Of a stretch of 48,493 nt of DNA, positions 1 to 48,493 are shown in pieces. A program made the translations under genes and the position numbers. The number at the start of each line of letters is the position of its first letter. Position 1 is the first letter of the stretch. The stretch covers positions 1 to 48,493 of the forward strand of contig CAZZCL010000005.1 of assembly GCA_964652295.1 (NCBI GenBank), read 5' to 3'. The notes under the pieces were generated by a model. That model ran no database searches and was not told the DNA's origin. It saw only the letters and a program-made list of their open reading frames with translations. This stretch comes from an uncultured Chthoniobacterales bacterium. Its GTDB lineage: Bacteria; Verrucomicrobiota; Verrucomicrobiia; Chthoniobacterales; CALDSX01.

Positions 1-37
1 GCCCAAAGCCGGGCTCCCACTCTCAAATCATAACCAT

Positions 38-205
38 TCAAGACGGCGAGGAGCCGATTTTTGCTTTGGCGTAGGGGCCGATTTCCAGCCCCCGCATCAT
101 AAAGTCCATGAGCGCCTGCCACGAGGGACAGCAGATGTAGCGAGTCAAAGTGCGCAGATCGTCAAAGAAGGTTTGGCGCGTGGGCAACTTCACCCGGATG
201 AGCTT
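38..205 (-). pseudogene. C-terminal remnant of an IS transposase (ISNCY-like)
   Basis: Translation KLIRVKLPTRQTFFDDLRTLTRYICCPSWQALMDFMMRGLE resembles the C-terminus of ISNCY-type DDE transposases as I recall it. The N-terminal part is absent. Confidence 0.55.
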
Positions 206-307
206 TATGGTAAGTTCTGGATTTCGGGTCTTCGAACTGCGGGATTTAGGATCAAAGCCCCCCAAAAACGAAAAAACCGCCTCAAAAATGGGCGGCTACA
301 TTCGGGG

Positions 308-320
308 CAAGTTATTGATT
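308..320 (-). promoter_or_regulatory. IHF-binding-site consensus next to the att site
   Basis: Reverse complement AATCAATAACTTG matches WATCAANNNNTTR exactly and lies 6 bp from the tRNA-fragment CCA end. Confidence 0.5.
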
Positions 321-326
321 ATGAAA

Positions 327-377
327 TGGTTGCGGGGGCGGGATTTGAACCCGCGGCCTTCAGGTTATGAGCCTGAC
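327..377 (-). mobile_element. att site: 3' 51 nt of initiator tRNA-Met(CAT), truncated duplicate
   Basis: Minus strand reads GTCAGGCTCATAACCTGAAGGCCGCGGGTTCAAATCCCGCCCCCGCAACCA: anticodon arm with CAT (367-369), T-arm, acceptor 3' strand and CCA. The D-arm and 5' acceptor strand are missing (sequence diverges at 378). Confidence 0.85.
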
Positions 378-455
378 TAAATGGCTTATATTCAGTATGT
401 TATGATTGATAATGGCTGTGGATTCGAAAAAGTCAAGCTTTGCTAAGGGCTCGTT

Positions 456-500
456 TATTCACGGTCTCTATTCACGGCAAAATTCCCGTTGATGGGAATT
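456..500. repeat. TATTCACGG direct repeats plus AATTCCC/GGGAATT inverted repeat; candidate integrase arm-type sites
   Basis: TATTCACGG at 456-464 and 469-477; AATTCCC-gttgat-GGGAATT at 481-500; all ~80-120 bp inside the att site. Confidence 0.4.
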
Positions 501-629
501 TCTTCTGAAGGCAGGCGGACAGTTGTGTTGCGGGACTTCACGCCGGGTGGCCAGTTCCTCCCAGGGGAGTACAAGGCGGGAGGAATCCATAAGATCGGAT
601 CATGTGTCGCTTGGGGAGACTACCTGAAC

Positions 630-1655
630 ATGAGCACAGACAAAAACGATTCCCGAACCCGATCCTTGGCAGAGTATCCACTTCGTGAGCTTTTGCCCAC
701 AATTCCGCGCGGAGCACTTTCCACAGAGCATCTTCACATTCTGGCCACTCGCCTCAAGGAGGCAAAGAATGCGGCCGGGCATGGGCCCGAGTTGGGGGCC
801 GAGGAGGCCAGGTTTTTTGCTGAAAACTGCGACGTTCTCCGGAAGGTTGGGATGGGGCTGGCATTGCGGAATTATGTGCTCTTGGAGATCTATGAAGCCC
901 GCCAGTGGCGCGCGCACTTCCAATCAGTGGAAAAATTTGCTGAAGCTGTCGCGGGTATTTCCAAAAGCCAGCTGATGAAATGCATCGATTCCGCCAGGAT
1001 CGCGATGGATTTCCATGAAGCAGGAATGGGAGCAGTGGCCCCACACGGTCGGCAGGTCGAATTGCTTGCCATGGTGTCAGCAGAGCACCGAATTGCAGCA
1101 TGGAGTCATGCCCTGCAGGTCTTTGCACTGGATGGCGAAAGCACCGAGACTGCCAGATTGGCTCTGCGCGATTATTGCAGGGATCGAAATGTGCGATTCG
1201 GCCGACGGAAATCCAGCAAATCAAAAAACATTGGAATTCCCTCCTCGTTTCTTCTGCCAGCCTCTTCCCCGGACTATTCTGAAACTGTAGAGAAGCCTAG
1301 TGATGTGGGTGTCGGGCAGGCACCACTTTCCGACCTTGCCGAACGGTTCATTATTTCCTTGGCTGATGCCGCTGTCGTTGCTGAAGCCAGAACAACGCTC
1401 CGAAGAAAATCTGTCGCCACCGTGCTTTGTGAAATCGTGGAACAGGTGAGTGCCGAATCCGGCAAGGATGAGGAGGTCCAAAGGATCATAGCAGGATTGG
1501 ATTCTCTCGAGACCACACATCCCGAGCTCGTGGAGGGCCTTCGCATGGCATCTTTGCGGGGGCTTCCAACCCTGATCTCTGAGCGCCTGCTCAGGAGAGT
1601 TCGCGAGAATCAGAAGAGCCAAAAGAAGTCGCGCAAAGCCGCCACAAAAGAGTAG
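630..1655 (+). CDS. Hypothetical phage/island-type DNA-binding protein (DUF3102-like N-terminal region)
   Basis: Long ORF, ATG at 630 with GGGGAG upstream. LLEIYEARQWRAHFQSVEKFAEAVAGISKSQLMKCIDSA...HGRQVELL...AWSHA resembles phage proteins with an L.EI...RLYR....FE.Y.....S......IDAA pattern. Confidence 0.55.
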   Translation: MSTDKNDSRTRSLAEYPLRELLPTIPRGALSTEHLHILATRLKEAKNAAGHGPELGAEEARFFAENCDVLRKVGMGLALRNYVLLEIYEARQWRAHFQSVEKFAEAVAGISKSQLMKCIDSARIAMDFHEAGMGAVAPHGRQVELLAMVSAEHRIAAWSHALQVFALDGESTETARLALRDYCRDRNVRFGRRKSSKSKNIGIPSSFLLPASSPDYSETVEKPSDVGVGQAPLSDLAERFIISLADAAVVAEARTTLRRKSVATVLCEIVEQVSAESGKDEEVQRIIAGLDSLETTHPELVEGLRMASLRGLPTLISERLLRRVRENQKSQKKSRKAATKE

Positions 1656-1689
1656 CGGGATGCCACAGGTGAATTGGCAGCCTGCCCCC

Positions 1690-2355
1690 TTACATTTCCA
1701 TTTCCGCGTTCTTCGCAACTTGAGTGAGGACCGTTTTCGCTTTGCTGACGATCCGGCTCAGCCCGGATTCGCTCATACCGTATCCCTTCGCGACCTCCTC
1801 GCGGCTCCTCTCGCGAACCACCAGGTTGATGAGAATCGCCGCATCCCGAGAGGAGATCCGACGGGAACTTACCGCTAGGCGGACGAGCCTCTGGAATTGC
1901 TTGCGCCTCCGCGCATCGTTTTGATGGTCTCCGGACTCGATGAACACATCAGCCAGCTTGTTTGCATTGCGGGTGCGGATTTGATCACTTCGAATATGCC
2001 TCAGGAGGCAGTTCTTGATGGCTTCCCATGCCGAGCGCTTGATTTGCTCCTCGACATGGAAAGCGTTGCCGGAACGCACTGCGTCCCGCAATTCCTGATT
2101 GTTTTCCAAGTAGCCTTAAAAAAGAAGAAGAGCAGCAGACTGCCTCATGTCCTCTTCCTTATCGTTCAGGCATCCGGACTGACTCCCATTTGGGAGAAAC
2201 CGGTGAAGCAATTGATCGAGCTTGATACCGAATCGATCAAAATACTGTTGAGATTTGGGCTTGGCTTGATGCTCCATGTAGGAGTTGGCCAAGTTGCTTG
2301 TTGATACCCCCCGTGCGGATGCCGGGGCCGACGCTGATAGATGTAACTTTCTCAT
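1690..2355 (-). pseudogene. Sigma-70/ECF-like factor interrupted by an in-frame TAA (2116-2118)
   Basis: ORFs 2116..2355 and 1690..2109 are in the same frame, separated by TAA-GGC-TAC. Region-2-like EEDMRQ precedes the stop; region-4 HTH SREEVAKGYGMSESGLSRIVSKAK follows. Confidence 0.6.
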
Positions 2356-2484
2356 TACACCAGATCCCCCAGCTTGTGCGAACCGCCCTCGATGGCCGAA
2401 AGGCTATCGAAGGGCCCGCCTTCTTCCCCTCCTCCCAAAAATATTCGTCAATTTTCAGCCTTCGAGTGTGTGTTCCTTTATGAG

Positions 2485-2742
2485 ATGAAGACACACAACC
2501 TCGATACTATGATCCAGATGCTGGACGGACGGGCATTGGATGCCATTGACCGCCCGGAATCCCTCCTTGCCTCACTGGGCTCGATTCAGGTGGCCATGAC
2601 CTGTTTCGCGAGCGAGCTTTCCAAGCCGGAAGCCAGCCAGGATGCAGAAAAGCTTTTTGAAATCCTGCTTGTTATTTCGACCACGGCGATGCTGGCCGCT
2701 GCCGATCATGTTTTACCCAGCTTGGAGGAAAAGGGAGAATGA
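2485..2742 (+). CDS. Small helical hypothetical protein (85 aa), first gene of the island operon
   Basis: ATG at 2485; its stop overlaps the next start (ATGA 2739-2742), with AAGGGAG as RBS for the next gene. Confidence 0.6.
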   Translation: MKTHNLDTMIQMLDGRALDAIDRPESLLASLGSIQVAMTCFASELSKPEASQDAEKLFEILLVISTTAMLAAADHVLPSLEEKGE

Positions 2743-4088
2743 AAGCCCAGGTCTGGTCGAAACGGGAGATCGACAAGCTGTTCCGTCTACTCAGCGCCGG
2801 GCATGGCGCATCCGAAATCGCGGCACTACTGGAAAGAACCGAGGCGAGTGTCAGGTATAAAATCCTCAATCTCGGTTACAGCAGCCGCCGGGTCGAGGGT
2901 GCGGAGGCGTCAACAGAATTTTGCGGCGATTCAGATCCTTCATCCCTGGATGAGATACCTGTTCTTGTTGAGCAGCTCAGGGCGCATGCGGGAGAGCAAC
3001 TCAAAAAGGGTGAGGAACGGCGGGAAATCCGCAATTTGGGAAACGAATACAAGACCGACGTGCTGGAGGAGAGAATTCTCGACGAATTTCGCCAAAGGCT
3101 TCTGGACTTGCCACTGCGGATCGACGTGCCGCCTTTGCGGGAGGACATCGTCACCAAGCATGACATTCAAGACCTTGCTGTCGTGGTCATTTCAGACTCT
3201 CATATCGGGCAGGTTGTGGACATTCGCGAGACGGAATCCTCATCGGCCTACAACCCGGCCGTTTTTGTCGCCCGGTTGCACCATCTGGAAATCGAGTTGG
3301 CACGGATTTTCAACAGTCATCCCGTGAAAGAAATCGTGGTCCTTTTCGCAGGAGACATCGTGCACGGAAGGTTGGGGCACTCGCTGGAGGATGATCTGAC
3401 TTTGCCGATTGCCACCCAGATCGACTTGGCATTGCATCTCTTTGTGCAATTTCTGGCCCGGATCGCAACGTTGGCAAAACGGGTGACCGTTCACGGGGTG
3501 GCAGGAAATCATGGGCGCTGGCCGGGAACCAGAAAAATGCCAACCGACCGCCGTTGGAGCCAACTGGACACTCTCTTTTTCCAAGCGGCCCAAGCACTTT
3601 CCGGAGCCACCCTTCCCAATGTGGTCTTCGATGAGCGCTTTTCTGCGAGGCGGATGGTTGACGTCGAAGATTTCCGAATTCTTCTTCTGCATGGTGATCA
3701 GCTTCGGGGCGGACCGTGTGCAGCGAACGGCGTCCAGAAAGAGATGCAGCTTTGGCTGATGCGGTGTGTGCAGACCGGGCAGCGTCCTCCCGACCTCATT
3801 GTGATGGGTGATAAGCATATCTCCGCCAACTTGCCGGTTGGACTTGGCCAGGCTCTCATCAATGGATCCTTTGTCGGTGAGGACGTTTTCAGTCAGAACT
3901 TTGCCCCGTCACCTCCGAGCCAGACCGTCTTCTTTGTCCGTCCGGGGGTTGGGAAAACGGAAACCCATCTGATCCGGCTTGATAAAGCGAAGCTCCCGAC
4001 CCCGCTGCCATATCAACTCAAACCTTCTCTGGAATCCGTTGTGATGAATTTCCATCAGGCACATCAACCACCAAAAAACAGTCTATGA
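2739..4088 (+). CDS. N-terminal HTH (GcrA/Myb-like) fused to a calcineurin-like metallophosphoesterase
   Basis: N-terminus WSKREIDKLFRLLSAGHGASEIAALLERTEASVRYK. Phosphoesterase motifs ISDSHIG, AGDIVHG, AGNHGR, LHGD, and GDKH in place of the usual GHxH. Confidence 0.8.
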   Translation: MKAQVWSKREIDKLFRLLSAGHGASEIAALLERTEASVRYKILNLGYSSRRVEGAEASTEFCGDSDPSSLDEIPVLVEQLRAHAGEQLKKGEERREIRNLGNEYKTDVLEERILDEFRQRLLDLPLRIDVPPLREDIVTKHDIQDLAVVVISDSHIGQVVDIRETESSSAYNPAVFVARLHHLEIELARIFNSHPVKEIVVLFAGDIVHGRLGHSLEDDLTLPIATQIDLALHLFVQFLARIATLAKRVTVHGVAGNHGRWPGTRKMPTDRRWSQLDTLFFQAAQALSGATLPNVVFDERFSARRMVDVEDFRILLLHGDQLRGGPCAANGVQKEMQLWLMRCVQTGQRPPDLIVMGDKHISANLPVGLGQALINGSFVGEDVFSQNFAPSPPSQTVFFVRPGVGKTETHLIRLDKAKLPTPLPYQLKPSLESVVMNFHQAHQPPKNSL

Positions 4089-4537
4089 ACAACACGACCA
4101 TCATTGAGAGTATCTGGAATTTTCCACTCCCCGCACTTCGGGAGCTGGAGGGATCGATTGCCAGGATTCGACAGTTCAAGGAAGAGATCTTTGTTTCCAA
4201 GGCGGAAGATTTTCCGGGTTCAAATGGTGTCGGTCCATCTTCTCCGGAGGAAGAGGCGTTGCCGGCACCTTCCACGGGAAGAGCCGTGCCGGCCCCCCGG
4301 CAGCCACTGCGACCACCAAAAGCAGGAAGCCTGCGGCATACCGTCCACGAAATCTTGAGAGGCGCGAATCGGCCGATCCAGCGCCGCGACATCATCAACA
4401 CTGCCGCCCGCCTGCGCGGAGCATCCGTTGACATCAATTTCAAGGCCAAGGTTGGAGACATCCTTACCAACGCGATTGATCCAAACATCAGCCGGGTTGG
4501 TTACGGGAAATACCAATATCGCGAACCATTGGCTTGA
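4085..4537 (+). CDS. Hypothetical protein with C-terminal winged-helix-like domain
   Basis: ATGA overlap with the upstream gene; Pro-rich linker, then SLRHTVHEILRGANRPIQRRDII...ISRVGYGKYQY, a wHTH-like pattern. Confidence 0.6.
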   Translation: MNNTTIIESIWNFPLPALRELEGSIARIRQFKEEIFVSKAEDFPGSNGVGPSSPEEEALPAPSTGRAVPAPRQPLRPPKAGSLRHTVHEILRGANRPIQRRDIINTAARLRGASVDINFKAKVGDILTNAIDPNISRVGYGKYQYREPLA

Positions 4538-4544
4538 AAGGGAA

Positions 4545-4856
4545 ATGTTCGAAGTTGCCCAAGTGGTCAGAGGAGTTCCATTTCAAATCGGATATTGCAG
4601 GGGGTGGAAGATCCATGGAGATCTGCTCCTCATTCAAGACCCTTTCACTCACATGGTTCTTCACGTTCCTTATGGCATGCTGAGTTGTCGCGGACCATGG
4701 ACCGCCGGTCGCCGATTGACAATCAGTGACCACATGGTTGTCCCTTGCGATCCTTTGGTTTGGATGGATCTGGATGCTGCGGATCTGGTTTCGGCCATTG
4801 ATCTCTGCGCCTCGGTTTCCATCAATCTGCCACGCGATGGTTTCCGAAGAATATGA
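4545..4856 (+). CDS. Hypothetical protein (103 aa)
   Basis: ATG at 4545 after AAAGGGA; fills the gap between neighbours and overlaps the ATPase start (ATGA 4853-4856). Confidence 0.5.
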   Translation: MFEVAQVVRGVPFQIGYCRGWKIHGDLLLIQDPFTHMVLHVPYGMLSCRGPWTAGRRLTISDHMVVPCDPLVWMDLDAADLVSAIDLCASVSINLPRDGFRRI

Positions 4857-5734
4857 CAACGGTATTTCCACATCAGAAGGAAGTTTTTCACGAACTGAAA
4901 GCGACCGCAGCAGCCTTTTTCAGCGATGCTTGGCAGGAGCTGCAGGTGAAGCCCCGGTTCACCCGGCTTCTCGCGGGACCCTCGGGAAGCGGAAAGACAT
5001 TCCTGGCCAAAAATCTTGCGGAAAGCCTCGGGCTTCCGTTTTGGGAATGTGCCGCCACGACGTGGATTCCGCTCGGGTGTTCGCAGCGCGGAGCGCGGCC
5101 GACATGGCTGGATATTGCCGCGTTTATCCGGGCCAACGAGCGTTGTGTGATTTTTGCAGATGAGGTGGAGAAGCTCGGCTGCGACACCTCGGTATGGATG
5201 ACATCGATTCGTGTGGAAATTTTCGGGCTTTTGGATCGCGCACTCCCCCGCACCCTGCGACTCGAATGCGATATGGAGGATGGAGACTATGATCTGTCGG
5301 AAGATCTGAACCTTATTCAGAACCGCCTCGCAAAGTCGGCGTTTCTCATTGGCGGTGGGGCGTTTCAGCATTTGTGGGACAAGACGACCGGTGCCACGAT
5401 TGGGTTCTCCGGTGGAGAGCACGCGGTGCCCGACGTCGATCACAAAACCATCGCCAGCGTGATTCCAGTCGAAATCGCCAACCGGTTTGTCGCGCCCTTG
5501 TTGAGACTGAGCCCCCTCAATCGAAGCGACTACCTGTCCATGTTTGCACACGCGGAGGCCGTCATGCCAGTGGAGATTCGTGGCAAGGCAAGGAGGATTG
5601 CGCACACCACCTTGGACGCTGCGGTCCGACAGAGCCTCGGCTGCCGATGGATCGAACAGGTCATGTTGCGAACCGTGATGGAAGAGGCAGCACCCTCCGC
5701 GCTGTCCGGAGTCGAGCCGGAGGGTTCCACATGA
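4853..5734 (+). CDS. AAA+ family ATPase
   Basis: Walker A GPSGSGKT, Walker B VIFADEVEK, sensor-like LIGGGAF, and arginine-finger-like EIANRF. Confidence 0.85.
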   Translation: MTTVFPHQKEVFHELKATAAAFFSDAWQELQVKPRFTRLLAGPSGSGKTFLAKNLAESLGLPFWECAATTWIPLGCSQRGARPTWLDIAAFIRANERCVIFADEVEKLGCDTSVWMTSIRVEIFGLLDRALPRTLRLECDMEDGDYDLSEDLNLIQNRLAKSAFLIGGGAFQHLWDKTTGATIGFSGGEHAVPDVDHKTIASVIPVEIANRFVAPLLRLSPLNRSDYLSMFAHAEAVMPVEIRGKARRIAHTTLDAAVRQSLGCRWIEQVMLRTVMEEAAPSALSGVEPEGST

Positions 5735-5841
5735 GAACTCGGGGTTCACGAGAGATTCCATGGCGGGAGTTGTCCTTTTTGGGGAAAGCACGGCTTTGCT
5801 AACCTTGCGGGTGGGTGGCAATTCGGGTTGCATGAGTTTCG

Positions 5842-7134
5842 TTAAAGTGGCATTTCGAGGTCACCCGGCGGTTTACGGGCGGGCTTCTTTTTGGGTTTTG
5901 GTTGGGCCTTCATGGGAACCTCCTCCGAACGGGGATTATGGGTCTGCGCCGGTTTGGGAGCAGGAGTTTCCTCCACCTTGGGCTGTGGCGTTTTGGTAGA
6001 GGTTCCGGAGTTGGTGGTGAGCGGATGATCCGGCTGCGGACCGGGCACATCTTGTGCAGTTTGAGTTGTCGCAGGGAGTGTGATTTCTGTGGGCTTTGTC
6101 TTCGCCTTGAGAGGTGCCACGGAATGGAAATCCAGACCATTTTCGATGGCGAATTTCAGGTCACGCTTCGCTCCGGTTGAGAATATTCTGAGGGCGGGTT
6201 CCGTACGGTGAAGGTCGGCCATACGACTTTTCAGCAGGGTTTTTAAAACCCCGCTTGCACAGCCCTTGTCGATGCCTTGCTGGGCATACCGGCCGAAGAG
6301 ACGCCCGATCGTCCAATGGGCGCGGAATTCGAGTCCTTCGTGTATTATTCGCTCCAGTTCCGCCATCCTTTGCGCGACTGCCTTCGGGGCACTGAGATCG
6401 ATGACTTTGACGGTTGGCTGGCCAAAATCCGGGGCGTAGTAGATGCTTCCTTTGAGCCGCAATTGCTTGCCGCCGGGCGACTGGATGACAGGCTGAGCGA
6501 GGTCACCTCCATCGTGTTTTTGGCACCGCACCTGATAACCCGAGGACAAAAGGAATGCTGCCAGTTCCCGCCGGTTGCAGACCATGCCCTTCTCAACCGC
6601 TGCGTGAACTTTCTGCCATACTCTCAACAGGAACTCTTTGGCATCGTTGGCGATCCGCATGTGCTCCCAGGGGGGCTCAATGCGGCGGTTGTCGAGTGGG
6701 TTATCAAAACCGAACTTCAAGTTGATGAGTTCGGTTACAGCGCGGAAGCGATGACGGTCGCTTCGGTCAACGTAGGGGTCAACAATTTTATTGCAGAGGA
6801 GATCGATGCGCGGAGTGATGAAGTGAATTTCACTCTTGCCTTTGTCGCTGTGTGCGATCAGGCACGAGGACACCGCCTCTTCCGGTCTGCCGCCGCGCAG
6901 GTGATATTCCAAGTTGTCGGCAATAAAGTTTTCTTGGGCTGCGTCCAGTTTCTTTGCCTCGCTTACCACGCCGGCAGTATAGCGGTGCCGGACATATGCG
7001 GGGGTTGCGTCGATGACCGCTTGCGTGATGACGGGATCGCCACGCAGCACACGGGCCGTCGGATTCCGGGTGGCGTATTTCAGCCCTCCTGGTTCGGGTT
7101 TGTCTTTTGAGGTGTTGAAAATAGTGAAAACCAT
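5842..7134 (-). CDS. mobA: Relaxase, ColE1 MbeA-like (MOBP/HEN clade)
   Basis: VLRGDP..TQAVIDATP...RYTAGVVS, AHSDKGKSEIHFITPRIDL, PYVDRSDR and LRLKGSIY parallel ColE1 MbeA (VLQGNP..IDATPF..YTSGVLS, EHQDKGRLELNF, PYYDRADR, IRLKGAIY). Pro/Lys-rich tail. Confidence 0.8.
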   Translation of the reverse strand: MVFTIFNTSKDKPEPGGLKYATRNPTARVLRGDPVITQAVIDATPAYVRHRYTAGVVSEAKKLDAAQENFIADNLEYHLRGGRPEEAVSSCLIAHSDKGKSEIHFITPRIDLLCNKIVDPYVDRSDRHRFRAVTELINLKFGFDNPLDNRRIEPPWEHMRIANDAKEFLLRVWQKVHAAVEKGMVCNRRELAAFLLSSGYQVRCQKHDGGDLAQPVIQSPGGKQLRLKGSIYYAPDFGQPTVKVIDLSAPKAVAQRMAELERIIHEGLEFRAHWTIGRLFGRYAQQGIDKGCASGVLKTLLKSRMADLHRTEPALRIFSTGAKRDLKFAIENGLDFHSVAPLKAKTKPTEITLPATTQTAQDVPGPQPDHPLTTNSGTSTKTPQPKVEETPAPKPAQTHNPRSEEVPMKAQPKPKKKPARKPPGDLEMPL

Positions 7135-7484
7135 AAATGGGTAAGGTTGTTGAATTTCGTTTCTTCATCTTTGAGGATTTTGGCGGCATTGTCTCCGTAG
7201 GCATCGGCGACCAGGCGGCGTAGCTTCATGACTTCCATGCGGTGCGCGTGGAGCGCAGCGCCCACAGTCAAGATTTGCTGATTGTCCGGGGTTGTTGGGT
7301 TGGCGACGCGGAATCCGAGCCAGTGTTCTCTGGCTATGGCGGCTGCCAATCGCCCGAACTTCTTGCGCACGGTTGAGTGTTCGTCATCCGCCAATTTGAC
7401 TTCGATTTTTTTTGTGCGCTTCTTTGCTTTGATGGATCTCCGTTTGGGACGTTGACCCCGTTGATCGCCCGGAGTTGCACTCAT
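7080..7484 (-). CDS. mobC: MobC/MbeC-like relaxosome accessory protein (ribbon-helix-helix)
   Basis: KRTKKIEVKLADDEH...AREHWLG resembles the MbeC RHH pattern; directly upstream of and overlapping the relaxase. Confidence 0.65.
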   Translation of the reverse strand: MSATPGDQRGQRPKRRSIKAKKRTKKIEVKLADDEHSTVRKKFGRLAAAIAREHWLGFRVANPTTPDNQQILTVGAALHAHRMEVMKLRRLVADAYGDNAAKILKDEETKFNNLTHLWFSLFSTPQKTNPNQEG

Positions 7485-7711
7485 GATTGCTCCTCCTTGC
7501 TGGTGGCAGGGGATTTTTTCTGGCGGTTTCTTTTTGGCGGCTTGCTTGCTTGCAGCATTGCCTCAAGAAGCATTTGGCGCGTTATTGTTTGTGTGAGACG
7601 GGCTCGCAGGGCGTCCACGCAGCCTGATGCGATAACGGACTCGTTCAAGTTCACGCCGAGCTCGCGGTAAAGCGGGGCGACGTCTATTTCGATGATGGAT
7701 GAGGTTTTCAT
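7481..7711 (-). CDS. Small hypothetical protein upstream of mobC
   Basis: ATG at 7711; stop overlaps the mobC start (ATGA) with AAGGAGGAG as RBS. Confidence 0.5.
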   Translation of the reverse strand: MKTSSIIEIDVAPLYRELGVNLNESVIASGCVDALRARLTQTITRQMLLEAMLQASKPPKRNRQKKSPATSKEEQS

Positions 7712-7940
7712 GCACCAAGCACGGTGGACGCCGAATTTGTGAATTCCTCCCCACCCGTATTTGCTCAAAAACCAGATTCGCTGCCTTCGCTCTCATGAAA
7801 GTCTCACCGTGAGACTCTCCCTCTCCATGGCAGCCATCCGGGGCTGAGTGTCGACCGGAAAGAAAAAAGTCCAACCTCGAAACCCAGGTTGTGGAAGTCA
7901 TCGGAAGGGAAGCTGATTCCAGCGCCTTCCGGTAATCCTC

Positions 7941-8166
7941 TCACATTTGGTTCGAACGGGATTCGATCGCTAGGACACTTTCCTCGATAGTCCACGCCAA
8001 CCCGCACTCCCCGGCAAGTTGCGCATAGGGTTGTCGCCATGACTCGGGCGGATCGGGTAATGAGGTCGGCACCGCATGGGTGCTGCGCTGCTCGAAGGTC
8101 ATCTGTATTGCCTCCTTCAGCTTCGCACTTTCCAGAAGCCCCATTTTTACGAGCAGCGCCATGTCC
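7941..8166 (-). pseudogene. abiEii: AbiEii nucleotidyltransferase toxin, C-terminal fragment
   Basis: DMALLV...AIQMTFEQRSTHAVPTSLPDPPESWRQPYAQLAGECGL matches the typical AbiEii C-terminus; cut at 8167 by an IS end. Confidence 0.7.
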
Positions 8167-8238
8167 CAGGGCAATCGCATCAAAATTTAAGTAAGGACAG
8201 GAGGTAGTCGTGATTCCAGCCCGCACTTTTCTGTTTAA
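8167..8238 (-). mobile_element. Right end remnant of an ISAs1-family element
   Basis: Minus strand encodes KQKSAGWNHDYLLSLLKF*, the ISAs1 transposase C-terminal AGWxxxYLL pattern, followed by the terminal sequence ...GATGCGATTGCCCTG. Confidence 0.65.
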
Positions 8239-9383
8239 CCCAAGTTGAACACTTTCAGAAGGCCGATGTGGCATTAATCGGGATTGGCGGGTTTTAAACG
8301 CCGTTTTGTGGCACTACATTTTGCAGGCTATTTGGAGCCAGCGGCAGTTCGAGGCCGAGGCGGGCGAGGAGTTCAGCGACCATTTTGTCCGGACGGGCCA
8401 CTACCCGCAGGCGAAGTTCCTGAGCTTCGCTCTGGGCGGTTGGCCGCGCCTTGAGCACCACGTCCATGCTGTGCACGGTGGCCACTTCTTTGAGCAACTG
8501 GCGGGCACAGTCGCCCAGCGCTTTACTTTTCATCCACATCTCCAAGGTGCGCCACAGTGCCAGCGTCAGGAAGCAAACAAGGATATGGGCATCGACCCGC
8601 TCGGCTTTTTGATGGAAGACCGGTCGCACTTGCAGGTCGCTTTTTCTGATACGAAAGCATTCCTCCGCCCGCGTGAGTTGGATATACCAGCGCCATAATT
8701 GTGCCGGATCTCGTTCCGTGCAGTTGGTCCGCAGCAAATACGCACCGTGGGCAAGCTCGGCCCAACCCACTCGCCCCGGCTTCTCCTCGATCTGTAATCC
8801 ACACGCACGGCCTTTGTCATCTCGCTCAATACTGACAACGAGAAGTTTTTCGGCTCCGGGATAGTGCCCCAGCCAGCGACCAATGCGCCGCTCGATTTTG
8901 CCTGCATCTTGGACAGGCCGTTTGCGCAGGGATGCGTCGGTCTTTTGCAAACGCGCAAGCAAACGCTGACGCTGTTGTTCGAGAATGGCGGCTTCTTTCT
9001 CTCGTCGGTCGCTGGAACGACACAGCACGTACGTTCGTTGCCTTTACCATCGGGATGCTCGACTAGTTTGACTTCCACTCCGGGCTGAACTTGCGACCAA
9101 TCACTTTCTTCGAGCAGCTGCGCTTGGAAGCCTTTGAGTTGTTGCTTGGGCGTGCCCACGATGTATCGCGCCTTGAGCGACCAACACTCATAATCCTCCC
9201 CGTTGCGAGTGCGGCGATTGCGTCGAAGGAACATGCCGCATCATCCACCCTCATTCCCGCATCTGATAATAGGCTCTGGTTCACTACATGCCATTTAGGC
9301 CACCTGACCATGATAAAACCTAGCTTGGCGGCCGATAAACGGGCGAAATTCGCTTCAGAATGGCCCAAAGTGTTCAACTTGGG
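8239..9383 (-). mobile_element. Internally deleted IS1634-family insertion sequence (1145 bp)
   Basis: Perfect 17-bp terminal inverted repeats CCCAAGTTGAACACTTT at 8239-8255 and 9367-9383. Flanks differ (..TTTAA / CTAGC..), so there is no target duplication. Confidence 0.85.
8294..9234 (-). pseudogene. IS1634 transposase pseudogene (internal deletion plus frameshift)
   Basis: N-terminus MFLRRNRRTRNGEDYECWSL is joined directly to RYIVGTPK (junction ~9174); one base is missing near 9032; C-terminal motifs GAYLLRTN, YIQLTRAEECFR..KSDLQVRPVFHQ, AHILVCFL. Confidence 0.85.
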
Positions 9384-9519
9384 CTAGCAGCCGGTCAAAC
9401 GACACCTGTCGGCGCAGGCGTTGGAGATCGATACCTTCGGCGTCTGCGAGCGATTTCAGCCATACCTCCAGGGCGATCCGGAATGCGGCAGCCGTCGCGT
9501 AGCGGTGTGGCGGCTTCAT
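9384..9519 (-). pseudogene. abiEii: AbiEii toxin, N-terminal fragment
   Basis: ATG overlaps the abiEi stop (ATGA 9516-9519); reads MKPPHRYATAAAFRIALEVWLKSLADAEGIDLQRLRRQVSFDRLL and is then cut by the IS1634 IR. Confidence 0.75.
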
Positions 9520-10115
9520 CGCCTGCCCCGTTTTCCACGCTTGAGCCAGGCTGGCAGTTTGTTACTCTGCGTTTCCCTTGCCGTGATCAACCCGCGATTT
9601 CTCGCCTCATCGAAAGCCTGTTGCAGAAGATCTTGTGACAGCCCTCCCGTGGCAACCAGATCTAGAATCGCCCTCATCGGGCGGGTGACTCGGAAGCCTT
9701 CCCTTTCCTCCACGTCAGCCAGTGCAAGGTCGGCGTGGTGCAGGACGAGAATTGCAGGAATCTCCGCCCCTCTGCGGAACTTTGCCGGAACCGTCATATG
9801 CAGTTTGGCTGGCATGTTGTCAGAAAGGTCAAATATCCGGAGCGCCGTTTCGTGGGAATAGACCCCTTGGGGAGCATCATCACGACCCCGCGACCAAAGC
9901 GACCAAAGAATGAGATCGGAATCCGGCGAAAGCGGATACTGTTTAAGGCGGTAGATGCCGCGATACTCGCGCATCCATTTTCCGGTGCGAACATGGTAGG
10001 CGTGATTGGTCCGGTCAAACCCGGCCGCCTCCGCCTGCTTCGCTGTAAAAAAGCCCTCTTGGGCTTCCGCAACCGCGAAAAGCCGGGCCTGACTTTCTTG
10101 AAACGACCGCTTCAT
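9516..10115 (-). CDS. abiEi: AbiEi type IV toxin-antitoxin antitoxin / transcriptional regulator
   Basis: AEAQEGFFTAKQA...RGIYRL N-terminal wHTH; YSHETAL...LHMTVP and VTRPMRAILD C-terminal motifs; coupled to the abiEii start. Confidence 0.85.
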   Translation of the reverse strand: MKRSFQESQARLFAVAEAQEGFFTAKQAEAAGFDRTNHAYHVRTGKWMREYRGIYRLKQYPLSPDSDLILWSLWSRGRDDAPQGVYSHETALRIFDLSDNMPAKLHMTVPAKFRRGAEIPAILVLHHADLALADVEEREGFRVTRPMRAILDLVATGGLSQDLLQQAFDEARNRGLITARETQSNKLPAWLKRGKRGRR

Positions 10116-10154
10116 GCAACAGCATCCGTATCGGAATACGTAGCTCAGATCAAT

Positions 10155-10183
10155 ATAAACAGCGTATCATTTACGCTATTTAT
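10155..10183. promoter_or_regulatory. Inverted repeat upstream of abiEi; candidate AbiEi operator
   Basis: ATAAACAGCGTA-tcatt-TACGCTATTTAT (11/12 complementary) in the AT-rich region 40-68 bp upstream of abiEi. Confidence 0.5.
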
Positions 10184-10275
10184 TCAGAATCACGATCATC
10201 CGGGTTGCCTTCCGGCGCTCGCTGCTCCCGCTCTCTCAATTTCAAGGCCATGCCCTACGAGCCTGGCTGGCTCTA

Positions 10276-10401
10276 CGAGGGCCACCCGTCCGGGGCGCAG
10301 GTCGCGCCTGGCAGCGTCTCCCAGAGCGTTCCATCGCCGAACTCAAGCATGGGAAGGAAGTGCCGGCGCAGCTCGGAAATCCCCAGAGCACCGGGCTGGT
10401 A
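10276..10401 (-). pseudogene. Short remnant of a GH78 alpha-L-rhamnosidase C-terminal region
   Basis: Minus strand ISELRRHFLPMLEFGDGTLWETLPG...GWPS* parallels MRKLWGGMLDRGATTAWEMFEG...PTRS in the intact GH78 of this window. Confidence 0.4.
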
Positions 10402-10511
10402 ACTTTGCCACCGGTGCAGTGAAGCCAGCAGTCAGCGTCCCTGAGCCAAAACGGGCCTTATGGACACGAGGCCCACATTCCCTTCGATTCGAAAAGCTTG
10501 ACACTCCGTGT

Positions 10512-11581
10512 TCATTTTGATGGTGCGGGGCCGGTGCTGTCGCGCACGAGCAATTCTCCGCCTCGGACCGTGCGTGGTTGCAGGTGATCGCCCGAGTTTT
10601 CCTGGATTCTCTGGTGGACGATGGATACGGCTTCCTCGCCGATGGTTTCGTAGGGCAGGCTGATGACGGTGAGAGCGGGGTTGGAGTAGGCGCAAAAGCG
10701 GGAGTCATCGAACGAGAGCACGGAGATATTCTCCGGGATCCGAAGCCCGCGCATGGTCAACTGATGGATGGTGGCGATGCCTTCCTCATCGCTCATGGGC
10801 ATGAATGCCGTGGGAGCCTGCGGTCGACCGAGCAGGGCATGAACCGCCCGGGCGGCAAAGTCGAAGGGATCAATGGGCGGCACCCCGCACTCCGCCTGAG
10901 ACATGATTTGGCAGTCGCGGTCGGGTCGGCCAGCAGCTTTCATGGCGCGGAGGTAACCAGCCCGGCGCTCGGGACCGAGATCGAAACCTGAGAGACTGTC
11001 GAGGAACGCAATCCGCTGGTGTCCGTGTTGGAGGAGGTGCTGGGTGGCTCTTTCCGCCATTCCGGATGCATCGCCAAGAATGGTCCACGGACGCGCTTCG
11101 GGGGGGCAGTCATTATGCAGCAGTAGGGGAAATTCTGCTGGTTGAGGGAGTCAAAATAGCCGCTGCGGCGGCTGGCATTCAAGAAAACGGCACCGTTGGC
11201 ACCCCGGCGACCGAGAACACGCACAAGGTTGCAGAATTCGAGCCGATCGAGTTCCTCCCCGAAAAGTGACAATTCTATTTCGTTGGTGCTGCAATATCGC
11301 CAAACGCCGTCAAGCAGGGAGTCAACATAGGCAGAGAAGAGGCTTCGTTGTTTCGGTCGCGTTTCGATCACCACGCAAATGTTGGTTAGACGGGTTTCGA
11401 AATTTCGAAGCTTGAACCCCAACTCCTCCGCCCGCTTGCGAATGGAAGAGCGGGTAGCAATCCCGATCTCCGGGCGGTTGCGCAGTGCTCGGCTGACCGT
11501 TCCGGGCGTGACATCGAGCTCCTTTGCCAGCGTGTAGATCGAAATTGGCTGCTTTTGGCGCACAGCGCGTTTCTTGGACAT
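10512..11581 (-). pseudogene. LacI-family transcriptional regulator, frameshifted in a C7 tract
   Basis: HTH SIYTLAKELDVTPGTVSRALRNRPEIG in one frame; sugar-binding half (ATQHLLQHGHQRIAF, RIPENISVLSFDD, PALTVI, LLVRDST) in another. The switch is at the G7 run 11100-11106; G8 would restore the frame. Confidence 0.85.
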
Positions 11582-11623
11582 AACGCTTTCATCATCGATC
11601 TCGATGGTGGAGATTGCAATCCG

Positions 11624-11651
11624 AATGTTGCATACAGTCGCATGCAACATT
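11624..11651. promoter_or_regulatory. Perfect 10-bp inverted repeat upstream of lacI; candidate operator or hairpin
   Basis: AATGTTGCAT-acagtcgc-ATGCAACATT between the GH78 stop and the lacI start; no U-tract follows. Confidence 0.45.
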
Positions 11652-11676
11652 TCGATCCTGCGATCCAGTGAGGCTG

Positions 11677-14439
11677 TTACCCAGAAATCGGGCGGAGCAA
11701 CTCGATGCCTTCGGGAAGCTTGGTCTCAAGGATCAGCTTGCCGGATCGGGATTTCTCCCAGCGGATGCGGAGGGCTCCATGCGGAGTGGGGATGGTGCCT
11801 TCGGCCCATTGCAAATCGCCCGGGAGGGGTTGAATCATAGCACGGGTCCAACCGGGTTCGGCTGGGCGGGCTCCGAGAATATAGGCCGGGAGGAGCCATG
11901 CGGGCCCGGCGGACCATGCATGGCACCAGGAGCGGGTTGGGAGACTGGGGCGATGCCGTCCTTCAAACATTTCCCACGCTGTCGTGGCACCCCGGTCCAG
12001 CATGCCTCCCCATAATTTCCGCATGGTGCCCAGCACGGAATCGGCATCTCCTGTTTCCAAGGCAAAGCGTGCACCAAGCGCCCACATCCATGGGGTTCCG
12101 GTTGGCAGCCACGAGGAGGGAGGATCGATGACTTTGCGGGACGCCACCCGCGCTGATCGCCCCGGAAACAGATTGGCCAGGAGTGCACAAATTTGTGTGG
12201 AAGCCGTGATGGTTGGCGACGTCCGGGCATCGGTTCGGGTTTCGGAGAAAGCGCCAGCATCCGGATTCCAAAAACACTTTCGGGTCGCGCGGGCGAGCCG
12301 CAAGGCAAGCGAGCTCCACCTCTTTGCTTTCGCAGGGAGCCCGAGGGCATCCGCGATTTGTGCGGTGGCATGGAAGGAGGCTATCGCCAGGGCGTTTTCG
12401 CTGGCGTAGATTCGGCTTGTGGAGGATATGTGGTCGTCCTCGCAACCGTTCCAGTCAAGGAAGTGCCAGACGTTTTCGTCTAGTGCGAAGAGCCCTTCAC
12501 GATTGAGACTCTGCTCGACAAATCCGGACTGCTTTTCCATTGAGGGAAGCATTTCACGGGCAAACTCGAGGTCGCCATGGAACCGGAAGTGATCCCGCAC
12601 TCCTAGAGCCCAGAGGAAGCTCCAGTTGGGGATCAATCGGTTTTCCCATGCGCTGGGCACCTGGGAGTTGACCAGCGGGGTCCGCTCCAAGGACTGTGCG
12701 GCCAGCCGCAGGCATCTTTCCGGCAGGAGTCGCTCTCCTTGCACGTAGTTGTGAACCGGCACCGCCATGCTGGCGGCATCCCCCACCCAAAGCGCCTGCT
12801 CATACGGTGCATCGACGAAGGTGTCCATCGAGCACATCCGGAGGGTGTGGGTGCAGAGTTCGTAGATCTGGTTGATCCGGGTGTCCGAGCAGCGGAAGAA
12901 ACCGAGAGGTCGCAAGGGATAGGTGGAGACACGAATGCGCGCAGAGAGGATCTTTGCCGGACGGCCAGCGGGCTTGACATCCAGCACGAGAAATCGGAGT
13001 CCCCGCGGTTGCAGGGAGGTGAACGTTTGCCGGCCTTCGCGGCAACGGTAGCGGAAGCTGTTGTTGGCCAGTTCCGTGAATTGAACCTGCCCGTCCATCA
13101 TCCCCTCGATGCCAGCGCCTTCCAGGAGCGTGTCCTTTCCCGCATCGAGATCGATCTCGACGAAACCATTGGTCATCCGGCCGAAGTCCAGAATGAAGCG
13201 TTGGGAGAGCTTCGAGGACCGCGCCATCTCGACCTCCATGGGAAGTTGAATGGGCACTGCCGTTCCCGATTGCAGCGATGTCCGGCACGTCACCGCCATG
13301 TAGGTGTCGTGCTTGGGAACGGCCCCCGATGGCAGCTCCGATGGTGCCACGACTTCCGTTGGATTTCGTCGGCTCTTGCGTTTTTCGGCTTTTTCTTCAC
13401 TTCCCGGTTGGAACAACCAAAGGTCTTTACTGTCAGCCCGGGGACGAACCTGTTTGATGCCCGGGATCCCGCCGATTGCGATTCCCAGATCGAGGTCGTG
13501 GGCTATTCCGTTCCAGTCCACAAGCAATTCGTGATCACCTTGCTTCACCGATACCTCGGCTTGAAGATCGAAGGTGTCCTGCTTGAAGCTGAGTGGTTTG
13601 CCATCCAGGCGCATTGAAATGGGGCCGCTATACATGGCTCCGTATTTGATCCAAATGGTTGCGTCCCGAGGCACGTGCAAGGCCGTGAGAAACGTGCCCT
13701 GCACCTTGATGACATTGGCGGAGAGGTTCTCCGGTGCAAGCACCAAGCCTGCACGCAGCGCAGTGATCAGAGGAGCGTCACGAAATATTCCTGCATGGGT
13801 TGCCGTGACACACTCCCATGGTTTATCGGTGAGAGGGGGAATGGTGCGCGGATTGAGCTGGCCCCATGGTTCGCAGCCCGCCGGGCCGATGGCAGATGCC
13901 GGAGACCATCCTCTTTCCTGCTCGGTGGCTTCAATAGCGCAGGCCTGTTCCTCGAACGGCAATTGACAGGCAATGCGCGGCGTAACGGCTTCGTATTCGG
14001 GTGAGCGGCGGCCTTCCCAAGTGCTGTCTGTCGCTGCCAATGTGGTGGCCCCTGCCTGAACTTCCAAGATCAGCCCCGCCCGACTCACAAACGATTGGAA
14101 GTTTCCTTCCCCCCAGTGTTGGACAATCACTCGCAGTGTGTTTTTGCCACGGCGCAGGAACTCGCGGACATCGTGCAGATCAAACTCGTAGTGGTTGGGA
14201 AAATTCCGGGGCGGTCCGTGGCCGATGCGCGTGCCATTCAGCCAGAGGACATATCGTGAGTCCGCGCTGATCAGCACCCGTGCATTCTTCGGCATCCGCT
14301 TGAGGTCGAAGCTGCGGCGGAATTCCGCGATGGCATTTCGCGGGCACGGTTCCGCATCCAGCCAGATCCAATTCGCATTGCGAAATCCGAGAAGGGCAGG
14401 CGCACCCTTCCGGATTTTTGCTGCAATGGCACAGGTCAT
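11677..14439 (-). CDS. Alpha-L-rhamnosidase, GH78 (no signal peptide)
   Basis: ISADSRYVLWLNG N-domain, ILDFGR, DTFVDAPYEQALWVGD, WHFLDW, GATTAWE, RSWCHAWSAGP, GTIPTPHG. Confidence 0.9.
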   Translation of the reverse strand: MTCAIAAKIRKGAPALLGFRNANWIWLDAEPCPRNAIAEFRRSFDLKRMPKNARVLISADSRYVLWLNGTRIGHGPPRNFPNHYEFDLHDVREFLRRGKNTLRVIVQHWGEGNFQSFVSRAGLILEVQAGATTLAATDSTWEGRRSPEYEAVTPRIACQLPFEEQACAIEATEQERGWSPASAIGPAGCEPWGQLNPRTIPPLTDKPWECVTATHAGIFRDAPLITALRAGLVLAPENLSANVIKVQGTFLTALHVPRDATIWIKYGAMYSGPISMRLDGKPLSFKQDTFDLQAEVSVKQGDHELLVDWNGIAHDLDLGIAIGGIPGIKQVRPRADSKDLWLFQPGSEEKAEKRKSRRNPTEVVAPSELPSGAVPKHDTYMAVTCRTSLQSGTAVPIQLPMEVEMARSSKLSQRFILDFGRMTNGFVEIDLDAGKDTLLEGAGIEGMMDGQVQFTELANNSFRYRCREGRQTFTSLQPRGLRFLVLDVKPAGRPAKILSARIRVSTYPLRPLGFFRCSDTRINQIYELCTHTLRMCSMDTFVDAPYEQALWVGDAASMAVPVHNYVQGERLLPERCLRLAAQSLERTPLVNSQVPSAWENRLIPNWSFLWALGVRDHFRFHGDLEFAREMLPSMEKQSGFVEQSLNREGLFALDENVWHFLDWNGCEDDHISSTSRIYASENALAIASFHATAQIADALGLPAKAKRWSSLALRLARATRKCFWNPDAGAFSETRTDARTSPTITASTQICALLANLFPGRSARVASRKVIDPPSSWLPTGTPWMWALGARFALETGDADSVLGTMRKLWGGMLDRGATTAWEMFEGRHRPSLPTRSWCHAWSAGPAWLLPAYILGARPAEPGWTRAMIQPLPGDLQWAEGTIPTPHGALRIRWEKSRSGKLILETKLPEGIELLRPISG

Positions 14440-14566
14440 CGGCAGGGTAGGAGGAGTTGGTTGACGAGGTTGAAGTCCATATTTAGGATGTCTTGGGAAA
14501 TGGGGAACGGGGCGTTGTCACTCTTCCCACAGTGGAAAAATTCTGCCTCCATCGCAAATCTTTCTG

Positions 14567-14593
14567 TGCGCAAAGAGCATGTGTTATTACGCA
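14567..14593. promoter_or_regulatory. Bipartite operator copy 1 (TGCGCA-N15-TACGCA)
   Basis: Between the divergent GH78 and MFS genes; same 21-bp-period motif as at five other intergenic sites. Confidence 0.65.
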
Positions 14594-14640
14594 GCTTAAC
14601 GATTGTGACACGCTCAGGAACAACTTAATCTTTCCAATTC

Positions 14641-16077
14641 ATGCGTCCCCCTCCAAAACTTCTTGAACGTCTCGCTTACTCGATGGGCGGCGTTGCCAAC
14701 AACTACATGAGCAACGTGCTGCCGATGCTTGCGTTGCCGATATTCAGTATTGGCCTTGGAGTGGAAGCATGGAAGGTTGGTTTGGCGCTTGCTGTTCCAA
14801 GGCTTTGGGATGCGATCACCGATCCGATTATTGGACATCTGAGCGACTCCTGCAAATCCCGTCTGGGACGGCGGCGACCCTTTATTTTTGCCGGGGCGAT
14901 TGCCGCATTTGCCACCTATTCGCTGCTCTGGGTGCCCTCGCCCTCGTGGGGACCGGATGCGATTTTCTGGTGGTTTTTGGTCACCAGCTTTCTTTATTAC
15001 ACGGCCACCACTGTTTTTGCGATCCCCTACATTGCCATTGGCTATGAGATCGCAGCCGACAGCGTCGAACGAGCGAAGTTGATGACGTTCCGCTCCGTTG
15101 TCAGCTCCGTTTTCGGTCTCGGCATGCCGTGGATTTATGCGATGTGCTTTTGGAACTGGCAGGCGATCACGGGCGAAGGCTCTTGGGCATCGCGCTTGGC
15201 GTCGCTGGTCGTGCAGCGAGACGGAGCGCAACTGGAACCGCCGGGCTACCAGATCGTCGGAGTCGCGCTTGGGGTATTCATGGGGCTGGCCGGAATCTGC
15301 ACATTTTTCTGTAAGGAGAATCCCACAGCCGTGCCGACGCAGCGGAATCGCTTTTTTCACTCCTTCGGATTGGCACTTCGCAACCGTCCATTCATTTTCC
15401 TCATTGGGACGCTGATCTTCACCATGTTTGGCATCTTTCTCGTCATGCCCATGGCAACCTATGTGAATATCTACCACATCTTTGGAGGTGACCAACCGAG
15501 GGCGGCCACCGTGCTTGCGCAGGTTGGCACGGTGCAGGCTCTGGCCGGAATCGCGCTGGTGCCCGTGGCAGGCTTTTTAATTGCGCGGTTCGGTGCGGCG
15601 CGACTCATGAAGTTCTTTTTGGCGATCACCGCGCTAAGCTTCGCGATCAAATACTGGACCTACACCCCTGAGAATCCCTGGCTGCAGGTGATCCCGCTGA
15701 TCCTCTGGGCCTTCAGTTGGGCTGGTGTGATGCTGGCGTTCAACGTGATGCTCGGGGATGTCTGCGATCTTGATGATCTCAACACCGGCGAGCGACGTGA
15801 GGGAATCTACGGTGCGATCAATCAATTCCTCACCAAGCTGGTGATTGCGCTGTCCACCGCTCTCAGTGGTGTTCTTTTGAGCTGGTCCGGCATCGTCGCC
15901 GGAGCTGCCCAGCAAACCCCGGAGGCCGTCTGGTGGCTGAGGATTGAATTTTCGATTTTGCCTTTTCTGATTGCGCTCATTGGAGGAGCGGCATTCATCT
16001 TCTACCCGCTCAGCGACCGCAAGGCCAACGAGGTTCGGGCGAAGTTGCTGCAAAAGAAGGGTGAGGTTTCGGCATGA
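14641..16077 (+). CDS. MFS glycoside-pentoside-hexuronide (GPH) sugar:cation symporter
   Basis: RLWDAITDPIIGHLSD...RLGRRRPF, IPYIAIGYEI...ERAKL, DVCDLDDLNTGERREGIY; ~12 hydrophobic segments. Confidence 0.9.
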   Translation: MRPPPKLLERLAYSMGGVANNYMSNVLPMLALPIFSIGLGVEAWKVGLALAVPRLWDAITDPIIGHLSDSCKSRLGRRRPFIFAGAIAAFATYSLLWVPSPSWGPDAIFWWFLVTSFLYYTATTVFAIPYIAIGYEIAADSVERAKLMTFRSVVSSVFGLGMPWIYAMCFWNWQAITGEGSWASRLASLVVQRDGAQLEPPGYQIVGVALGVFMGLAGICTFFCKENPTAVPTQRNRFFHSFGLALRNRPFIFLIGTLIFTMFGIFLVMPMATYVNIYHIFGGDQPRAATVLAQVGTVQALAGIALVPVAGFLIARFGAARLMKFFLAITALSFAIKYWTYTPENPWLQVIPLILWAFSWAGVMLAFNVMLGDVCDLDDLNTGERREGIYGAINQFLTKLVIALSTALSGVLLSWSGIVAGAAQQTPEAVWWLRIEFSILPFLIALIGGAAFIFYPLSDRKANEVRAKLLQKKGEVSA

Positions 16078-18185
16078 GTCAGTTTGCTTTTCAGGATACC
16101 AGCCGGGAGGAGGAAGATCGGGTCCGGGATCTGATTGGACGGCTTTCGCTGCTCGAGAAATGCTCCCAGCTTCGTTATGACGCGCCAGCCATTGATCGCC
16201 TGGGCATCCCGGCTTACAATTGGTGGAACGAGGCGCTGCACGGCGTGGCGAGGAACGGACGTGCCACGGTTTTCCCGCAGGCCATCGGCATGGCTGCCAC
16301 ATGGAATGTGGATCTGGTCAGGGAGCTGGCCTCGGCGATTTCGGATGAAGCCCGGGCCAAGCACCATGAGGCCGTCCGTCAGGGCAGCCGGCAGCAATAC
16401 CAAGGGCTGACTTTTTGGACACCCAATATCAACATTTTCCGCGACCCAAGATGGGGACGTGGTCAGGAAACATGGGGTGAGGATCCGAGACTGACTGCCG
16501 AGCTGGGAGCCGCCTTTGTGCGGGGCTTGCAGGGTGAAGATCCGCGCTATTTGAAAGCCGCGGCCTGTGCCAAACATTTCGCGGTGCACAGCGGGCCGGA
16601 GGCGCTGCGCCATGAGTTCAATGTGGATCCGACGACCCGCGACCTTTGGGAGACGTATCTTCCGGCATTTCAGCGACTGTGCGAGGAGGGCGTCGAGTCG
16701 TTCATGGGTGCCTACAACGCCGTGTATGGCGAGCCCTGCTGCGGTAGCAAGTTCCTACTCAGCGAGGTGCTGCGCGGACGCTGGGGATTTCGAGGTCATG
16801 TGGTTTCCGATTGTTGGGCGATCCGGGATTTCCATCTCGGGCACAAGGTGACGAAATCGCCGGAGGAATCGGCAGCCCTCGCGCTTAAGAATGGCTGTGA
16901 TCTGAACTGCGGTGACGAATACTGCCATGCTCTGGAGGGGGCGGCCCTGCTTGGTTTGGTCAGCGAGGAGGACCTCGACCGGGCCCTCGTCCGGCTCTTC
17001 CGCACGCGGTTCCGGCTCGGGCTTTTTGATCCGGAGGAGAACGTGCCTCACGCCGCCATTCCGCTCGCGGTGGTGGGTTGCGATGCGCACCGCCGATTGG
17101 CCTTCGATGCAGCAGTTCAGTCCATCGTTCTGCTGCAGAATCGCAACGAGTGTCTGCCGCTCGGGGAGGACTGCCGCAGCATCCTCCTCACCGGTCCTTT
17201 GGCGACCAGCGTGGAGGCGATGTTGGGAAATTACTCCGCGCTCAATGGTGCCATCAGCACGCCATTGGAGGGCCTCGCGGGGCGCATTGCTGAAGGGGTG
17301 CGGCTCGATTACCGCAAGGGCTGTCTGCTCGACCGTCCGCGACCGAACCCGTCGAACTGGGCGGCGTTTGAAGCCGTAAAATGCGATGCGGTCATCTGCT
17401 GCCTCGGCCTCACACCCGACCTCGAAGGCGAGGAAGGGGATGCCATCGAAAGCTTTCACAAAGGCGACCGCGAATCCATTGAGCTTCCAGAGAGCCAGCG
17501 CACTTTCTTTCTCGAATTGGCCGGGGCGATCCGCGAGGCGGGAGGCACGACGCGACTGGTGGTCGTGCTCTTTGGCGGGGCGGCTTTTGCCATTCCGGAG
17601 TTGGTCGAACACGCCGATGCCATTCTGCATGCATGGTATCCCGGCGAATCAGGAGGGGAGGCTGTGGCGGCAGTGCTGCTGGGACAGGCGGGGCCAGGCG
17701 GACGCCTCCCGGTTTCTTTTCCCCGCAGCACGGATTGTCTCCCCCCCTACGAGGACTATTCGATGCAAGGGCGCACCTATCGCTTCATGGCACCGGACGA
17801 TGTCCTGTTTCCGTTTGGTTACGGGCTCGGCTACACCACATTTTCATGGTCAGAGGCCACGAGCGAAAAGCTTGGGAGTTCATGGCAAGTAACGTGGGAC
17901 ATCCAGAACACCGGCTCCCGCGACGGAGTCGAGGTTGTGCAGTGCTACCATTTTACGCCCGACTCAAGCATCCCGCGTCTGATTGCTTTCCAAAGAATCG
18001 ACTTGGCGGCTGAGGAGGTCCAAACCGTCCAATTTCCTATCCCGGAGGCCCAACTCACCACAGTGCAGGATGACGGCTCCAACAACCTACTATCCGGCGA
18101 GCATCGCATCGTCTTTACCACCCATGCGCCGTGGATCCAAACACCCGACAATCAAAACGTTGTCTCCATTGTGATTTCCCCGTGA
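16074..18185 (+). CDS. GH3 beta-xylosidase/beta-glucosidase (no signal peptide)
   Basis: WWNEALHGVAR, WTPNINIFRDPRWGRGQETWGEDP, CAKHFAVHSGPE, HVVSDCWAI (nucleophile Asp), FPFGYGLGYT, C-terminal Fn3-like domain. Confidence 0.93.
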   Translation: MSQFAFQDTSREEEDRVRDLIGRLSLLEKCSQLRYDAPAIDRLGIPAYNWWNEALHGVARNGRATVFPQAIGMAATWNVDLVRELASAISDEARAKHHEAVRQGSRQQYQGLTFWTPNINIFRDPRWGRGQETWGEDPRLTAELGAAFVRGLQGEDPRYLKAAACAKHFAVHSGPEALRHEFNVDPTTRDLWETYLPAFQRLCEEGVESFMGAYNAVYGEPCCGSKFLLSEVLRGRWGFRGHVVSDCWAIRDFHLGHKVTKSPEESAALALKNGCDLNCGDEYCHALEGAALLGLVSEEDLDRALVRLFRTRFRLGLFDPEENVPHAAIPLAVVGCDAHRRLAFDAAVQSIVLLQNRNECLPLGEDCRSILLTGPLATSVEAMLGNYSALNGAISTPLEGLAGRIAEGVRLDYRKGCLLDRPRPNPSNWAAFEAVKCDAVICCLGLTPDLEGEEGDAIESFHKGDRESIELPESQRTFFLELAGAIREAGGTTRLVVVLFGGAAFAIPELVEHADAILHAWYPGESGGEAVAAVLLGQAGPGGRLPVSFPRSTDCLPPYEDYSMQGRTYRFMAPDDVLFPFGYGLGYTTFSWSEATSEKLGSSWQVTWDIQNTGSRDGVEVVQCYHFTPDSSIPRLIAFQRIDLAAEEVQTVQFPIPEAQLTTVQDDGSNNLLSGEHRIVFTTHAPWIQTPDNQNVVSIVISP

Positions 18186-18299
18186 TCTGCGCCGAACAAG
18201 GGGCTGCTGAAGGACATTCTCGGGGTCAGACGGGAACTCTCGCTCCTCCAGAATCCACACTCAAGTAATAGAAGTAAGAAAGAACGCAACACTGATGAC

Positions 18300-18354
18300 C
18301 TGATAAGAAATTGCTTTTTAGGCGGCTCCCGGTAGCTGATAGGAATTTGCTTTT
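18300..18354. repeat. 19-bp imperfect direct repeat, possibly IS91-like terminus remnants
   Basis: CTGATAAGAAATTGCTTTT (18300-18318) and CTGATAGGAATTTGCTTTT (18336-18354), 17/19 identical. A GC hairpin CGGCGGC-GTA-GCCGCCG follows. Confidence 0.4.
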
Positions 18355-18397
18355 CGGCGGCGTAGCCGCCGGGGTGGCATTGGGGGTGAGGGTTCAT

Positions 18398-18859
18398 TCA
18401 GGCCATATTCGGGTGACCCGGGTCGCCGCAGCCGCTTTGGATGTTGAGGCTGATCTCGATGCCGAGGCGGTCGGCCTCACGGATCGCGTGGGCGAAGTTC
18501 TACTTCCATCCGTCACTCATGAAGGCCGGGCCGGGCGGATCGGCCAGTTTGGCTCCGTTGTCGCAAATGAGGGCTCCACCGATGCCGTTTGCCTTCATCG
18601 CCTCAAGGTCCTGCGGGATGGATTGCCTGGTGGCCTGTCCCGCATGCCAGAACCACCAGACCCGGAGGCGTGCTTCCTGAGGTGGATTCGCGAATCCCTC
18701 CGCCAGGACGGAATAGTCGATCCATGGCCGGGTTTGAAAATACGACGAATCCCGCTCCGGCTGGCCGGCATGCGGCTCTGCCATCCCTTGCGCAAGAAAA
18801 GCGATTGATGCGAATACGATGACACGTTTCGTGATTGCTTGCTTAATTACCATTTCCAT
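18398..18859 (-). pseudogene. Truncated GH106-like alpha-L-rhamnosidase N-terminus
   Basis: Signal peptide, FANPPQEARLRVWWFW, DLEAMKANGIGGA, AFMSDGWK; in-frame TAG at 18500-18502; then NFAHAIREADRLGIEISLNIQSG and a stop at 18398. Confidence 0.75.
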
Positions 18860-20675
18860 TCGATTTGTTTTTTGGCGATACCTTGATCGGTGAACCCGTT
18901 TGTATCGAAGTCGAGAAGGGACCCGCCTTCAAATCGCCACGGTCACGAGGCATGCCGAAGAAGTCCTTATCGATGGAAAGCCTGGAAGCGTCCGGATTCA
19001 GGAAAGGAGCTTTCGAAATTCGGGTTAGACCGAGGCCTTCGGTTTCGACCAGCCTTCGATCTGCGGTTTTCGATTCTTCGGGGGCGGACTCGAATACCAG
19101 ATAGTAACCATCGTTCTTTTTCTTCAGTTCCACCGAGCCATCCGTGAAAACATTGCCTTCGATCGACATCGTCCCGGAAAAGCGCCCGTAAACGTCCAGG
19201 TTGAGCCCGTCCAGAAAGAGGTTGTTGTAGAAGCGGTTGTCGCCGCAGGGCGTCTTGTGCAGGCCGGCGATCTCGGTCGAATGCGGCTTGTGGTAAGGTG
19301 TTTCGCGAACCTGAGGCTTAACCTCGATCGTCCCGAAGGCCAGATTGTGGGCGTAGGTGCCGCCGCTCGACCAGTCGCGAAGGAAGTTTTCCGAAAGGAA
19401 GATATTGTTATCGATCACAAAGGGGCCGTGGTTCACCTCCACGAAAAGGTCCGGCTCGCGGTGGTCGTGAAGGAGATTGCCCGTGACACGTGCTCCCTGC
19501 GTCATCCAGTCCAGCCAAATACCTCGATACCCGGAATGAATATGGTTGTCCTGGATCAGCACATCAATGGGAGCGTGGATCTTGATTCCGGCCATCTCAG
19601 CGCCGTCATACAGTGCCCGGACGTGGATATCGTGGATGTGATTATCGCGGATGGTGCTGAAAACCGCACCCATGCTTCCCACGATGCCTGCCTGTTCGCA
19701 GTGGGAGATGTGGTTGTTCCTGACCATATGCCCGCCGATCTTCTCTTTCGACCACCCGTTCTTTAACGCCCGTTCAATGGTCCGGTTGTAGGCATCGGCC
19801 GATTGGGAGCGGTTGTCCCACTCGTCCCCGTATTTGCCCAGCGTGACGCCCACGCAGGCGGAGTAACGGATCGTGTTGTGTTCAATGATCCAGCCTTTGC
19901 TCCAGTGGGTGCCGATGAGGCCGACCTGCTCGGCGGTCGGGGGAGCCCATGGTGTCGCGGCATGTTCCAGGGTGAAGCCGCGAACCGTGATGAAGTTGCG
20001 GCCGGGAGAGTCCGGATAGAAAACAGCTCTACGGTAGGTGACTTCGACCAACGCCTGATTCGGGTCGGTATCCCTGAATTGGGCCCGAATGGTGGTGTGC
20101 CCGTCATCAACGGTGGCGAACCAGAGAAGATCGTCGGCTTCCGGGTCCGCGGGCTGCATGACGGCATCCAGATCCCTGGCCTGGACCAGCCAGTGGCCGT
20201 TCAGAAGAACGGAACCCGGGCTGTGCACACGACCCTTCGGCTTGAACCAGTCTCCTGAGATCTTGTCGCCGTAAGGATTGTAGTCCCCGAATGAGGAATT
20301 TTCCAGCACGACCTTCCAGGTGTCATTGACCTCCTTGACCCAACCGTCGACGACTTCGGAGCCCTTGATGGTGACATCCGCCCCGGGAGCGGCCCGAAAA
20401 ACAATGCGCTGATCTTCGGAGGCCCCGCCGCGCGGCGGGTTGACGTGCTCGCGATACACTCCTTCATGCACCGTTACCGTATCGCCCGGCAGGGCCATCT
20501 CCGCCGCCTTTTGAATTGTCCTGAACGGCTTTGCCAAGCTCCCCGGATTCGCATCTGCACCCTTGAGGGAAACATGGTATTCAGCACCTTCAAGAGCGAG
20601 TTGTGAAAGCAGCAGGTGGCAGGCTAAGAAGATTGCTCGTCTTGTATACATAGTCGATAGATGGATTTTATCCAA
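18843..20675 (-). CDS. GH120 beta-xylosidase (beta-helix), secreted
   Basis: EYHVSLKGAD..PGSLAKPFRTIQKAA, HEGVYRE, ATPWAPPTAEQVGLIGTHWSKGWIIE, GIWLDWMTQG, FVEVNHGP as in GH120 XylC-type enzymes; N-terminal signal peptide. Confidence 0.85.
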   Translation of the reverse strand: MDKIHLSTMYTRRAIFLACHLLLSQLALEGAEYHVSLKGADANPGSLAKPFRTIQKAAEMALPGDTVTVHEGVYREHVNPPRGGASEDQRIVFRAAPGADVTIKGSEVVDGWVKEVNDTWKVVLENSSFGDYNPYGDKISGDWFKPKGRVHSPGSVLLNGHWLVQARDLDAVMQPADPEADDLLWFATVDDGHTTIRAQFRDTDPNQALVEVTYRRAVFYPDSPGRNFITVRGFTLEHAATPWAPPTAEQVGLIGTHWSKGWIIEHNTIRYSACVGVTLGKYGDEWDNRSQSADAYNRTIERALKNGWSKEKIGGHMVRNNHISHCEQAGIVGSMGAVFSTIRDNHIHDIHVRALYDGAEMAGIKIHAPIDVLIQDNHIHSGYRGIWLDWMTQGARVTGNLLHDHREPDLFVEVNHGPFVIDNNIFLSENFLRDWSSGGTYAHNLAFGTIEVKPQVRETPYHKPHSTEIAGLHKTPCGDNRFYNNLFLDGLNLDVYGRFSGTMSIEGNVFTDGSVELKKKNDGYYLVFESAPEESKTADRRLVETEGLGLTRISKAPFLNPDASRLSIDKDFFGMPRDRGDLKAGPFSTSIQTGSPIKVSPKNKSNGNGN

Positions 20676-20807
20676 TTCGAAGACTTTGATAATTGTGACT
20701 AGCCCGCATTATTCACCAACTGGATAGGAATGAGTTATGTTCCGGTGCCTTGGTGAACAATGCGGGCGAACCATTTTCTCAATCTGAAGATGTGCCAACA
20801 TCTTTCT

Positions 20808-20834
20808 TGCGCACCCCTAGATATAATTTGCGCA
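20808..20834. promoter_or_regulatory. Bipartite operator copy 2 (TGCGCA-N15-TGCGCA)
   Basis: About 130-160 bp upstream of the GH120 start; 21-bp period. Confidence 0.65.
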
Positions 20835-20986
20835 TTTTCGAAACCGATCCGCACTAAAAGAGGATCTGACGAGGCCGTCCCGAGTCTCCGGCGATCCCAT
20901 TTATTCGACCTGTTGCCGGAAGTCGCTCAAGGAAGTCCAGATCGCGGGCCAGCGTACGCGGGCTGACCTTCTCCAGCCTGCAAAGG

Positions 20987-21207
20987 GAGATCTACCCCGA
21001 GGTCTACGAGCGCGAGTACGGCTTCCTGCGCCCGATCATCCCTGAGGTGGTCGAGAAGTTCATGGGCAAGAAAGCCCGAGATCCTTGGGGCAAGATGACC
21101 ATGGAGCAGGTCATGGACGAGCTTCGTGGTCCGGTGGAGGTGCCTCCCGAGGCGTAAATCTGAGATCGTATTTCCCGGATCTGCCCCTCTTGAAACAGCA
21201 AAGCTGA
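20987..21207 (+). pseudogene. Mosaic of remnants: IS91-like transposase N-terminal fragment plus AbrB/VapC-like C-terminal fragments
   Basis: EIYPEVYEREYGFLRPIIPEVVEKFM (IS91-like) is fused to ...MTMEQVMDELRGPVEVPPEA* (AbrB-type antitoxin tail), followed by LRSYFPDLPLL (PIN toxin-like tail). Confidence 0.4.
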
Positions 21208-21289
21208 AAAAGCCGGGCAGCGGAGATTTCGGATCGAGGCGAGTGCAGGATCAGCTCAACTCGCGCACGGGAACCATCCACTTCGAACG

Positions 21290-21955
21290 TCATGGTTTTG
21301 AGATTGGGCGGCTGGTTGTTGTCTTTTCTTCAAAAAATTTCTCCACCGCAGCCAGAAGCTCAGGCGGAAAGGTAATCGCCTCAGGCGTGCTTGAAACCTG
21401 ATAGTCAAAAACCAGCCCTCCCAAAGTTCTTCGAAGCGGAAGCTTCGTCTCAATTGCAACAAATGCGGTTTCCTGAACTTCGCGATTGGACTCTCTGGAG
21501 AAGACGTGGCACTTGATACCGTTGACGTCCATGACCCCTGAAGAGTTGGTCGATCGAACCCAGAGAAGTTCGGGAAAATCGGAGGTTCCGAAGTCAATGT
21601 CCGGCCGCTCCTCGTTGAAATGCGGCATAACAAAATACGTGGGGCTTCCCGAGCGCTTGAGCACCACGACGCCGCGCACGCGCCAAAAGGTCTCCTCATC
21701 GCCATTCGAGTAGGTAACGACGTGAATGGAGCGCTCCCCGGTTCTTTTGCCCGTGCTCTTGATGAGCTGGCGGCGTGTTGGGGCGGGTGGCTTTGCTCCT
21801 TCCGCCGGCTGGCTGGTTGCTGCCCATGTCGCCGGATCGCCAGCTGTCAGATGAAGGGCATCTTCACCCCGCACTGTCTTTGGCTTCCCATTTTCTTCTG
21901 CGCTGAGTTGCGAAACCAAGCACCCAAAAAGTAGAATTAAAAAAAACGCTTTCAT
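21290..21955 (-). CDS. Secreted hypothetical protein, last gene of the pilin-like cassette
   Basis: Signal peptide MKAFFLILLFGCLVSQLSA; ATGA overlap with the cassette A gene; DFPELLWV motif. Confidence 0.75.
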   Translation of the reverse strand: MKAFFLILLFGCLVSQLSAEENGKPKTVRGEDALHLTAGDPATWAATSQPAEGAKPPAPTRRQLIKSTGKRTGERSIHVVTYSNGDEETFWRVRGVVVLKRSGSPTYFVMPHFNEERPDIDFGTSDFPELLWVRSTNSSGVMDVNGIKCHVFSRESNREVQETAFVAIETKLPLRRTLGGLVFDYQVSSTPEAITFPPELLAAVEKFFEEKTTTSRPISKP

Positions 21956-24900
21956 TCGACTACAAGTTCGGAAGTTCTCTCGAGAACTTCTCCGGTGAAA
22001 CGATCGATGGCCACATGCACCCAGTAGCGTTTTTCACCCTCGACGAGAAATTGTCCATTCACGTTTCGTCCCGGCTGGGCAATGACATCAATCATGAGAT
22101 TCCATACCCTTGTTGTTGATACATCCGCCAAGGCCCGCACGACGGCCTCCCGACGTCGCTTGACGATGGCATCGTCGGTGCTGCTCGGGGAGAGGGGAAA
22201 TGCGGTCGGCGAACCGACGAAGCGGTTCACGAGCTCAGCGCGGTTTTGCAAGGGGGTGGTTTGTGTCGTGGTGACCAATGCCTGTGCGAGGCTGTTACTC
22301 TGTGCGTCCAGAAGAGGCACGGGAGCGGTGCCTGTGCCCGAGAGAGGGGTTTCGTCCTTCAAGGTGCCTGCGATCATGGCCTCAAGCACCTCAGCGTTGC
22401 GGGTGTTCGGATTGATCACTCCAGCACGCAGGCCGGTGACGGTGGGTTCCTTGAGGCAGAAGATATCCAAAAGGGCGCTGTCGCCGCTGTTTGCTGTAAA
22501 GAAATCGATGCTTTTCCATGGGGTGTCACGAAAGACATACCCCAACTCTCCAACGGAACGGAACGGGCGGTTCAGGATAATGGGACGGCTGAAGTTGCGC
22601 CCGCCACTCACATTGGCGCTCAGCGCCAATGGTTGGCCCGCGTAGTTTCCCGAGGTCTCATAAACTCCATCAGCGCCCCGGACCACCCCATCGGGATCGT
22701 GATAGTAGGTATTGAGTGCACCTACATTGGCTGCGTTTGCTGAGTTGATAGAAACGGTTCCCAGAAAGGCGGTTGATGCATTGATTCCGCCCGCCTGAGG
22801 CGTGCCCGTCTTCCACCAACCGCTCACCAGCGAATTGTCTGCGGCATTAAAGAAAATTTGGCGATGTCTCCCTGCACCCAAGTCGGGTCGAAGATTGCTC
22901 CAAAGTGTCGAGTCGCCACCATCATCGCGACTGGCTGGAAAGCGGCCACTTCTGGGGTCCCAGAGGGATTGTTGGGGCAGGGGTGAGACCGAGACTGCGG
23001 GGAAAGGCTGGTTCACTCTGCGCACGGGGAACTGGCTCCCGAACAGGCCGGAATAAGTGAAATACTCTCTCCACTGCTCGCCGCGTCGATACGCCAAAGT
23101 AATGTCATAGCGACCAATGGTCTTGACCTGGTTGACGTTGGCAACCGTGGTTGGTTCCGGGGGAGTGCTGGGATACGTGGCCGGAATCGTTTGATTCGCT
23201 ATCGTTTCTACGGGGCTGGGCCAGGTCTTTCGGCAACTCACCGCTGATCCTGATGAAATAAAATCAAACGCGCCAACCGGGATAGCCTGCTGCATCCGTG
23301 GGGTTGCTGGAGGAGCGGGCGTGATAGTGCCGCCAGACGGGAGCAATTCCGGCTCTCGAAAGTCCGAGGCATTTGCCGAAAAATCATACGACACTGGCTG
23401 GTATGTTATCTGTGGGTTCTGGGCTTGTTGTGGGAAGCCTGGTGGATTGGTGGGACCAAAGGGTGGACTGGATGCCTTCCAGTTATAGAGCACGCCTGCC
23501 GCGTTCGATGGCGAAACAGTCACTCGAAACTGGGTGGGCGAATCTGGGGGCAACGGAGACGGCTGACCTGTATCGTGCGGATTCCAAAGCTCAGGAACGA
23601 CATAGTTTATCCAACTCCCCAAACTCGGTGCTGCGGGCTCGTCTTGAATTTGCGCTGCCATCATAATACGGTTCAAATAAGGCAAGTCTTCAATACCAAA
23701 AAATCGGAATCCATTGAGACGAATTTCCGTGGGGAAACTTTCAGAATCATATTGATCGATCATGTTGGCCCCGATCTGCAGGACTTGGTATTTGGGCTGC
23801 GTGGAGCGCAACTCGGGGGGACTCGGGTTTCCCGTCCACCCAAACTCCCGTTCCTCCTGTCGGAATGGGCCGGTCGTTCGTTGAGGCCGATAATAAGCAA
23901 ACCCCCTTCCGAGCGATCCCACATGGATCGCCGCTTGCATTAATTCAAAAAAATCCGGTTCCCGAGCTTCGCTGGCGGACAGCGCAGCCACTTCTTGAAG
24001 TCTAAGGATGCGCTGGGGATCCCGTCCCCCAAACGGAGTGCCGGACGAAGTGACGCCATAGCTCCAGGCGTTTGCCAAGTTATCCCACGCAAGGCCGAAG
24101 GCTGCCCGGATGTTTTCCCCGGTCCCCCTGTCATTGTATCGCGGGTCGGAGGATGGAAGATCAGCACTGGGGCCGTCGCCTGTAATCCAAGACAGCCTTT
24201 CAAGTGGAAACCTGTTCGTTACCAGCGGCTCGCGGACCTGTGCCTGGGAGCCGCTGAGGCGTTCAAACGGATGCTGCACGCGCACCATCGGCAGTGCCGG
24301 GTTGAACTGATCATCCAGTCCCACCGCCATGTTCCCGCCGGCAGAAAGCACGGCGTCTCGGGGATTGGAAGCGTCTCCGAGAATCCTGGGTCTCGCTGGG
24401 TCGGGAAGCCATGACGGGGCGTCAAGATCACGACTGGTTGTTCCAAGATACCGGAGGTAGTTCTGGCGCTCTGCCACCGACCCGCCGGACAGCTGCTTGA
24501 GAACGAAGTCGATGAGCGATTGTCGCGAGGGAAAGGCGCGGTCCGCGGATGTGCCGCTGCCGCCGACGGTGAGGTGCCCATTGGGATGTTCCAGAGAAAG
24601 CTCCAGATAGCGATCCGCACCTGCATCCAAGGTGGAGCGGTTCCGCCAACCCACCAGCGTCTGGCTGTCGGCTGCCGAGATCCCGATGCGAGTGAGATCG
24701 GCGGCGGCAAGAATTCCTTTCCGCCCAACGGGTTCCGTCTGCGTTTCGGCGGGCATGCCGCTGGCATCGGCGGGATACCCTGCAACGTTCATATCTAACA
24801 ATCCTCCGGCATCATAGATAGCGTAAGCGAAGCGTCCGATCACATCCGCATTGACCTGCTGGGGATTTCCTCCATTGCGGTCCACGTAGATCCACGTTGG

Positions 24901-25494
24901 AATCTGGAAGGAATCGTCACCCGTAACCGCTGGCGTTGGATCCGTCGCGGAGGGGTTTGCCTTGGGCAGCAGGAGTGTGCGGTTCCATCGGGCCGGGCTG
25001 ACAAATCGGCCATTCCTCGATGGTGTTGTGGTCGCATCTGTCGAGGCGCGCTGGCTTGGCGGATGGGCAGCCGCATTTGGAAACACGGGCTGCCCGTTAA
25101 ATTCCGTTGCCGAATCAAAAAAGGGCTGTGCAGAGCTCCATTTGACAAGATTGGCTGGTCGCAAGCTTGCAGTTGGATACGGCAACGCGCTGCGGGCCGT
25201 GGCAGGAACATACGTCGCAAAGAGTGTTCCATCACTGATCTCGAGCACAACCCCAGAGCTGCCCGCGGCGATCTCTTGTTTCAGGTCACCGAGGACGGTA
25301 TCGACGGCTCCCCGAGCCAGTCGCTCGGCACGAATGGTATTCGCGCTGTGCGCCGATACTTGGCGGTTGCTGACTGCTCTGGAGAAAAACGCCAACACCA
25401 GCCCTGTGACCAATACGAGAAGAGCCAAAACGACAACCAGAGCGAATCCGCTTCTGCGAGGTAAGGGGAGGAGGGGAGGGAAATCAGTTTTCAT
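21952..25494 (-). CDS. Verru_Chthon cassette protein A-like (large PilX/GspK-type prepilin-like protein)
   Basis: Prepilin-like RRSG/FALVVVLALLVLV lacking Glu5; 1180 aa; conserved-looking IGRFAYAIYD, ILNRPFRSVGELGYVFRD and EGEKRYWVHVAIDRFTG. Confidence 0.8.
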   Translation of the reverse strand: MKTDFPPLLPLPRRSGFALVVVLALLVLVTGLVLAFFSRAVSNRQVSAHSANTIRAERLARGAVDTVLGDLKQEIAAGSSGVVLEISDGTLFATYVPATARSALPYPTASLRPANLVKWSSAQPFFDSATEFNGQPVFPNAAAHPPSQRASTDATTTPSRNGRFVSPARWNRTLLLPKANPSATDPTPAVTGDDSFQIPTWIYVDRNGGNPQQVNADVIGRFAYAIYDAGGLLDMNVAGYPADASGMPAETQTEPVGRKGILAAADLTRIGISAADSQTLVGWRNRSTLDAGADRYLELSLEHPNGHLTVGGSGTSADRAFPSRQSLIDFVLKQLSGGSVAERQNYLRYLGTTSRDLDAPSWLPDPARPRILGDASNPRDAVLSAGGNMAVGLDDQFNPALPMVRVQHPFERLSGSQAQVREPLVTNRFPLERLSWITGDGPSADLPSSDPRYNDRGTGENIRAAFGLAWDNLANAWSYGVTSSGTPFGGRDPQRILRLQEVAALSASEAREPDFFELMQAAIHVGSLGRGFAYYRPQRTTGPFRQEEREFGWTGNPSPPELRSTQPKYQVLQIGANMIDQYDSESFPTEIRLNGFRFFGIEDLPYLNRIMMAAQIQDEPAAPSLGSWINYVVPELWNPHDTGQPSPLPPDSPTQFRVTVSPSNAAGVLYNWKASSPPFGPTNPPGFPQQAQNPQITYQPVSYDFSANASDFREPELLPSGGTITPAPPATPRMQQAIPVGAFDFISSGSAVSCRKTWPSPVETIANQTIPATYPSTPPEPTTVANVNQVKTIGRYDITLAYRRGEQWREYFTYSGLFGSQFPVRRVNQPFPAVSVSPLPQQSLWDPRSGRFPASRDDGGDSTLWSNLRPDLGAGRHRQIFFNAADNSLVSGWWKTGTPQAGGINASTAFLGTVSINSANAANVGALNTYYHDPDGVVRGADGVYETSGNYAGQPLALSANVSGGRNFSRPIILNRPFRSVGELGYVFRDTPWKSIDFFTANSGDSALLDIFCLKEPTVTGLRAGVINPNTRNAEVLEAMIAGTLKDETPLSGTGTAPVPLLDAQSNSLAQALVTTTQTTPLQNRAELVNRFVGSPTAFPLSPSSTDDAIVKRRREAVVRALADVSTTRVWNLMIDVIAQPGRNVNGQFLVEGEKRYWVHVAIDRFTGEVLERTSELVVE

Positions 25495-26434
25495 GGAGAA
25501 GGAAAACGCGCTGGTAAATTCGAATCTGGCCTGCCTGGCTCGGTGATATTCCTGCTTCGCTGGAAAATCCCGGAGACTCCAAAGCTTTTTTCCAAATCGA
25601 GGCCATCAATACCGGGGGGTCTGCCTCCAAGTCCTGCGTGGTCACGTCTGGCAGGGCGGATGCGACAAGCCCCATATTCTCGATGGTGATCCGGCTCGTT
25701 GCATCCATGCTGGCGATGGTCACGACAATCGCCTTCACTTCGTTGAGATTCGGAAAGCCGTCTCCATCGGCGTCATCCCAAGGCCGCCAGTTTGCATCGG
25801 GCAAAAACAGCCTCCCGTCGCGATCCATCAGACAGAATTCCATACGGAAAACATCCCCGGAGATTGTCTGGTAATCGTCGCTGGTGCCGTTGTAGTTGGG
25901 AGGCGCCCCCAGTTCAGCAGGCCAATTTCCTGCGAGAGTCGTCTCAGGAATTGCCCCGCTCGCATTCAACCGGACAAACACAGGCTGGTTCTGGGGATCT
26001 TCCCACAGAAGCGCCTTCCCCAAACGTTCGAGTTCAAACCGCGAATTGATCCGGTATCCAATCAATGAGAGCGGGCTGACTTGCGAGGATTGGGCAGCCG
26101 ACACGTAACCCGGTCCCTCGCTCTGGAAGAATATTTTGTCATTTCCCGGCTGCTTGGAAAAAATGGCATCCAAGTCGGCGCCGGGACGCTTCACTGCTCT
26201 GGAAAAATCCCGTGCCATCACGGCGAAGACATTCCTTCCTGCGGAGTCGGATTCAATGCGCCGTTGGCTGGAAGAGGTCGTCTGACCGGTGCTCGACACC
26301 ATCTGCAACATGAGCACGAGGAGAAGACCCACCACAACGGTTGCAACCAGCACTTCCACCAGACTGAATGCGGACGAGTTGCGCTCTTCGCATGGAAGAA
26401 TGTGCCTGAGTCTCTTCTGTTTGGCCATCCACAT
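25484..26434 (-). CDS. Verru_Chthon cassette protein C-like (PilW/GspJ-type prepilin)
   Basis: SA/FSLVEVLVAT N-methylation motif; overlaps the A gene. Confidence 0.8.
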   Translation of the reverse strand: MWMAKQKRLRHILPCEERNSSAFSLVEVLVATVVVGLLLVLMLQMVSSTGQTTSSSQRRIESDSAGRNVFAVMARDFSRAVKRPGADLDAIFSKQPGNDKIFFQSEGPGYVSAAQSSQVSPLSLIGYRINSRFELERLGKALLWEDPQNQPVFVRLNASGAIPETTLAGNWPAELGAPPNYNGTSDDYQTISGDVFRMEFCLMDRDGRLFLPDANWRPWDDADGDGFPNLNEVKAIVVTIASMDATSRITIENMGLVASALPDVTTQDLEADPPVLMASIWKKALESPGFSSEAGISPSQAGQIRIYQRVFLLHEN

Positions 26435-26435
26435 A

Positions 26436-26957
26436 TCAGTTTCTGTCCAGACTGGTCAACATTTCAAATCTGCCCGAAGCGTCCGCCGCATTCATTTGGG
26501 CAGGCCACGTGACGAGGATGACCAAGGGAACGGCATTGCGCCCACTGGCGGGGCTGAAACGGACCGTGATCCGATACTTGCCGGTTTGATCGGTGTAAGC
26601 CACGCCTGAGGCATCATTTCGGCTTCCGCCGACGTCCAAAAAGAGTTCGACCTGCGAGGCATTCCGACCATCGAACTGAATCCCATAAATCGGGGAGCCG
26701 TCGGTCGAAGATTTGCTGCTACCATCCGGATTGAATTGTCGGGAGGTGGATCGAATATCCGATTCAAGCAGCGCAGCGATGTTTGCGGCTTCTGTTTCCT
26801 GTGTGGCATCCCGGTTTGTGCCAAGGGCGACGGGAAGCAACCCAAGAACGGCCAGGAGGGCAAAAGCCACAATTCCAATGGCTATCACGACTTCCACCAG
26901 CGAAAATCCTCGGGCTGCCAAGGCCATCCATGATGGCATACGAGTGGAAATTTTCAT
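26436..26957 (-). CDS. Verru_Chthon cassette protein B-like (PilV/GspI-type prepilin)
   Basis: RG/FSLVEVVIAIGIVAFALLAVLGLLPVAL, the characteristic cassette-B N-terminus; ILVTWPA near the C-terminus. Confidence 0.85.
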   Translation of the reverse strand: MKISTRMPSWMALAARGFSLVEVVIAIGIVAFALLAVLGLLPVALGTNRDATQETEAANIAALLESDIRSTSRQFNPDGSSKSSTDGSPIYGIQFDGRNASQVELFLDVGGSRNDASGVAYTDQTGKYRITVRFSPASGRNAVPLVILVTWPAQMNAADASGRFEMLTSLDRN

Positions 26958-27826
26958 GGCCGATAGATCGTCGTTGTGCCGATAAGTCCGTCCACATGCA
27001 CGGCAGCCGCATTGCTGTCATCTGGAACCAGTGTGTTGCCCTTGGTTGCGCGGAGACCGAACTCCAGCTGTCGGCCCAGGATCGGAGCACCCCCCGTCAC
27101 AATTCTTGCGGAGCCATTGGGATCAAACTCGATGACGTGGCGAAATGTGTATTGAGCCCCCGCACCCGAAGAACCAAGCGGGTGGCTGAACCCAATCGAG
27201 GACTCGGAGGCGGATGCACCGATTCGGAAAGAGGCGGGCACTTCCGGCCTCACCATTCCACTTGCCGCAGCACCGGGGTCGAGTGTGGACGCAAGGTGGA
27301 TGTTCTCCAGGCGCATGAGCTTCCCAATCTGCACAAGACCCGTTCCATCGGCCGTCTTGGACTGCCAATCGGAGGCCACGTCCTGCGCGGGGTCATAGAT
27401 TCTCGTGCCATCGCTGGATGCCACGGCCATCATTGCAACCCGCCCAATTCCCTCAGGCTGTGGGCGCGTCGCGGGATTGGCGGTTTGATCTGACTCGTCG
27501 ATGCCAACCCAAACGTAAGTATTGTTGGCCAATGCGTAAGTTCTTGCATGGGACAAAACCTCGGACACCGTGTAGGCAGCAGCCGAAAGCCCCTTGGCAG
27601 ACATGATTCCGGTGATCGCAGGAGTTATCAGGGCCGTCAATAATCCAATGATCGCGAGAACTACCAGCAACTCCATGAGGGAAAATCCTGTGCGTCGCGG
27701 AGGGGTCAAAACGGGCGAAGTGCCTCCAAGGATACACTCTGTATTAAGACATGGTCTTGATCGACCGAGCGCAGCGCTTGGACCGGGATTCGCAAAATGC
27801 AAAGTGTAATGGGAGTGGGGAGACAC
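26954..27826 (-). CDS. Verru_Chthon cassette protein D-like (FimT/GspH-type prepilin); start uncertain
   Basis: TG/FSLMELLVVLAIIGLL, ARTYALANNTYVWVG, IEFDPNG, VDGLIG..TIYRP. Confidence 0.8.
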   Translation of the reverse strand: MSPHSHYTLHFANPGPSAALGRSRPCLNTECILGGTSPVLTPPRRTGFSLMELLVVLAIIGLLTALITPAITGIMSAKGLSAAAYTVSEVLSHARTYALANNTYVWVGIDESDQTANPATRPQPEGIGRVAMMAVASSDGTRIYDPAQDVASDWQSKTADGTGLVQIGKLMRLENIHLASTLDPGAAASGMVRPEVPASFRIGASASESSIGFSHPLGSSGAGAQYTFRHVIEFDPNGSARIVTGGAPILGRQLEFGLRATKGNTLVPDDSNAAAVHVDGLIGTTTIYRP

Positions 27827-27872
27827 TTGTTATTAGATACCACCATAATGAGTTACTCTGCAAATCTCATTA

Positions 27873-27899
27873 TGCGCGAAGTTGAATGAGAAATACGCA
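27873..27899. promoter_or_regulatory. Bipartite operator copy 3 (TGCGCG-N15-TACGCA), nearest the pilin cassette
   Basis: About 50 bp upstream of the D-like ORF start; 21-bp period. Confidence 0.55.
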
Positions 27900-27988
27900 A
27901 CCCAAAATCTCTCAATCGATCTTGCCGTGCTTGGAATGGACTCCCTGTTTCTTGTCCCAACCAATGCATCTGAGCATCTTGGCCAAAT

Positions 27989-28015
27989 TGCGTAAACACG
28001 ATTCTATACTGCGCA
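27989..28015. promoter_or_regulatory. Bipartite operator copy 4 (TGCGTA-N15-TGCGCA), upstream of rhaA
   Basis: About 120 bp upstream of the rhaA ATG; 21-bp period. Confidence 0.6.
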
Positions 28016-28131
28016 ACGCTGGCGTTGCACCATGTGTGCAGAATATGGAAGATTTCTACCCTTCATGATCCTCCGACGTGGCCCGGCCACATTGGATGCT
28101 CATGCAGCTTAGATTCAACCCCCATCCCCCA

Positions 28132-29388
28132 ATGAACACGAATGCACTCTATGGACTCGCACATGAACAATACGGCGAGCTGGGCGTCGACACCGAGGTC
28201 GCACTAAACACAATCGCCGCGACTTCGTTATCCCTGCACTGCTGGCAGGGCGATGATGTCGGAGGCTTCGAGACCGAGCACGGCCTGCTCTCCGGCGGTG
28301 GCATTCAGGCCACCGGCAATTATCCCGGCAAAGCGCGGACTTTGGACGAACTGCGCGCCGACCTCGACAAGGCACTTTCGCTCATCCCAGGGAAGCACCG
28401 CCTTAACCTCCATGCGTGTTATGCTGATCTCTCGGCCGGTCGGGTGGATCGCGATGCCTACACAGCAGCCCATTTTCAAAGCTGGATCGATTGGAGCAAA
28501 GCCCGCGGGCTGGGCATGGACTTCAACCCGAGCTATTTTTCCCATCCGCTCGCCGAGAGCGGTCTCACCCTCTCGCACGCCGATCCTGGAATCCGCGATT
28601 TCTGGATTAATCACGGCATCGCCTGCCGGAGGATCGGCGAGGAAATTGCCCGCCAGCTCAGCTCGCCTTGCGTGAACAATATCTGGATCCCCGACGGCTC
28701 CAAAGACCTTCCTTTTGACCGCAAGTCGCCCCGTGAGCGTTTGGCAGAGTCCTTGGACGCCATCCTCGCCGCGCCGGTGGATCGTGCCCTGAATTTGGAT
28801 GCGGTGGAGAGCAAGCTTTTTGGCATCGGTTCGGAAAGCTATGTCGTCGGCTCCCACGAATTCTATCTCGCCTACGCCGTGCGGCATCAGCTTCTCTACT
28901 GCCTGGATGCGGGCCATTTCCACCCGACCGAAAGTCTCGCGGACAAAATCTCCTCGTTGCTTCAGTTTGTGCCACGTCTGCTTCTACATGTCAGTCGGGG
29001 TGTGCGCTGGGACAGCGACCACGTCGTGCTTCTGGATGATCCAACCAAAGCGATCATGGAAGAGGTGGTTCGTGGCGGATTTCTTGGCCGCACGCACATC
29101 GGCCTCGATTTTTTCGATGCGAGCATCAACCGGATCGCCGCGTGGACGATTGGCACCCGGAGCACCCAGAAGGCGCTCTTGGCCGCATTACTGGAGCCGG
29201 CAACCCTTCTCCGGGAAGCGGAAGAGTCTGGCGACTTCACCCGCCGACTGGCTCTCCTCGAAGAAACAAAAACGCTGCCACTCGGTGCCGTTTGGCAGGA
29301 ACATTGCCGACGGCACGATGTGCCGGGCGACCATTCCTGGATCGAGGAAGTGCGAACGTATGAAAGAGATGTCCTTTCCCGGAGATAA
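28132..29388 (+). CDS. rhaA: L-rhamnose isomerase
   Basis: [82 protein letters not shown]. Confidence 0.97.
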
Positions 29389-29435
29389 ACAAAACGTCGG
29401 CCATCAATCACCACCACCCGTTTTCCTTTTTCCTC

Positions 29436-30635
29436 ATGAATCCCATCCTCGGCGTCCTTTTCCACTGGCTCGGCGGCTTTGCTTCCGGGAGTTTTTATGT
29501 CCCTTACAAAATGGTCAAAAAATGGTCCTGGGAGACCTACTGGCTGGTGGGTGGCGTCTTCTCCTGGATCATCTGCCCGTTGTTTTTCGCAGTCCTAATG
29601 ACCAACGACGTCTTCGGGGTCCTGGGCAAGCAGTCGGCATCGACCCTTGGCTGGAGCTACTTTTTCGGGGTTCTGTGGGGAATCGGCGGGCTGACTTTCG
29701 GGCTGACCATGCGCTACCTCGGGCTATCGCTGGGAATGGGGGTCGCCTTGGGGTTCTGCGCGGCATTCGGGACGCTGCTGCCTCCCATTTTCAAGCTGTT
29801 CATGCCGACCGTGCCGGTGCCGGAGGATATCGTCCAAATCGCCTACACGCTCCCCGGCCTGATCACCCTGGCGGGCGTCGGCGTCTGTCTGTTGGGCATT
29901 TTCATTGCGGCCCTCGCCGGGCTGACCAAGGAACGGGAGATGTCAGCGGCAGACAAACAAAAAACAATTGCCGAATTCAATTTCCCCAAGGGCATCATGA
30001 TTGCGATGTTTTCGGGCATCATGAGCGCGTGCTTCGCCTTCGCGCTGACAGCAGCGGCACCCATTGGCACGGTTTCCGCCGAGGCCGGCACTTCCGAGCT
30101 TTGGACCGGGCTGCCGAAGTTGGTGGTCGTCCTCTTGGGGGGCTTCACCACCAACTTCATTTGGTGTGCGGCCCTGAATATTCGCAATCGCACGGGCTAC
30201 CAATACCTGAGCAAAACCGTCCGGCCGGAACATGCGGGACTCACCGCATCCGGCGGGGAGCATGGTGATCCTGCCTCGGACCTTGTGAGCGAGGTGGCGG
30301 CAGATCATCCGGCAAAGATCGATCCCAAAGACTTCCGTGTCCCGAGGTTGGGTAACTACTTCTTCTCCGCACTGGCCGGGGCAACCTGGTATTTCCAATT
30401 CTTTTTTTACACGATGGGCGAGACGCAGATGGGCCAGTATGGGTTTGCCTCATGGACCCTGCACATGGCCAGCATCATCATCTTTAGCACGATGTGGGGA
30501 TGGATCCTGCACGAGTGGAAAGGGGCGAGTAAGAAAGCCCACCTGCTGATCGCTGTCGGCATCATCACGCTGATCCTCTCCACCATCATCATCGGCTACG
30601 GCACCTGGCTCAAGGGTGGCGGCCCGGCCCATTAA
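29436..30635 (+). CDS. rhaT: L-rhamnose:proton symporter
   Basis: GSFYVPYKMVKKWSWETYW, WGIGGLTFGLTMRYLGLSLG, WYFQFFFY.MG, SWTLHMASII; directly after rhaA. Confidence 0.93.
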   Translation: MNPILGVLFHWLGGFASGSFYVPYKMVKKWSWETYWLVGGVFSWIICPLFFAVLMTNDVFGVLGKQSASTLGWSYFFGVLWGIGGLTFGLTMRYLGLSLGMGVALGFCAAFGTLLPPIFKLFMPTVPVPEDIVQIAYTLPGLITLAGVGVCLLGIFIAALAGLTKEREMSAADKQKTIAEFNFPKGIMIAMFSGIMSACFAFALTAAAPIGTVSAEAGTSELWTGLPKLVVVLLGGFTTNFIWCAALNIRNRTGYQYLSKTVRPEHAGLTASGGEHGDPASDLVSEVAADHPAKIDPKDFRVPRLGNYFFSALAGATWYFQFFFYTMGETQMGQYGFASWTLHMASIIIFSTMWGWILHEWKGASKKAHLLIAVGIITLILSTIIIGYGTWLKGGGPAH

Positions 30636-30656
30636 GAAGCGGCGATTTCATCGCAA

Positions 30657-31757
30657 ATGAAAGCAACGCTCACGGCTTCTTCGAAACTGACAAGAATAAA
30701 ATTCACCACGAGCTTAACACTTCTCTGCATCGCGGTCTTGGGGGAGGGTATCGCCGCATCAGCAGCCGACCCCAGCGATGGTTCCCTCGGGGTCGGAGAT
30801 CCTGCTCCAGCGCTCCAGGCGGGGGAATGGATTCAAGGCGAACCGGTCACGGAGTTTGCCCCGGACAAGCCGTATCTCATCGAATTCTGGGCGACATGGT
30901 GCGGGCCGTGCGTTGAATCCATCCCCCACCTCAATGAAATCGCTGCTGCGTATGACGACAAAGGCTTGGTGGTCATCGGCCAGAATATTTCGGAACCGGA
31001 TGAAAGCAGGGTCAAACCTTTCGTCGAGAAAATGGGCGACAAAATGACCTACCGCGTGGCCTTGGACGACAAGTCGCAGATGGAGAAAGGCGCGATGGCT
31101 GCAACGTGGTTGAAAGCCTCGGGGGTAGGTGGAATTCCCGTCGCATTCCTTGTAGGAAAGGATGGAAAGATCGCTTGGATCGGCCATCCGATGGCGCTGG
31201 AATCGTCAGTCATCAATCAGGTTCTGGCCGGAACCTTTGACCTCAAAAAGGCAGTCTCTGATTCCCAGGAGACACGCGAGGCATTGAGGCTGGGCGATGA
31301 AATCGAACTTCTCTATCGTGCCGGAAGATGGGATGAGGCTGAAGCGGCTCTGAATCAGGCCGCCAAGCTCTTTTCCCCGGAACCGCCAGACATTGCCCGG
31401 CTCAGAGCAAGAATCGGATTTCAGCAGTTGGCGGTGCAGTTGGATCAGCAGATCAACGCAAAAGCCTGGGATAAGGCGGGCGCCACAGTGCAGAACATTT
31501 CCGAGCTTGCCCTCCAGGATAGCCTGCCCGATGAAGCGAAAGTTGATATCAAGACGATGGCTCTGAAAGTGCGCCTCATGAGTTCTTTGGGACGGGGGGA
31601 TTGGGAAGCGGCCACGATGCACGCGAAGCAGCTCCCGCAAGCCGATGCCATCGAGACGGTTCAGGAGGCAATTTCTCGCTCGGACGATGAGGCGACCTCA
31701 CAGACGCTGAGACACATTCTGGAACGCTTGCAGTCTGGTAGCCCTCGACAAAAATAA
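30657..31757 (+). CDS. TlpA/redoxin-family thiol-disulfide oxidoreductase with helical (TPR-like) C-terminus, exported
   Basis: N-terminal signal/TM segment; LGVGDPAP, IEFWATWCGPCVESIPHL, GIPVAFLVGKDGKIAWIGHP. Confidence 0.85.
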   Translation: MKATLTASSKLTRIKFTTSLTLLCIAVLGEGIAASAADPSDGSLGVGDPAPALQAGEWIQGEPVTEFAPDKPYLIEFWATWCGPCVESIPHLNEIAAAYDDKGLVVIGQNISEPDESRVKPFVEKMGDKMTYRVALDDKSQMEKGAMAATWLKASGVGGIPVAFLVGKDGKIAWIGHPMALESSVINQVLAGTFDLKKAVSDSQETREALRLGDEIELLYRAGRWDEAEAALNQAAKLFSPEPPDIARLRARIGFQQLAVQLDQQINAKAWDKAGATVQNISELALQDSLPDEAKVDIKTMALKVRLMSSLGRGDWEAATMHAKQLPQADAIETVQEAISRSDDEATSQTLRHILERLQSGSPRQK

Positions 31758-31877
31758 TCGAATCGAGTGCCCTGTTAGGAACAATGGAAAGGAATCTTGG
31801 TTGGAATGGCAACCATGGGTTGATCTGCGATAATGGTTGCGGCGGGCTTTTTGTGTGCCCGTCGCATCGCGTCAGGA

Positions 31878-32273
31878 TCAATACCGCTCTACCTGCAATT
31901 CGGGAACTTTTCCGAACTCATCAATGTTTCTGGTTACCAAAGCCACGCGGCATTGGAGGGCAGCAACCGCGATCCAAAGGTCATGCGGGCCGATCAATGC
32001 ATTGCGCTGTCTGAGCACGGCGAAGAGATTCGCATAGATTTCCAGCGATTCCTCGTTCGGCCATATCGTGGGATAGCGAGTCAAAAATACCCGGACTTCA
32101 TGGAGATCATGTCCAGCGACGGCGGCCCCCCTCAAAAACTCGGCTTTCACAATCCATGGAATCCCGAGCGACAACTCCGGATGGGCAAGCAGCCAGGCTG
32201 CCGCTGGAGATTTCTTCCCTTTCCTCCAACGGGAAATCAAAAAATTGGTATCGATGACGCGGTCAACGTTCAC
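31878..32273 (-). CDS. vapC: VapC-type PIN-domain toxin
   Basis: VIDTNFLI, KAEFLRG, IGPHDLWIAVAAL, LVTRNIDEFGKVPELQVERY; probable GTG start at 32273. Confidence 0.88.
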   Translation of the reverse strand: MNVDRVIDTNFLISRWRKGKKSPAAAWLLAHPELSLGIPWIVKAEFLRGAAVAGHDLHEVRVFLTRYPTIWPNEESLEIYANLFAVLRQRNALIGPHDLWIAVAALQCRVALVTRNIDEFGKVPELQVERY

Positions 32274-32289
32274 GATGCACAAGCCCGGC

Positions 32290-32532
32290 TTATTGGGAGC
32301 CCCACGTGTTTTTGTCAGTGCCCCACTGATTGGACCATTCAAGGGCAGCAATGACCGCTGTTGCTTCTGGTTCAGAGAGCGGCTTGAGATGCGCAAAAGC
32401 CTCCTCCATGTCAGCAGCAGTCCCTTTTTTGGGAACCACATTCATCACCACTTTGGAAAAGGAATCCAAGTCACCGGACTTCCACGATTTCAACCTTTCA
32501 TAGGCCTCATCATTCAGGGTGATCGTTTTCAT
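32290..32532 (-). CDS. vapB: VapB-type antitoxin (MKTITL..EAYERLK..K...SFSKVV family)
   Basis: MKTITLNDEAYERLKSWKSGDLDSFSKVV; directly upstream of the PIN toxin. Confidence 0.8.
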   Translation of the reverse strand: MKTITLNDEAYERLKSWKSGDLDSFSKVVMNVVPKKGTAADMEEAFAHLKPLSEPEATAVIAALEWSNQWGTDKNTWGSQ

Positions 32533-32621
32533 GTGCCAATGTTGCACGAGAACACGAATCATGTCAAACTGAGCTTCTTTGATAGTTCACGGAGACCGCC
32601 TCAACCGGCCGTGAGCCTTTG

Positions 32622-32648
32622 TGCGCAATACGAATCTTAAATCACGCA
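32622..32648. promoter_or_regulatory. Bipartite operator copy 5 (TGCGCA-N15-CACGCA)
   Basis: About 85 bp upstream of the GH106 operon; 21-bp period. Confidence 0.55.
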
Positions 32649-32731
32649 CTTTCTTGGTTGTTGATCGCACCGAATAAAGCGACACTTGATTTCCCCGTGA
32701 AAAGAAAATCTCCCCTAACTTCTCCTATTTC

Positions 32732-35700
32732 GTGATACTTCAATGTTTGCAGAATAGAAAATCGTTGCCAGTGCCTGTTCGGATTCTGAGAGCGCTTTTG
32801 TTGGCTGCGCTTTGGGTATTCGTTGCCGGTACGGCAGGGGCCGATGATCTTCAGCGCGATTTTCTTTCTCCGCCCGAGTCCACCAAGCCTGGCTGTTATT
32901 GGTATTGGCTGGACGGGCATTATTCCAAGGAGGGCTTGACGAAGGATCTCGAGCAAATGCAGGCGATCGGGATCGGGCGGGCCTACATCGGACTCATCAC
33001 GTTCATGAGCCGGCTCCCGTTGAATTCCGAACTCAAACCTTGGAGTAATGAATGGTGGAGCCATATCGAGCATGGGGTAAAGGAAGGCGGACGATTGGGG
33101 ATCGACATCGGCCTCTTCAATTCCCCGGGGTGGAGTATGTCCGGCGGGCCATGGGTGGAGCCTGCGCAGGCCATGAGGTATCTCGTGAGAACGGAGTTGC
33201 GGCTGAAGGGTCCACAAACGTTCTCCGGGCCTCTTGCGGTGCCGGGCGACATTGGGGACTTTCAAGAGGTCGCTGTCTTGGCTTACCCGGCCCCGGGTGC
33301 TGGAGGGGAAATCGTTTTCCAGAGCAACCAAAGCGTGGAGATGATTGCGCTGGATGCCGACCAGCCTTTCACCGCCCGCGGTCTGGTCATCCAACCCGCC
33401 AAGGCGGTCAATCACGTGGAGGTCGAATTGCAGGCCTCCGAGGATGGTCAGGAGTTTCGCCCGGTCAAAACGTTTGAGGTGAAGCGGAGTCTCCTCAATG
33501 CCAACGTGGGTCCCGTGCCTTTGGCTCCGATCAGTGTCTCCTTTCCGGCAAGCACTGCCCGTCACTTTCGCCTCGTGCTCAAGAAACCCTCGGAGTTGGG
33601 AGAAATTCGCCTCCTTTCCGCGCCTGTTGTCGAGGACTTTGCCGGCAAGGCATTATTAAAAATGTTCCAGGGCACCAAGCCTCCATTCAATTTCTACGTT
33701 TGGCCCGATCAGGATGAACTGGAGGATCCATCGCTTGCGATTGCACCGAAGGAGGTGATCAATCTCAGCAAAAAGATGGATGCCAATGGGACTTTGACCT
33801 GGGATGTGCCGCCGGGTGAATGGATCGTCGCCCGATTCGGCACCCTGCCCACCGGGGTCAAAAACGCCCCAGCCTGCCGCGACACCACCGGGCTGGAAAT
33901 CGATAAAATGAGCCAGGAAGCGGTCCGTCATCACTTTGACAGCTATGCGGGCAAACTGCTCGAGCGTCTCCCGGAGAATGATCGCAAGGCCTTGAAATTC
34001 TTGGTGGCCGATAGTTACGAAGTTGGCCCCCAGAACTGGACTGACGGATTCGAAGCAGAATTTCAGAAGACCTACGGCTACGATCCTCTCCCGTTCCTGC
34101 CTGCGATTTACGGAACCCTGGTCGGAAGTGCCGAGCAATCGAACCGCTTTCTCTGGGATTTGAGGCGGTTCGTTGCGGACCGGATCGCGACCGAATATGT
34201 AGGTGGTCTTCGCGAAGTCGCTCAAGAAAATGGGATGAAGGTCTGGCTGGAAAACTTCGGGCATTGGGGATTCCCAGGCGAGTTTTTGAATTACGGAGGA
34301 CAGACCGAGGAAATTGGCGCCGAATTCTGGATCGACGATGGTGACAAAAAGGGAATCGTCGAGGTGCCGGCCGCTGCGTCGGCAGCACATATTTACGGAA
34401 AGCCGGTGGTTTGGGCTGAGGCGTTCACCAGCCCCAGGCAGACCTACGAACATTCCCCTCGGGACTTCAAAAAACTCGGCGACTGGGCCTATGCCAATGG
34501 GATCAATCAATTCATTCTCCACGTGAATATCCATCAGCCGTGGGAGGACCGACTGCCCGGCATCAATGCCTCGTTCGGATCGGCCTTCAATCGCCATAAC
34601 ACATGGTATGGCATGGCAAAGTCCTGGATTGATTATCAGCGTCGCAGCAGCGTCCTCCTGCAGCATGGCACCCATGTGGCCGATGTGGCCTACTACATCG
34701 GTGAGGACACTCCGAAAATGGCCGGTTCTCAAAGTCCGCCACTCCCCGCCGGTTATGCTTCCGATTTCATCAATGCCGAAGTGCTGCTCACTCGCGCCGA
34801 GGTCAAAGACAAGAAACTCGTTCTGCCCGGTGGCAAATCCTATCGTCTGCTTGTCCTGCCTCCGTCGGAGCCCATGCGTCTCGAAGTCCTGGAACGGATC
34901 GTCGGCTTTGTCGAGGCAGGACTGCCCGTCTTTGGGCCTCTGCCGAAGCGTTCGCCGAGCTTGGAAAACTATCCGGCCAGCGATGAGAGGGTCCGCGAGT
35001 TGGCAACCAAAATCGAAGACCGGGTTCTCTCCGGTAAGGATTTGAAGCAAGCGTTGGCGAGCGTGCCGCCGGACGTGTCTGGGCTCAACCCGAAGGAGAT
35101 TCTTTACCTTCATCGCCAGAGTCCCGATACGGACCTCTACTTTCTTTCCAACCAGACCGACAAACCGCAAACCATCACGCCGGTTTTCCGGGCGCAACGG
35201 CCGATTGTGGAACTTTGGCACGCAGACCTCGGGAAGATCCAATCGATCACTGGCGAATCCGTGGATTCAGGCACCAAAGTTCCCATAACTCTCGAACCTC
35301 ATGGTTCCATCTTCGTTGTTTTTCGCGATCAACCCACTCCGGGGGCCGTCAAGGCCGTGGCCGAAAAGGCAGAAAACCTGGAACCGATCCAGGAGATCAC
35401 CGGTCCGTGGAACGTGACCTTTGATCCAAAATCGGGCGGTCCTCAGAAAGTAATTGCCTTCGACACGCTGAAGGATTGGTCTAAAGACCCCGACCCTTCT
35501 GTCCAATTTTTTGCAGGCACCGCGACGTATCGCAGGGAATTCACCTTTGACGGAAATGCGAATCACTCAGCTGACGGGCGTGTTGTTTTGGACCTTGGGC
35601 AAGTTGAGGAGATCGCCGAAGTGACATTGAATGGCCAAACGTTTCCGGAGCTGTGGAAGCCACCCTATCGCGTGGACGTGACCGATGCCGTGCGCCAAGG

Positions 35701-35920
35701 AAGCAACACACTCGAAATCACGGTTGCCAATACGTGGTGGAATCGACTTGTGGGCGCCAAACGCGGCATCAAAGGCATCGAAGGGCCCGAACCTTTTGTC
35801 AGCAACTTCAGCGACAAACTTTTCGAACGACACCTGAGTGGCGAGAGCGAACTGCTGCCGGCTGGTCTGCTCGGCCAGGTGCGGATTATGACCACTGAAA
35901 ATAGCGAGGCAAAGCCATGA
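32732..35920 (+). CDS. Alpha-L-rhamnosidase, GH106, secreted
   Basis: Signal peptide; FLSPPESTKPGCYWYW, NSPGWSMSGGPWV, GLEIDKMS, ADSYEVG, WAEAFT, C-terminal ITVANTWWNRLVG and PAGLLGQVR. Confidence 0.9.
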   Translation: MILQCLQNRKSLPVPVRILRALLLAALWVFVAGTAGADDLQRDFLSPPESTKPGCYWYWLDGHYSKEGLTKDLEQMQAIGIGRAYIGLITFMSRLPLNSELKPWSNEWWSHIEHGVKEGGRLGIDIGLFNSPGWSMSGGPWVEPAQAMRYLVRTELRLKGPQTFSGPLAVPGDIGDFQEVAVLAYPAPGAGGEIVFQSNQSVEMIALDADQPFTARGLVIQPAKAVNHVEVELQASEDGQEFRPVKTFEVKRSLLNANVGPVPLAPISVSFPASTARHFRLVLKKPSELGEIRLLSAPVVEDFAGKALLKMFQGTKPPFNFYVWPDQDELEDPSLAIAPKEVINLSKKMDANGTLTWDVPPGEWIVARFGTLPTGVKNAPACRDTTGLEIDKMSQEAVRHHFDSYAGKLLERLPENDRKALKFLVADSYEVGPQNWTDGFEAEFQKTYGYDPLPFLPAIYGTLVGSAEQSNRFLWDLRRFVADRIATEYVGGLREVAQENGMKVWLENFGHWGFPGEFLNYGGQTEEIGAEFWIDDGDKKGIVEVPAAASAAHIYGKPVVWAEAFTSPRQTYEHSPRDFKKLGDWAYANGINQFILHVNIHQPWEDRLPGINASFGSAFNRHNTWYGMAKSWIDYQRRSSVLLQHGTHVADVAYYIGEDTPKMAGSQSPPLPAGYASDFINAEVLLTRAEVKDKKLVLPGGKSYRLLVLPPSEPMRLEVLERIVGFVEAGLPVFGPLPKRSPSLENYPASDERVRELATKIEDRVLSGKDLKQALASVPPDVSGLNPKEILYLHRQSPDTDLYFLSNQTDKPQTITPVFRAQRPIVELWHADLGKIQSITGESVDSGTKVPITLEPHGSIFVVFRDQPTPGAVKAVAEKAENLEPIQEITGPWNVTFDPKSGGPQKVIAFDTLKDWSKDPDPSVQFFAGTATYRREFTFDGNANHSADGRVVLDLGQVEEIAEVTLNGQTFPELWKPPYRVDVTDAVRQGSNTLEITVANTWWNRLVGAKRGIKGIEGPEPFVSNFSDKLFERHLSGESELLPAGLLGQVRIMTTENSEAKP

Positions 35921-37329
35921 ATGGAAATTATATAAAGATTACAAATATCATCGTTCTGACCATATGGTGCGTGGCCACGTCGGTCACGGCGGCTGCTGAA
36001 GGGAATCTTCCGGCGATTCCAGAGGTTCCGGGCCCGGAGGTGGAAAGAAGCAAGGTCGAGGCTGAGTATCTGGCCAAAGCCAGGCAGGGGGCGGAGGAGC
36101 ACCGGAAGGCGGATGCGACCTTCATCTTTGTGGATGCGCAAGGCCAACCATTGGCCGGGGTTCCGGTGCGGATTCGCCAGACGAAGCTTGAATTCCTCTT
36201 CGGCTGCATTGCCTTCGACCTCCCCCGCAGCAGCGAAAAGGAACGTTGGAAAGAGCGCTTCGGCAGGCTTTTCAACTTCGCAATTCTGCCATTCTATTGG
36301 GCTAATTACGAGAAGACGCAGGGAGATCCACAGCATGAATCGCTGACCCAAACGCTCGACTGGTGCAGAGAACGGGGGATCACAACGAAGGGGCATCCTT
36401 TGGTGTGGCAATGCCACCCGGCCGGACAACCCTCATGGCTGACCCAGGCGTCCCGGACCGAGGTGGATATGATAACCGGCGAGCAGAGGGAGGTGGTCAC
36501 CACCGCGCCGAGATACTCAAAGGAGGAGGTCGAGCAAATGCAGTTTGATCGCGTTAGACGGGAACTAAGCCACTTCGCAGGGCGAATTGACATCTGGGAT
36601 GTTTACAATGAAGCCGCCTGGTGGCTGCGCGCGGGCGCGCCGGGGAAGGCTGATTTCTGCGAGAAAGCATTTCGCGCCGCGCGGGAAGCCAATCCCCAGG
36701 CCACGCTCATCCTCAACGATGAAGGCATGTATGAGGACAAAGCTCGAAGGGATGGCCTATATCAGCTCGTATCGCGCCTGCAACAACGTGGTGCGCCAAT
36801 AGACGCCGTCGGGTTCCAGTCCCACGCCCCCAAGGAAGTCTGGTGGATGCCCGAGCGCGTCGTTAAGACCCTGGACCTTTTCAAGGAACTGGATTTGCCC
36901 ATCCACATCACGGAAGTCATTGCGGTGTCCAACGGCGAGCCGATCAAAGGCGGTTGGCGCGAGGGAAATTGGACTGAGGAGGCGCAGGCCGATTTTGCCG
37001 AGTTCTATTACCGCATTTGGTTTGGCCACCCGTCTGTGGCCTCAATCAATTGGTGGGGATTGAGTGATCGGGATATCTGGAAGCCAAAGGGCGGCCTGAT
37101 TGACGAGCAATACAACCCGAAACCGGTCTATGACCGCCTTGATCAACTGATTAACCAGGAATGGAAGACAAACGTGGACCTCGAAACCGATGAACAGGGG
37201 CGAGTGACTTTCCGCGGGTTCCATGGTGAGTATGAGATATCCATACCGATGCCGGACGGACGCACGGACACCCGTCAGGCCATCATTACCCGGAACGGGG
37301 ATAATCAAAAGAGATTCACGGTCAATTAG
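35917..37329 (+). CDS. GH10 endo-xylanase-like glycoside hydrolase, secreted
   Basis: KGHPLVW, WDVYNE (acid/base), IDAVGFQSH, PIHITE (nucleophile); ATGA overlap with GH106. Confidence 0.85.
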   Translation: MNGNYIKITNIIVLTIWCVATSVTAAAEGNLPAIPEVPGPEVERSKVEAEYLAKARQGAEEHRKADATFIFVDAQGQPLAGVPVRIRQTKLEFLFGCIAFDLPRSSEKERWKERFGRLFNFAILPFYWANYEKTQGDPQHESLTQTLDWCRERGITTKGHPLVWQCHPAGQPSWLTQASRTEVDMITGEQREVVTTAPRYSKEEVEQMQFDRVRRELSHFAGRIDIWDVYNEAAWWLRAGAPGKADFCEKAFRAAREANPQATLILNDEGMYEDKARRDGLYQLVSRLQQRGAPIDAVGFQSHAPKEVWWMPERVVKTLDLFKELDLPIHITEVIAVSNGEPIKGGWREGNWTEEAQADFAEFYYRIWFGHPSVASINWWGLSDRDIWKPKGGLIDEQYNPKPVYDRLDQLINQEWKTNVDLETDEQGRVTFRGFHGEYEISIPMPDGRTDTRQAIITRNGDNQKRFTVN

Positions 37330-37415
37330 GTTGGTTAAATCAGAATCGCGAAATCGAATCCATGAACACCGATATAGATCTATAGACAATGTTAATGACA
37401 AAGAGTGATAAAAGT

Positions 37416-38861
37416 ATGAAAATAATCATTACAAATTATGCGGCATGGTTTCTGGGCGTTAGCTTGTTCTGCCTACCTGCCGCTCGGGTCGGGGCGGAGA
37501 CCTCAAATGCCGATATAAACTTCGCTGCCGCCGACAAGCGTCCGAATATCTTGGTCATCTACACGGACGACCAAACCTATAGTGCCATTGGGTATCGAAA
37601 TCCCGAGGTGTTCACGCCAAACCTTGATCGTCTCGCAGCGGATGGAGTCCGCTTTGATCGTGCCTTCACCACTTCGCCGCTGTGCCTGCCGGCCCGCGCA
37701 TCTGTTCTCACGAGTGCCTACCCCCAGCAACACGGGGGCGTGGCCCTCCATGTGGGCAGATTCAATGAACGGGTCATCCGCAAGAAAGAATTCAAGACGC
37801 TCCCAGAGGCCATGAGCGAACTTGGGTATCACACGGCCTTTCACGGAAAATCCCACCTCGGAGACCCCAAAACCTACGGATTCATGGAAGGAGAGGAAAC
37901 CAAAGATGTCACGGATCCGGAACTCTTGAATTTTACTCAACATTTTTTTCAGAACCACGCAGACAGCGACCGCCCCTTCTTCCTCTGGCTGGCACCGCAC
38001 AAACCCCATCTTGTGTTGAGACCTCCCCAAGAGTATCTCGACCTCTATGCCGGGAAAACATTCGAGGAGGATCCCAACTTCCGGGTCGAGCCACCGATGG
38101 AAAGCCTCTACAATCAGTCCGGTGAAGGGACGGATTTCTTCAGGGACAGCAAGATACCCATGAGCGTCGGTCCGGGAAGCGTCAAAGGCCTGATGGCAGG
38201 ACCGCCCCGGACCCGGGAAGATATTCAAAGTGCCAAACGCCTTTATTATGCCGTTATCTCCTATCTTGATGACCAGATCGGGCAGGTGATCGAGCAGCTT
38301 AAAGCGGCCGGGCTTTACGAGAATACCATCATCATATACACGTCGGACAACGGCTACTTCCTTGGCAATCACGGGCTGGGCAACAAGGTGACCATGCATG
38401 AAGAGTCCGTCCGGGTGCCGATGTTTATTCATTCTCCCCTGCTTCCAAACAAGGGAGCGGTCAGCGAGGCACTGGTTTCCGACCTGGATGTCTACCCCAC
38501 GATTCTTGAGCTTGCCGGCAAAGAGCCTCCCTCCAGCCTGATGGGGCGTTCGCTGCGACCGCTGCTGGAGAATCCGAATGCGCCCTTTCGCGATCACATC
38601 ATTGCCGAATCGGCCGGGGTGCCGGAGAGACGGCTCGGAACCGGCCATCGAATGGTCCGTACCGATCGTTACAAATATATTTTTACCACGCATGACGAGG
38701 AGGCCTTTTTCGATCTTCAGGAAGACCCGTTCGAGATGACTAATCTCGTTGGTGAACCGGAACTCAAGGAAGCAATCGAGAGGCATCGAGCCCTGCTCAA
38801 GGATTGGCAGGTCAAGGTTGGAGAAAAGCGAGTCCCATACTCAAAAACTTCCGAGCCTTGA
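37416..38861 (+). CDS. Formylglycine-dependent (Cys-type) sulfatase, secreted
   Basis: RPNILVIYTDDQ, TPNLDRLA, CLPARASVLT (CxPxR), GKSH, YTSDNG, EESVRVP. Confidence 0.93.
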   Translation: MKIIITNYAAWFLGVSLFCLPAARVGAETSNADINFAAADKRPNILVIYTDDQTYSAIGYRNPEVFTPNLDRLAADGVRFDRAFTTSPLCLPARASVLTSAYPQQHGGVALHVGRFNERVIRKKEFKTLPEAMSELGYHTAFHGKSHLGDPKTYGFMEGEETKDVTDPELLNFTQHFFQNHADSDRPFFLWLAPHKPHLVLRPPQEYLDLYAGKTFEEDPNFRVEPPMESLYNQSGEGTDFFRDSKIPMSVGPGSVKGLMAGPPRTREDIQSAKRLYYAVISYLDDQIGQVIEQLKAAGLYENTIIIYTSDNGYFLGNHGLGNKVTMHEESVRVPMFIHSPLLPNKGAVSEALVSDLDVYPTILELAGKEPPSSLMGRSLRPLLENPNAPFRDHIIAESAGVPERRLGTGHRMVRTDRYKYIFTTHDEEAFFDLQEDPFEMTNLVGEPELKEAIERHRALLKDWQVKVGEKRVPYSKTSEP

Positions 38862-38956
38862 TCAGACACAATTAACTTGTTTCTCAGCGGTGCGATTTAG
38901 ATCGGATTATGAAAACATCTGCGATTGCTGAAAGCCTTCCATTGAAGGTTATCCAA

Positions 38957-40411
38957 ATGAAAAACATAAGTTTTGTTGTTATTCTAGTGTTTGGTCTGAA
39001 CATCGCACCTATCCATGCGCAAAAGACGTCAGAGAGTGCCGACTTGCCGGATTTTGGACGCGCGCCAATGTTTGAGAACGGACAAACGATCTGCTTTCTC
39101 GGTGATAGTATCACCCAAGGGGCTCTCTATCAAACCGTCATCGAATACTTCTATGCAACACGTTACCCAGACCGTGCGATAACGTTTTGGAATTGCGGAA
39201 TCGCTGGAGACACAGCGCAGAGTATCCTCGGCACAGAAGCCTACCGTTTACAGACCGATGTCCTGGGCCACAAGCCGGACTTAGTCGTCGTCATGCTGGG
39301 CATGAACGATGTTAATCGCGGACTTTATAAGCCAATAAAAACGGCATCTCCGGACAACCGAAATGCAGCGCGTGAAGCCGCGCTTCAAAATTATCGCGAC
39401 AATATGGGTGCAATTTTTGATAAGATCCAGGATTTCGGTTCTAATCTCATTCTCCTGACTCCTACGATTTATGAAGAAAGCCCGAATGTAACGGGAGACG
39501 ATGGACTCATTTTAAAAGGAGTTAATGCTGCGCTGGGAATTTGTGCTGAATGGGTGCGGGCCGAAGCCTCTCGCCGTGAAACCGGTTGGGTCGATTTTCA
39601 TGCCGTGCTGGGAGAGCTCAACGCCAGAGAGCAAGCAGCACAGAAAGATTTTTCACTGCTCAAATTAGGCAGAACCAGCGGGCTCGATCGGGTTCATCCT
39701 TACATGCCGGGTCATTGGATCATGGCCTATCTCTTCCTGAAGGCTCAAGGGCATCTACCCGTTGTCAGCCAAATCGAGATCAACGCGGAAACAGGCGATG
39801 CGGGGAGGACGTTCCGATCGGAGGTGGAAGACATCCGTGCCACGTCAGACACTGTAAGTTTTGACTATACAAGCGAAGCACTGCCGTTCGCTGTTGCAGA
39901 AAATGGAGTCGCTGCTCTGCAGGTGATTCCACTGGTCGAGGAATTAAGCCAAGAGATAATTTCCCTTCAAAGGCTCACTCCGGGTCACTACGAATTGAGC
40001 ATCGATAACAGGATCGTTGGAACCTTCTCCGACGCGGAGTTTGCCGACGGCATCAATCTTGGTGGAAATGACAAGACTCCACAGTATCAGCAAGCCCTCA
40101 AAGTTTATAGATTGGCTGCCGATAGGTCGAGGCTCGGCGCTAGGATCCGATCCGGGGTTGCGGCACGATATGCGGCTGCAAAATACGAGAAAATCGATCC
40201 GATGGATGAAGCCGCCATCGAGCGGTCCATCCTAAACCGGATCGAGCAGGTAGAAGCAACAGGAGGAAATACAACGTCACTCAAGGTCGCGCTTGAGGCC
40301 GTGCGCAGCAGGGAAAAGCTTGATCAGGACTATGAGAAACTTGGAAAACTCATGCGCGATGCTGCCATTCCCATAAAGCGACAGTATGCCCTTATCAAAA
40401 CGCAGCCATAA
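38957..40411 (+). CDS. SGNH/GDSL-family esterase (probable carbohydrate acetylesterase), secreted
   Basis: Signal peptide; FLGDSIT, CGIAGD, LGMNDV, DRVHP blocks. Confidence 0.88.
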   Translation: MKNISFVVILVFGLNIAPIHAQKTSESADLPDFGRAPMFENGQTICFLGDSITQGALYQTVIEYFYATRYPDRAITFWNCGIAGDTAQSILGTEAYRLQTDVLGHKPDLVVVMLGMNDVNRGLYKPIKTASPDNRNAAREAALQNYRDNMGAIFDKIQDFGSNLILLTPTIYEESPNVTGDDGLILKGVNAALGICAEWVRAEASRRETGWVDFHAVLGELNAREQAAQKDFSLLKLGRTSGLDRVHPYMPGHWIMAYLFLKAQGHLPVVSQIEINAETGDAGRTFRSEVEDIRATSDTVSFDYTSEALPFAVAENGVAALQVIPLVEELSQEIISLQRLTPGHYELSIDNRIVGTFSDAEFADGINLGGNDKTPQYQQALKVYRLAADRSRLGARIRSGVAARYAAAKYEKIDPMDEAAIERSILNRIEQVEATGGNTTSLKVALEAVRSREKLDQDYEKLGKLMRDAAIPIKRQYALIKTQP

Positions 40412-40557
40412 ACTCGTCCATTCACTTGCCGAGAAAGAGCCTTCCTCGAGCTTGATGGGGCGACCACTTCAACCACTTATCGAAAACCTCCAACTTTTGC
40501 TCCAACACAAATCACTTTCTTCACAATTGTAGAAAATCATCTGAGAATTCTGAAATT

Positions 40558-43155
40558 ATGCCCAAAACACAAAACGGGAGCAACGAATGCAATCCTCTCC
40601 CGAATTCCGCCAACACAGTCACAACCGGAGCATTCCGCATCACCCTCCTCACGGAGCGTATGGCGAGGGTGGAGTGGTCGGAGACGGGGCAATTTGAAGA
40701 TCGGCGTAGCTTCGCGGTGGTCCATCGCAATCTTCCCAAGGTTGCGTATGAGACAACGCCGACAACCGACGGGATCCGAATTGTGACGCCTTCGATGCAG
40801 ATCGACCTTCCGGACGCTAACGTTCCGCCGCAACCGGAGATGGTCCGCGTGGAGGTGTTGATCAACGGAGACTGGGTTGAGCGCCGCCTCGATCCGAGCG
40901 ACGCGGGCAATCTGGGCGGCACCCTGCGCACACTGGACGGGATGAATGGGCTCCGGAAATTCAGCAATCCCTATGTCAGGAACCCGTCCGATTCCGAGGA
41001 GCAATCTCTGGGTATGGGCTTGTTGTCCCGTTCCGGTTGCGTCTTTTTTGATGACTCTGGATACATTGTGTATGAGAAGAAGCCGGACTCGCCGTTTCAG
41101 TGGCCGGCCCGCCGGACGGATCCAGGCGCACGGGATTGGTATGTTCTCGCCCATGGACACGACTATGTCGGCGCCCTGAAAGAGTGCTCGCGAGTTTTCG
41201 GACGTGCTCCCTTGATCCCCTATTACGCGTTGGGTTATTGGTATTCCCGCTATTATCCTTACACCGAAGAGGAGTTCAAAACACTGGTTCAACGATTCGA
41301 ACAAGGCGGGATTCCTCTGGATGTGCTCGTGATCGACATGGATTGGCACAAGGAGGGTTGGACCGGGTATTCATGGGATGACAATCTCCTGCCAGATTGG
41401 CGCACATTTCTCGGTTGGTTGAAAGAACGCGGGCTGCACATCAGCCTGAATCTGCATCCCCATGACGGCGTTGGAAAACATGAAGATGCCTTTTCTGCGT
41501 TTTGTTCGGAGTTGAATCTGGATGCCGGGCAAACGGAGCGGGTGCCCTTTGATTGTGTCGATCCCAAGTGGATGGAGGCATATTTCAAACATCTGCATCA
41601 TCCTTACGAAGAGGCCGGGGTCGATTTCTGGTGGATGGACTGGCAGCAGGGCGAGCAAACCTCGATCGAAGGCTTGGACCCCCTTCCTTGGTTGAATGAG
41701 ATTCACTGGGAGGATATGCAATCGAGACATCCAGAGCGCCGCCCATTGGTATTCAGCAGGTATGGCGGCCTCGGTTCCCATCGGTATCCCATCGGCTTTT
41801 CCGGCGATACCGTCATTAGCTGGGAATCCCTTGCTCTCCAACCGCATCTCACCGCGACGGCGGCCAATGTGCTTTTTGGCTACTGGAGTCATGATATCGG
41901 CGGCCACCACTTTGCAGATCTGAATCCTGAACTCTTCACCCGTTGGCTCCAGTTCGGCGTTTACTCGCCGATCCTTCGAACGCACGGCCTGATCGACAGG
42001 CGGCTCGATGAGTATCCTTCGCCTTTCCGGCAGATCATGGAACGTGCGATCCGTCGGCGTTACGAGTTGGCACCCTACATCTATTCCGAAATGTCGGGAT
42101 TGCCTCGGAAAGGGATCTCCCTCGTGCGCCCCATGTATTATGCATTTCCTGAGCAGGACGAAGCCTACCAAGCAACGGATCAATACCTCTTCGGCGGGAA
42201 AATGATCGTTGCCCCAGTCTTATCCCCTGTCAGTTCTCACACTGGACTTGCCGAGTCGAAGGTATGGTTGCCGGGGGGCGACTGGTGGGATACGGAGACC
42301 GGCACCCTGGTTCAAGGAGGCCGCTGGCATGTGAACGCGTATGCCCTGCATGAGACTCCCGTTTTTGTGCGGCCCGGCACAATGATCCCGGAGCAACCCG
42401 CACCGCTGTGCCTGGGGAATTCACCTCGAAACAAGCTGACGCTCCGCGTCTATCCCGGAGCAGATGGCGATCTCGATCTTTATGAGGACGACGGAATTTC
42501 GCAGGGCTACCTTGCCGGGCAGCACGCCGTCCTGCCCTGTTCTCTACGCCAAGGCCCGGAGGGTTTCACCCTTACGCTCGATCCCATCCAGGGCAGCTAC
42601 TCCGGAATGCTCACGCGGCGCGAGGTGTTTGTGATTTTCTCGTTCATTCCTCCACCAATCTCCGTTGAGACCAACGGTCGGTCGGTCATCCAAGCTTCTC
42701 ACTATGATGGTAGTTCGCTCCGCTTGCAGGTAAACGCCGGTGAATTGGACCTGACACAAACCAATATCTTACAGGTGACGGCGCACACGTGGCCCTCGGG
42801 GTTCCCAAATGGCTTTCCCGCTCTCCAATCCAGAATTCGACTGCTTCGGGCATTTTTCGAAAAAGAAAGCCGGGGCCTTCCCCTGGCCAATGATCCGGTG
42901 TTCGTCCGCTTGGGTCAACTCGGCAACCTGATCTCCAGATCCCCCGAACGAATCTTTGACTTGCTGGATGAAGTCGCGAGTCTGGTTGAGTCGCTAACAA
43001 CAGATTCCACCAAACGAGCCCGGGAACTTCTGGCGCGGGAAGTCATTCGCAAGGAAACCACATCCTATCAGTGTCGGATGTTAGCAGCCCATCTGGAACT
43101 CCTTGAACTCGCATCGAACCAGATCCGCACAACTTGGGAAGTGTCGGGTAGGTGA
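40558..43155 (+). CDS. GH31 alpha-glycosidase (alpha-xylosidase-like), no signal peptide
   Basis: ALGYWYSRY, VIDMDWH, FWWMDWQQG (nucleophile), RYPIGFSGDT, WSHDIGGH, RWLQFGVYSPILRTH, LYEDDG. Confidence 0.9.
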   Translation: MPKTQNGSNECNPLPNSANTVTTGAFRITLLTERMARVEWSETGQFEDRRSFAVVHRNLPKVAYETTPTTDGIRIVTPSMQIDLPDANVPPQPEMVRVEVLINGDWVERRLDPSDAGNLGGTLRTLDGMNGLRKFSNPYVRNPSDSEEQSLGMGLLSRSGCVFFDDSGYIVYEKKPDSPFQWPARRTDPGARDWYVLAHGHDYVGALKECSRVFGRAPLIPYYALGYWYSRYYPYTEEEFKTLVQRFEQGGIPLDVLVIDMDWHKEGWTGYSWDDNLLPDWRTFLGWLKERGLHISLNLHPHDGVGKHEDAFSAFCSELNLDAGQTERVPFDCVDPKWMEAYFKHLHHPYEEAGVDFWWMDWQQGEQTSIEGLDPLPWLNEIHWEDMQSRHPERRPLVFSRYGGLGSHRYPIGFSGDTVISWESLALQPHLTATAANVLFGYWSHDIGGHHFADLNPELFTRWLQFGVYSPILRTHGLIDRRLDEYPSPFRQIMERAIRRRYELAPYIYSEMSGLPRKGISLVRPMYYAFPEQDEAYQATDQYLFGGKMIVAPVLSPVSSHTGLAESKVWLPGGDWWDTETGTLVQGGRWHVNAYALHETPVFVRPGTMIPEQPAPLCLGNSPRNKLTLRVYPGADGDLDLYEDDGISQGYLAGQHAVLPCSLRQGPEGFTLTLDPIQGSYSGMLTRREVFVIFSFIPPPISVETNGRSVIQASHYDGSSLRLQVNAGELDLTQTNILQVTAHTWPSGFPNGFPALQSRIRLLRAFFEKESRGLPLANDPVFVRLGQLGNLISRSPERIFDLLDEVASLVESLTTDSTKRARELLAREVIRKETTSYQCRMLAAHLELLELASNQIRTTWEVSGR

Positions 43156-43188
43156 GATCTTCAGTCGAAGATTTCCCCTTTTGAGTTG

Positions 43189-43215
43189 TGCGCAAAATAC
43201 ATTTACTTTAGCGCA
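43189..43215. promoter_or_regulatory. Bipartite operator copy 6 (TGCGCA-N15-AGCGCA)
   Basis: About 80 bp upstream of the first GH42-like gene; 21-bp period. Confidence 0.6.
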
Positions 43216-43293
43216 CGCAATCCATTGCCTCACTGCTGCCGCAGTGTATGATTGGATTTCAATTTCTCCTCTTCTCCTCCTCAGACTATCGTT

Positions 43294-46200
43294 ATGAAAC
43301 CATCGTTTTTTATCCCTCACTCTTCATCCTTTTTGCCTCGCAAAATGTCCGTGCTTTTTGCCGCGTTGATCGTGCTTGCTCCCGCGTTTGCAGCGGATGA
43401 ACCACTCGGGCACTATTTCAAAGATGGCATCCGCTATGTCGGTGGGAAGCCTTACTTCGTAAGGGCTGCCTTCTTCGGTTATAATCATTGGATGACGATG
43501 GACGAGACGAAAAGTCTCGGGAATTTCATGTCGATCCCCTTTGAGCAGGTGGGCACGCACAATGACTTTTATTCCACGGCGGGATTCAATACCGGATACT
43601 ATTCCACTTGGCTGCATCATTGGTCCGTGGACACGCCGTATGATCCGGAGTTGACGTTGGAATCCTTTCGCCGCGCCAAAAAAGCAGGGCAGAAGGTGGT
43701 CGTTCACCTTCCGGTCTTCGCGCCCGCCAGCATTACGGATGACATGGATTTGCATTGGGTAACAGAGGAAGGGGAAAAGTTGCCACTTTCATCGGTCTGG
43801 GGCATCCACCATGACCCCGAGAAAAACGCCGAAGCTGTTCGACGTGCATATAAACCGATGTTTGATGCCGTGCGGGATGAACCGCTCCTGATTGGTTACC
43901 AACTTGGTGGCGAACGTTGGGCTTACGACTCGGTCCGCGCAAAGAAAGAGGTTTCCTATGACGACTATACCCTGAGCAAATTTCGGGAGTTTTTGCAGGA
44001 ATCCTTTTCCTTGGAAGAAATCTCGCAACGTTACGGAGGCAGTCCCGATTTTTATGCCAGCTGGGATGAGGTCTTTCCTCCGATCTCGAAGCGTCCGCTC
44101 GATTTCAAAAAGCGGGAGCTCGCGAACTTCAATGTCGCCCGCTGGGACTGGCACCGCTTCCGCGAACTCCAAGGGGTCAAGGTGTGGGTGAAAATGATCG
44201 AGACCTTCCAGGAGATGGACGGGCGCGGTCGGCCCTTTAGTTTCGAACATGGACACGGTCCCTATGCAGCGATGGGATGGCATCCGTTCCCCGAGATCGT
44301 CGCCGAAACGAAGAACTTCTCGGTTGGAGACGGGTTCTTCGAGGGCGACCTCGCGGGCTATCTTTCTCAAGTAATCATGGTCAAAGGATGCGGCGAAGGC
44401 CCGTGGACCAATAACGAACTCGATGCCGGCACGGGCGGGCGTTACGTCAATGCCGCCGATATGCGCCGCACGCTCTGGGCCAATGTCGGGCTGGGCTCTG
44501 CTGGGTATCATCTCTGGACGTTCTTCAATTTGATGGGTGCGCAATCCGAGTTCATGGACAACATGCTATACGACCCGAAGCTCTACGAGAACATGCCGCC
44601 GAAGTTTTTCGAAATCCTGCATTCCAACAAAATGCTGGAGTCCATGGGCGAAACGCTCCCCGCTTCCAAGACCGCTCCAACGCGCATCGCGTTGATGACC
44701 CTGGACGACTCGCTCTTTCACTACACTTACACCTTTGATTACCGCCCGGAGGCAAAAAACCTGTGCCGGGCTTTGGTCACGCGGGGCTTGGCGGATGATC
44801 TGGCTCTCTACACCAAGTATCACCTCGACAACACCCCGATGGAAGGGCTCAAAGCCATCGTCCTGCCCCGGATGCCCCGGATCACCGACGGGCGGGCGCA
44901 GAAGCTGGCGGAGTTCGTCGAGCGCGGCGGCACGCTCATCCTGATGGGGCCGACCGGGCGCTACAACGAACTATTTAAAGAACATAAGGCCTTCCCCTAC
45001 GGCGTACTCGGTCAGGCAGCCGGCATCGAAATGCGGGCGCTCAACCGGGAGGAGGTCGCCGCCGCTGGCACGCGGGCACAGTGGAACGGACGGGACATCC
45101 ATATCGACACCCAGGTCGATATTGCGATTCCCGAAGGCTCCAAAGCAAAGGCCATCGCAAATTCCCCGGACGGTCGTATCGTCGCCACTGTCAACAGCTT
45201 TGGCAAAGGCCGCGTTTACTCACTCTCGGGCTACCCGCTCGTCACGAATGAATCGGATACCACCGGAGAATTTATCGCCACCCTGCTCAGCGAAGGGGGA
45301 GCCCCGGCTGCCGTGCGGGTGGAATCCGATGGCAAGCCAAACACCTCGGTTTTCACCTCGCGGCGGATCGGGCCAGACGGGGCTTTGGTTTTTCTGGTTG
45401 AGAACGACAACCAGTCCCACAAGGATCTCAAAGTCCATCTCGATCCCGAGCTTCTTGGTTTGGACAAAGCAAAGACCTACTCGGCTTTTGAGCTTTTCAG
45501 CGACGAAGCCCATCAGATGTCGGCAGCGGGAGGTTTCCAGTTCACCACCGAGTTGGAGCCGGTCGGAGTGCGCGTCTTCCTCATCACGGAAGCCAAGGCA
45601 CTGGACGAGCTCATCCCGGCTAACCAACGCTACTTGGTTCCCCGCACGCCGGAAGAGCCGCTCGTCACCATGGAGCAGCTCAAGGCATCCCGCTGGGGCA
45701 AGGACTACCTGACCAGCACTGCCCTGCGGGAAACGCTCACTTATTGGCGCGGCCGCACGCTCAACGCCCGCGAGCTTGGCGCAGGAGAACCCGAAGCGCT
45801 CGGCGAAGGTTATTACGGATTGGATCTCGGACCCGTCGCGATGTCCCCGCTTTCGAAAATGGTCAAAAGCCTCGATGACACCCAGTTCGTGAACTTCGGC
45901 AGCGTCGAGGCCGCCACTGACTCCGGAGCGGCACTCGGGTTCCAGAACGGCAAGAACACGCTTGGTGGAGTCCCCTTCTGGTCGGATGGTCGTTACGTGG
46001 CCATGCCCAACCGGTATCGCGTAACCGATATTCCGGTTAACATGGCGGTGTCGGGGCTCACCTTTTTCCAGACCGCGCAGCAGGGAGCGGATGATTCCAC
46101 ATTGGGTCATTACACCGTGCGTTATGAAGACGGCACCCATGTGCAGATCCCGATTGTGCTGGGGGTGACTGTGCAGGACGCCACCCGCCCGGTCCGATTC

Positions 46201-46383
46201 CCCACCAAGACGCACCCGGTCACAACCGTCAAAGACAAGAACAACCGCTCCATCAATTTGAGCCGCTACGAATGGACGAATCCCTTCCCCGATAAGAAAG
46301 TGGAATCCGTGGACGTGATCACCATCGAGACCGGGGACTCCCGCACCCTCGACATCTGGGCCATCACTGCAAAGGAATCCTGA
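43294..46383 (+). CDS. Secreted GH42-like (clan GH-A) glycoside hydrolase with trimerisation-like domain and C-terminal beta-sandwich
   Basis: Signal peptide; IGYQLGGERW, FREFLQ...WDEV.PP, WDWHRFR, TNNELDAG; AIVLPRM..LAEFVERGGTLILMGPTG; VNSFGKGRVY. Confidence 0.7.
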   Translation: MKPSFFIPHSSSFLPRKMSVLFAALIVLAPAFAADEPLGHYFKDGIRYVGGKPYFVRAAFFGYNHWMTMDETKSLGNFMSIPFEQVGTHNDFYSTAGFNTGYYSTWLHHWSVDTPYDPELTLESFRRAKKAGQKVVVHLPVFAPASITDDMDLHWVTEEGEKLPLSSVWGIHHDPEKNAEAVRRAYKPMFDAVRDEPLLIGYQLGGERWAYDSVRAKKEVSYDDYTLSKFREFLQESFSLEEISQRYGGSPDFYASWDEVFPPISKRPLDFKKRELANFNVARWDWHRFRELQGVKVWVKMIETFQEMDGRGRPFSFEHGHGPYAAMGWHPFPEIVAETKNFSVGDGFFEGDLAGYLSQVIMVKGCGEGPWTNNELDAGTGGRYVNAADMRRTLWANVGLGSAGYHLWTFFNLMGAQSEFMDNMLYDPKLYENMPPKFFEILHSNKMLESMGETLPASKTAPTRIALMTLDDSLFHYTYTFDYRPEAKNLCRALVTRGLADDLALYTKYHLDNTPMEGLKAIVLPRMPRITDGRAQKLAEFVERGGTLILMGPTGRYNELFKEHKAFPYGVLGQAAGIEMRALNREEVAAAGTRAQWNGRDIHIDTQVDIAIPEGSKAKAIANSPDGRIVATVNSFGKGRVYSLSGYPLVTNESDTTGEFIATLLSEGGAPAAVRVESDGKPNTSVFTSRRIGPDGALVFLVENDNQSHKDLKVHLDPELLGLDKAKTYSAFELFSDEAHQMSAAGGFQFTTELEPVGVRVFLITEAKALDELIPANQRYLVPRTPEEPLVTMEQLKASRWGKDYLTSTALRETLTYWRGRTLNARELGAGEPEALGEGYYGLDLGPVAMSPLSKMVKSLDDTQFVNFGSVEAATDSGAALGFQNGKNTLGGVPFWSDGRYVAMPNRYRVTDIPVNMAVSGLTFFQTAQQGADDSTLGHYTVRYEDGTHVQIPIVLGVTVQDATRPVRFPTKTHPVTTVKDKNNRSINLSRYEWTNPFPDKKVESVDVITIETGDSRTLDIWAITAKES

Positions 46384-46434
46384 ATTCCATCGACTTGTTG
46401 GCGTTGGCTTCGGATGTCGGAATGTCGGTTACCA

Positions 46435-48493
46435 ATGATCGCCAACATGAAAAATGATATTAAAAATATGACGATCTGCTTGCTCGCAACCCTTACAAAA
46501 ACGCTCCGTTCAACACTTCCAAGCATGTGTGCAGTGCTTGTTTTGACAGCGTCAACGGGTCATGTCATGGCGGAGACCGGCGCCGAACTGCGCAACGGAA
46601 AATTGCTTGTTGACGGCGAGCCATTTCTGAAGCGCTCCGCCTACTTCGGCTATAACACATGGACGGCCACGGAAGAGGGCAGCCTCGCTCCTTTCGTAAA
46701 GCAGCCCCTCAACCAAGTCGGTTCGGCCACAGACTTTTACACCCGGGCCGGATTCAACGTTGGACACTATGCCTTCCATCCGAAATTTCTGGAAGTATCC
46801 CCTTTCGATCCAACGCTGCTCGGGGCCGCTATCGAGCGGGCAAAAAAAGCGGGGCAGAAGATCACGCTGAACATCTGGGTCACCGTTCCCGAGTCCGTGG
46901 CCGAGTCCTTCGATATGCACTGGATCAACGACGAAGGAAAAAAGATCCCCTTCGGCAAGATCCTGGGCATGCATCATAACCCGGAAGTCCACGCCGCTGC
47001 GATGGTCGAGACATACAAAGATGTATTCGATTTCATCCGCAATGAACCCACCGTGATTGACGTTCAGATTGGCGGGGAGCGTTGGCCCTATGACTACGTT
47101 CGCGTCGAAGGGGATATTTCTTATGACGATTACAGTCTGGAAGAATTCCGAAAATATTTGAAGGAGCGCTTTTCGCTGGCAGAAGTGAGCCAACGCTACG
47201 GTGACAAGGCTGACTTCTACGCCGATTGGGGTCAGGTGTTTCCTCCGGTCTCCAAACGCCCGCTGGATTTCGGGAAGCGCGAATTGGCCAATTACAATGT
47301 CGCCCGCTGGGATTGGTATAACTTTCGGAAGGCGCAGACCGTGAAGGTATGGGTTGCTGTGGTCGAAGCTTTGCAAAAACTCGACGGAACCGGGCGCCCG
47401 ATGTATCACGAATATGGGCATGGCCCTTATTATTCCATGGGCTTCGGTCCGTTCCAGGAGGTTTGTGCAAAAACCAAGGGATTCAGCGTGGGCAACGGGG
47501 ATTTTCAAGTCGATCTCGCGGGCATGCTTTCCTACGCGATCCTTCAAAAGGGCTGCGGCGAGGGGCCGTGGATCAACAATGAACTGGATGCCGGATGCCA
47601 CGGACATCACGTCGATGCTGCCTATATGCGGCGTCACATCTGGGGCAACCTTGCTGCCGGAATCACTGGCTATAACATCTGGACCTTTATCAATCTTCAA
47701 GGCTTCCCCTACGAGTTTCAAAATGTGGACTACAGCCCGGGAAGGATCGAAAACCAACCTTTCAAATACTTTGAAACTCAGCACACCAACAAAATGCTTG
47801 AGTCACTCGGGAGCGTCATCGCCGGCTCCACCCCGCCAAAACCTGCGGTCGCTCTGCTGCTTCTCGATGATGCCATCTTTCATTACAACTTTGCGCTGTC
47901 CTATCATCAGGATGGAAACAATGTCACCCGGGCCATGGCGGCCAATGGATATGCCGATCAATATGTTCTTTATACCGAATATCAACTCGATCACACCGAC
48001 CTTGACGGCATCACCACAATTTTCATGCCGCGCACGCAGCGGATCACCGAGGCCCGCGCAGCCAAGCTTGCGGAGTTTGTGAAGCGAGGCGGAAGCCTTG
48101 TGCTGATGGGCCCCACAGGCCGGGTGGATGAATTGTTCAAGGCCTACGACGTTTACCCGTATGGAGTGCTCGGGGAGGTTGCAGGGGTCGAGGTTCGCAA
48201 TCTCCCTAACGAAGAACTTGCAGGGGCTCCTTTGGAAGTGAAGTGGGGCGAGGATATTCTACGCATGGATGTGGCGACTTCGCTGACGGTGCCGCCTTCA
48301 TCCAAGGCCCAGGTCCTCGCCAGCGCCGAGGGCAAGCCGATGGTCATCATGAATGAATACGGAAAGGGCCGATGCTACTTTCTCGCAGGCTATCCGTTCC
48401 TTCTCGACGATGAGGATGCCACGGGTCATCTCATGGCCAATATCGTCCGCAAGGCCGGCTCGGCACCGGCAGCATCCCTGCAGACAGACGGCA
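46435..48493 (+). CDS. Second GH42-like paralogue, secreted; runs off the window end
   Basis: Open frame from ATG 46435 (or 46447/46468) to the end. Collinear with the previous gene: AYFGYNTW, AGFNVG, QIGGERWPYD, SKRPLDFGKRELANYNVARWDW, KGCGEGPWINNELDAG. Absent from the ORF track because no stop is reached. Confidence 0.85.
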   Translation, partial: MIANMKNDIKNMTICLLATLTKTLRSTLPSMCAVLVLTASTGHVMAETGAELRNGKLLVDGEPFLKRSAYFGYNTWTATEEGSLAPFVKQPLNQVGSATDFYTRAGFNVGHYAFHPKFLEVSPFDPTLLGAAIERAKKAGQKITLNIWVTVPESVAESFDMHWINDEGKKIPFGKILGMHHNPEVHAAAMVETYKDVFDFIRNEPTVIDVQIGGERWPYDYVRVEGDISYDDYSLEEFRKYLKERFSLAEVSQRYGDKADFYADWGQVFPPVSKRPLDFGKRELANYNVARWDWYNFRKAQTVKVWVAVVEALQKLDGTGRPMYHEYGHGPYYSMGFGPFQEVCAKTKGFSVGNGDFQVDLAGMLSYAILQKGCGEGPWINNELDAGCHGHHVDAAYMRRHIWGNLAAGITGYNIWTFINLQGFPYEFQNVDYSPGRIENQPFKYFETQHTNKMLESLGSVIAGSTPPKPAVALLLLDDAIFHYNFALSYHQDGNNVTRAMAANGYADQYVLYTEYQLDHTDLDGITTIFMPRTQRITEARAAKLAEFVKRGGSLVLMGPTGRVDELFKAYDVYPYGVLGEVAGVEVRNLPNEELAGAPLEVKWGEDILRMDVATSLTVPPSSKAQVLASAEGKPMVIMNEYGKGRCYFLAGYPFLLDDEDATGHLMANIVRKAGSAPAASLQTDG

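Follow-up and report, generated by a model that had tools for sequence, protein, structure and literature searches.

An island-borne operon of a Chthoniobacterales bacterium pairs a phage-related HTH-metallophosphoesterase with a ClpX-like AAA+ ATPase

Results

The DNA analysed here (the window) is a stretch of 48,493 nt from contig CAZZCL010000005.1 (C5; assembly GCA_964652295.1) of an uncultured Chthoniobacterales bacterium. It carries five consecutive genes on the forward strand, g1 to g5, whose surroundings include a divergent gene (gB), a tRNA fragment and mobilization genes:

327..377, minus strand: 3′ fragment (51 bp) of tRNA-Met(CAT), island boundary marker (att repeat)
1690..2355, minus strand: gB, sigma-70/ECF-like regulator, divergent; an in-frame TAA at 2116-2118 breaks the ORF
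2485..2742, plus strand: g1, 85 aa, fold class unassigned, conserved, translationally coupled to g2
2739..4088, plus strand: g2, 449 aa, putative DNA exonuclease with a candidate GcrA/Myb-like HTH, a long helix and a DP1-like metallophosphoesterase domain
4085..4537, plus strand: g3, 150 aa, N-terminal helix, Pro-rich linker and C-terminal winged-helix-like domain of ~70 aa
4545..4856, plus strand: g4, 103 aa, small beta-barrel and C-terminal helix (model)
4853..5734, plus strand: g5, 293 aa, ClpX-like AAA+ ATPase lacking the N-terminal domain
5842..7134, minus strand: MbeA-like mobilization relaxase, convergent with the operon (NCBIfam NF047848)
7080..7484, minus strand: small ORF upstream of the relaxase and overlapping it, MobC-like by position only (weak phrog_16407 match, 2.8e-3)

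Direct reading of the sequence confirmed the tight coupling claimed for these genes, with ATGA stop/start overlaps at 2739, 4085 and 4853. The gene layout of the original prediction stands with one correction: the fourth gene begins at the ATG in 4545, 7 nt past the g3 stop codon, and ends at 4856. This start agrees with 15 homologues, and the g1 start at 2485 agrees with 16. The membership initially claimed for the unit was incomplete, since the conserved divergent sigma-like gB belongs to it and had been overlooked. Homologues of gB form a cluster (c1) of 28 members in 27 loci, where they lie upstream and divergent. In an alignment with the 232-aa homologue from locus L029, the two pieces of gB (79 and 139 aa) cover residues 18-92 and 96-232 of that homologue, and the match to TIGR02937 (1.1e-7) lies below the cut-off. 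A broken gB beside intact g1-g5 sits uneasily with an essential role of gB in regulating the operon here.

The structural model of g2 (pLDDT 83.7) comprises a three-helix HTH (residues 8-44), a disordered segment (54-72), a single long helix (77-121) and a metallophosphoesterase (MPE) domain (146-418), matching the proposed layout of a DNA-binding-type N-terminus, a linker and an MPE. Canonical calcineurin-like MPEs carry the motifs DxH, GD, GNH, H and a GxH-type motif. In g2 the five motifs are D153/H155, G205-D206, G256-N257-H258, H318 and G357-D358-x-H360, invariant in 42 sequences; the residues without any change in these homologues (29-65% identity to g2) are D153, H155, D206, N257, H258, H318, D358 and H360. 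The reported replacement of GHxH by GDKH at 357-360 is a family trait, not a lesion. g2 also scored above the Pfam gathering cut-off for Metallophos PF00149 (25.2 versus 21.5 bits, E = 2.5e-5).

Comparison of the g2 model with the PDB using VIA-align placed PolD DP1 at the top (Z 17.3, rmsd 3.2 over 239 residues), followed by the Pol delta B-subunit (Z 14.8) and Mre11/SbcD (Z 13.4-13.7). Overall, 332 of the 996 aligned chains had a Z of at least 8, and all 50 among the matches listed had the MPE fold. With DP1 and Mre11/SbcD, g2 has in common this fold and all five metal-binding/catalytic motifs, but it differs from them in the added N-terminal HTH and long helix, in the last motif (GDKH) and in its neighbourhood, since no DP2 or Rad50/SbcC family was recognised in Pfam, PHROG and NCBIfam scans of eleven proteins from 1-10.1 kb. 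When the g2 family profile was compared with PDB sequences (E up to 1), no chain was matched via the phosphoesterase part; all 16 matches lay in the N-terminal region, including 2lvs (1.2e-5), GcrA (7ye1, 1e-3; 5yiu, 1e-2) and Myb/Cdc5 (4e-3 to 0.05). The N-terminus also matched phrog_323 (1.8e-8).

The claim that the phosphoesterase has relatives in phages held true. Residues 78-414 of g2 matched positions 66-394 of the 398 in phrog_284, annotated as 'exonuclease', that is, nearly the full length of the profile (2.3e-41, 143 bits), and tblastn with g2 matched 34 phage records at 22-30% identity. Viral contigs L012-L017 carry g2 relatives with 28-31% identity, five of which begin at query residues 1-6 and hence include the HTH. 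In viral contigs of ~72 kb, the full-length HTH-MPE gene adjoins a DNA polymerase and a RuvC-like resolvase, and in L070 it adjoins PolA and a DUF5906 protein. None of the other genes of the window (g1, g3 and g5 included) was found in those viral loci by tblastn. The phrog_284 family (SPbeta-like, Herelleviridae, Streptomyces and uncultured phages) consists of phage genes in replication/recombination modules, in contrast to g2, which is chromosomal, island-borne and has four coupled partners; a literature search found no characterised member of this family. An origin of g2 in phage DNA metabolism appears to be the best reading of these similarities, and g2 can be regarded as a putative DNA nuclease, the pointers being the fold ranking and the phage gene context.

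Regarding the small genes, g1 had no match in Pfam, PHROG, PADLOC or NCBIfam, and its alignment of 16 sequences (A5) shows S26, G32, Q52, D53 and P78 as invariant. g3, originally assigned as a winged-helix protein, has a weak winged-helix domain at the C-terminal end, and its family matches are weak, with WH_Rok found in 4 of the 25 sequences of the alignment (A3; best 2.8e-4), HARE-HTH in 3 of 25 (0.021), phrog_4665 and phrog_12313 at ~1e-3 and no match among PDB sequences. g4, aligned with its homologues (A4), is modelled (pLDDT 91.5) as a small beta-barrel followed by a C-terminal helix; its best PDB match, the Sm-like 3by7, reached a Z of 6.4, under the noise level stated for the tool, and on this model g4 has no clear structural relative in the PDB.

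g5 is related to ClpX. Its residues 37-277 align to residues 133-403 of a verrucomicrobial ClpX, covering both AAA+ subdomains (hhalign, Prob 98.4, E = 4e-15), and its longest PDB profile matches are ClpX chains. Both Walker motifs are invariant (A, G42-K48; B, D103-E104), and the GAF region, a sensor-2-like G-x-R and the GF of the IGF loop are kept as well: an invariant G184-F185, with I, M, L, V or A before it, aligns to MGF, LGF or IGF of ClpX. ClpX bears an N-terminal zinc-binding domain. This domain is absent from g5, in which Walker A starts at residue 42 and 36 residues precede the alignment to ClpX 133 onward. The pore-1 tyrosine is also missing, since GYVG of ClpX aligns to PLGCS (family consensus PLGAS) and the invariant residues of this region are W71, P73 and G75 instead. 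Against the ClpX models TIGR00382 and NF003745, g5 scored 28.5 and 23.1 bits, under both cut-offs (359 and 370.75), and it scored 22.6 bits with the ClpX model in a search of the genome, whose true clpX lies elsewhere, as clpP-clpX on contig C18. PMC7112951 describes the IGF loop as critical for ClpP binding and a role for pore Tyr153 in ClpX. The retained GF motif suggests that g5 could hand over to host ClpP, while canonical unfolding is doubtful because of the missing pore-1 tyrosine. With 288 representative clusters at E ≤1e-30, g5 belongs to a large family, and in the few loci inspected g5-like genes follow different upstream genes.

The operon had been described as lying on a mobilizable island with AbiE. 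An MbeA-like relaxase is present, although its match to NF047848 (9.9e-24, 84 bits) is far below the 500-bit cut-off, and a relaxase homologue is found downstream of g5 in L003. AbiEi is also present (PADLOC 1.5e-67), but its expected partner AbiEii is only a 54-aa ORF adjoining an IS1634-type transposase fragment, a candidate identified by direct reading of the ORF and not by a family search. The 51-bp tRNA-Met fragment recurs unchanged at C5:61139-61189 as part of an intact tRNA-Met, with a tyrosine integrase (PF00589, 3.7e-19) alongside, and ARAGORN found no whole tRNA in the window. In these direct repeats, the integrase adjoining the intact tRNA and the candidate MbeA-like relaxase, the locus resembles integrative mobilizable elements. 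In contrast to such elements, a distance of 60.8 kb separates the repeats, with ~46 kb of glycoside hydrolase, sulfatase and transporter genes between them, so that the repeat span may not equal the moving unit. The integrase is ~55 kb away here, whereas in two relatives a tyrosine integrase lies on the far side at a distance of 6-11 kb. In L004 (Pro), L030 (Ala), L034 and L035 (Arg) and L047/L048 (Phe), the block borders directly on a tRNA or on housekeeping genes.

We compared gene order across genomes. In agreement with a conserved arrangement, tblastn located g1-g5, all present and in identical order, in nine other loci (L005, L006, L007, L029, L030, L031, L034, L037 and L038), which makes the operon more than a chance assembly; this order is retained in loci where g2 is only 37-66% identical to that of the window. 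g2 is single-copy in this genome and rare in general, as its profile matched two of the 401 genomes sampled from the phylum, G000 among them. So far, the backbone of g1-g3 and gB has been seen only in Verrucomicrobiota. Among the 23 informative loci, defined by g2 at no less than 37% identity and at least 3 kb of downstream sequence, 22 have an ATPase cassette behind g2, which contains g5 in 14 loci and a ClpP-like gene with an alternative ATPase (c6) in eight; the sole exception has only a g2 fragment. The cassette holds this one slot, whereas the genes further downstream vary by island (DUF5131, HipA, Fic, PIN, IrrE-HTH, Mrr, Cap17-like, E1 with multiubiquitin).

The five genes do not, in contrast, behave as the single indivisible unit of the original prediction: g4-g5 shuffle against g1-g3, are replaced by the ClpP-like and ATPase genes as described, and g5-like genes occur elsewhere without g1-g4. 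The correlation of g4-g5 identity with g2 identity was low (r 0.24, reached by 158 of 2000 permutations); that of g4 was -0.05 with g2 and 0.56 with g5. In L029, g2 is the closest to the window g2 (66%), yet its g5 is closest to that of L038 (61%). g4 was detected by tblastn in 15 loci, always directly upstream of g5; g5 is present without detected g4 in L035 and L041/L050, and in L009 ClpP and c6 lie upstream of g1 and g4 downstream. Six stretches of 10-13 kb surrounding g5-like genes, drawn from four genomes, yielded none of g1-g4, gB, ClpP and c6. Overall, the operon is made of two units, g1-g3 with gB (module 1) and the g4-g5 cassette (module 2).

As anticipated, no named defence system could be assigned. 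PADLOC gave nothing for g1-g4, and g5 matched IetA (1.7e-8, profile positions 110-188 of 330) and mad8 (8.9e-4) only over the stretch from Walker A to Walker B. Over ten other proteins from 1-10.1 kb, PADLOC (IetS and other mad models included) matched nothing except AbiEi. IetAS is defined by IetA together with its protease partner IetS, whereas this locus shows no IetS match and a partial IetA match.

Discussion

The combination of a phage-type, putatively DNA-binding nuclease with a stripped-down ClpX-like motor is a pairing without a described function. Our preferred reading, held tentatively, is that the operon represents an island life-cycle or DNA-processing core of phage origin. Among the roles proposed at the outset (defence, counter-defence or island maintenance), maintenance fits best because the position of the operon at the edge of the island is constant; nothing points to counter-defence. 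g1-g5 would then form the right-hand arm of a bidirectional backbone that is conserved in a family of mobilizable islands, often beside tRNA genes. Module 1 would be phage-derived and act as a nuclease unit that binds DNA, in which g2 would bind DNA via its GcrA/Myb-type HTH, probably pair via the 45-residue helix and trim DNA via the DP1/Mre11-type exonuclease domain, g3 would contribute a winged-helix DNA contact and g1 would be a small coupled partner. In module 2, we infer that g5 is a ClpX-derived motor for which g4 stands in as specificity partner in place of the lost substrate-binding N-domain, and that g5 hands over to host ClpP via the GF docking motif. Module 2 might remodel or destroy a module 1 protein or an island regulator, switching DNA processing on or off during the life cycle (induction, post-excision processing/replication or transfer). 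In the islands, neither an initiator of replication nor a primase or helicase was recognised, which leaves a replication role without partner genes.

A somewhat less likely alternative is a new anti-phage system, perhaps of the abortive-infection or modification-dependent restriction type, with g2 as an effector aimed by its HTH and g3, g1 as inhibitor or sensor, and g4-g5 or ClpP with the ATPase releasing or regulating the nuclease by unfolding or proteolysis. HTHs of the GcrA and HARE types have been associated with the reading of modified DNA, in line with such a role. The parts list (nuclease, DNA readers, ATPase/protease), the patchy distribution and the defence-rich surroundings fit a defence system equally well: besides AbiEi here, the defence and toxin-antitoxin genes of relatives comprise HipA, Fic, PIN, Mrr, Cap17-like, E1 with multiubiquitin and DUF5131, the last matching PDC-M30B/M41B, and in another genome a g5-like gene lies two genes past a protein with an N-terminal match (residues 5-57) to a DUF262 protein (7p9k, 4e-12). 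ATPase/protease cassettes swap behind a constant nuclease, and c6 matches mad8 over most of its profile (1e-12, positions 28-290 of 314); MAD7-MAD8 is described in PMC13662399 as an ATPase-nuclease module required for MADS defence. However, any backbone gene of an island that carries defence genes would be expected to be enriched near them, the block always occurs with gB at the island edge and not in varied contexts, the nearest phage relatives of g2 reside in replication/recombination modules, and the PADLOC search described above was empty for g1-g4 and confined to the Walker regions in g5.

The modularity of the locus bears on a further, unlikely, explanation, namely that two unrelated things are co-transcribed: a phage-derived backbone (g1-g3) and an independent two-gene cassette (g4-g5) occupying the first cargo slot with a function of its own. 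Since g4-g5 identity does not track that of g2 and g5-like genes occur without g1-g4, module 2 may indeed be cargo at a hotspot and not a working partner of module 1. The coupling of g4 identity to g5, the discordant relatives in L029, the loci with g5 and no detected g4, the rearranged L009 and the size of the g5 family all agree with this view, but the near-constant presence of an ATPase cassette in this slot speaks against it, and the g4-g5 stop/start overlap and the 7-nt g3-g4 gap point to co-translation.

With still less confidence we consider an autonomous immune module of a type not yet described, its nuclease drawn from a phage replication module, in which the ClpX paralogue with its g4 adaptor would borrow host ClpP to degrade a brake (g1 or g3), unleashing a DP1-like exonuclease that GcrA-type and winged-helix readers would aim at foreign, possibly modified, DNA; sister islands would use a private ClpP and a HerA/mad8-like ATPase. 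Finally, it is very improbable that the operon is the decaying relic, devoid of present function, of a replication module from a phage or satellite, for although gB carries a nonsense codon, the AbiE pair is apparently cut by the IS fragment and a second g5-like gene is represented by a 3′ fragment at C5:56754-57392, the five ORFs are intact here, the catalytic residues of g2 are invariant and the gene order persists in divergent loci.

To our knowledge, the mobile elements of Verrucomicrobia are barely known, and our search found no described element family holding the gB/g1-g5 backbone. If the backbone reading is correct, the operon would define the core of a hitherto undescribed island family in Verrucomicrobia with defence and toxin-antitoxin cargo, and gB with g1-g3 would provide a marker set for finding such islands. 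Two components have broader relevance. The HTH-fused DP1-like phosphoesterase is common to phages and islands. The short ClpX-like ATPase family keeps the ClpP-docking motif, lacks the N-domain and the pore tyrosine and follows varied upstream genes, which suggests a route by which mobile elements may redirect the protease of their host.

Gene order and module structure of the operon

The five genes under study (g1 to g5) and an ORF near their upstream end (gA) lie as follows:

489-1655: gA, ORF of 388 aa between the att fragment and the divergent sigma-like gene gB
2485-2742, + strand: g1, ORF of 85 aa, its start backed by 16 homologues
2739-4088, + strand: g2, ORF of 449 aa
4085-4537, + strand: g3, ORF of 150 aa
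4545-4856, + strand: g4, ORF of 103 aa; with the start at 4545, tblastn matches in 15 related loci
4853-5734, + strand: g5, ORF of 293 aa

The tight coupling of the original prediction was confirmed, with ATGA stop/start overlaps at positions 2739, 4085 and 4853 and a gap of 7 nt between g3 and g4. When its order was checked elsewhere by tblastn, the complete set was found in the same order in 9 related loci. Many relatives carry additional genes that are absent from the window: one of ~108 aa between g3 and g4, one to three paralogous genes of ~190 aa (cluster c5), and c12/c17 beyond gB. Located divergently upstream of g1, gB belongs to the block (28 cluster members in 27 loci) and resembles a sigma-70 region-4/ECF-type protein, with Sigma70_r4 in locus L011.

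We then surveyed the 23 loci having a g2 of at least 37% identity and 3 kb or more of downstream DNA, a set in which near-copies from different samples (L047/48/49/51, L034/44) reduce the number of independent cases. g5 was present in 14 of them, a ClpP-like protease plus a P-loop ATPase (c6) in 8, and neither in one, where g2 itself is a fragment of 180 residues. None of the six loci with g2 at 31-33% identity contained either cassette. The alternative cassette lies behind g3 and consists of the ClpP-like protease (Pfam about 1e-38 to 4e-38), sometimes a 236-aa unknown protein (c13), and then c6, of ~470 aa, which matches PADLOC mad8 (1e-12) and, weakly, HerA/TrwB. It was found in L008, L009, L036, L042 and L047-L051, and partly in L032, L033, L052, L057 and L066; at L009 the ClpP and c6 genes are upstream of g1 and g4 is downstream. 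Across the 14 loci with g5, pairwise identities of g2 and g5 correlated poorly, with r 0.24, a value reached by 158 of 2000 permutations; r was 0.56 for g4 versus g5 and -0.05 for g4 versus g2, and it is from these identity matrices that the incongruence of g2 with g4/g5 is read. Rather than the single five-gene unit first proposed, the operon thus comprises two modules, g1-g2-g3 with gB and a g4-g5 cassette that varies independently of g2.

g2 is a helix-turn-helix (HTH) metallophosphoesterase with relatives in phages

g2 passed the Pfam Metallophos cut-off (25.2 bits against 21.5) and is a near-full-length member of phrog_284, annotated as 'exonuclease' (2.3e-41). Alignment of 42 homologues showed D153, H155, D206, N257, H258, H318, D358 and H360 to be invariant. 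The motif GDKH, previously read as replacing GHxH, is indeed present; since it is invariant in the 42 homologues, it is normal for the family and constitutes its usual last motif. The N-terminal ~50 residues match phrog_323 (1.8e-8), and in a PDB profile search every match fell within this region (2lvs, 1.2e-5; GcrA, 1e-3; Myb/Cdc5 repeats), with none to the phosphoesterase part. The AlphaFold model (pLDDT 83.7) contains three helices at 8-44, a disordered stretch, a 45-residue helix at 77-121 and a phosphoesterase domain at 146-418. Its top VIA-align match was the proofreading exonuclease DP1 of PolD (Z 17.3, rmsd 3.2, 239 residues), followed about 2.5 Z units lower by the Pol delta B-subunit (14.8) and Vps29 (14.2), and then by Mre11/SbcD (13.4-13.7); Foldseek pointed to the same superfamily.

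A word-based search returned 106 proteins; among the 85 top-scoring ones (E no higher than 7e-47), 80 span 90% or more of g2, from which we conclude that the HTH-phosphoesterase fusion is the family norm. All 10 matches in one-genome-per-species contigs were titled as Verrucomicrobiota lineages; metagenome contigs provided 100 relatives, 80 of which were kept, and viral contigs 16. The gene is single-copy in the source genome (G000), and in a sample of 401 genomes of the phylum its profile matched 2, one of them G000.

On viral contigs of ~72 kb, a full-length HTH-phosphoesterase follows genes for a DNA polymerase, a large unknown protein and a RuvC-like resolvase; sigma-like and HNH genes are also in its neighbourhood on viral contig L017, and on other contigs it is preceded by PolA and a DUF5906 protein. 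The other genes of the window, including g1, g3, g4 (start 4545) and g5, were not found by tblastn in those viral loci, and the g5 profile retrieved just distant AAA+ proteins (23-41%) from the viral contigs. A phage origin shared with g2 was unsupported both for gB (E 1.3 against the phage sigma-like protein) and for g3 (Prob 0.3 against the ORF after the phage phosphoesterase).

The possibility that g2 is a phosphoesterase-based transposase or integrase was also considered, prompted by the closeness of the block to tRNA sites and by the JGI name 'transposase' for P0063; phrog_4646, which carries a 'transposase' label, weakly matches the HTH of one phage homologue of g2 (2.6e-5). It was rejected, as the island already encodes a tyrosine integrase of the ordinary kind and bears 51-bp repeats, and DNA joining is not known for hydrolytic phosphoesterases.

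In distant relatives of g2 (24-29% identity, many on contigs >100 kb), the phosphoesterase gene is followed by ORFs of ~140-180 aa and ~326-363 aa (L018, L079, L081, L086, L088-L094, L097, L098, L101 and L102). The two downstream ORFs had no Pfam match in the six pairs scanned (L018, L081, L086, L092, L097, L098), and the three genes form a second conserved trio.

g1, g3 and g4

No match to g1 was found in Pfam, PHROG, PADLOC or NCBIfam, and its ESM Atlas matches all scored at most 0.85, which on the scale of the tool makes them leads only. In g3, a short N-terminal helix is joined by a Pro-rich linker to a C-terminal domain of ~70 residues, which is conserved. When its members were scanned singly, 4 of 25 touched WH_Rok (best 2.8e-4) and 3 of 25 HARE-HTH (0.021), and no match appeared in the PDB profile search; a winged-helix C-terminal domain is plausible, though weakly supported. 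The g4 model (pLDDT 91.5) shows eight strands and a helix with no clear structural relative: Foldseek had no match with E of 0.001 or lower, the top VIA score (Z 6.4, Sm-like) was under the stated noise level of the tool, and the ESM Atlas held no usable match.

g5 is a short ClpX-like ATPase of a large family

Walker A and Walker B are invariant in g5. Its family profile aligned to one verrucomicrobial ClpX across the two AAA+ subdomains (Prob 98.4, E 4e-15), and its longest PDB matches were ClpX chains; g5 itself scores far under the ClpX model cut-offs, and just 36 residues precede the ClpX-aligned region. At the position of the ClpX pore motif GYVG, g5 has PLGCS, whereas its invariant G184-F185 aligns to the GF of the IGF-type tripeptide. 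As described in one report, the IGF loop is critical to ClpP binding and pore-1 Tyr153 of ClpX grips the substrate (PMC7112951). The host genome's own clpP-clpX pair is on contig C18.

The g5 family is much larger than that of g2. A word-based search gave 10 proteins and an exhaustive profile search 288 representative clusters with E of at most 1e-30, the majority of 280-320 aa. Of 401 genomes sampled from the class, 14, among them G000, had g5-like genes at E 1e-20 or better; one sampled genome held three full copies, and genome G501 six matches, several at contig ends. In G501 the contigs are broken at these copies, a behaviour typical of repeated mobile DNA. G501 and G600 (contigs C132, C157, C22), of the same order, each have several g5-like genes and lack g1-g4 beside them. 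None of g1-g4, gB, ClpP or c6 was present in six fetched stretches around g5-like genes, and the upstream genes differed among them. Elsewhere, a protein with an N-terminal match to a DUF262 protein is encoded two genes before one g5-like gene.

At L119:365-2181 and L120:441-2271, the gene for a 238-aa tyrosine recombinase is followed by an overlapping or abutting distant g5 homologue (~370 aa). The host contig itself bears the 3' fragment of a second g5-like gene (G000:C5:56754-57392, equal to L131:8261-8899, minus strand) between an integrase and an AraC-type regulator that has 89% protein identity to a gene flanking the island in L029.

The block lies within repeat-bounded DNA

The 3' fragment of tRNA-Met at 327-377 (51 bp) has an exact copy 60.8 kb away, at C5:61139-61189, within an intact tRNA-Met flanked by a tyrosine integrase (G000:C5:59682-61215, outside the window). 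The operon is inside the repeats, 2 kb from the left one. Glycoside hydrolases, a sulfatase and transporters occupy 10.5-48.5 kb, and between the repeats glycoside hydrolase, sulfatase and MFS genes make up ~46 kb, so that the enclosed DNA is either a metabolic island of very large size or a small one that a rearrangement has split. Searches of Pfam, PHROGs, PADLOC and NCBIfam gave no match to gA, and the related loci lack a counterpart.

AbiEi is intact (9516-10115). At the place of AbiEii there is an ORF of just 54 aa (9355-9519), which borders a fragment of an IS1634-type transposase (8294-9028), and the AbiE pair seems to have been disrupted.

In a comparison of 1-12000 with metagenomes, contigs from three other studies carried relatives (90-97%) of 400-8400 and 9200-10400, leaving 8400-9200 and 10400-12000 uncovered, which does not demonstrate absence. 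One contig form, from two runs of two other studies, joins 1508 to 7957 with 14 other letters between, omitting 6448 bp (gB, g1-g5, the relaxase and two small ORFs). This weak evidence at 90% likeness may reflect a variant from which the block is missing altogether, or else an artefact of assembly.

In relatives, the block borders a tRNA or housekeeping genes, and the cargo behind it varies, with a large share of defence and toxin-antitoxin genes. Two genomes have integrases on the far side at a distance of 6-11 kb, a third has its nearest one at 53 kb, and two further relatives show none on the same contig; att repeats were not found within the sequence examined for four relatives' loci and two longer stretches. 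Sister-island cargo includes an RNase T-like exonuclease, a Cap17-like ATP nucleosidase and an AAA protein (L029:15093-17316), a ThiF/E1 and multiubiquitin set (L035:11324-13768), and an Mrr-type restriction enzyme (L011:16790-17338).

Possible roles of the block

All domains of the block come from known superfamilies. As originally predicted, no named system in PADLOC, Pfam, NCBIfam or PHROGs corresponds to it, and a limited literature search turned up no account of the combination, of the island family or of the short ClpX-like family, so a prior description is possible.

We ranked first a role as the core of the islands themselves, because the block keeps a constant position and a fixed gB partnership, occurs once per island and has variable cargo behind it, and because the nearest kin of the putative g2 nuclease work in phage DNA metabolism. 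Its main rival, a new defence system, fits the parts list and the neighbourhood equally well, and the lack of a PADLOC match means just that it is not a known one; we regard it as somewhat unlikely. That g4-g5 is simply separate cargo, compatible with either an island core or a defence system, seems a still slimmer prospect. Decay, suggested by the gB of G000, where an in-frame TAA (2116-2118, minus strand) separates two pieces that both align to the 232-aa L029 homologue, is very improbable given intact ORFs and invariant catalytic residues.

For the island core that we tentatively favour, we infer the nuclease activity, the targets and the protein contacts. Under this reading, the block would form an island life-cycle and DNA-processing core, with g4-g5 as a swappable remodelling or proteolysis cassette that may act on that core.

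Follow-up and report, generated by a model that had tools for sequence, protein, structure and literature searches.

A palindromic motif in register with promoters outlines a putative XylR-type glycan regulon on a Chthoniobacterales contig

A 27-bp palindromic motif lies at a fixed distance upstream of the predicted promoters of rhamnose and polysaccharide-degradation operons on a single contig of an uncultured Chthoniobacterales bacterium. Judged from its sequence, the motif is probably the binding site of a two-fold symmetric activator, for which a XylR-type protein encoded on the same contig is the most likely candidate. The window is the whole stretch of DNA that was analysed, 48,493 nucleotides (C5:1-48493 of contig C5, which has 62,707 bases), and it comes from a 99%-complete genome of 59% G+C. 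An earlier note on this DNA had proposed a common regulon of rhamnose and CAZyme operons, and this proposal is supported by the results below.

Sites and operons

The sites and the genes beside them are as follows; gene calls are from a crude ORF heuristic.

14567-14593, both directions: site 1, TGCGCA-N15-TACGCA, serving two divergent promoters, one on the minus strand (-35-like TTGCGA at 14557-14552, nAnnnT element CACTGT 17 nt on) and one on the plus strand (-35-like TTGTGA at 14603-14608, nAnnnT element TAATCT 17 nt on)
10512-14439, minus: operon to the left of site 1, with the GH78 alpha-L-rhamnosidase (11677-14439) first, followed by a LacI-like gene (Pfam) in two overlapping ORFs, 10940-11650 (HTH) and 10512-11060 (sugar-binding domain)
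14641-18808, plus: operon to the right of site 1, MFS_2 sugar transporter (14641-16077), GH3 (16074-18185), ORF without assigned family (18311-18808)
20808-20834, minus: site 2, TGCGCA-N15-TGCGCA, with -35-like TTGGCA at 20798-20793 and AATGGT 17 nt on
18843-20675, minus: GH120 (Pfam), downstream of site 2
27873-27899, minus: site 3, TGCGCG-N15-TACGCA, with -35-like TTGCAG at 27863-27858, serving the pseudopilin-like cassette
21290-27826, minus: five-gene pseudopilin-like operon (Pfam N_methyl), three proteins with an N-terminal methylation motif (26954-27826, 26436-26957, 25484-26434), followed by proteins of 1180 aa (21952-25494) and 221 aa (21290-21955)
27989-28015, plus: site 4, TGCGTA-N15-TGCGCA, with -35-like TTGCAC at 28025-28030 and GAAGAT at 28048-28053
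28078-31757, plus: rhaA operon, rhaA (28078-29388), rhaT-like rhamnose transporter (29436-30635), thioredoxin/AhpC-TSA-like gene (30657-31757)
32622-32648, plus: site 5, TGCGCA-N15-CACGCA, with -35-like TTGTTG at 32658-32663 and GACACT at 32681-32686
32732-43155, plus: operon after site 5, GH106 rhamnosidase, GH10, sulfatase, GDSL esterase, GH31 (Pfam)
43189-43215, plus: site 6, TGCGCA-N15-AGCGCA, with TTGCCT at 43225-43230 and TATGAT at 43247-43252 (16-nt spacing)
43252-48493, plus: operon running past the window end, 1043-aa GH42M-domain protein, then a GH42-like protein (Pfam)
C5:51883, beyond the window end: further site
C5:55661-55687, beyond the window end: further site, overlapping the regulator promoter
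C5:55701-56858, beyond the window end: XylR-type regulator of 385 aa, Pfam Peripla_BP_3 (residues 118-277) and HTH_18 (310-384)

The gene labels of the earlier note were upheld by Pfam (GH78, MFS_2, GH120, N_methyl pseudopilin-like, RhaA, GH106 and GH42M-domain protein), RhaA matching with E=3e-192 and RhaT with E=4e-67. The best NCBIfam match of the GH3 protein was a Xyl3A-type beta-xylosidase model, under its cut-off. The operon from 43252 continues on C5 with two more ORFs, to 51723. A relative in run X2 is without 18137-21274, that is, without GH120 and site 2.

The best NCBIfam matches of the pseudopilin-like cassette were, in gene order, Verru_Chthon D, B, C and A. The models of this cassette (TIGR02596/02598/02599/02600) define it by four adjacent genes that reach the curated scores; here the scores against the cut-offs were 39.1/70, 43.5/51.4, 29.7/256.5 and 27.8/332.3, with alignments confined to the N-terminal ~60 residues.

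Motif and promoter register

All six sites listed in the earlier note were present at their coordinates, and they are intergenic by the ORF calls with A/T-rich spacers (10-13 A/T out of 15); on the TTG-bearing side the closest ORF begins 37-133 nt away. As a count of copies, however, six was incomplete, since the sites at C5:51883 and C5:55661 raise the total on C5 to eight. The form given there, TGCGCA-N15-NRCGCA, is indeed enriched: an exact-pattern scan of the window gave six matches at five places (the palindromic site at 20808 was matched on both strands) against 0.10 expected, and the largest count in 100 shuffles was one. Site 3 is one base off the exact pattern. The conserved core is symmetric, TGCG-N19-CGCA, identical in 8/8 C5 sites with a hexamer period of 21 bp in each, and the consensus is a 27-bp palindrome, TGCGYAA-N5-AT-N6-TTRCGCA (symmetrised counts: T1 G2 C3 G4, 17-18/18; A7, 13/18; centre A/T, 18/18). 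The reading of the two hexamers, 21 bp apart, as the target of a single factor is supported.

The spacing is specific. In intergenic C5 the N19 core occurred eight times, and the other 13 spacings tested (N13-N26) occurred 0-1 times each. In the intergenic DNA of the other 204 contigs the N19 core occurred 20 times versus 13-24 at other spacings, so that within its own genome the motif is not enriched off C5.

The sites also stand in a fixed relation to putative promoters. A TTG was found exactly 9 nt from the hexamer at 8/8 C5 sites (9/16 flanks, each on a gene side), and 0/8 flanks of the four look-alike matches on other contigs had it. Intergenic C5 matches with TTG at gap 9 numbered nine, and those at each of 12 other gaps (3-15) numbered 0-1; the motif with the N9-TTG extension had seven matches in the window versus 0.04 expected by shuffling. 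An nAnnnT element follows 17 nt past the TTG hexamer in eight of the 11 promoters (0-3 at 19 other spacings tested). The -10 elements of the targets are weak, with A2 and T6 alone kept, and the site 3 promoter has no nAnnnT at 16-18 nt. In all, the eight sites serve nine promoters, all on C5, site 1 serving both directions. The fixed distances of TTG and nAnnnT suggest that the sites are upstream activator sites in register with sigma-70-type promoters, each site spanning about -71 to -45. Half-sites about two helical turns apart and fixed beside the -35, as expected of AraC/XylS-type sites, were found at 9/9 promoters. The operator reading of the earlier note is not supported: the sites lie upstream of the predicted promoters, and exactly 9 nt separate the proximal hexamer from the TTG -35-like element.

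Candidate regulator

The earlier note had suggested either the local LacI or a DeoR/AraC-type rhamnose regulator encoded elsewhere. Its AraC-type candidate finds support in the XylR-type protein, which has an AraC HTH, but the gene of this likely regulator is on C5 itself, 7 kb beyond the end of the window, and its own predicted promoter is covered by a site. The protein combines a PBP-like domain with a C-terminal AraC double HTH, and it aligned end-to-end with the E. coli XylR structure 4FE4 (residues 18-384, E=2e-35, phmmer), as required of a XylR-type member. Among 15 scored candidates in the genome, it and one weak AraC HTH on contig C3 passed, leaving it as the sole XylR-type gene. Its predicted promoter, TTGACG-16-TATTAT (C5:55654-55681), is overlapped by the site at C5:55661-55687.

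By its sequence the protein resembles XylR in kind, yet it is no ortholog of the xylose XylR. The Pfam scan of C5 genes gave neither a xylose isomerase nor a xylose kinase family, and in a search of 701 other genomes no XylR-like protein exceeded 37% identity to it. A RhaS or RhaR identity was rejected, since the equivalog models scored far under their cut-offs (RhaS 33.2 bits versus 288, RhaR 28.2 versus 363, the match being limited to the HTH region; with AraC included, 28-33 bits versus 208-363).

Conservation and independent loci

The motif is not enriched off C5, as described above; it recurs in a metagenome relative (L053) and in two other genomes of the order (G145 and G137). In L053 the regulator is 89% identical and the site over its promoter is kept: compared with C5, neither the motif hexamers nor the two promoter hexamers show any difference, and five of the first six spacer bases differ. 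The L053 ortholog of the gene at 46414, the second gene of the 43252 operon, is 87% identical and has its own, different, non-homologous site. The TTG stands at 9 nt at both L053 sites.

A search with the strict pattern in 301 genomes of the order gave 11 matches in the source genome (G000) and at most four in every other genome. Each of the three matches in G145 is a perfect site that has its TTG at 9 nt, and together they fall within 9 kb; they begin ~100 bp from a divergent XylR-like gene and precede genes for a DUF5107 protein, GH95 and GH123. On contig C34 of G137 a single site, again with TTG at 9 nt, lies ~55 bp away from where a divergent XylR-like gene begins. The -10 elements in both genomes are less regular. 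Since the G145 regulator is not particularly close to that of C5 (31% identity overall, 38% in the DNA-binding domain), the shared motif is not explained by close orthology. The site-plus-TTG layout beside XylR-like genes in these two genomes carries a different enzyme cargo. Among 29 XylR-like loci of the order (1.5-kb flanks), a related site was found in four only, all from genus g26 and without TTG at 9 nt; in a sample of the phylum it was found in 0/11 XylR-like loci.

Proposed mechanism and alternatives

In the model that we infer from the computed architecture, statistics, conservation and regulator domains, a dimer of the XylR-type protein would read the 27-bp palindrome upstream of the -35 element, respond to a sugar set free from a rhamnose-containing glycan and bring in RNA polymerase. 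The eight sites would thereby drive nine promoters and ~30 genes on one contig, among them those for the GH78 and GH106 rhamnosidases, GH3, GH120, GH10, GH31, GH42-type proteins, sulfatase and esterase, as well as rhaA, rhaT, the MFS transporter, a PEP-CTERM protein and the pseudopilin-like cassette. Because a site lies across the regulator's own promoter, the protein would also shut off its own expression.

It is rather unlikely that these are real regulatory sites of another factor, namely the LacI-like protein (10512-11650), the AraC-type protein of C3 or an unrecognised DNA-binding protein. Such a reading draws on the position of the LacI-like gene right after GH78 (gap, 26 nt) within a regulated operon, on the second AraC-type HTH, on several cluster ORFs without a Pfam match, and on the mere 31% identity of the XylR-like proteins beside the motif in G145 and G000. 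Yet XylR-like genes are the sole recognisable regulator type beside the motif in G000, L053, G145 and G137, and no LacI-like gene is seen in the 21-kb piece of L053 on which two sites are retained. The LacI-like gene, which the earlier note had named as one candidate, is a poor one, being split into two overlapping ORFs inside a regulated operon; Logan contigs of the likely source run, which are not independent, match 10400-12894 with zero differences and so show the same split. LacI-family operators are contiguous palindromes of 14-20 bp, whereas here the hexamers stand 21 bp apart around a 15-nt spacer and upstream of the -35; a LacI-family repressor/operator pair was accordingly rejected. 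It is still less probable that the XylR-like protein binds but mainly represses, or loops DNA, at the nine promoters. The site at its own promoter does overlap the -35/-10 interval, sites 3 and 4 are 116 bp apart, and E. coli XylR is reported to loop DNA (PMC3561964); however, at 9/9 target promoters the site lies wholly upstream of the TTG at one distance, a position typical of activators that does not block polymerase, and weak -10 elements are expected of activator-dependent promoters.

That the motif is itself a promoter of an ECF-type sigma factor, in which TGCGCA would be the -35 and CGCA the -10, appears very improbable. ECF promoters have CG-containing -10 elements and ~17 nt between their conserved blocks, which the motif resembles, but its symmetry extends to A7/T21 and the central A/T, it works on either strand (at site 1 in both directions) and it is accompanied by a separate TTG-N17-nAnnnT promoter at a fixed distance. 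The probability that the sites have no function and arose by chance or as dispersed repeat copies is negligible. TGCGCA-like words are common at this G+C content (505 coding matches at up to two mismatches), but the shuffle expectations are far exceeded, the controls are specific to the N19 spacing and to gap 9, and the sites persist in L053 and are met again in G145 and G137. Outside the motif columns the nine promoter regions have a pairwise identity of 0.252 versus a composition expectation of 0.253 (93 columns), indicating that they are not copies of one repeat. Activation by the XylR-type protein is the reading that we retain.

A literature search found no account of how Verrucomicrobia control their polysaccharide-degrading gene clusters. 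For one such cluster, the control layer (site, promoter register, probable regulator and autoregulation) can be read from the sequence, and the search pattern has so far led to two additional loci among 300 other genomes. It also places the pseudopilin-like cassette under the same predicted control as rhamnosidases and rhamnose catabolism, which offers a lead to the function of the cassette. More tentatively, a subset of Chthoniobacterales-type XylR-like regulators might share one cis-code, that is, a symmetric dimer, TGCGCA boxes 21 bp apart, a first recognition helix of the SRRSLE type, docking 9 nt from the -35 and one palindrome firing both ways, and the Verru_Chthon-type cassette might be glycan-induced and part of polysaccharide acquisition. 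If such a cis-code is true, the CAZyme regulons of this little-studied group would be predictable from sequence.

Comparison with known systems

The system shares with E. coli XylR and its IA/IF sites (PDB 4FE4/4FE7; PMC3561964) the domain architecture, a two-part site beside the -35 and a regulator gene within a sugar-utilisation cluster. The E. coli sites are reported to be ~37 bp long, to comprise two A/T-rich direct repeats and to adjoin the -35 element, and one dimer binds two separate duplexes, not two adjacent half-sites (PMC3561964). Here, in contrast, the site is a 27-bp G/C-cored palindrome, and the consensus of those repeats bears no likeness to TGCGCA. The E. coli cargo is xylAB/xylFGH, whereas here it is rhamnose and CAZyme genes.

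A second comparison concerns the XylR-like regulators of genus g26 (L024, L025, L026 and L043), which include the three best full-length matches in the order search (34-35% identity) and which all share the first recognition helix SRRSLExRFRxALG with the C5 regulator (4/4). In their loci, CGCA-type boxes (TSCGCA) with a 21-bp period stand 43-61 bp ahead of the regulator gene. These boxes, however, are extended as direct repeats, GGTAAT-N2-TSCGCA, with no TTG at 9 nt, and over the 33-40 kb examined each locus shows a single clear site.

AraC at araBAD/araC and RhaS/RhaR at the rha promoters bind as dimers to two half-sites separated by about two turns of the helix, which touch the -35 or lie just upstream of it, and the sensor domain of AraC and RhaS is of the cupin type. 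The half-site layout, a regulator gene that is divergent from a target operon and (here by prediction) autorepressed, and the rhamnose theme are all similar to the present case, in which, however, the sensor is LacI/PBP-like and the half-sites are symmetric with a 15-nt spacer.

Distribution of the sites

All six sites that the earlier note had claimed, at 14567, 20808, 27873, 27989, 32622 and 43189, were confirmed in the window. The pattern TGCGCA-N15-NRCGCA gave six matches there, against 0.10 expected from dinucleotide-preserving shuffles (n = 100, largest 1); these lie at only five places because the palindromic site 20808 was counted twice, and the sixth listed site, 27873 (TGCGCG...TACGCA), is outside the exact pattern. 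The genome containing the window (G000; 3.2 Mb in 205 contigs, 59% G+C, rated 99% complete) carries two more sites past the window end on the same contig, C5 (CAZZCL010000005.1; 62,707 bases, of which the window is the first 48,493). All eight sites on C5 are intergenic by heuristic ORF calls, which assign 89.5% of the genome to coding sequence, and 10-13 of the 15 spacer bases are A or T at each. The sites and the genes predicted to be under their control, identified with Pfam and NCBIfam, are summarized below.

Sites on C5 and genes behind the predicted promoters
14567 (site 1), leftward promoter: GH78 followed by a LacI-like gene that is split between two overlapping ORFs
14567 (site 1), rightward promoter: MFS_2 transporter, GH3 and one unknown ORF
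20808 (site 2): GH120
27873 (site 3): five genes at window 21290-27826, minus strand (three prepilin-type N-terminal proteins, a 1180-aa protein and a 221-aa protein)
27989 (site 4): rhaA, a rhaT-like transporter and a thioredoxin-like protein
32622 (site 5): GH106, GH10, sulfatase, GDSL esterase and GH31
43189 (site 6): two GH42-related proteins and two further ORFs
C5:51883 (TGCGCA...GGCGCA), past the window end: PEP-CTERM protein
C5:55661 (TGCGCG...TGCGCA), past the window end, leftward promoter: GH42 and two small ORFs

The invariant core, TGCG-N19-CGCA, occurs eight times in the intergenic DNA of C5, against 0-1 occurrences at each of 13 other spacings (N13-N26). N19 was not enriched in the intergenic DNA of the remaining contigs (20, versus 13-24 at other spacings) or in coding DNA (167, versus 177-217), and therefore there was no sign of sites beyond C5. 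Intergenic look-alikes at C58:11644, C30:15597, C16:13470 and C19:6614 have no adjoining TTG and were taken as chance, as was a match to the full pattern at C3:11643, which is within a 663-aa membrane-protein ORF. In the 93 non-motif columns of the nine promoter regions the mean pairwise identity was 0.252 (0.253 expected); the regions are alike in the motif columns only and are therefore not repeat copies.

Palindrome and promoter register

The 27-bp site is truly palindromic, with the sequence TGCGYAA-N5-AT-N6-TTRCGCA. When the counts were symmetrised, so that nine sites gave 18 half-oriented sequences, positions 1 to 7 were T (18/18), G (17/18), C (18/18), G (18/18), C (14/18), A (12/18) and A (13/18), position 13 was a purine in 17/18 and position 14, the centre, was A or T in 18/18.

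A -35-like TTG stands exactly 9 nt past a hexamer at all eight C5 sites, on nine of the 16 flanks, each of them facing the start of a gene; at site 14567 both flanks have it. The core with TTG at gap 9 gave nine intergenic matches on C5, against 0-1 at each of 12 other gaps, and none in the intergenic DNA of all other contigs; in the window only, the extended pattern, TTG included, gave seven matches against 0.04 expected. We scanned 11 promoters, nine on C5 and two in L053 (a metagenome contig of a relative), for the -10-like element nAnnnT, and found it 17 nt after the TTGnnn hexamer in eight, compared with 0-3 at 19 other spacings tested. In two further promoters it lies at 16 nt (TATGAT) and 18 nt, respectively, and none was found at 16, 17 or 18 nt in the site 3 promoter. 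The elements next to the palindrome thus make up a predicted sigma-70-type promoter with a weak -10, of which the palindrome covers about -71 to -45. A sigma-54 reading of TTGC was dropped, since the GG/GC spacing was unsuitable on inspection.

Transcription is predicted to start some 35 nt past each TTG, for instance around 28060, 32693 and 43259; a look-up of RNA runs for window 26900-33900 gave none. The predicted transcription starts fall very near the listed start codons at window 14641 and 43252. The MFS gene is predicted to be nearly leaderless if translated from ATG 14641, and for the GH42M-domain protein the in-frame ATG 43294 is a likelier start than TTG 43252.

Genes under the predicted promoters

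The enzyme set points to a sulfated, acetylated glycan with rhamnose, xylose and galactose, which is the choice of glycan that we infer. In the site 3 operon the top NCBIfam matches were Verru_Chthon cassette proteins D, B, C and A, each below its cut-off and over the N-terminal ~60 residues only; this Verru_Chthon-like operon shares its arrangement of site and promoter with the CAZyme operons. The LacI-like gene, on the minus strand, consists of the overlapping ORFs 10940-11650 (HTH) and 10512-11060 (sugar-binding domain), a pattern such as a putative frameshift near 10940-11060 would produce. The split sequence is also found in Logan contigs of the likely source run, which are not independent support.

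To the left of the cluster there is an AbiEi-type antitoxin-like gene (window 9516-10115); a PIN-domain ORF lies between the rhaA operon and site 5 (window 31878-32441), and a phage-type integrase is at C5:59682-60956. The G+C content of the cluster is about 55-58%, versus 59% for the genome; the cluster is possibly a mobile island. Contigs other than C5 carry a further full-length copy of rhaA (68% identical) and fragments of rhaA (G000:C18:1704-2936 and G000:C189:621-925).

Candidate regulator and its own promoter

Rightward of C5:55661, and left of the integrase, is a gene for a 385-aa protein (C5:55701-56858) with Peripla_BP_3 and AraC-type HTH_18 domains, residues 18-384 of which align with E. 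coli XylR (4FE4, E = 2e-35). It is the sole gene of its kind in the genome, the other match being one weak AraC HTH on C3; a search of a set of genome contigs with this protein returned a 27-residue fragment match (locus L022) only. A consensus scan of its upstream region gave one strong promoter, TTGACG-16-TATTAT, at C5:55654-55681. One hexamer of C5:55661 lies between the -35 and -10 of this promoter and the other directly after the -10, and occupancy should therefore shut it, while activating the divergent GH42 promoter, which has TTGAAC at 9 nt on the opposite side from the regulator.

Conservation in close relatives

No close ortholog of the regulator was found among the genomes searched (301 of the order, 401 of the phylum). 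XylR-like matches at E<=1e-20 occurred in 106 of the 301 (best identity 35%), and 14 of the 401 passed E<=1e-42 (best identity 37%). A search of metagenome contigs gave one relative, L053, whose regulator is 89% identical. Upstream of it both hexamers, TTGACG, TATTAT and the leftward TTG are kept, and the spacer differs at five of its first six bases. An ortholog of window gene 46414 in L053 (87% identical) is preceded by TACGCG-N15-TGCGCA with TTG at 9 nt; the site before this ortholog is a different one, and regulon membership is thus kept via a non-homologous site. L053 is rearranged, and the GH42 gene beside the regulator ends after about 97 residues. At L053 8117-9922 the 46414 ortholog is dissimilar past residue 488 and abuts this GH42 remnant. 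A deletion that fused two convergent genes, or a chimeric assembly, could account for this junction.

Another relative, in a sequencing run of another study (X2), spans most of 11735-30399 at ~88-90%. It does not have 18137-21274 (GH120 and site 2), with 109 other letters there instead, it carries 1,703 extra letters inside rhaA at window 28223-28229, and 14385-14635, containing site 1, is exchanged for 254 unlike letters. The rhaA loci of 19 relatives have no AT-spaced site before rhaA; one of the loci examined, L016, has a one-mismatch match 350 bp upstream of rhaA without TTG at 9 nt.

Recurrence in other genomes of the order

We scanned the 301 genomes of the order with the strict pattern TGCGYA-N16-RCGCA-N9-TTG. 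The unpublished genome G157 was counted only in the order tallies of XylR-like and strict-pattern matches, and whole-genome pattern counts of five genomes of one family (f8), being mostly coding-sequence background, were excluded. The genome under study gave 11 matches, nine real promoters and two in coding sequence; 41 of the 301 genomes, this one included, had any match, and every other genome had four or fewer.

G145 has three matches on one contig within 9 kb, all perfect TGCGCA-N15-TGCGCA with TTG at 9 nt. They stand before a DUF5107 protein, a GH95 operon and a GH123/MFS operon, and a divergent XylR-like gene starts about 100 bp from the first of them. Besides the DUF5107 protein, GH95, two GH123 proteins and an MFS transporter, this independent three-site locus (G145:C15:80646-101999; L074, L075) carries a desaturase/Rieske fusion and a SASA esterase, and its cargo suggests a fucose/hexosamine-glycan regulon on the same cis-code. 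By identity of the DNA-binding domain (38%) the G145 regulator does not stand out. On G137:C34, a divergent XylR-like gene starts about 55 bp from one site of this form. The four matches of G187 lie on four contigs and read TGCGCAGGC...TGCGCAGG; they appear to be a dispersed GC-rich repeat, not regulatory sites.

Four regulators of one genus (g26) include the three best full-length matches to the regulator in the order search and share with it the first recognition helix SRRSLExRFRxALG. TSCGCA boxes 21 bp apart lie just upstream of these regulator genes but, unlike those of the genome under study, are extended as direct repeats, GGTAAT-N2-TSCGCA, without TTG at 9 nt. No site of this kind was present within 1.5 kb at the other 25 of 29 order loci or at any of the 11 phylum loci.

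Proposed mechanism and comparison with known regulators

The best reading of these sequences is that an XylR-type dimer would act as an activator at the palindromes and as a repressor of its own gene. A symmetric dimer would bind the palindrome and touch RNA polymerase from a fixed place upstream of the -35, in both directions at site 1, and sugar held by the LacI-like domain would switch the protein.

Chance matches are excluded as an explanation by the controls. The rival of greatest weight is binding by a different factor. The LacI-like gene would be the obvious choice for it; however, this gene is split, and its operator type is the wrong one. Next in weight, the XylR-like protein may act at the nine promoters as a repressor or a looping factor. 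The motif could also be the promoter of an alternative sigma factor, the third rival by weight, although its symmetry and the separate TTG-N17-nAnnnT oppose this.

The proposed regulon yields unusually clean predictions, which are directly testable. A literature search of limited depth gave nothing on the palindromic motif or the Verru_Chthon cassette. Systems of this type, in which an AraC/XylR-family activator has its sites next to the -35, are known; as far as this search shows, the motif, the regulon, the bidirectional palindrome and a pseudopilin-like cassette in the regulon are new.

The site layouts of AraC and RhaS match the proposed mechanism. Against it count the distant relationship of the motif-adjacent regulators of G000 and G145 and, from work on E. 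coli XylR, a consensus unlike our palindrome and a dimer reported on two separate duplexes (PMC3561964). According to that work, the two-part site of E. coli XylR adjoins the -35 and its binding is sugar-dependent, both of which match the proposed mechanism (PMC3561964).

Follow-up and report, generated by a model that had tools for sequence, protein, structure and literature searches.

A prepilin-type gene cassette in a rhamnose-glycan locus of Chthoniobacterales: a possible locus-specific filament tip

Several described systems resemble the gene set reported here. Among them are the GspH-GspI-GspJ-GspK tip of type II secretion systems (T2SS) and the type IVa pilus priming complex FimU-PilV-PilW-PilX-PilY1 of Pseudomonas aeruginosa. 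Myxococcus xanthus reportedly possesses three alternative type IVa priming sets. In T2SS GspK, supply of the last strand in cis is the rule (PMC13533445, excerpt). In the Akkermansiaceae, type IV-like pilus genes have been tied to glycan acquisition (PMC13174399 and PMC12418764, excerpts), and the filament of the MUL2 locus has been proposed to attach to complex glycans and to help in their uptake without a Sus-like system (PMC13174399, excerpt). The PilA-PilC minor pilin complex of Streptococcus sanguinis is reported to bind glycans (PMC9934059, excerpt). The alginate locus of an Opitutales isolate contains a PulG-like pseudopilin gene, and a pseudopilin was over-expressed on alginate; the authors proposed T2SS export of the alginases (PMC13274419, excerpt).

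We have analysed a stretch of 48,493 nucleotides ('the window') from an uncultured Chthoniobacterales bacterium, which includes a cassette of prepilin-like genes. The position of this cassette within a rhamnose locus, together with the control sites of that locus, suggests a filament tip tailored to that sugar polymer.

The cassette and its family assignment

The cassette consists of five translationally coupled ORFs on the minus strand, in the order D-B-C-A-E, as read from the ORF translations of the window:

26954 to 27709, minus strand: D, GspH/FimU-like prepilin-type protein, 251 aa counted from TTG 27709
26436 to 26957, minus strand: B, GspI/PilV-like prepilin-type protein, 173 aa
25484 to 26434, minus strand: C, GspJ/PilW-like prepilin-type protein, 316 aa
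21952 to 25494, minus strand: A, giant GspK-like cap pseudopilin, 1180 aa
21290 to 21955, minus strand: E, secreted protein with a LolA/RseB/LprG-like fold, directly after A, 221 aa

The overlaps are 4 nt (D/B), 11 nt (C/A) and 4 nt (A/E), and B and C are separated by 1 nt. From the sequence, the most likely start of D is TTG 27709 rather than the GTG 27826 reached by its open frame (26954 to 27826), since the former provides the leader MTPPRRTG with GGAGG 13 nt upstream. The translations begin with prepilin-type N-termini (cleavage at the slash) in D (RRTG/FSLMELL), B (AARG/FSLVEVV), C (NSSA/FSLVEVL) and A (RRSG/FALVVVL). A has no glutamate at position +5, a feature that it shares with GspK. 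E carries an N-terminal signal peptide. The four coupled prepilin-like genes and fifth secreted gene of the original prediction are thus present.

That prediction had also named the set a Verru_Chthon cassette. The best NCBIfam matches are indeed, in gene order, Verru_Chthon D, B, C and A, but every score lies under its curated cut-off and the alignments are restricted to about 60 N-terminal residues. D scores 39.1 bits with TIGR02596 (cut-off 70), 29.9 with GspH, 25.7 with TIGR02532 (above the cut-off of 16.3) and 29 with Pfam N_methyl. B scores 43.5 with TIGR02598 (cut-off 51.4), 35.5 with PilV and 18.7 with TIGR02532 (again above 16.3); C scores 29.7 with TIGR02599 (cut-off 256.5), 20.3 with GspJ and 21.6 with Pfam N_methyl (above 21.2); and A scores 27.8 with TIGR02600 (cut-off 332.3). 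The secondary NCBIfam matches follow an H/I/J/K-like order, with the GspH, GspI, GspJ and GspK sequence models all far under cut-off. A true Verru_Chthon A is found elsewhere in the same genome (contigs C125/C83), and comparison of the A family with it using hhalign gave no likeness outside 65 N-terminal columns. By the curated cut-offs the genes fall outside the Verru_Chthon families, and the label is correct only in part.

E matched no Pfam or NCBIfam family. Its structure model (pLDDT 81.4) yields 43 PDB matches at E<=1e-3 with Foldseek, and the fold resembles LolA, LolB, LprG, LppX and RseB (VIA, Z 10.5 at best; LolA, Z 9.0). In related loci the ORF downstream of A matches E in 13 of 14 cases. 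We propose that E, with its LolA fold, is a partner protein in the periplasm that is specific to the A family of the cassette. These fold matches, and the conservation of E next to A, would also suit a set that handles a lipid-linked or amphipathic molecule (glycolipid or lipoprotein) instead of free polysaccharide. We regard this as very improbable: a common fold proves no function, a Pfam scan of the window ORFs found no lipid-metabolism genes in the locus, and it would be simpler to see in E a periplasmic chaperone that attends to the giant cap's hydrophobic N-terminal helix.

The rhamnose-glycan locus and its operator

Pfam matches confirm that the cassette is divergent from rhaA-rhaT and flanked by CAZymes:

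11677 to 14439, minus strand: GH78
14641 to 16077, plus strand: MFS_2
16074 to 18185, plus strand: GH3
18843 to 20675, minus strand: GH120
28132 to 29388, plus strand: rhaA (true ATG 28132; Pfam RhaA 3.4e-192), divergent from the cassette
29436 to 30635, plus strand: rhaT (Pfam RhaT 3.9e-67), divergent from the cassette
30657 to 48493, plus strand: exported thioredoxin-like protein, GH106, GH10, sulfatase, GDSL esterase, GH31 and two GH42-like genes

By eye, a signal peptide is present in GH120, absent from GH78 and GH3, and present in all products of 30657 to 48493 except GH31, giving eight such products (seven enzymes and the thioredoxin-like protein). As originally reported, the window (ORFs of at least 200 aa) includes no TonB receptor or SusD; none was found in the rest of the contig. 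The whole genome has two TonB-receptor matches, both on other contigs, and no SusD was found in it.

The locus-wide operator is a 27-bp palindrome, TGCGYRA-N13-TYRCGCA, with six sites in the window; a second, different palindrome accompanies one of them:

14567 to 14593: operator site between GH78 (minus) and MFS_2-GH3 (plus)
20808 to 20834: operator site upstream of GH120 (minus), downstream of E
27844 to 27874: second perfect palindrome, CATAATGAG-N13-CTCATTATG, abutting operator site 1
27873 to 27899: operator site 1, cassette-proximal, TGCGCGAAGTTGAATGAGAAATACGCA
27989 to 28015: operator site 2, rhaA-proximal, TGCGTAAACACGATTCTATACTGCGCA, centre-to-centre 116 bp from site 1
32622 to 32648: operator site upstream of GH106-GH10-sulfatase-GDSL
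43189 to 43215: operator site upstream of the GH42-like genes

The window contains 12 strand-matches to the operator motif compared with 2.18 +/- 1.64 in shuffles (12 being reached in 0 of 100). Genome-wide, 7 of 24 sites at the operator spacing lie on the contig of the window (C5), whereas ten other spacings give 2 of 157. The regulon as taken comprises these seven sites, all on C5 and in six regions: two in the cassette/rhaA spacer, as had been predicted, and one in each of the other five. The seventh lies 13 nt ahead of the ATG of an AraC + Peripla_BP_3 gene (C5:55701). The palindrome at 27844 is a single copy in the genome, even with up to two mismatches allowed. The regulator would be this AraC-type protein with its sugar-binding domain, acting via the operator, and the cassette is probably switched on by it together with the rhamnose-glycan locus. 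An operator about 50 bp from the cassette had been reported; the distance from site 1 is 47 bp to the GTG start of the D open frame but 164 bp to the probable TTG start, the greatest of nine site-to-start distances. Because the operators are palindromic, their sequence is equally compatible with site 1 acting on the cassette and with its acting on rhaA alone.

Related cassettes and genome context

The genome contains four sets of such pilin-like genes, unlike one another, in line with the multi-copy nature originally ascribed to them, and two of the four are inside glycan loci. The second, an unrelated H-I-J-K-type set, is found on contig C7 among sulfatase, GH116, rhaM and MFS_2 genes. The third directly follows a secretin on contig C10, where a major pseudopilin of the GspG type and T2SSM_b are found with a secretin cluster. 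Filament machinery amounts to four GspE/PilB-size and four PilT-size ATPase genes, three secretins, about four platform genes and one prepilin peptidase.

Within the window's own order, Chthoniobacterales, at least one GH/PL/CE/sulfatase gene occurs within about 7 kb in 13 of 18 cassette loci compared with 3 of 11 controls from the same genomes (one-sided Fisher, p 0.023; for ORFs, 26/176 and 5/129, p 0.0012). When this first sample is reduced to one locus per genome, the figures are 7/11 and 3/11 (p 0.10). Wider sampling, of 11 loci in other genomes, gave 3/11 CAZyme-linked loci (7/134 ORFs), and both samples combined give 16/29 against 3/11, which is not significant (p 0.11). The co-location expected of cassettes and CAZymes is therefore seen in the window's order and is absent from the wider sample. 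Recurring neighbours of related cassettes include RhaA directly after E (L054), RhaT (L044) and GH78 (L053, L057). Other family members (L050, L058, L075, L088, L108) lie beside T2SSE/T2SSF genes, in conserved surroundings of housekeeping appearance. No single clade of A proteins from rhamnose-linked loci was found in the tree.

In a related metagenome contig, A is reduced to its last 112 codons and, with E, lies next to a GH42-like gene; the set can thus be lost or rearranged.

The cassette might be an incidental neighbour, a general-purpose pilus or pseudopilus primer (for adhesion, motility, DNA uptake or housekeeping secretion) whose position has no functional meaning, both spacer operators serving rhaA-rhaT only. 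The wider sample, the T2SSE/T2SSF neighbours, the scattered rhamnose-linked loci and the metagenome remnant are consistent with this. We nevertheless consider it improbable, given the strong linkage relative to same-genome controls in the window's order, the two glycan loci among the four sets, the doubled operator in the spacer and the recurrence of RhaA, RhaT and GH78 beside related cassettes.

The giant cap and the proposed function

A comprises an N-terminal helix (residues 17-77), conserved parts (78-640 and 970-1180) and a variable insert (641-969), the last modelled as a beta-sandwich plus a segment of low confidence. Its family (568 hits) contains no Pfam domain that we could find. The variable middle attributed to A is apparent from the commonest-residue fraction (0.28-0.36 at 641-969 compared with 0.51-0.67 in the flanks) and from its identity, which is 91% for a close ortholog and 22-31% for the other family members compared, a pattern more in keeping with a specificity module than with a neutral linker. 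Structure matches of the insert are confined to beta-sandwiches of generic Ig-like, FN3 or C2 type (Z <=7.1), with no known carbohydrate-binding module among them. The predicted fold of A (pLDDT 70.1, pTM 0.76) matches GspK (3ci0_K; Z 11.2, rmsd 4.2, 250/280 residues aligned) and XcpX (5vtm_X; Z 10.6), the next-ranked structures having Z <=7.1. The alignment extends to the C-terminal residue 1180, which places the last strand in cis, the arrangement found in T2SS GspK. These matches, with the H-I-J-K-like gene order, bear out the earlier view of a minor pilin set forming a tip complex.

The five genes would form an alternative tip (initiation) complex of a filament machine of the type II secretion/type IV pilus kind, with D, B and C as GspH-, GspI- and GspJ-like pseudopilins and A as a giant GspK-like cap placing its 330-residue insert at the filament apex. 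The set would be assembled on one of the three secretin machines of the genome. Filaments primed in this way would engage the locus glycan by capture or adhesion, and retraction might then deliver the glycan to the secretin and periplasm. Assembly on a secretin machine, co-induction with the locus, glycan binding and uptake are steps that we infer. An inducible, locus-specific tip engaging the locus glycan is put forward tentatively, at somewhat less than an even chance. In its favour are the GspK-like cap with its divergent insert, the operator sites in the cassette/rhaA spacer and ahead of the regulator gene, the further sets on C7 and C10, the presence of filament machinery, the CAZyme linkage in the window's order and the Akkermansiaceae precedent. 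In addition, the genome nearly lacks TonB receptors and has no SusD, yet eight locus products carry signal peptides. Against it are the GspK-type anatomy with a cis last strand, typical of secretion systems and not of retractile pili, the generic fold of the insert, the missing linkage in the wider sample, the T2SSE/T2SSF neighbours, the lack of a rhamnose clade and the long distance from site 1 to D.

The predicted GspK-type anatomy would suit a secretion role about equally well. The cassette could be a locus-specific pseudopilus tip of a T2SS, the cap insert recognising or pushing the exported enzymes of the locus, which would pass through the secretin and so reach the cell surface or medium; the cargo would then be enzymes and not glycan. 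This doubtful but serious alternative draws on the GspK/XcpX match with its cis terminal strand (PMC13533445, excerpt), the gspH-I-J-K gene order, the C10 components, the seven enzymes with signal peptides and the Opitutales alginate precedent (PMC13274419, excerpt). It leaves outer-membrane import unexplained where TonB receptors are nearly absent; the exported exo-acting enzymes may simply remain periplasmic, and the four PilT-size ATPase genes make retractile filaments possible. Moreover, we know of no T2SS with a choice of several tip sets whose genes lie next to those of its substrates.

Comparison with known systems

The proposed glycan-engaging tip can be set beside six systems. The Verru_Chthon cassette is similar in its D-B-C-A order, comparable size of A, phylum and multi-copy occurrence within a genome; the present genes differ in their sub-cut-off scores over short N-terminal alignments, and to our knowledge no fifth LolA-like gene belongs to the named cassette. 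With SusC/SusD of Bacteroidota polysaccharide utilisation loci, the likeness would be by analogy in proposed role only (locus-encoded glycan capture and import at the outer envelope); there is no homology, the contig has neither a TonB-dependent barrel nor a SusD lipoprotein, and the genome has no SusD.

The Akkermansiaceae MUL2 locus (amuc_1099-1102) shares the Verrucomicrobiota background and a type IV-like filament. As described in the excerpt of PMC13174399, it comprises genes for a PilM protein and an archaeal-type pilin-like protein together with two uncharacterised genes near a secretin, has no H-I-J-K set that includes a giant cap, and is not described there as embedded in enzyme loci. 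S. sanguinis PilA-PilC likewise has a minor pilin with a grafted module at the pilus tip (PMC9934059, excerpt), although it belongs to a Gram-positive type IV pilus and carries a different module, and glycan binding by A is a proposal.

The type IVa priming complexes share four minor pilins and a secreted non-pilin in one operon, several alternative sets per genome and placement at the tip. They differ in that the fifth gene here encodes a LolA-fold protein of 221 aa, in place of a large PilY1/PilC adhesin, that the K-like subunit itself contains the adhesin-sized part and that, in the model, the last strand of the K-like sheet of A is apparently cis (PMC13533445, excerpt).

The T2SS tip (ETEC GspIJK, PDB 3CI0; P. 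aeruginosa XcpUVWX, PDB 5VTM/6UTU) has the same four prepilin-type genes in H-I-J-K order, a cap without Glu+5 and a fold to which predicted A aligns up to its C-terminus. Unlike it, the cassette has a cap about four times larger, with extra conserved parts and the variable insert, includes a LolA-fold fifth gene, is one of four unlike sets in its genome, and lies apart from machine genes, in a glycan locus and with the operator of that locus.

Organization and family membership of the cassette

The source genome is 3.2 Mb in size and 99% complete, and the contig carrying the locus (CAZZCL010000005.1, here C5) measures 62.7 kb. Five minus-strand ORFs, D, B, C, A and E, occupy positions 21290-27826, each overlapping or abutting the next: the overlaps are 4 nt for D/B, 11 nt for C/A and 4 nt for A/E, and 1 nt separates B from C. 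In translation, the N-termini of D (RRTG/FSLMELL), B (AARG/FSLVEVV) and C (NSSA/FSLVEVL) are of the prepilin type. A, with 1180 aa, begins RRSG/FALVVVL, without Glu at position +5, and E (221 aa) carries an N-terminal signal peptide. The overlaps, abutments and N-termini confirm the coupled group of four prepilin-like genes and a fifth, secreted gene described in the original prediction.

As listed, the D ORF begins with GTG at 27826. The only later in-frame start is TTG at 27709, with GGAGG 13 nt upstream, and because this yields the usual short leader (MTPPRRTG), D is taken as 26954-27709. On the opposite side, the Pfam alignment of rhaA begins at residue 20 of the longer ORF, so its start is placed at ATG 28132. 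The divergent D/rhaA spacer is therefore 422 bp.

The best NCBIfam matches for the four genes are Verru_Chthon D, B, C and A, in that order, and the adjacent D-B-C-A arrangement with a very large A is that of a Verru_Chthon set. Membership, however, does not follow. All scores lie below the model cut-offs: 39.1 bits against 70 for D (TIGR02596), 43.5 against 51.4 for B (TIGR02598), 29.7 against 256.5 for C (TIGR02599) and 27.8 against 332.3 for A (TIGR02600; 33.5 bits in the whole-genome search). The match is limited to the first 56-60 profile positions for D, B and C, and to residues 16-76 against positions 1-61 of 1296 for A. A true Verru_Chthon A is present elsewhere in the genome, in a set on a short contig (C125/C83; 405.6 bits, or 526.2 with neighbouring pieces), and only 65 columns of it align with the profile of the A family (hhalign). 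Since the scores are sub-threshold and the alignment with a true member so short, the Verru_Chthon label of the original prediction describes the architecture and not the family. The term 'Verru_Chthon' itself was not mentioned in the literature searched.

The next-best models (GspG and GspH for D, PilV and GspI for B, GspJ for C, GspK for A) also score below cut-off; NF037980 (T2SS_GspK), for example, gives A 18.5 bits over the N-terminal 63 residues only, against a cut-off of 130. D and B are members of the prepilin-type N-terminal domain family TIGR02532 (25.7 and 18.7; cut-off 16.3) and C is a member of PF07963 (21.6; cut-off 21.2). A matches neither of these; it has the prepilin motif without Glu at +5. 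With Pfam, the N-methylation motif alone was detected in the cassette genes, and a sequence search of PDB chains with B and C gave nothing below E 0.1.

The giant protein A and its partner E

The family of A is large and unnamed, and comprises at least 568 proteins at E<=1e-3 among the 8000 candidates scored. Listed members range from 1040 to 1520 aa, one source gives the name PilX to a few of them, and no Pfam domain was found in any of the 120 listed. An alignment of 30 members shows two conserved regions, residues 17-600 and 970-1180 (commonest-residue fraction 0.51-0.67), on either side of a variable one, residues 641-969 (0.28-0.36). The stretch from W637 to D846 varies in length from 154 to 302 residues across these members. 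In an ortholog that is 88% identical overall this middle stretch is 91% identical; in more distant members it falls to 22-31%, with flanks at 46-69%. Conservation in this close ortholog combined with divergence between distant members suits a specificity module.

The AlphaFold model of A (pLDDT 70.1, pTM 0.76) has an N-terminal helix of 60 residues and is confident at about 60-640 and 970-1180, with pLDDT below 50 at 819-969. Foldseek gave a weak best match to XcpX (E 0.055). An exhaustive aligner matched the model to GspK (3ci0_K; Z 11.2, rmsd 4.2, 250 of 280 residues aligned) and to XcpX (5vtm_X; Z 10.6, 227 of 259 residues), both over model residues 45-1180. Below these, with Z of at most 7.1, come Ig-like beta-sandwich domains, largely from GH2 enzymes, aligned to residues 601-845. 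The GspK and XcpX scores lie clearly above all others, and A is therefore taken to be a GspK-type cap with a large insert; at this pLDDT, the predicted model has the pilin core and inserted alpha domain of the GspK fold. GspK cap pseudopilins generally have no Glu at position +5 of the mature N-terminus, and the mature N-terminus of A, FALVVVL, agrees with this. No recognised carbohydrate-binding module appeared among the structural matches of the insert.

Residues 846-970 of A (about 22585-22957 of the window) have pLDDT below 50, yet contain residues invariant in the 30 members: D846-P847-R848, N917 and a DPDG..R motif at 933-939. Binding of a partner or a metal ion may induce this segment to fold.

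E has no Pfam or NCBIfam family at E<=0.01. A word-based search found seven relatives besides the protein of the window itself, all close: five full-length (70-82% identity) and two shorter (58-66% query coverage, 79-89% identity). A wider presence emerges from gene position. An ORF directly follows A in 14 of 18 related loci, and 13 of these 14 match E by phmmer (best 5.4e-10, weakest 0.023, in a 15-sequence database). All 13 have signal-peptide-like hydrophobic N-termini when judged by eye, and the unmatched fourteenth (locus L056) does not. The alignment retains SDFPEL.W and T.LP motifs. The model of E (pLDDT 81.4) is an unclosed beta-barrel with a lid helix, the fold of LolA, LolB, RseB, LprG and LppX, with 43 PDB matches at E<=1e-3 in Foldseek and, using VIA, a top Z of 10.5 (LolA 9.0, RseB 8.8). 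An HMM of E found no second copy in the genome, so that E goes with the A family of the window only. We infer that E is a chaperone for the hydrophobic helix of the cap. A complex prediction of A (560-1180) with E (20-221), run without controls, scored 0.00, a value that speaks neither for nor against contact.

A shared operator and the surrounding locus

A k-mer test showed TGCGCAA to be enriched in intergenic DNA (9 of 19 occurrences in 10.9% of the window), and its contexts exposed a 27-bp palindrome, TGCGYRA-N13-TYRCGCA. There are six sites in the window, all intergenic:

14567, both strands (palindrome): between GH78 and MFS_2-GH3
20808, both strands: upstream of GH120
27873, both strands: cassette/rhaA spacer (site 1)
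27989, both strands: cassette/rhaA spacer (site 2)
32622, both strands: upstream of GH106
43189, both strands: upstream of the GH42-like genes

These give 12 strand-matches, compared with 2.18 +/- 1.64 in shuffled sequence (none of 100 shuffles reached 12). Genome-wide, 24 sites have this spacing, and C5, with 2% of the genome, carries seven of them. Of 157 sites at ten other spacings, two are on C5, and a spacing one base shorter, used as a negative control, gives none there. The shared operator with two copies in the cassette/rhaA spacer, as originally predicted, thus holds as a palindrome in excess over shuffles. A generic repeat finder missed it.

The seventh site lies beyond the window and ends 13 nt before the ATG of a gene with AraC-family and Peripla_BP_3 domains (C5:55701-56858). 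Given this position, the gene is the obvious candidate regulator of the locus, and it is probably autoregulated. Site and gene together span C5:55661-56858, and the gene is divergent from a GH42 gene.

Among the six operator-bearing regions, only the cassette/rhaA spacer has two sites, with centres 116 bp apart. Because the sites are palindromes they are directionless, and sequence cannot assign each to a promoter. A direct-repeat, AraC-style operator with an argument from orientation was considered and dropped, since both strands match. No consistent -10/-35 pattern occurs beside the seven sites. Judged by the positions of the sites, the cassette likely belongs to the regulon of the locus.

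A perfect palindrome, CATAATGAG-N13-CTCATTATG (27844-27874), abuts site 1 and has the same 13-nt spacer with a different half-site. It is the sole copy in the genome at up to two mismatches, and the nine-base arm CATAATGAG is no more frequent in the window than expected by chance. It could be the site of a second regulator or a pair of divergent -10-like boxes. Simple scans found no recurring palindromes in 18 related loci or on contig C7 of the same genome. For footprinting of the D/rhaA spacer, no relative in the genome collection exceeded 38% identity, except for one local segment at 51%, and the one close metagenome contig (L207) is rearranged. In this relative (about 80-83% nucleotide identity), positions 8859-14660 retain, of the cassette, only the last 112 codons of A together with E, joined to the end of a GH42-like gene with a GH3 gene close by. 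Either the cassette was rearranged or lost D-B-C and most of A, or the assembly is at fault here.

The locus includes genes for GH78, MFS_2, GH3, GH120, rhaA, rhaT, a thioredoxin-like protein, GH106, GH10, a sulfatase, a GDSL esterase, GH31 and two GH42-like enzymes. Inspection by eye identified signal peptides in eight products; GH78, GH3 and GH31 are without one. The thioredoxin/AhpC-TSA-like protein (30657-31757, 366 aa, exported) directly follows rhaT in the same direction and is odd in a sugar operon. The last 14 kb of C5 carry a PEP-CTERM protein, GH42, the candidate regulator and an integrase (C5:59682-60956, at the far end). At the other end, in window positions 1-11650, eight ORFs of 222-449 aa are without a Pfam family at 1e-5, the G+C content dips slightly (0.54-0.57) and a 20-nt inverted repeat (8236-8255 and 9367-9386, 95% complementary) brackets about 1.1 kb. 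This may be foreign or mobile DNA adjoining the glycan locus.

As predicted, there is no SusC/SusD or TonB receptor in the window, and a search of the remaining ORFs of C5 for a pair just outside it also found none. The locus therefore lacks the adjacent SusC and SusD of a Bacteroidota-type polysaccharide utilisation locus. Genome-wide, there are two TonB-receptor matches, both on other contigs, and no SusD. The genome does encode filament machinery: four GspE/PilB-size and four PilT-size ATPase genes, three secretins, about four platform genes and one prepilin peptidase.

Three further H-I-J-K-type sets occur in the genome: the true Verru_Chthon set and one each on contigs C7 and C10, whose giant proteins have only the N-terminal helix in common. 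The C7 set (C7:14581-22896) is unrelated; a 1532-aa A-like gene comes first, followed by three prepilin-type genes, and its neighbours are four sulfatases, GH116, a GH63-like gene, MFS_2, rhaM, a DHDPS-type aldolase, a lactonase and an AraC gene. On C10 (25744-39734), GspG, two more pilin-like genes, T2SSM_b and a secretin are directly followed by three prepilin-type genes, an 864-aa A-like gene and a 227-aa ORF. This looks like a machine-linked set.

Neighbourhoods of related cassettes and the possible role of the tip

Of 61 genomes sampled from the order of the window, 20 encode the A family according to a profile search, the source genome among them. We compared 18 loci with room on both sides (20 kb centred on the cassette; 14.1 kb for L043, at a contig end) with 11 control stretches of 14 kb chosen from the same genomes by fixed rules. 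Another four matches were excluded because they lay too close to the end of a contig. ORFs of at least 110 aa were called greedily, cassette genes were excluded, and GH, PL, AXE1/SASA esterase and sulfatase families were counted at E<=1e-8. As a replicate, 11 loci were taken from other genomes, most of them more distant (the first twelve with full flanks from distinct isolates, minus one).

Counted families beside A-family cassettes and in controls (one-sided Fisher tests against controls)
Set; ORFs; loci
Cassette flanks, order of the window; 26/176 (p = 0.0012); 13/18 (p = 0.023)
Controls; 5/129; 3/11
Replicate; 7/134; 3/11
Combined; 33/310 (p = 0.013); 16/29 (p = 0.11)

With one locus per genome the first comparison becomes 7/11 against 3/11 (p = 0.10), and all these p-values overstate the case because related genomes are not independent. 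All five control matches are on cassette-bearing contigs; six controls from contig C1 have none. The predicted co-location with CAZymes is thus seen in the order of the window and fails in the replicate, which is no better than controls. This negative result keeps alive the view that the cassette is an incidental neighbour whose placement in the rhamnose locus has no functional meaning, which we consider unlikely.

Among the five CAZyme-free loci of the order, three have sugar genes: L041 encodes MFS_2, L047 an AraC/binding-protein regulator together with ROK, and in L054 rhaA comes immediately after E. The other two (L050, with two T2SSE genes, and L058) lie beside T2SSE ATPase genes. L058 shares a conserved neighbourhood with L075, L088 and L108 of the replicate: a Xer-like integrase in all four, and T2SSE, T2SSF or MshEN and Roadblock/LC7, ketoacyl-synthase or NuoA each in two or three. 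Together with L050, this suggests an ancestral machine-linked copy. We read the family as core copies beside machine genes plus extra copies dispersed, in the order of the window, into glycan loci. In a quick tree of 19 A proteins the rhamnose-linked loci form no single group. Large PATR-repeat (autotransporter-associated) proteins of 822-1288 aa lie beside the cassette in 4 of 29 loci (L042, L044, L057 and L073; six ORFs), compared with none of 11 controls.

Identification of the cassette as the tip, or initiation, set of a type IV filament machine has good support. Its task is more tentative. We favour, as a good possibility, a tip that engages glycan at the filament apex, because the insert is paralog-specific, copies are dispersed into glycan loci in this order, TonB/SusD import routes are lacking and PilT-size ATPases are present. 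There is also a precedent in Akkermansiaceae, where pilus-like genes are tied to glycan acquisition (PMC13174399; review PMC12418764). Alternatively, the tip might help to secrete the enzymes of the locus. This fits the GspK-type anatomy of A and the view taken in print of a pseudopilin gene in the alginate locus of an Opitutales isolate (PMC13274419), and we regard it as somewhat unlikely. Glycan engagement could be extended to a general scheme, quite unlikely as a whole, in which Verrucomicrobiota without SusC/D encode interchangeable, regulator-controlled tip modules in their glycan loci. In each module, three proteins resembling GspH, GspI and GspJ would be joined by a giant GspK-like cap, its insert specific to the locus, and by a chaperone with a LolA fold. 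The module would turn a shared secretin/ATPase machine into a harpoon specific for its substrate. This harpoon would bind polymer and, as it retracts, draw it through the secretin to the periplasm. If true, the scheme would supply the step across the outer membrane that is missing for 'selfish' polysaccharide uptake in the phylum.

The locus offers a concrete candidate for the way in which Verrucomicrobiota without SusC/D-type transporters move large glycans across the outer membrane: an unnamed cap family of at least 568 members, accompanied by a conserved protein of LolA fold and three pseudopilins and placed in a local regulon of seven sites. Were the set to be induced together with the locus and to engage its glycan or its enzymes, filament tips would be swappable, substrate-specific modules, and the annotation of glycan loci in Verrucomicrobiota would change. 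Should the role prove to be secretion, tip sets encoded by individual loci would still add a new level of specificity to type II secretion.

It is already known that minor pilins form tip sets, that one genome can encode alternative sets and that minor pilins can bear modules. New here are a family of giant GspK-like caps whose insert is paralog-specific, the conserved partner with a LolA fold, the position of the set inside a glycan locus and the two adjoining sites of that locus's private operator. The top matches of a literature search contained none of these four points and included no publication on minor-pilin cassettes inside Verrucomicrobial glycan loci. Since the structural match reaches the last residue of A, the final strand of the cap sheet seems, in the model, to be supplied in cis. 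This is the type II secretion solution, as distinct from the strand supplied by PilY1 in type IV pili, according to a 2026 paper (PMC13533445). E holds the position equivalent to that of pilY1 after fimU-pilVWX, but is small and of another fold.
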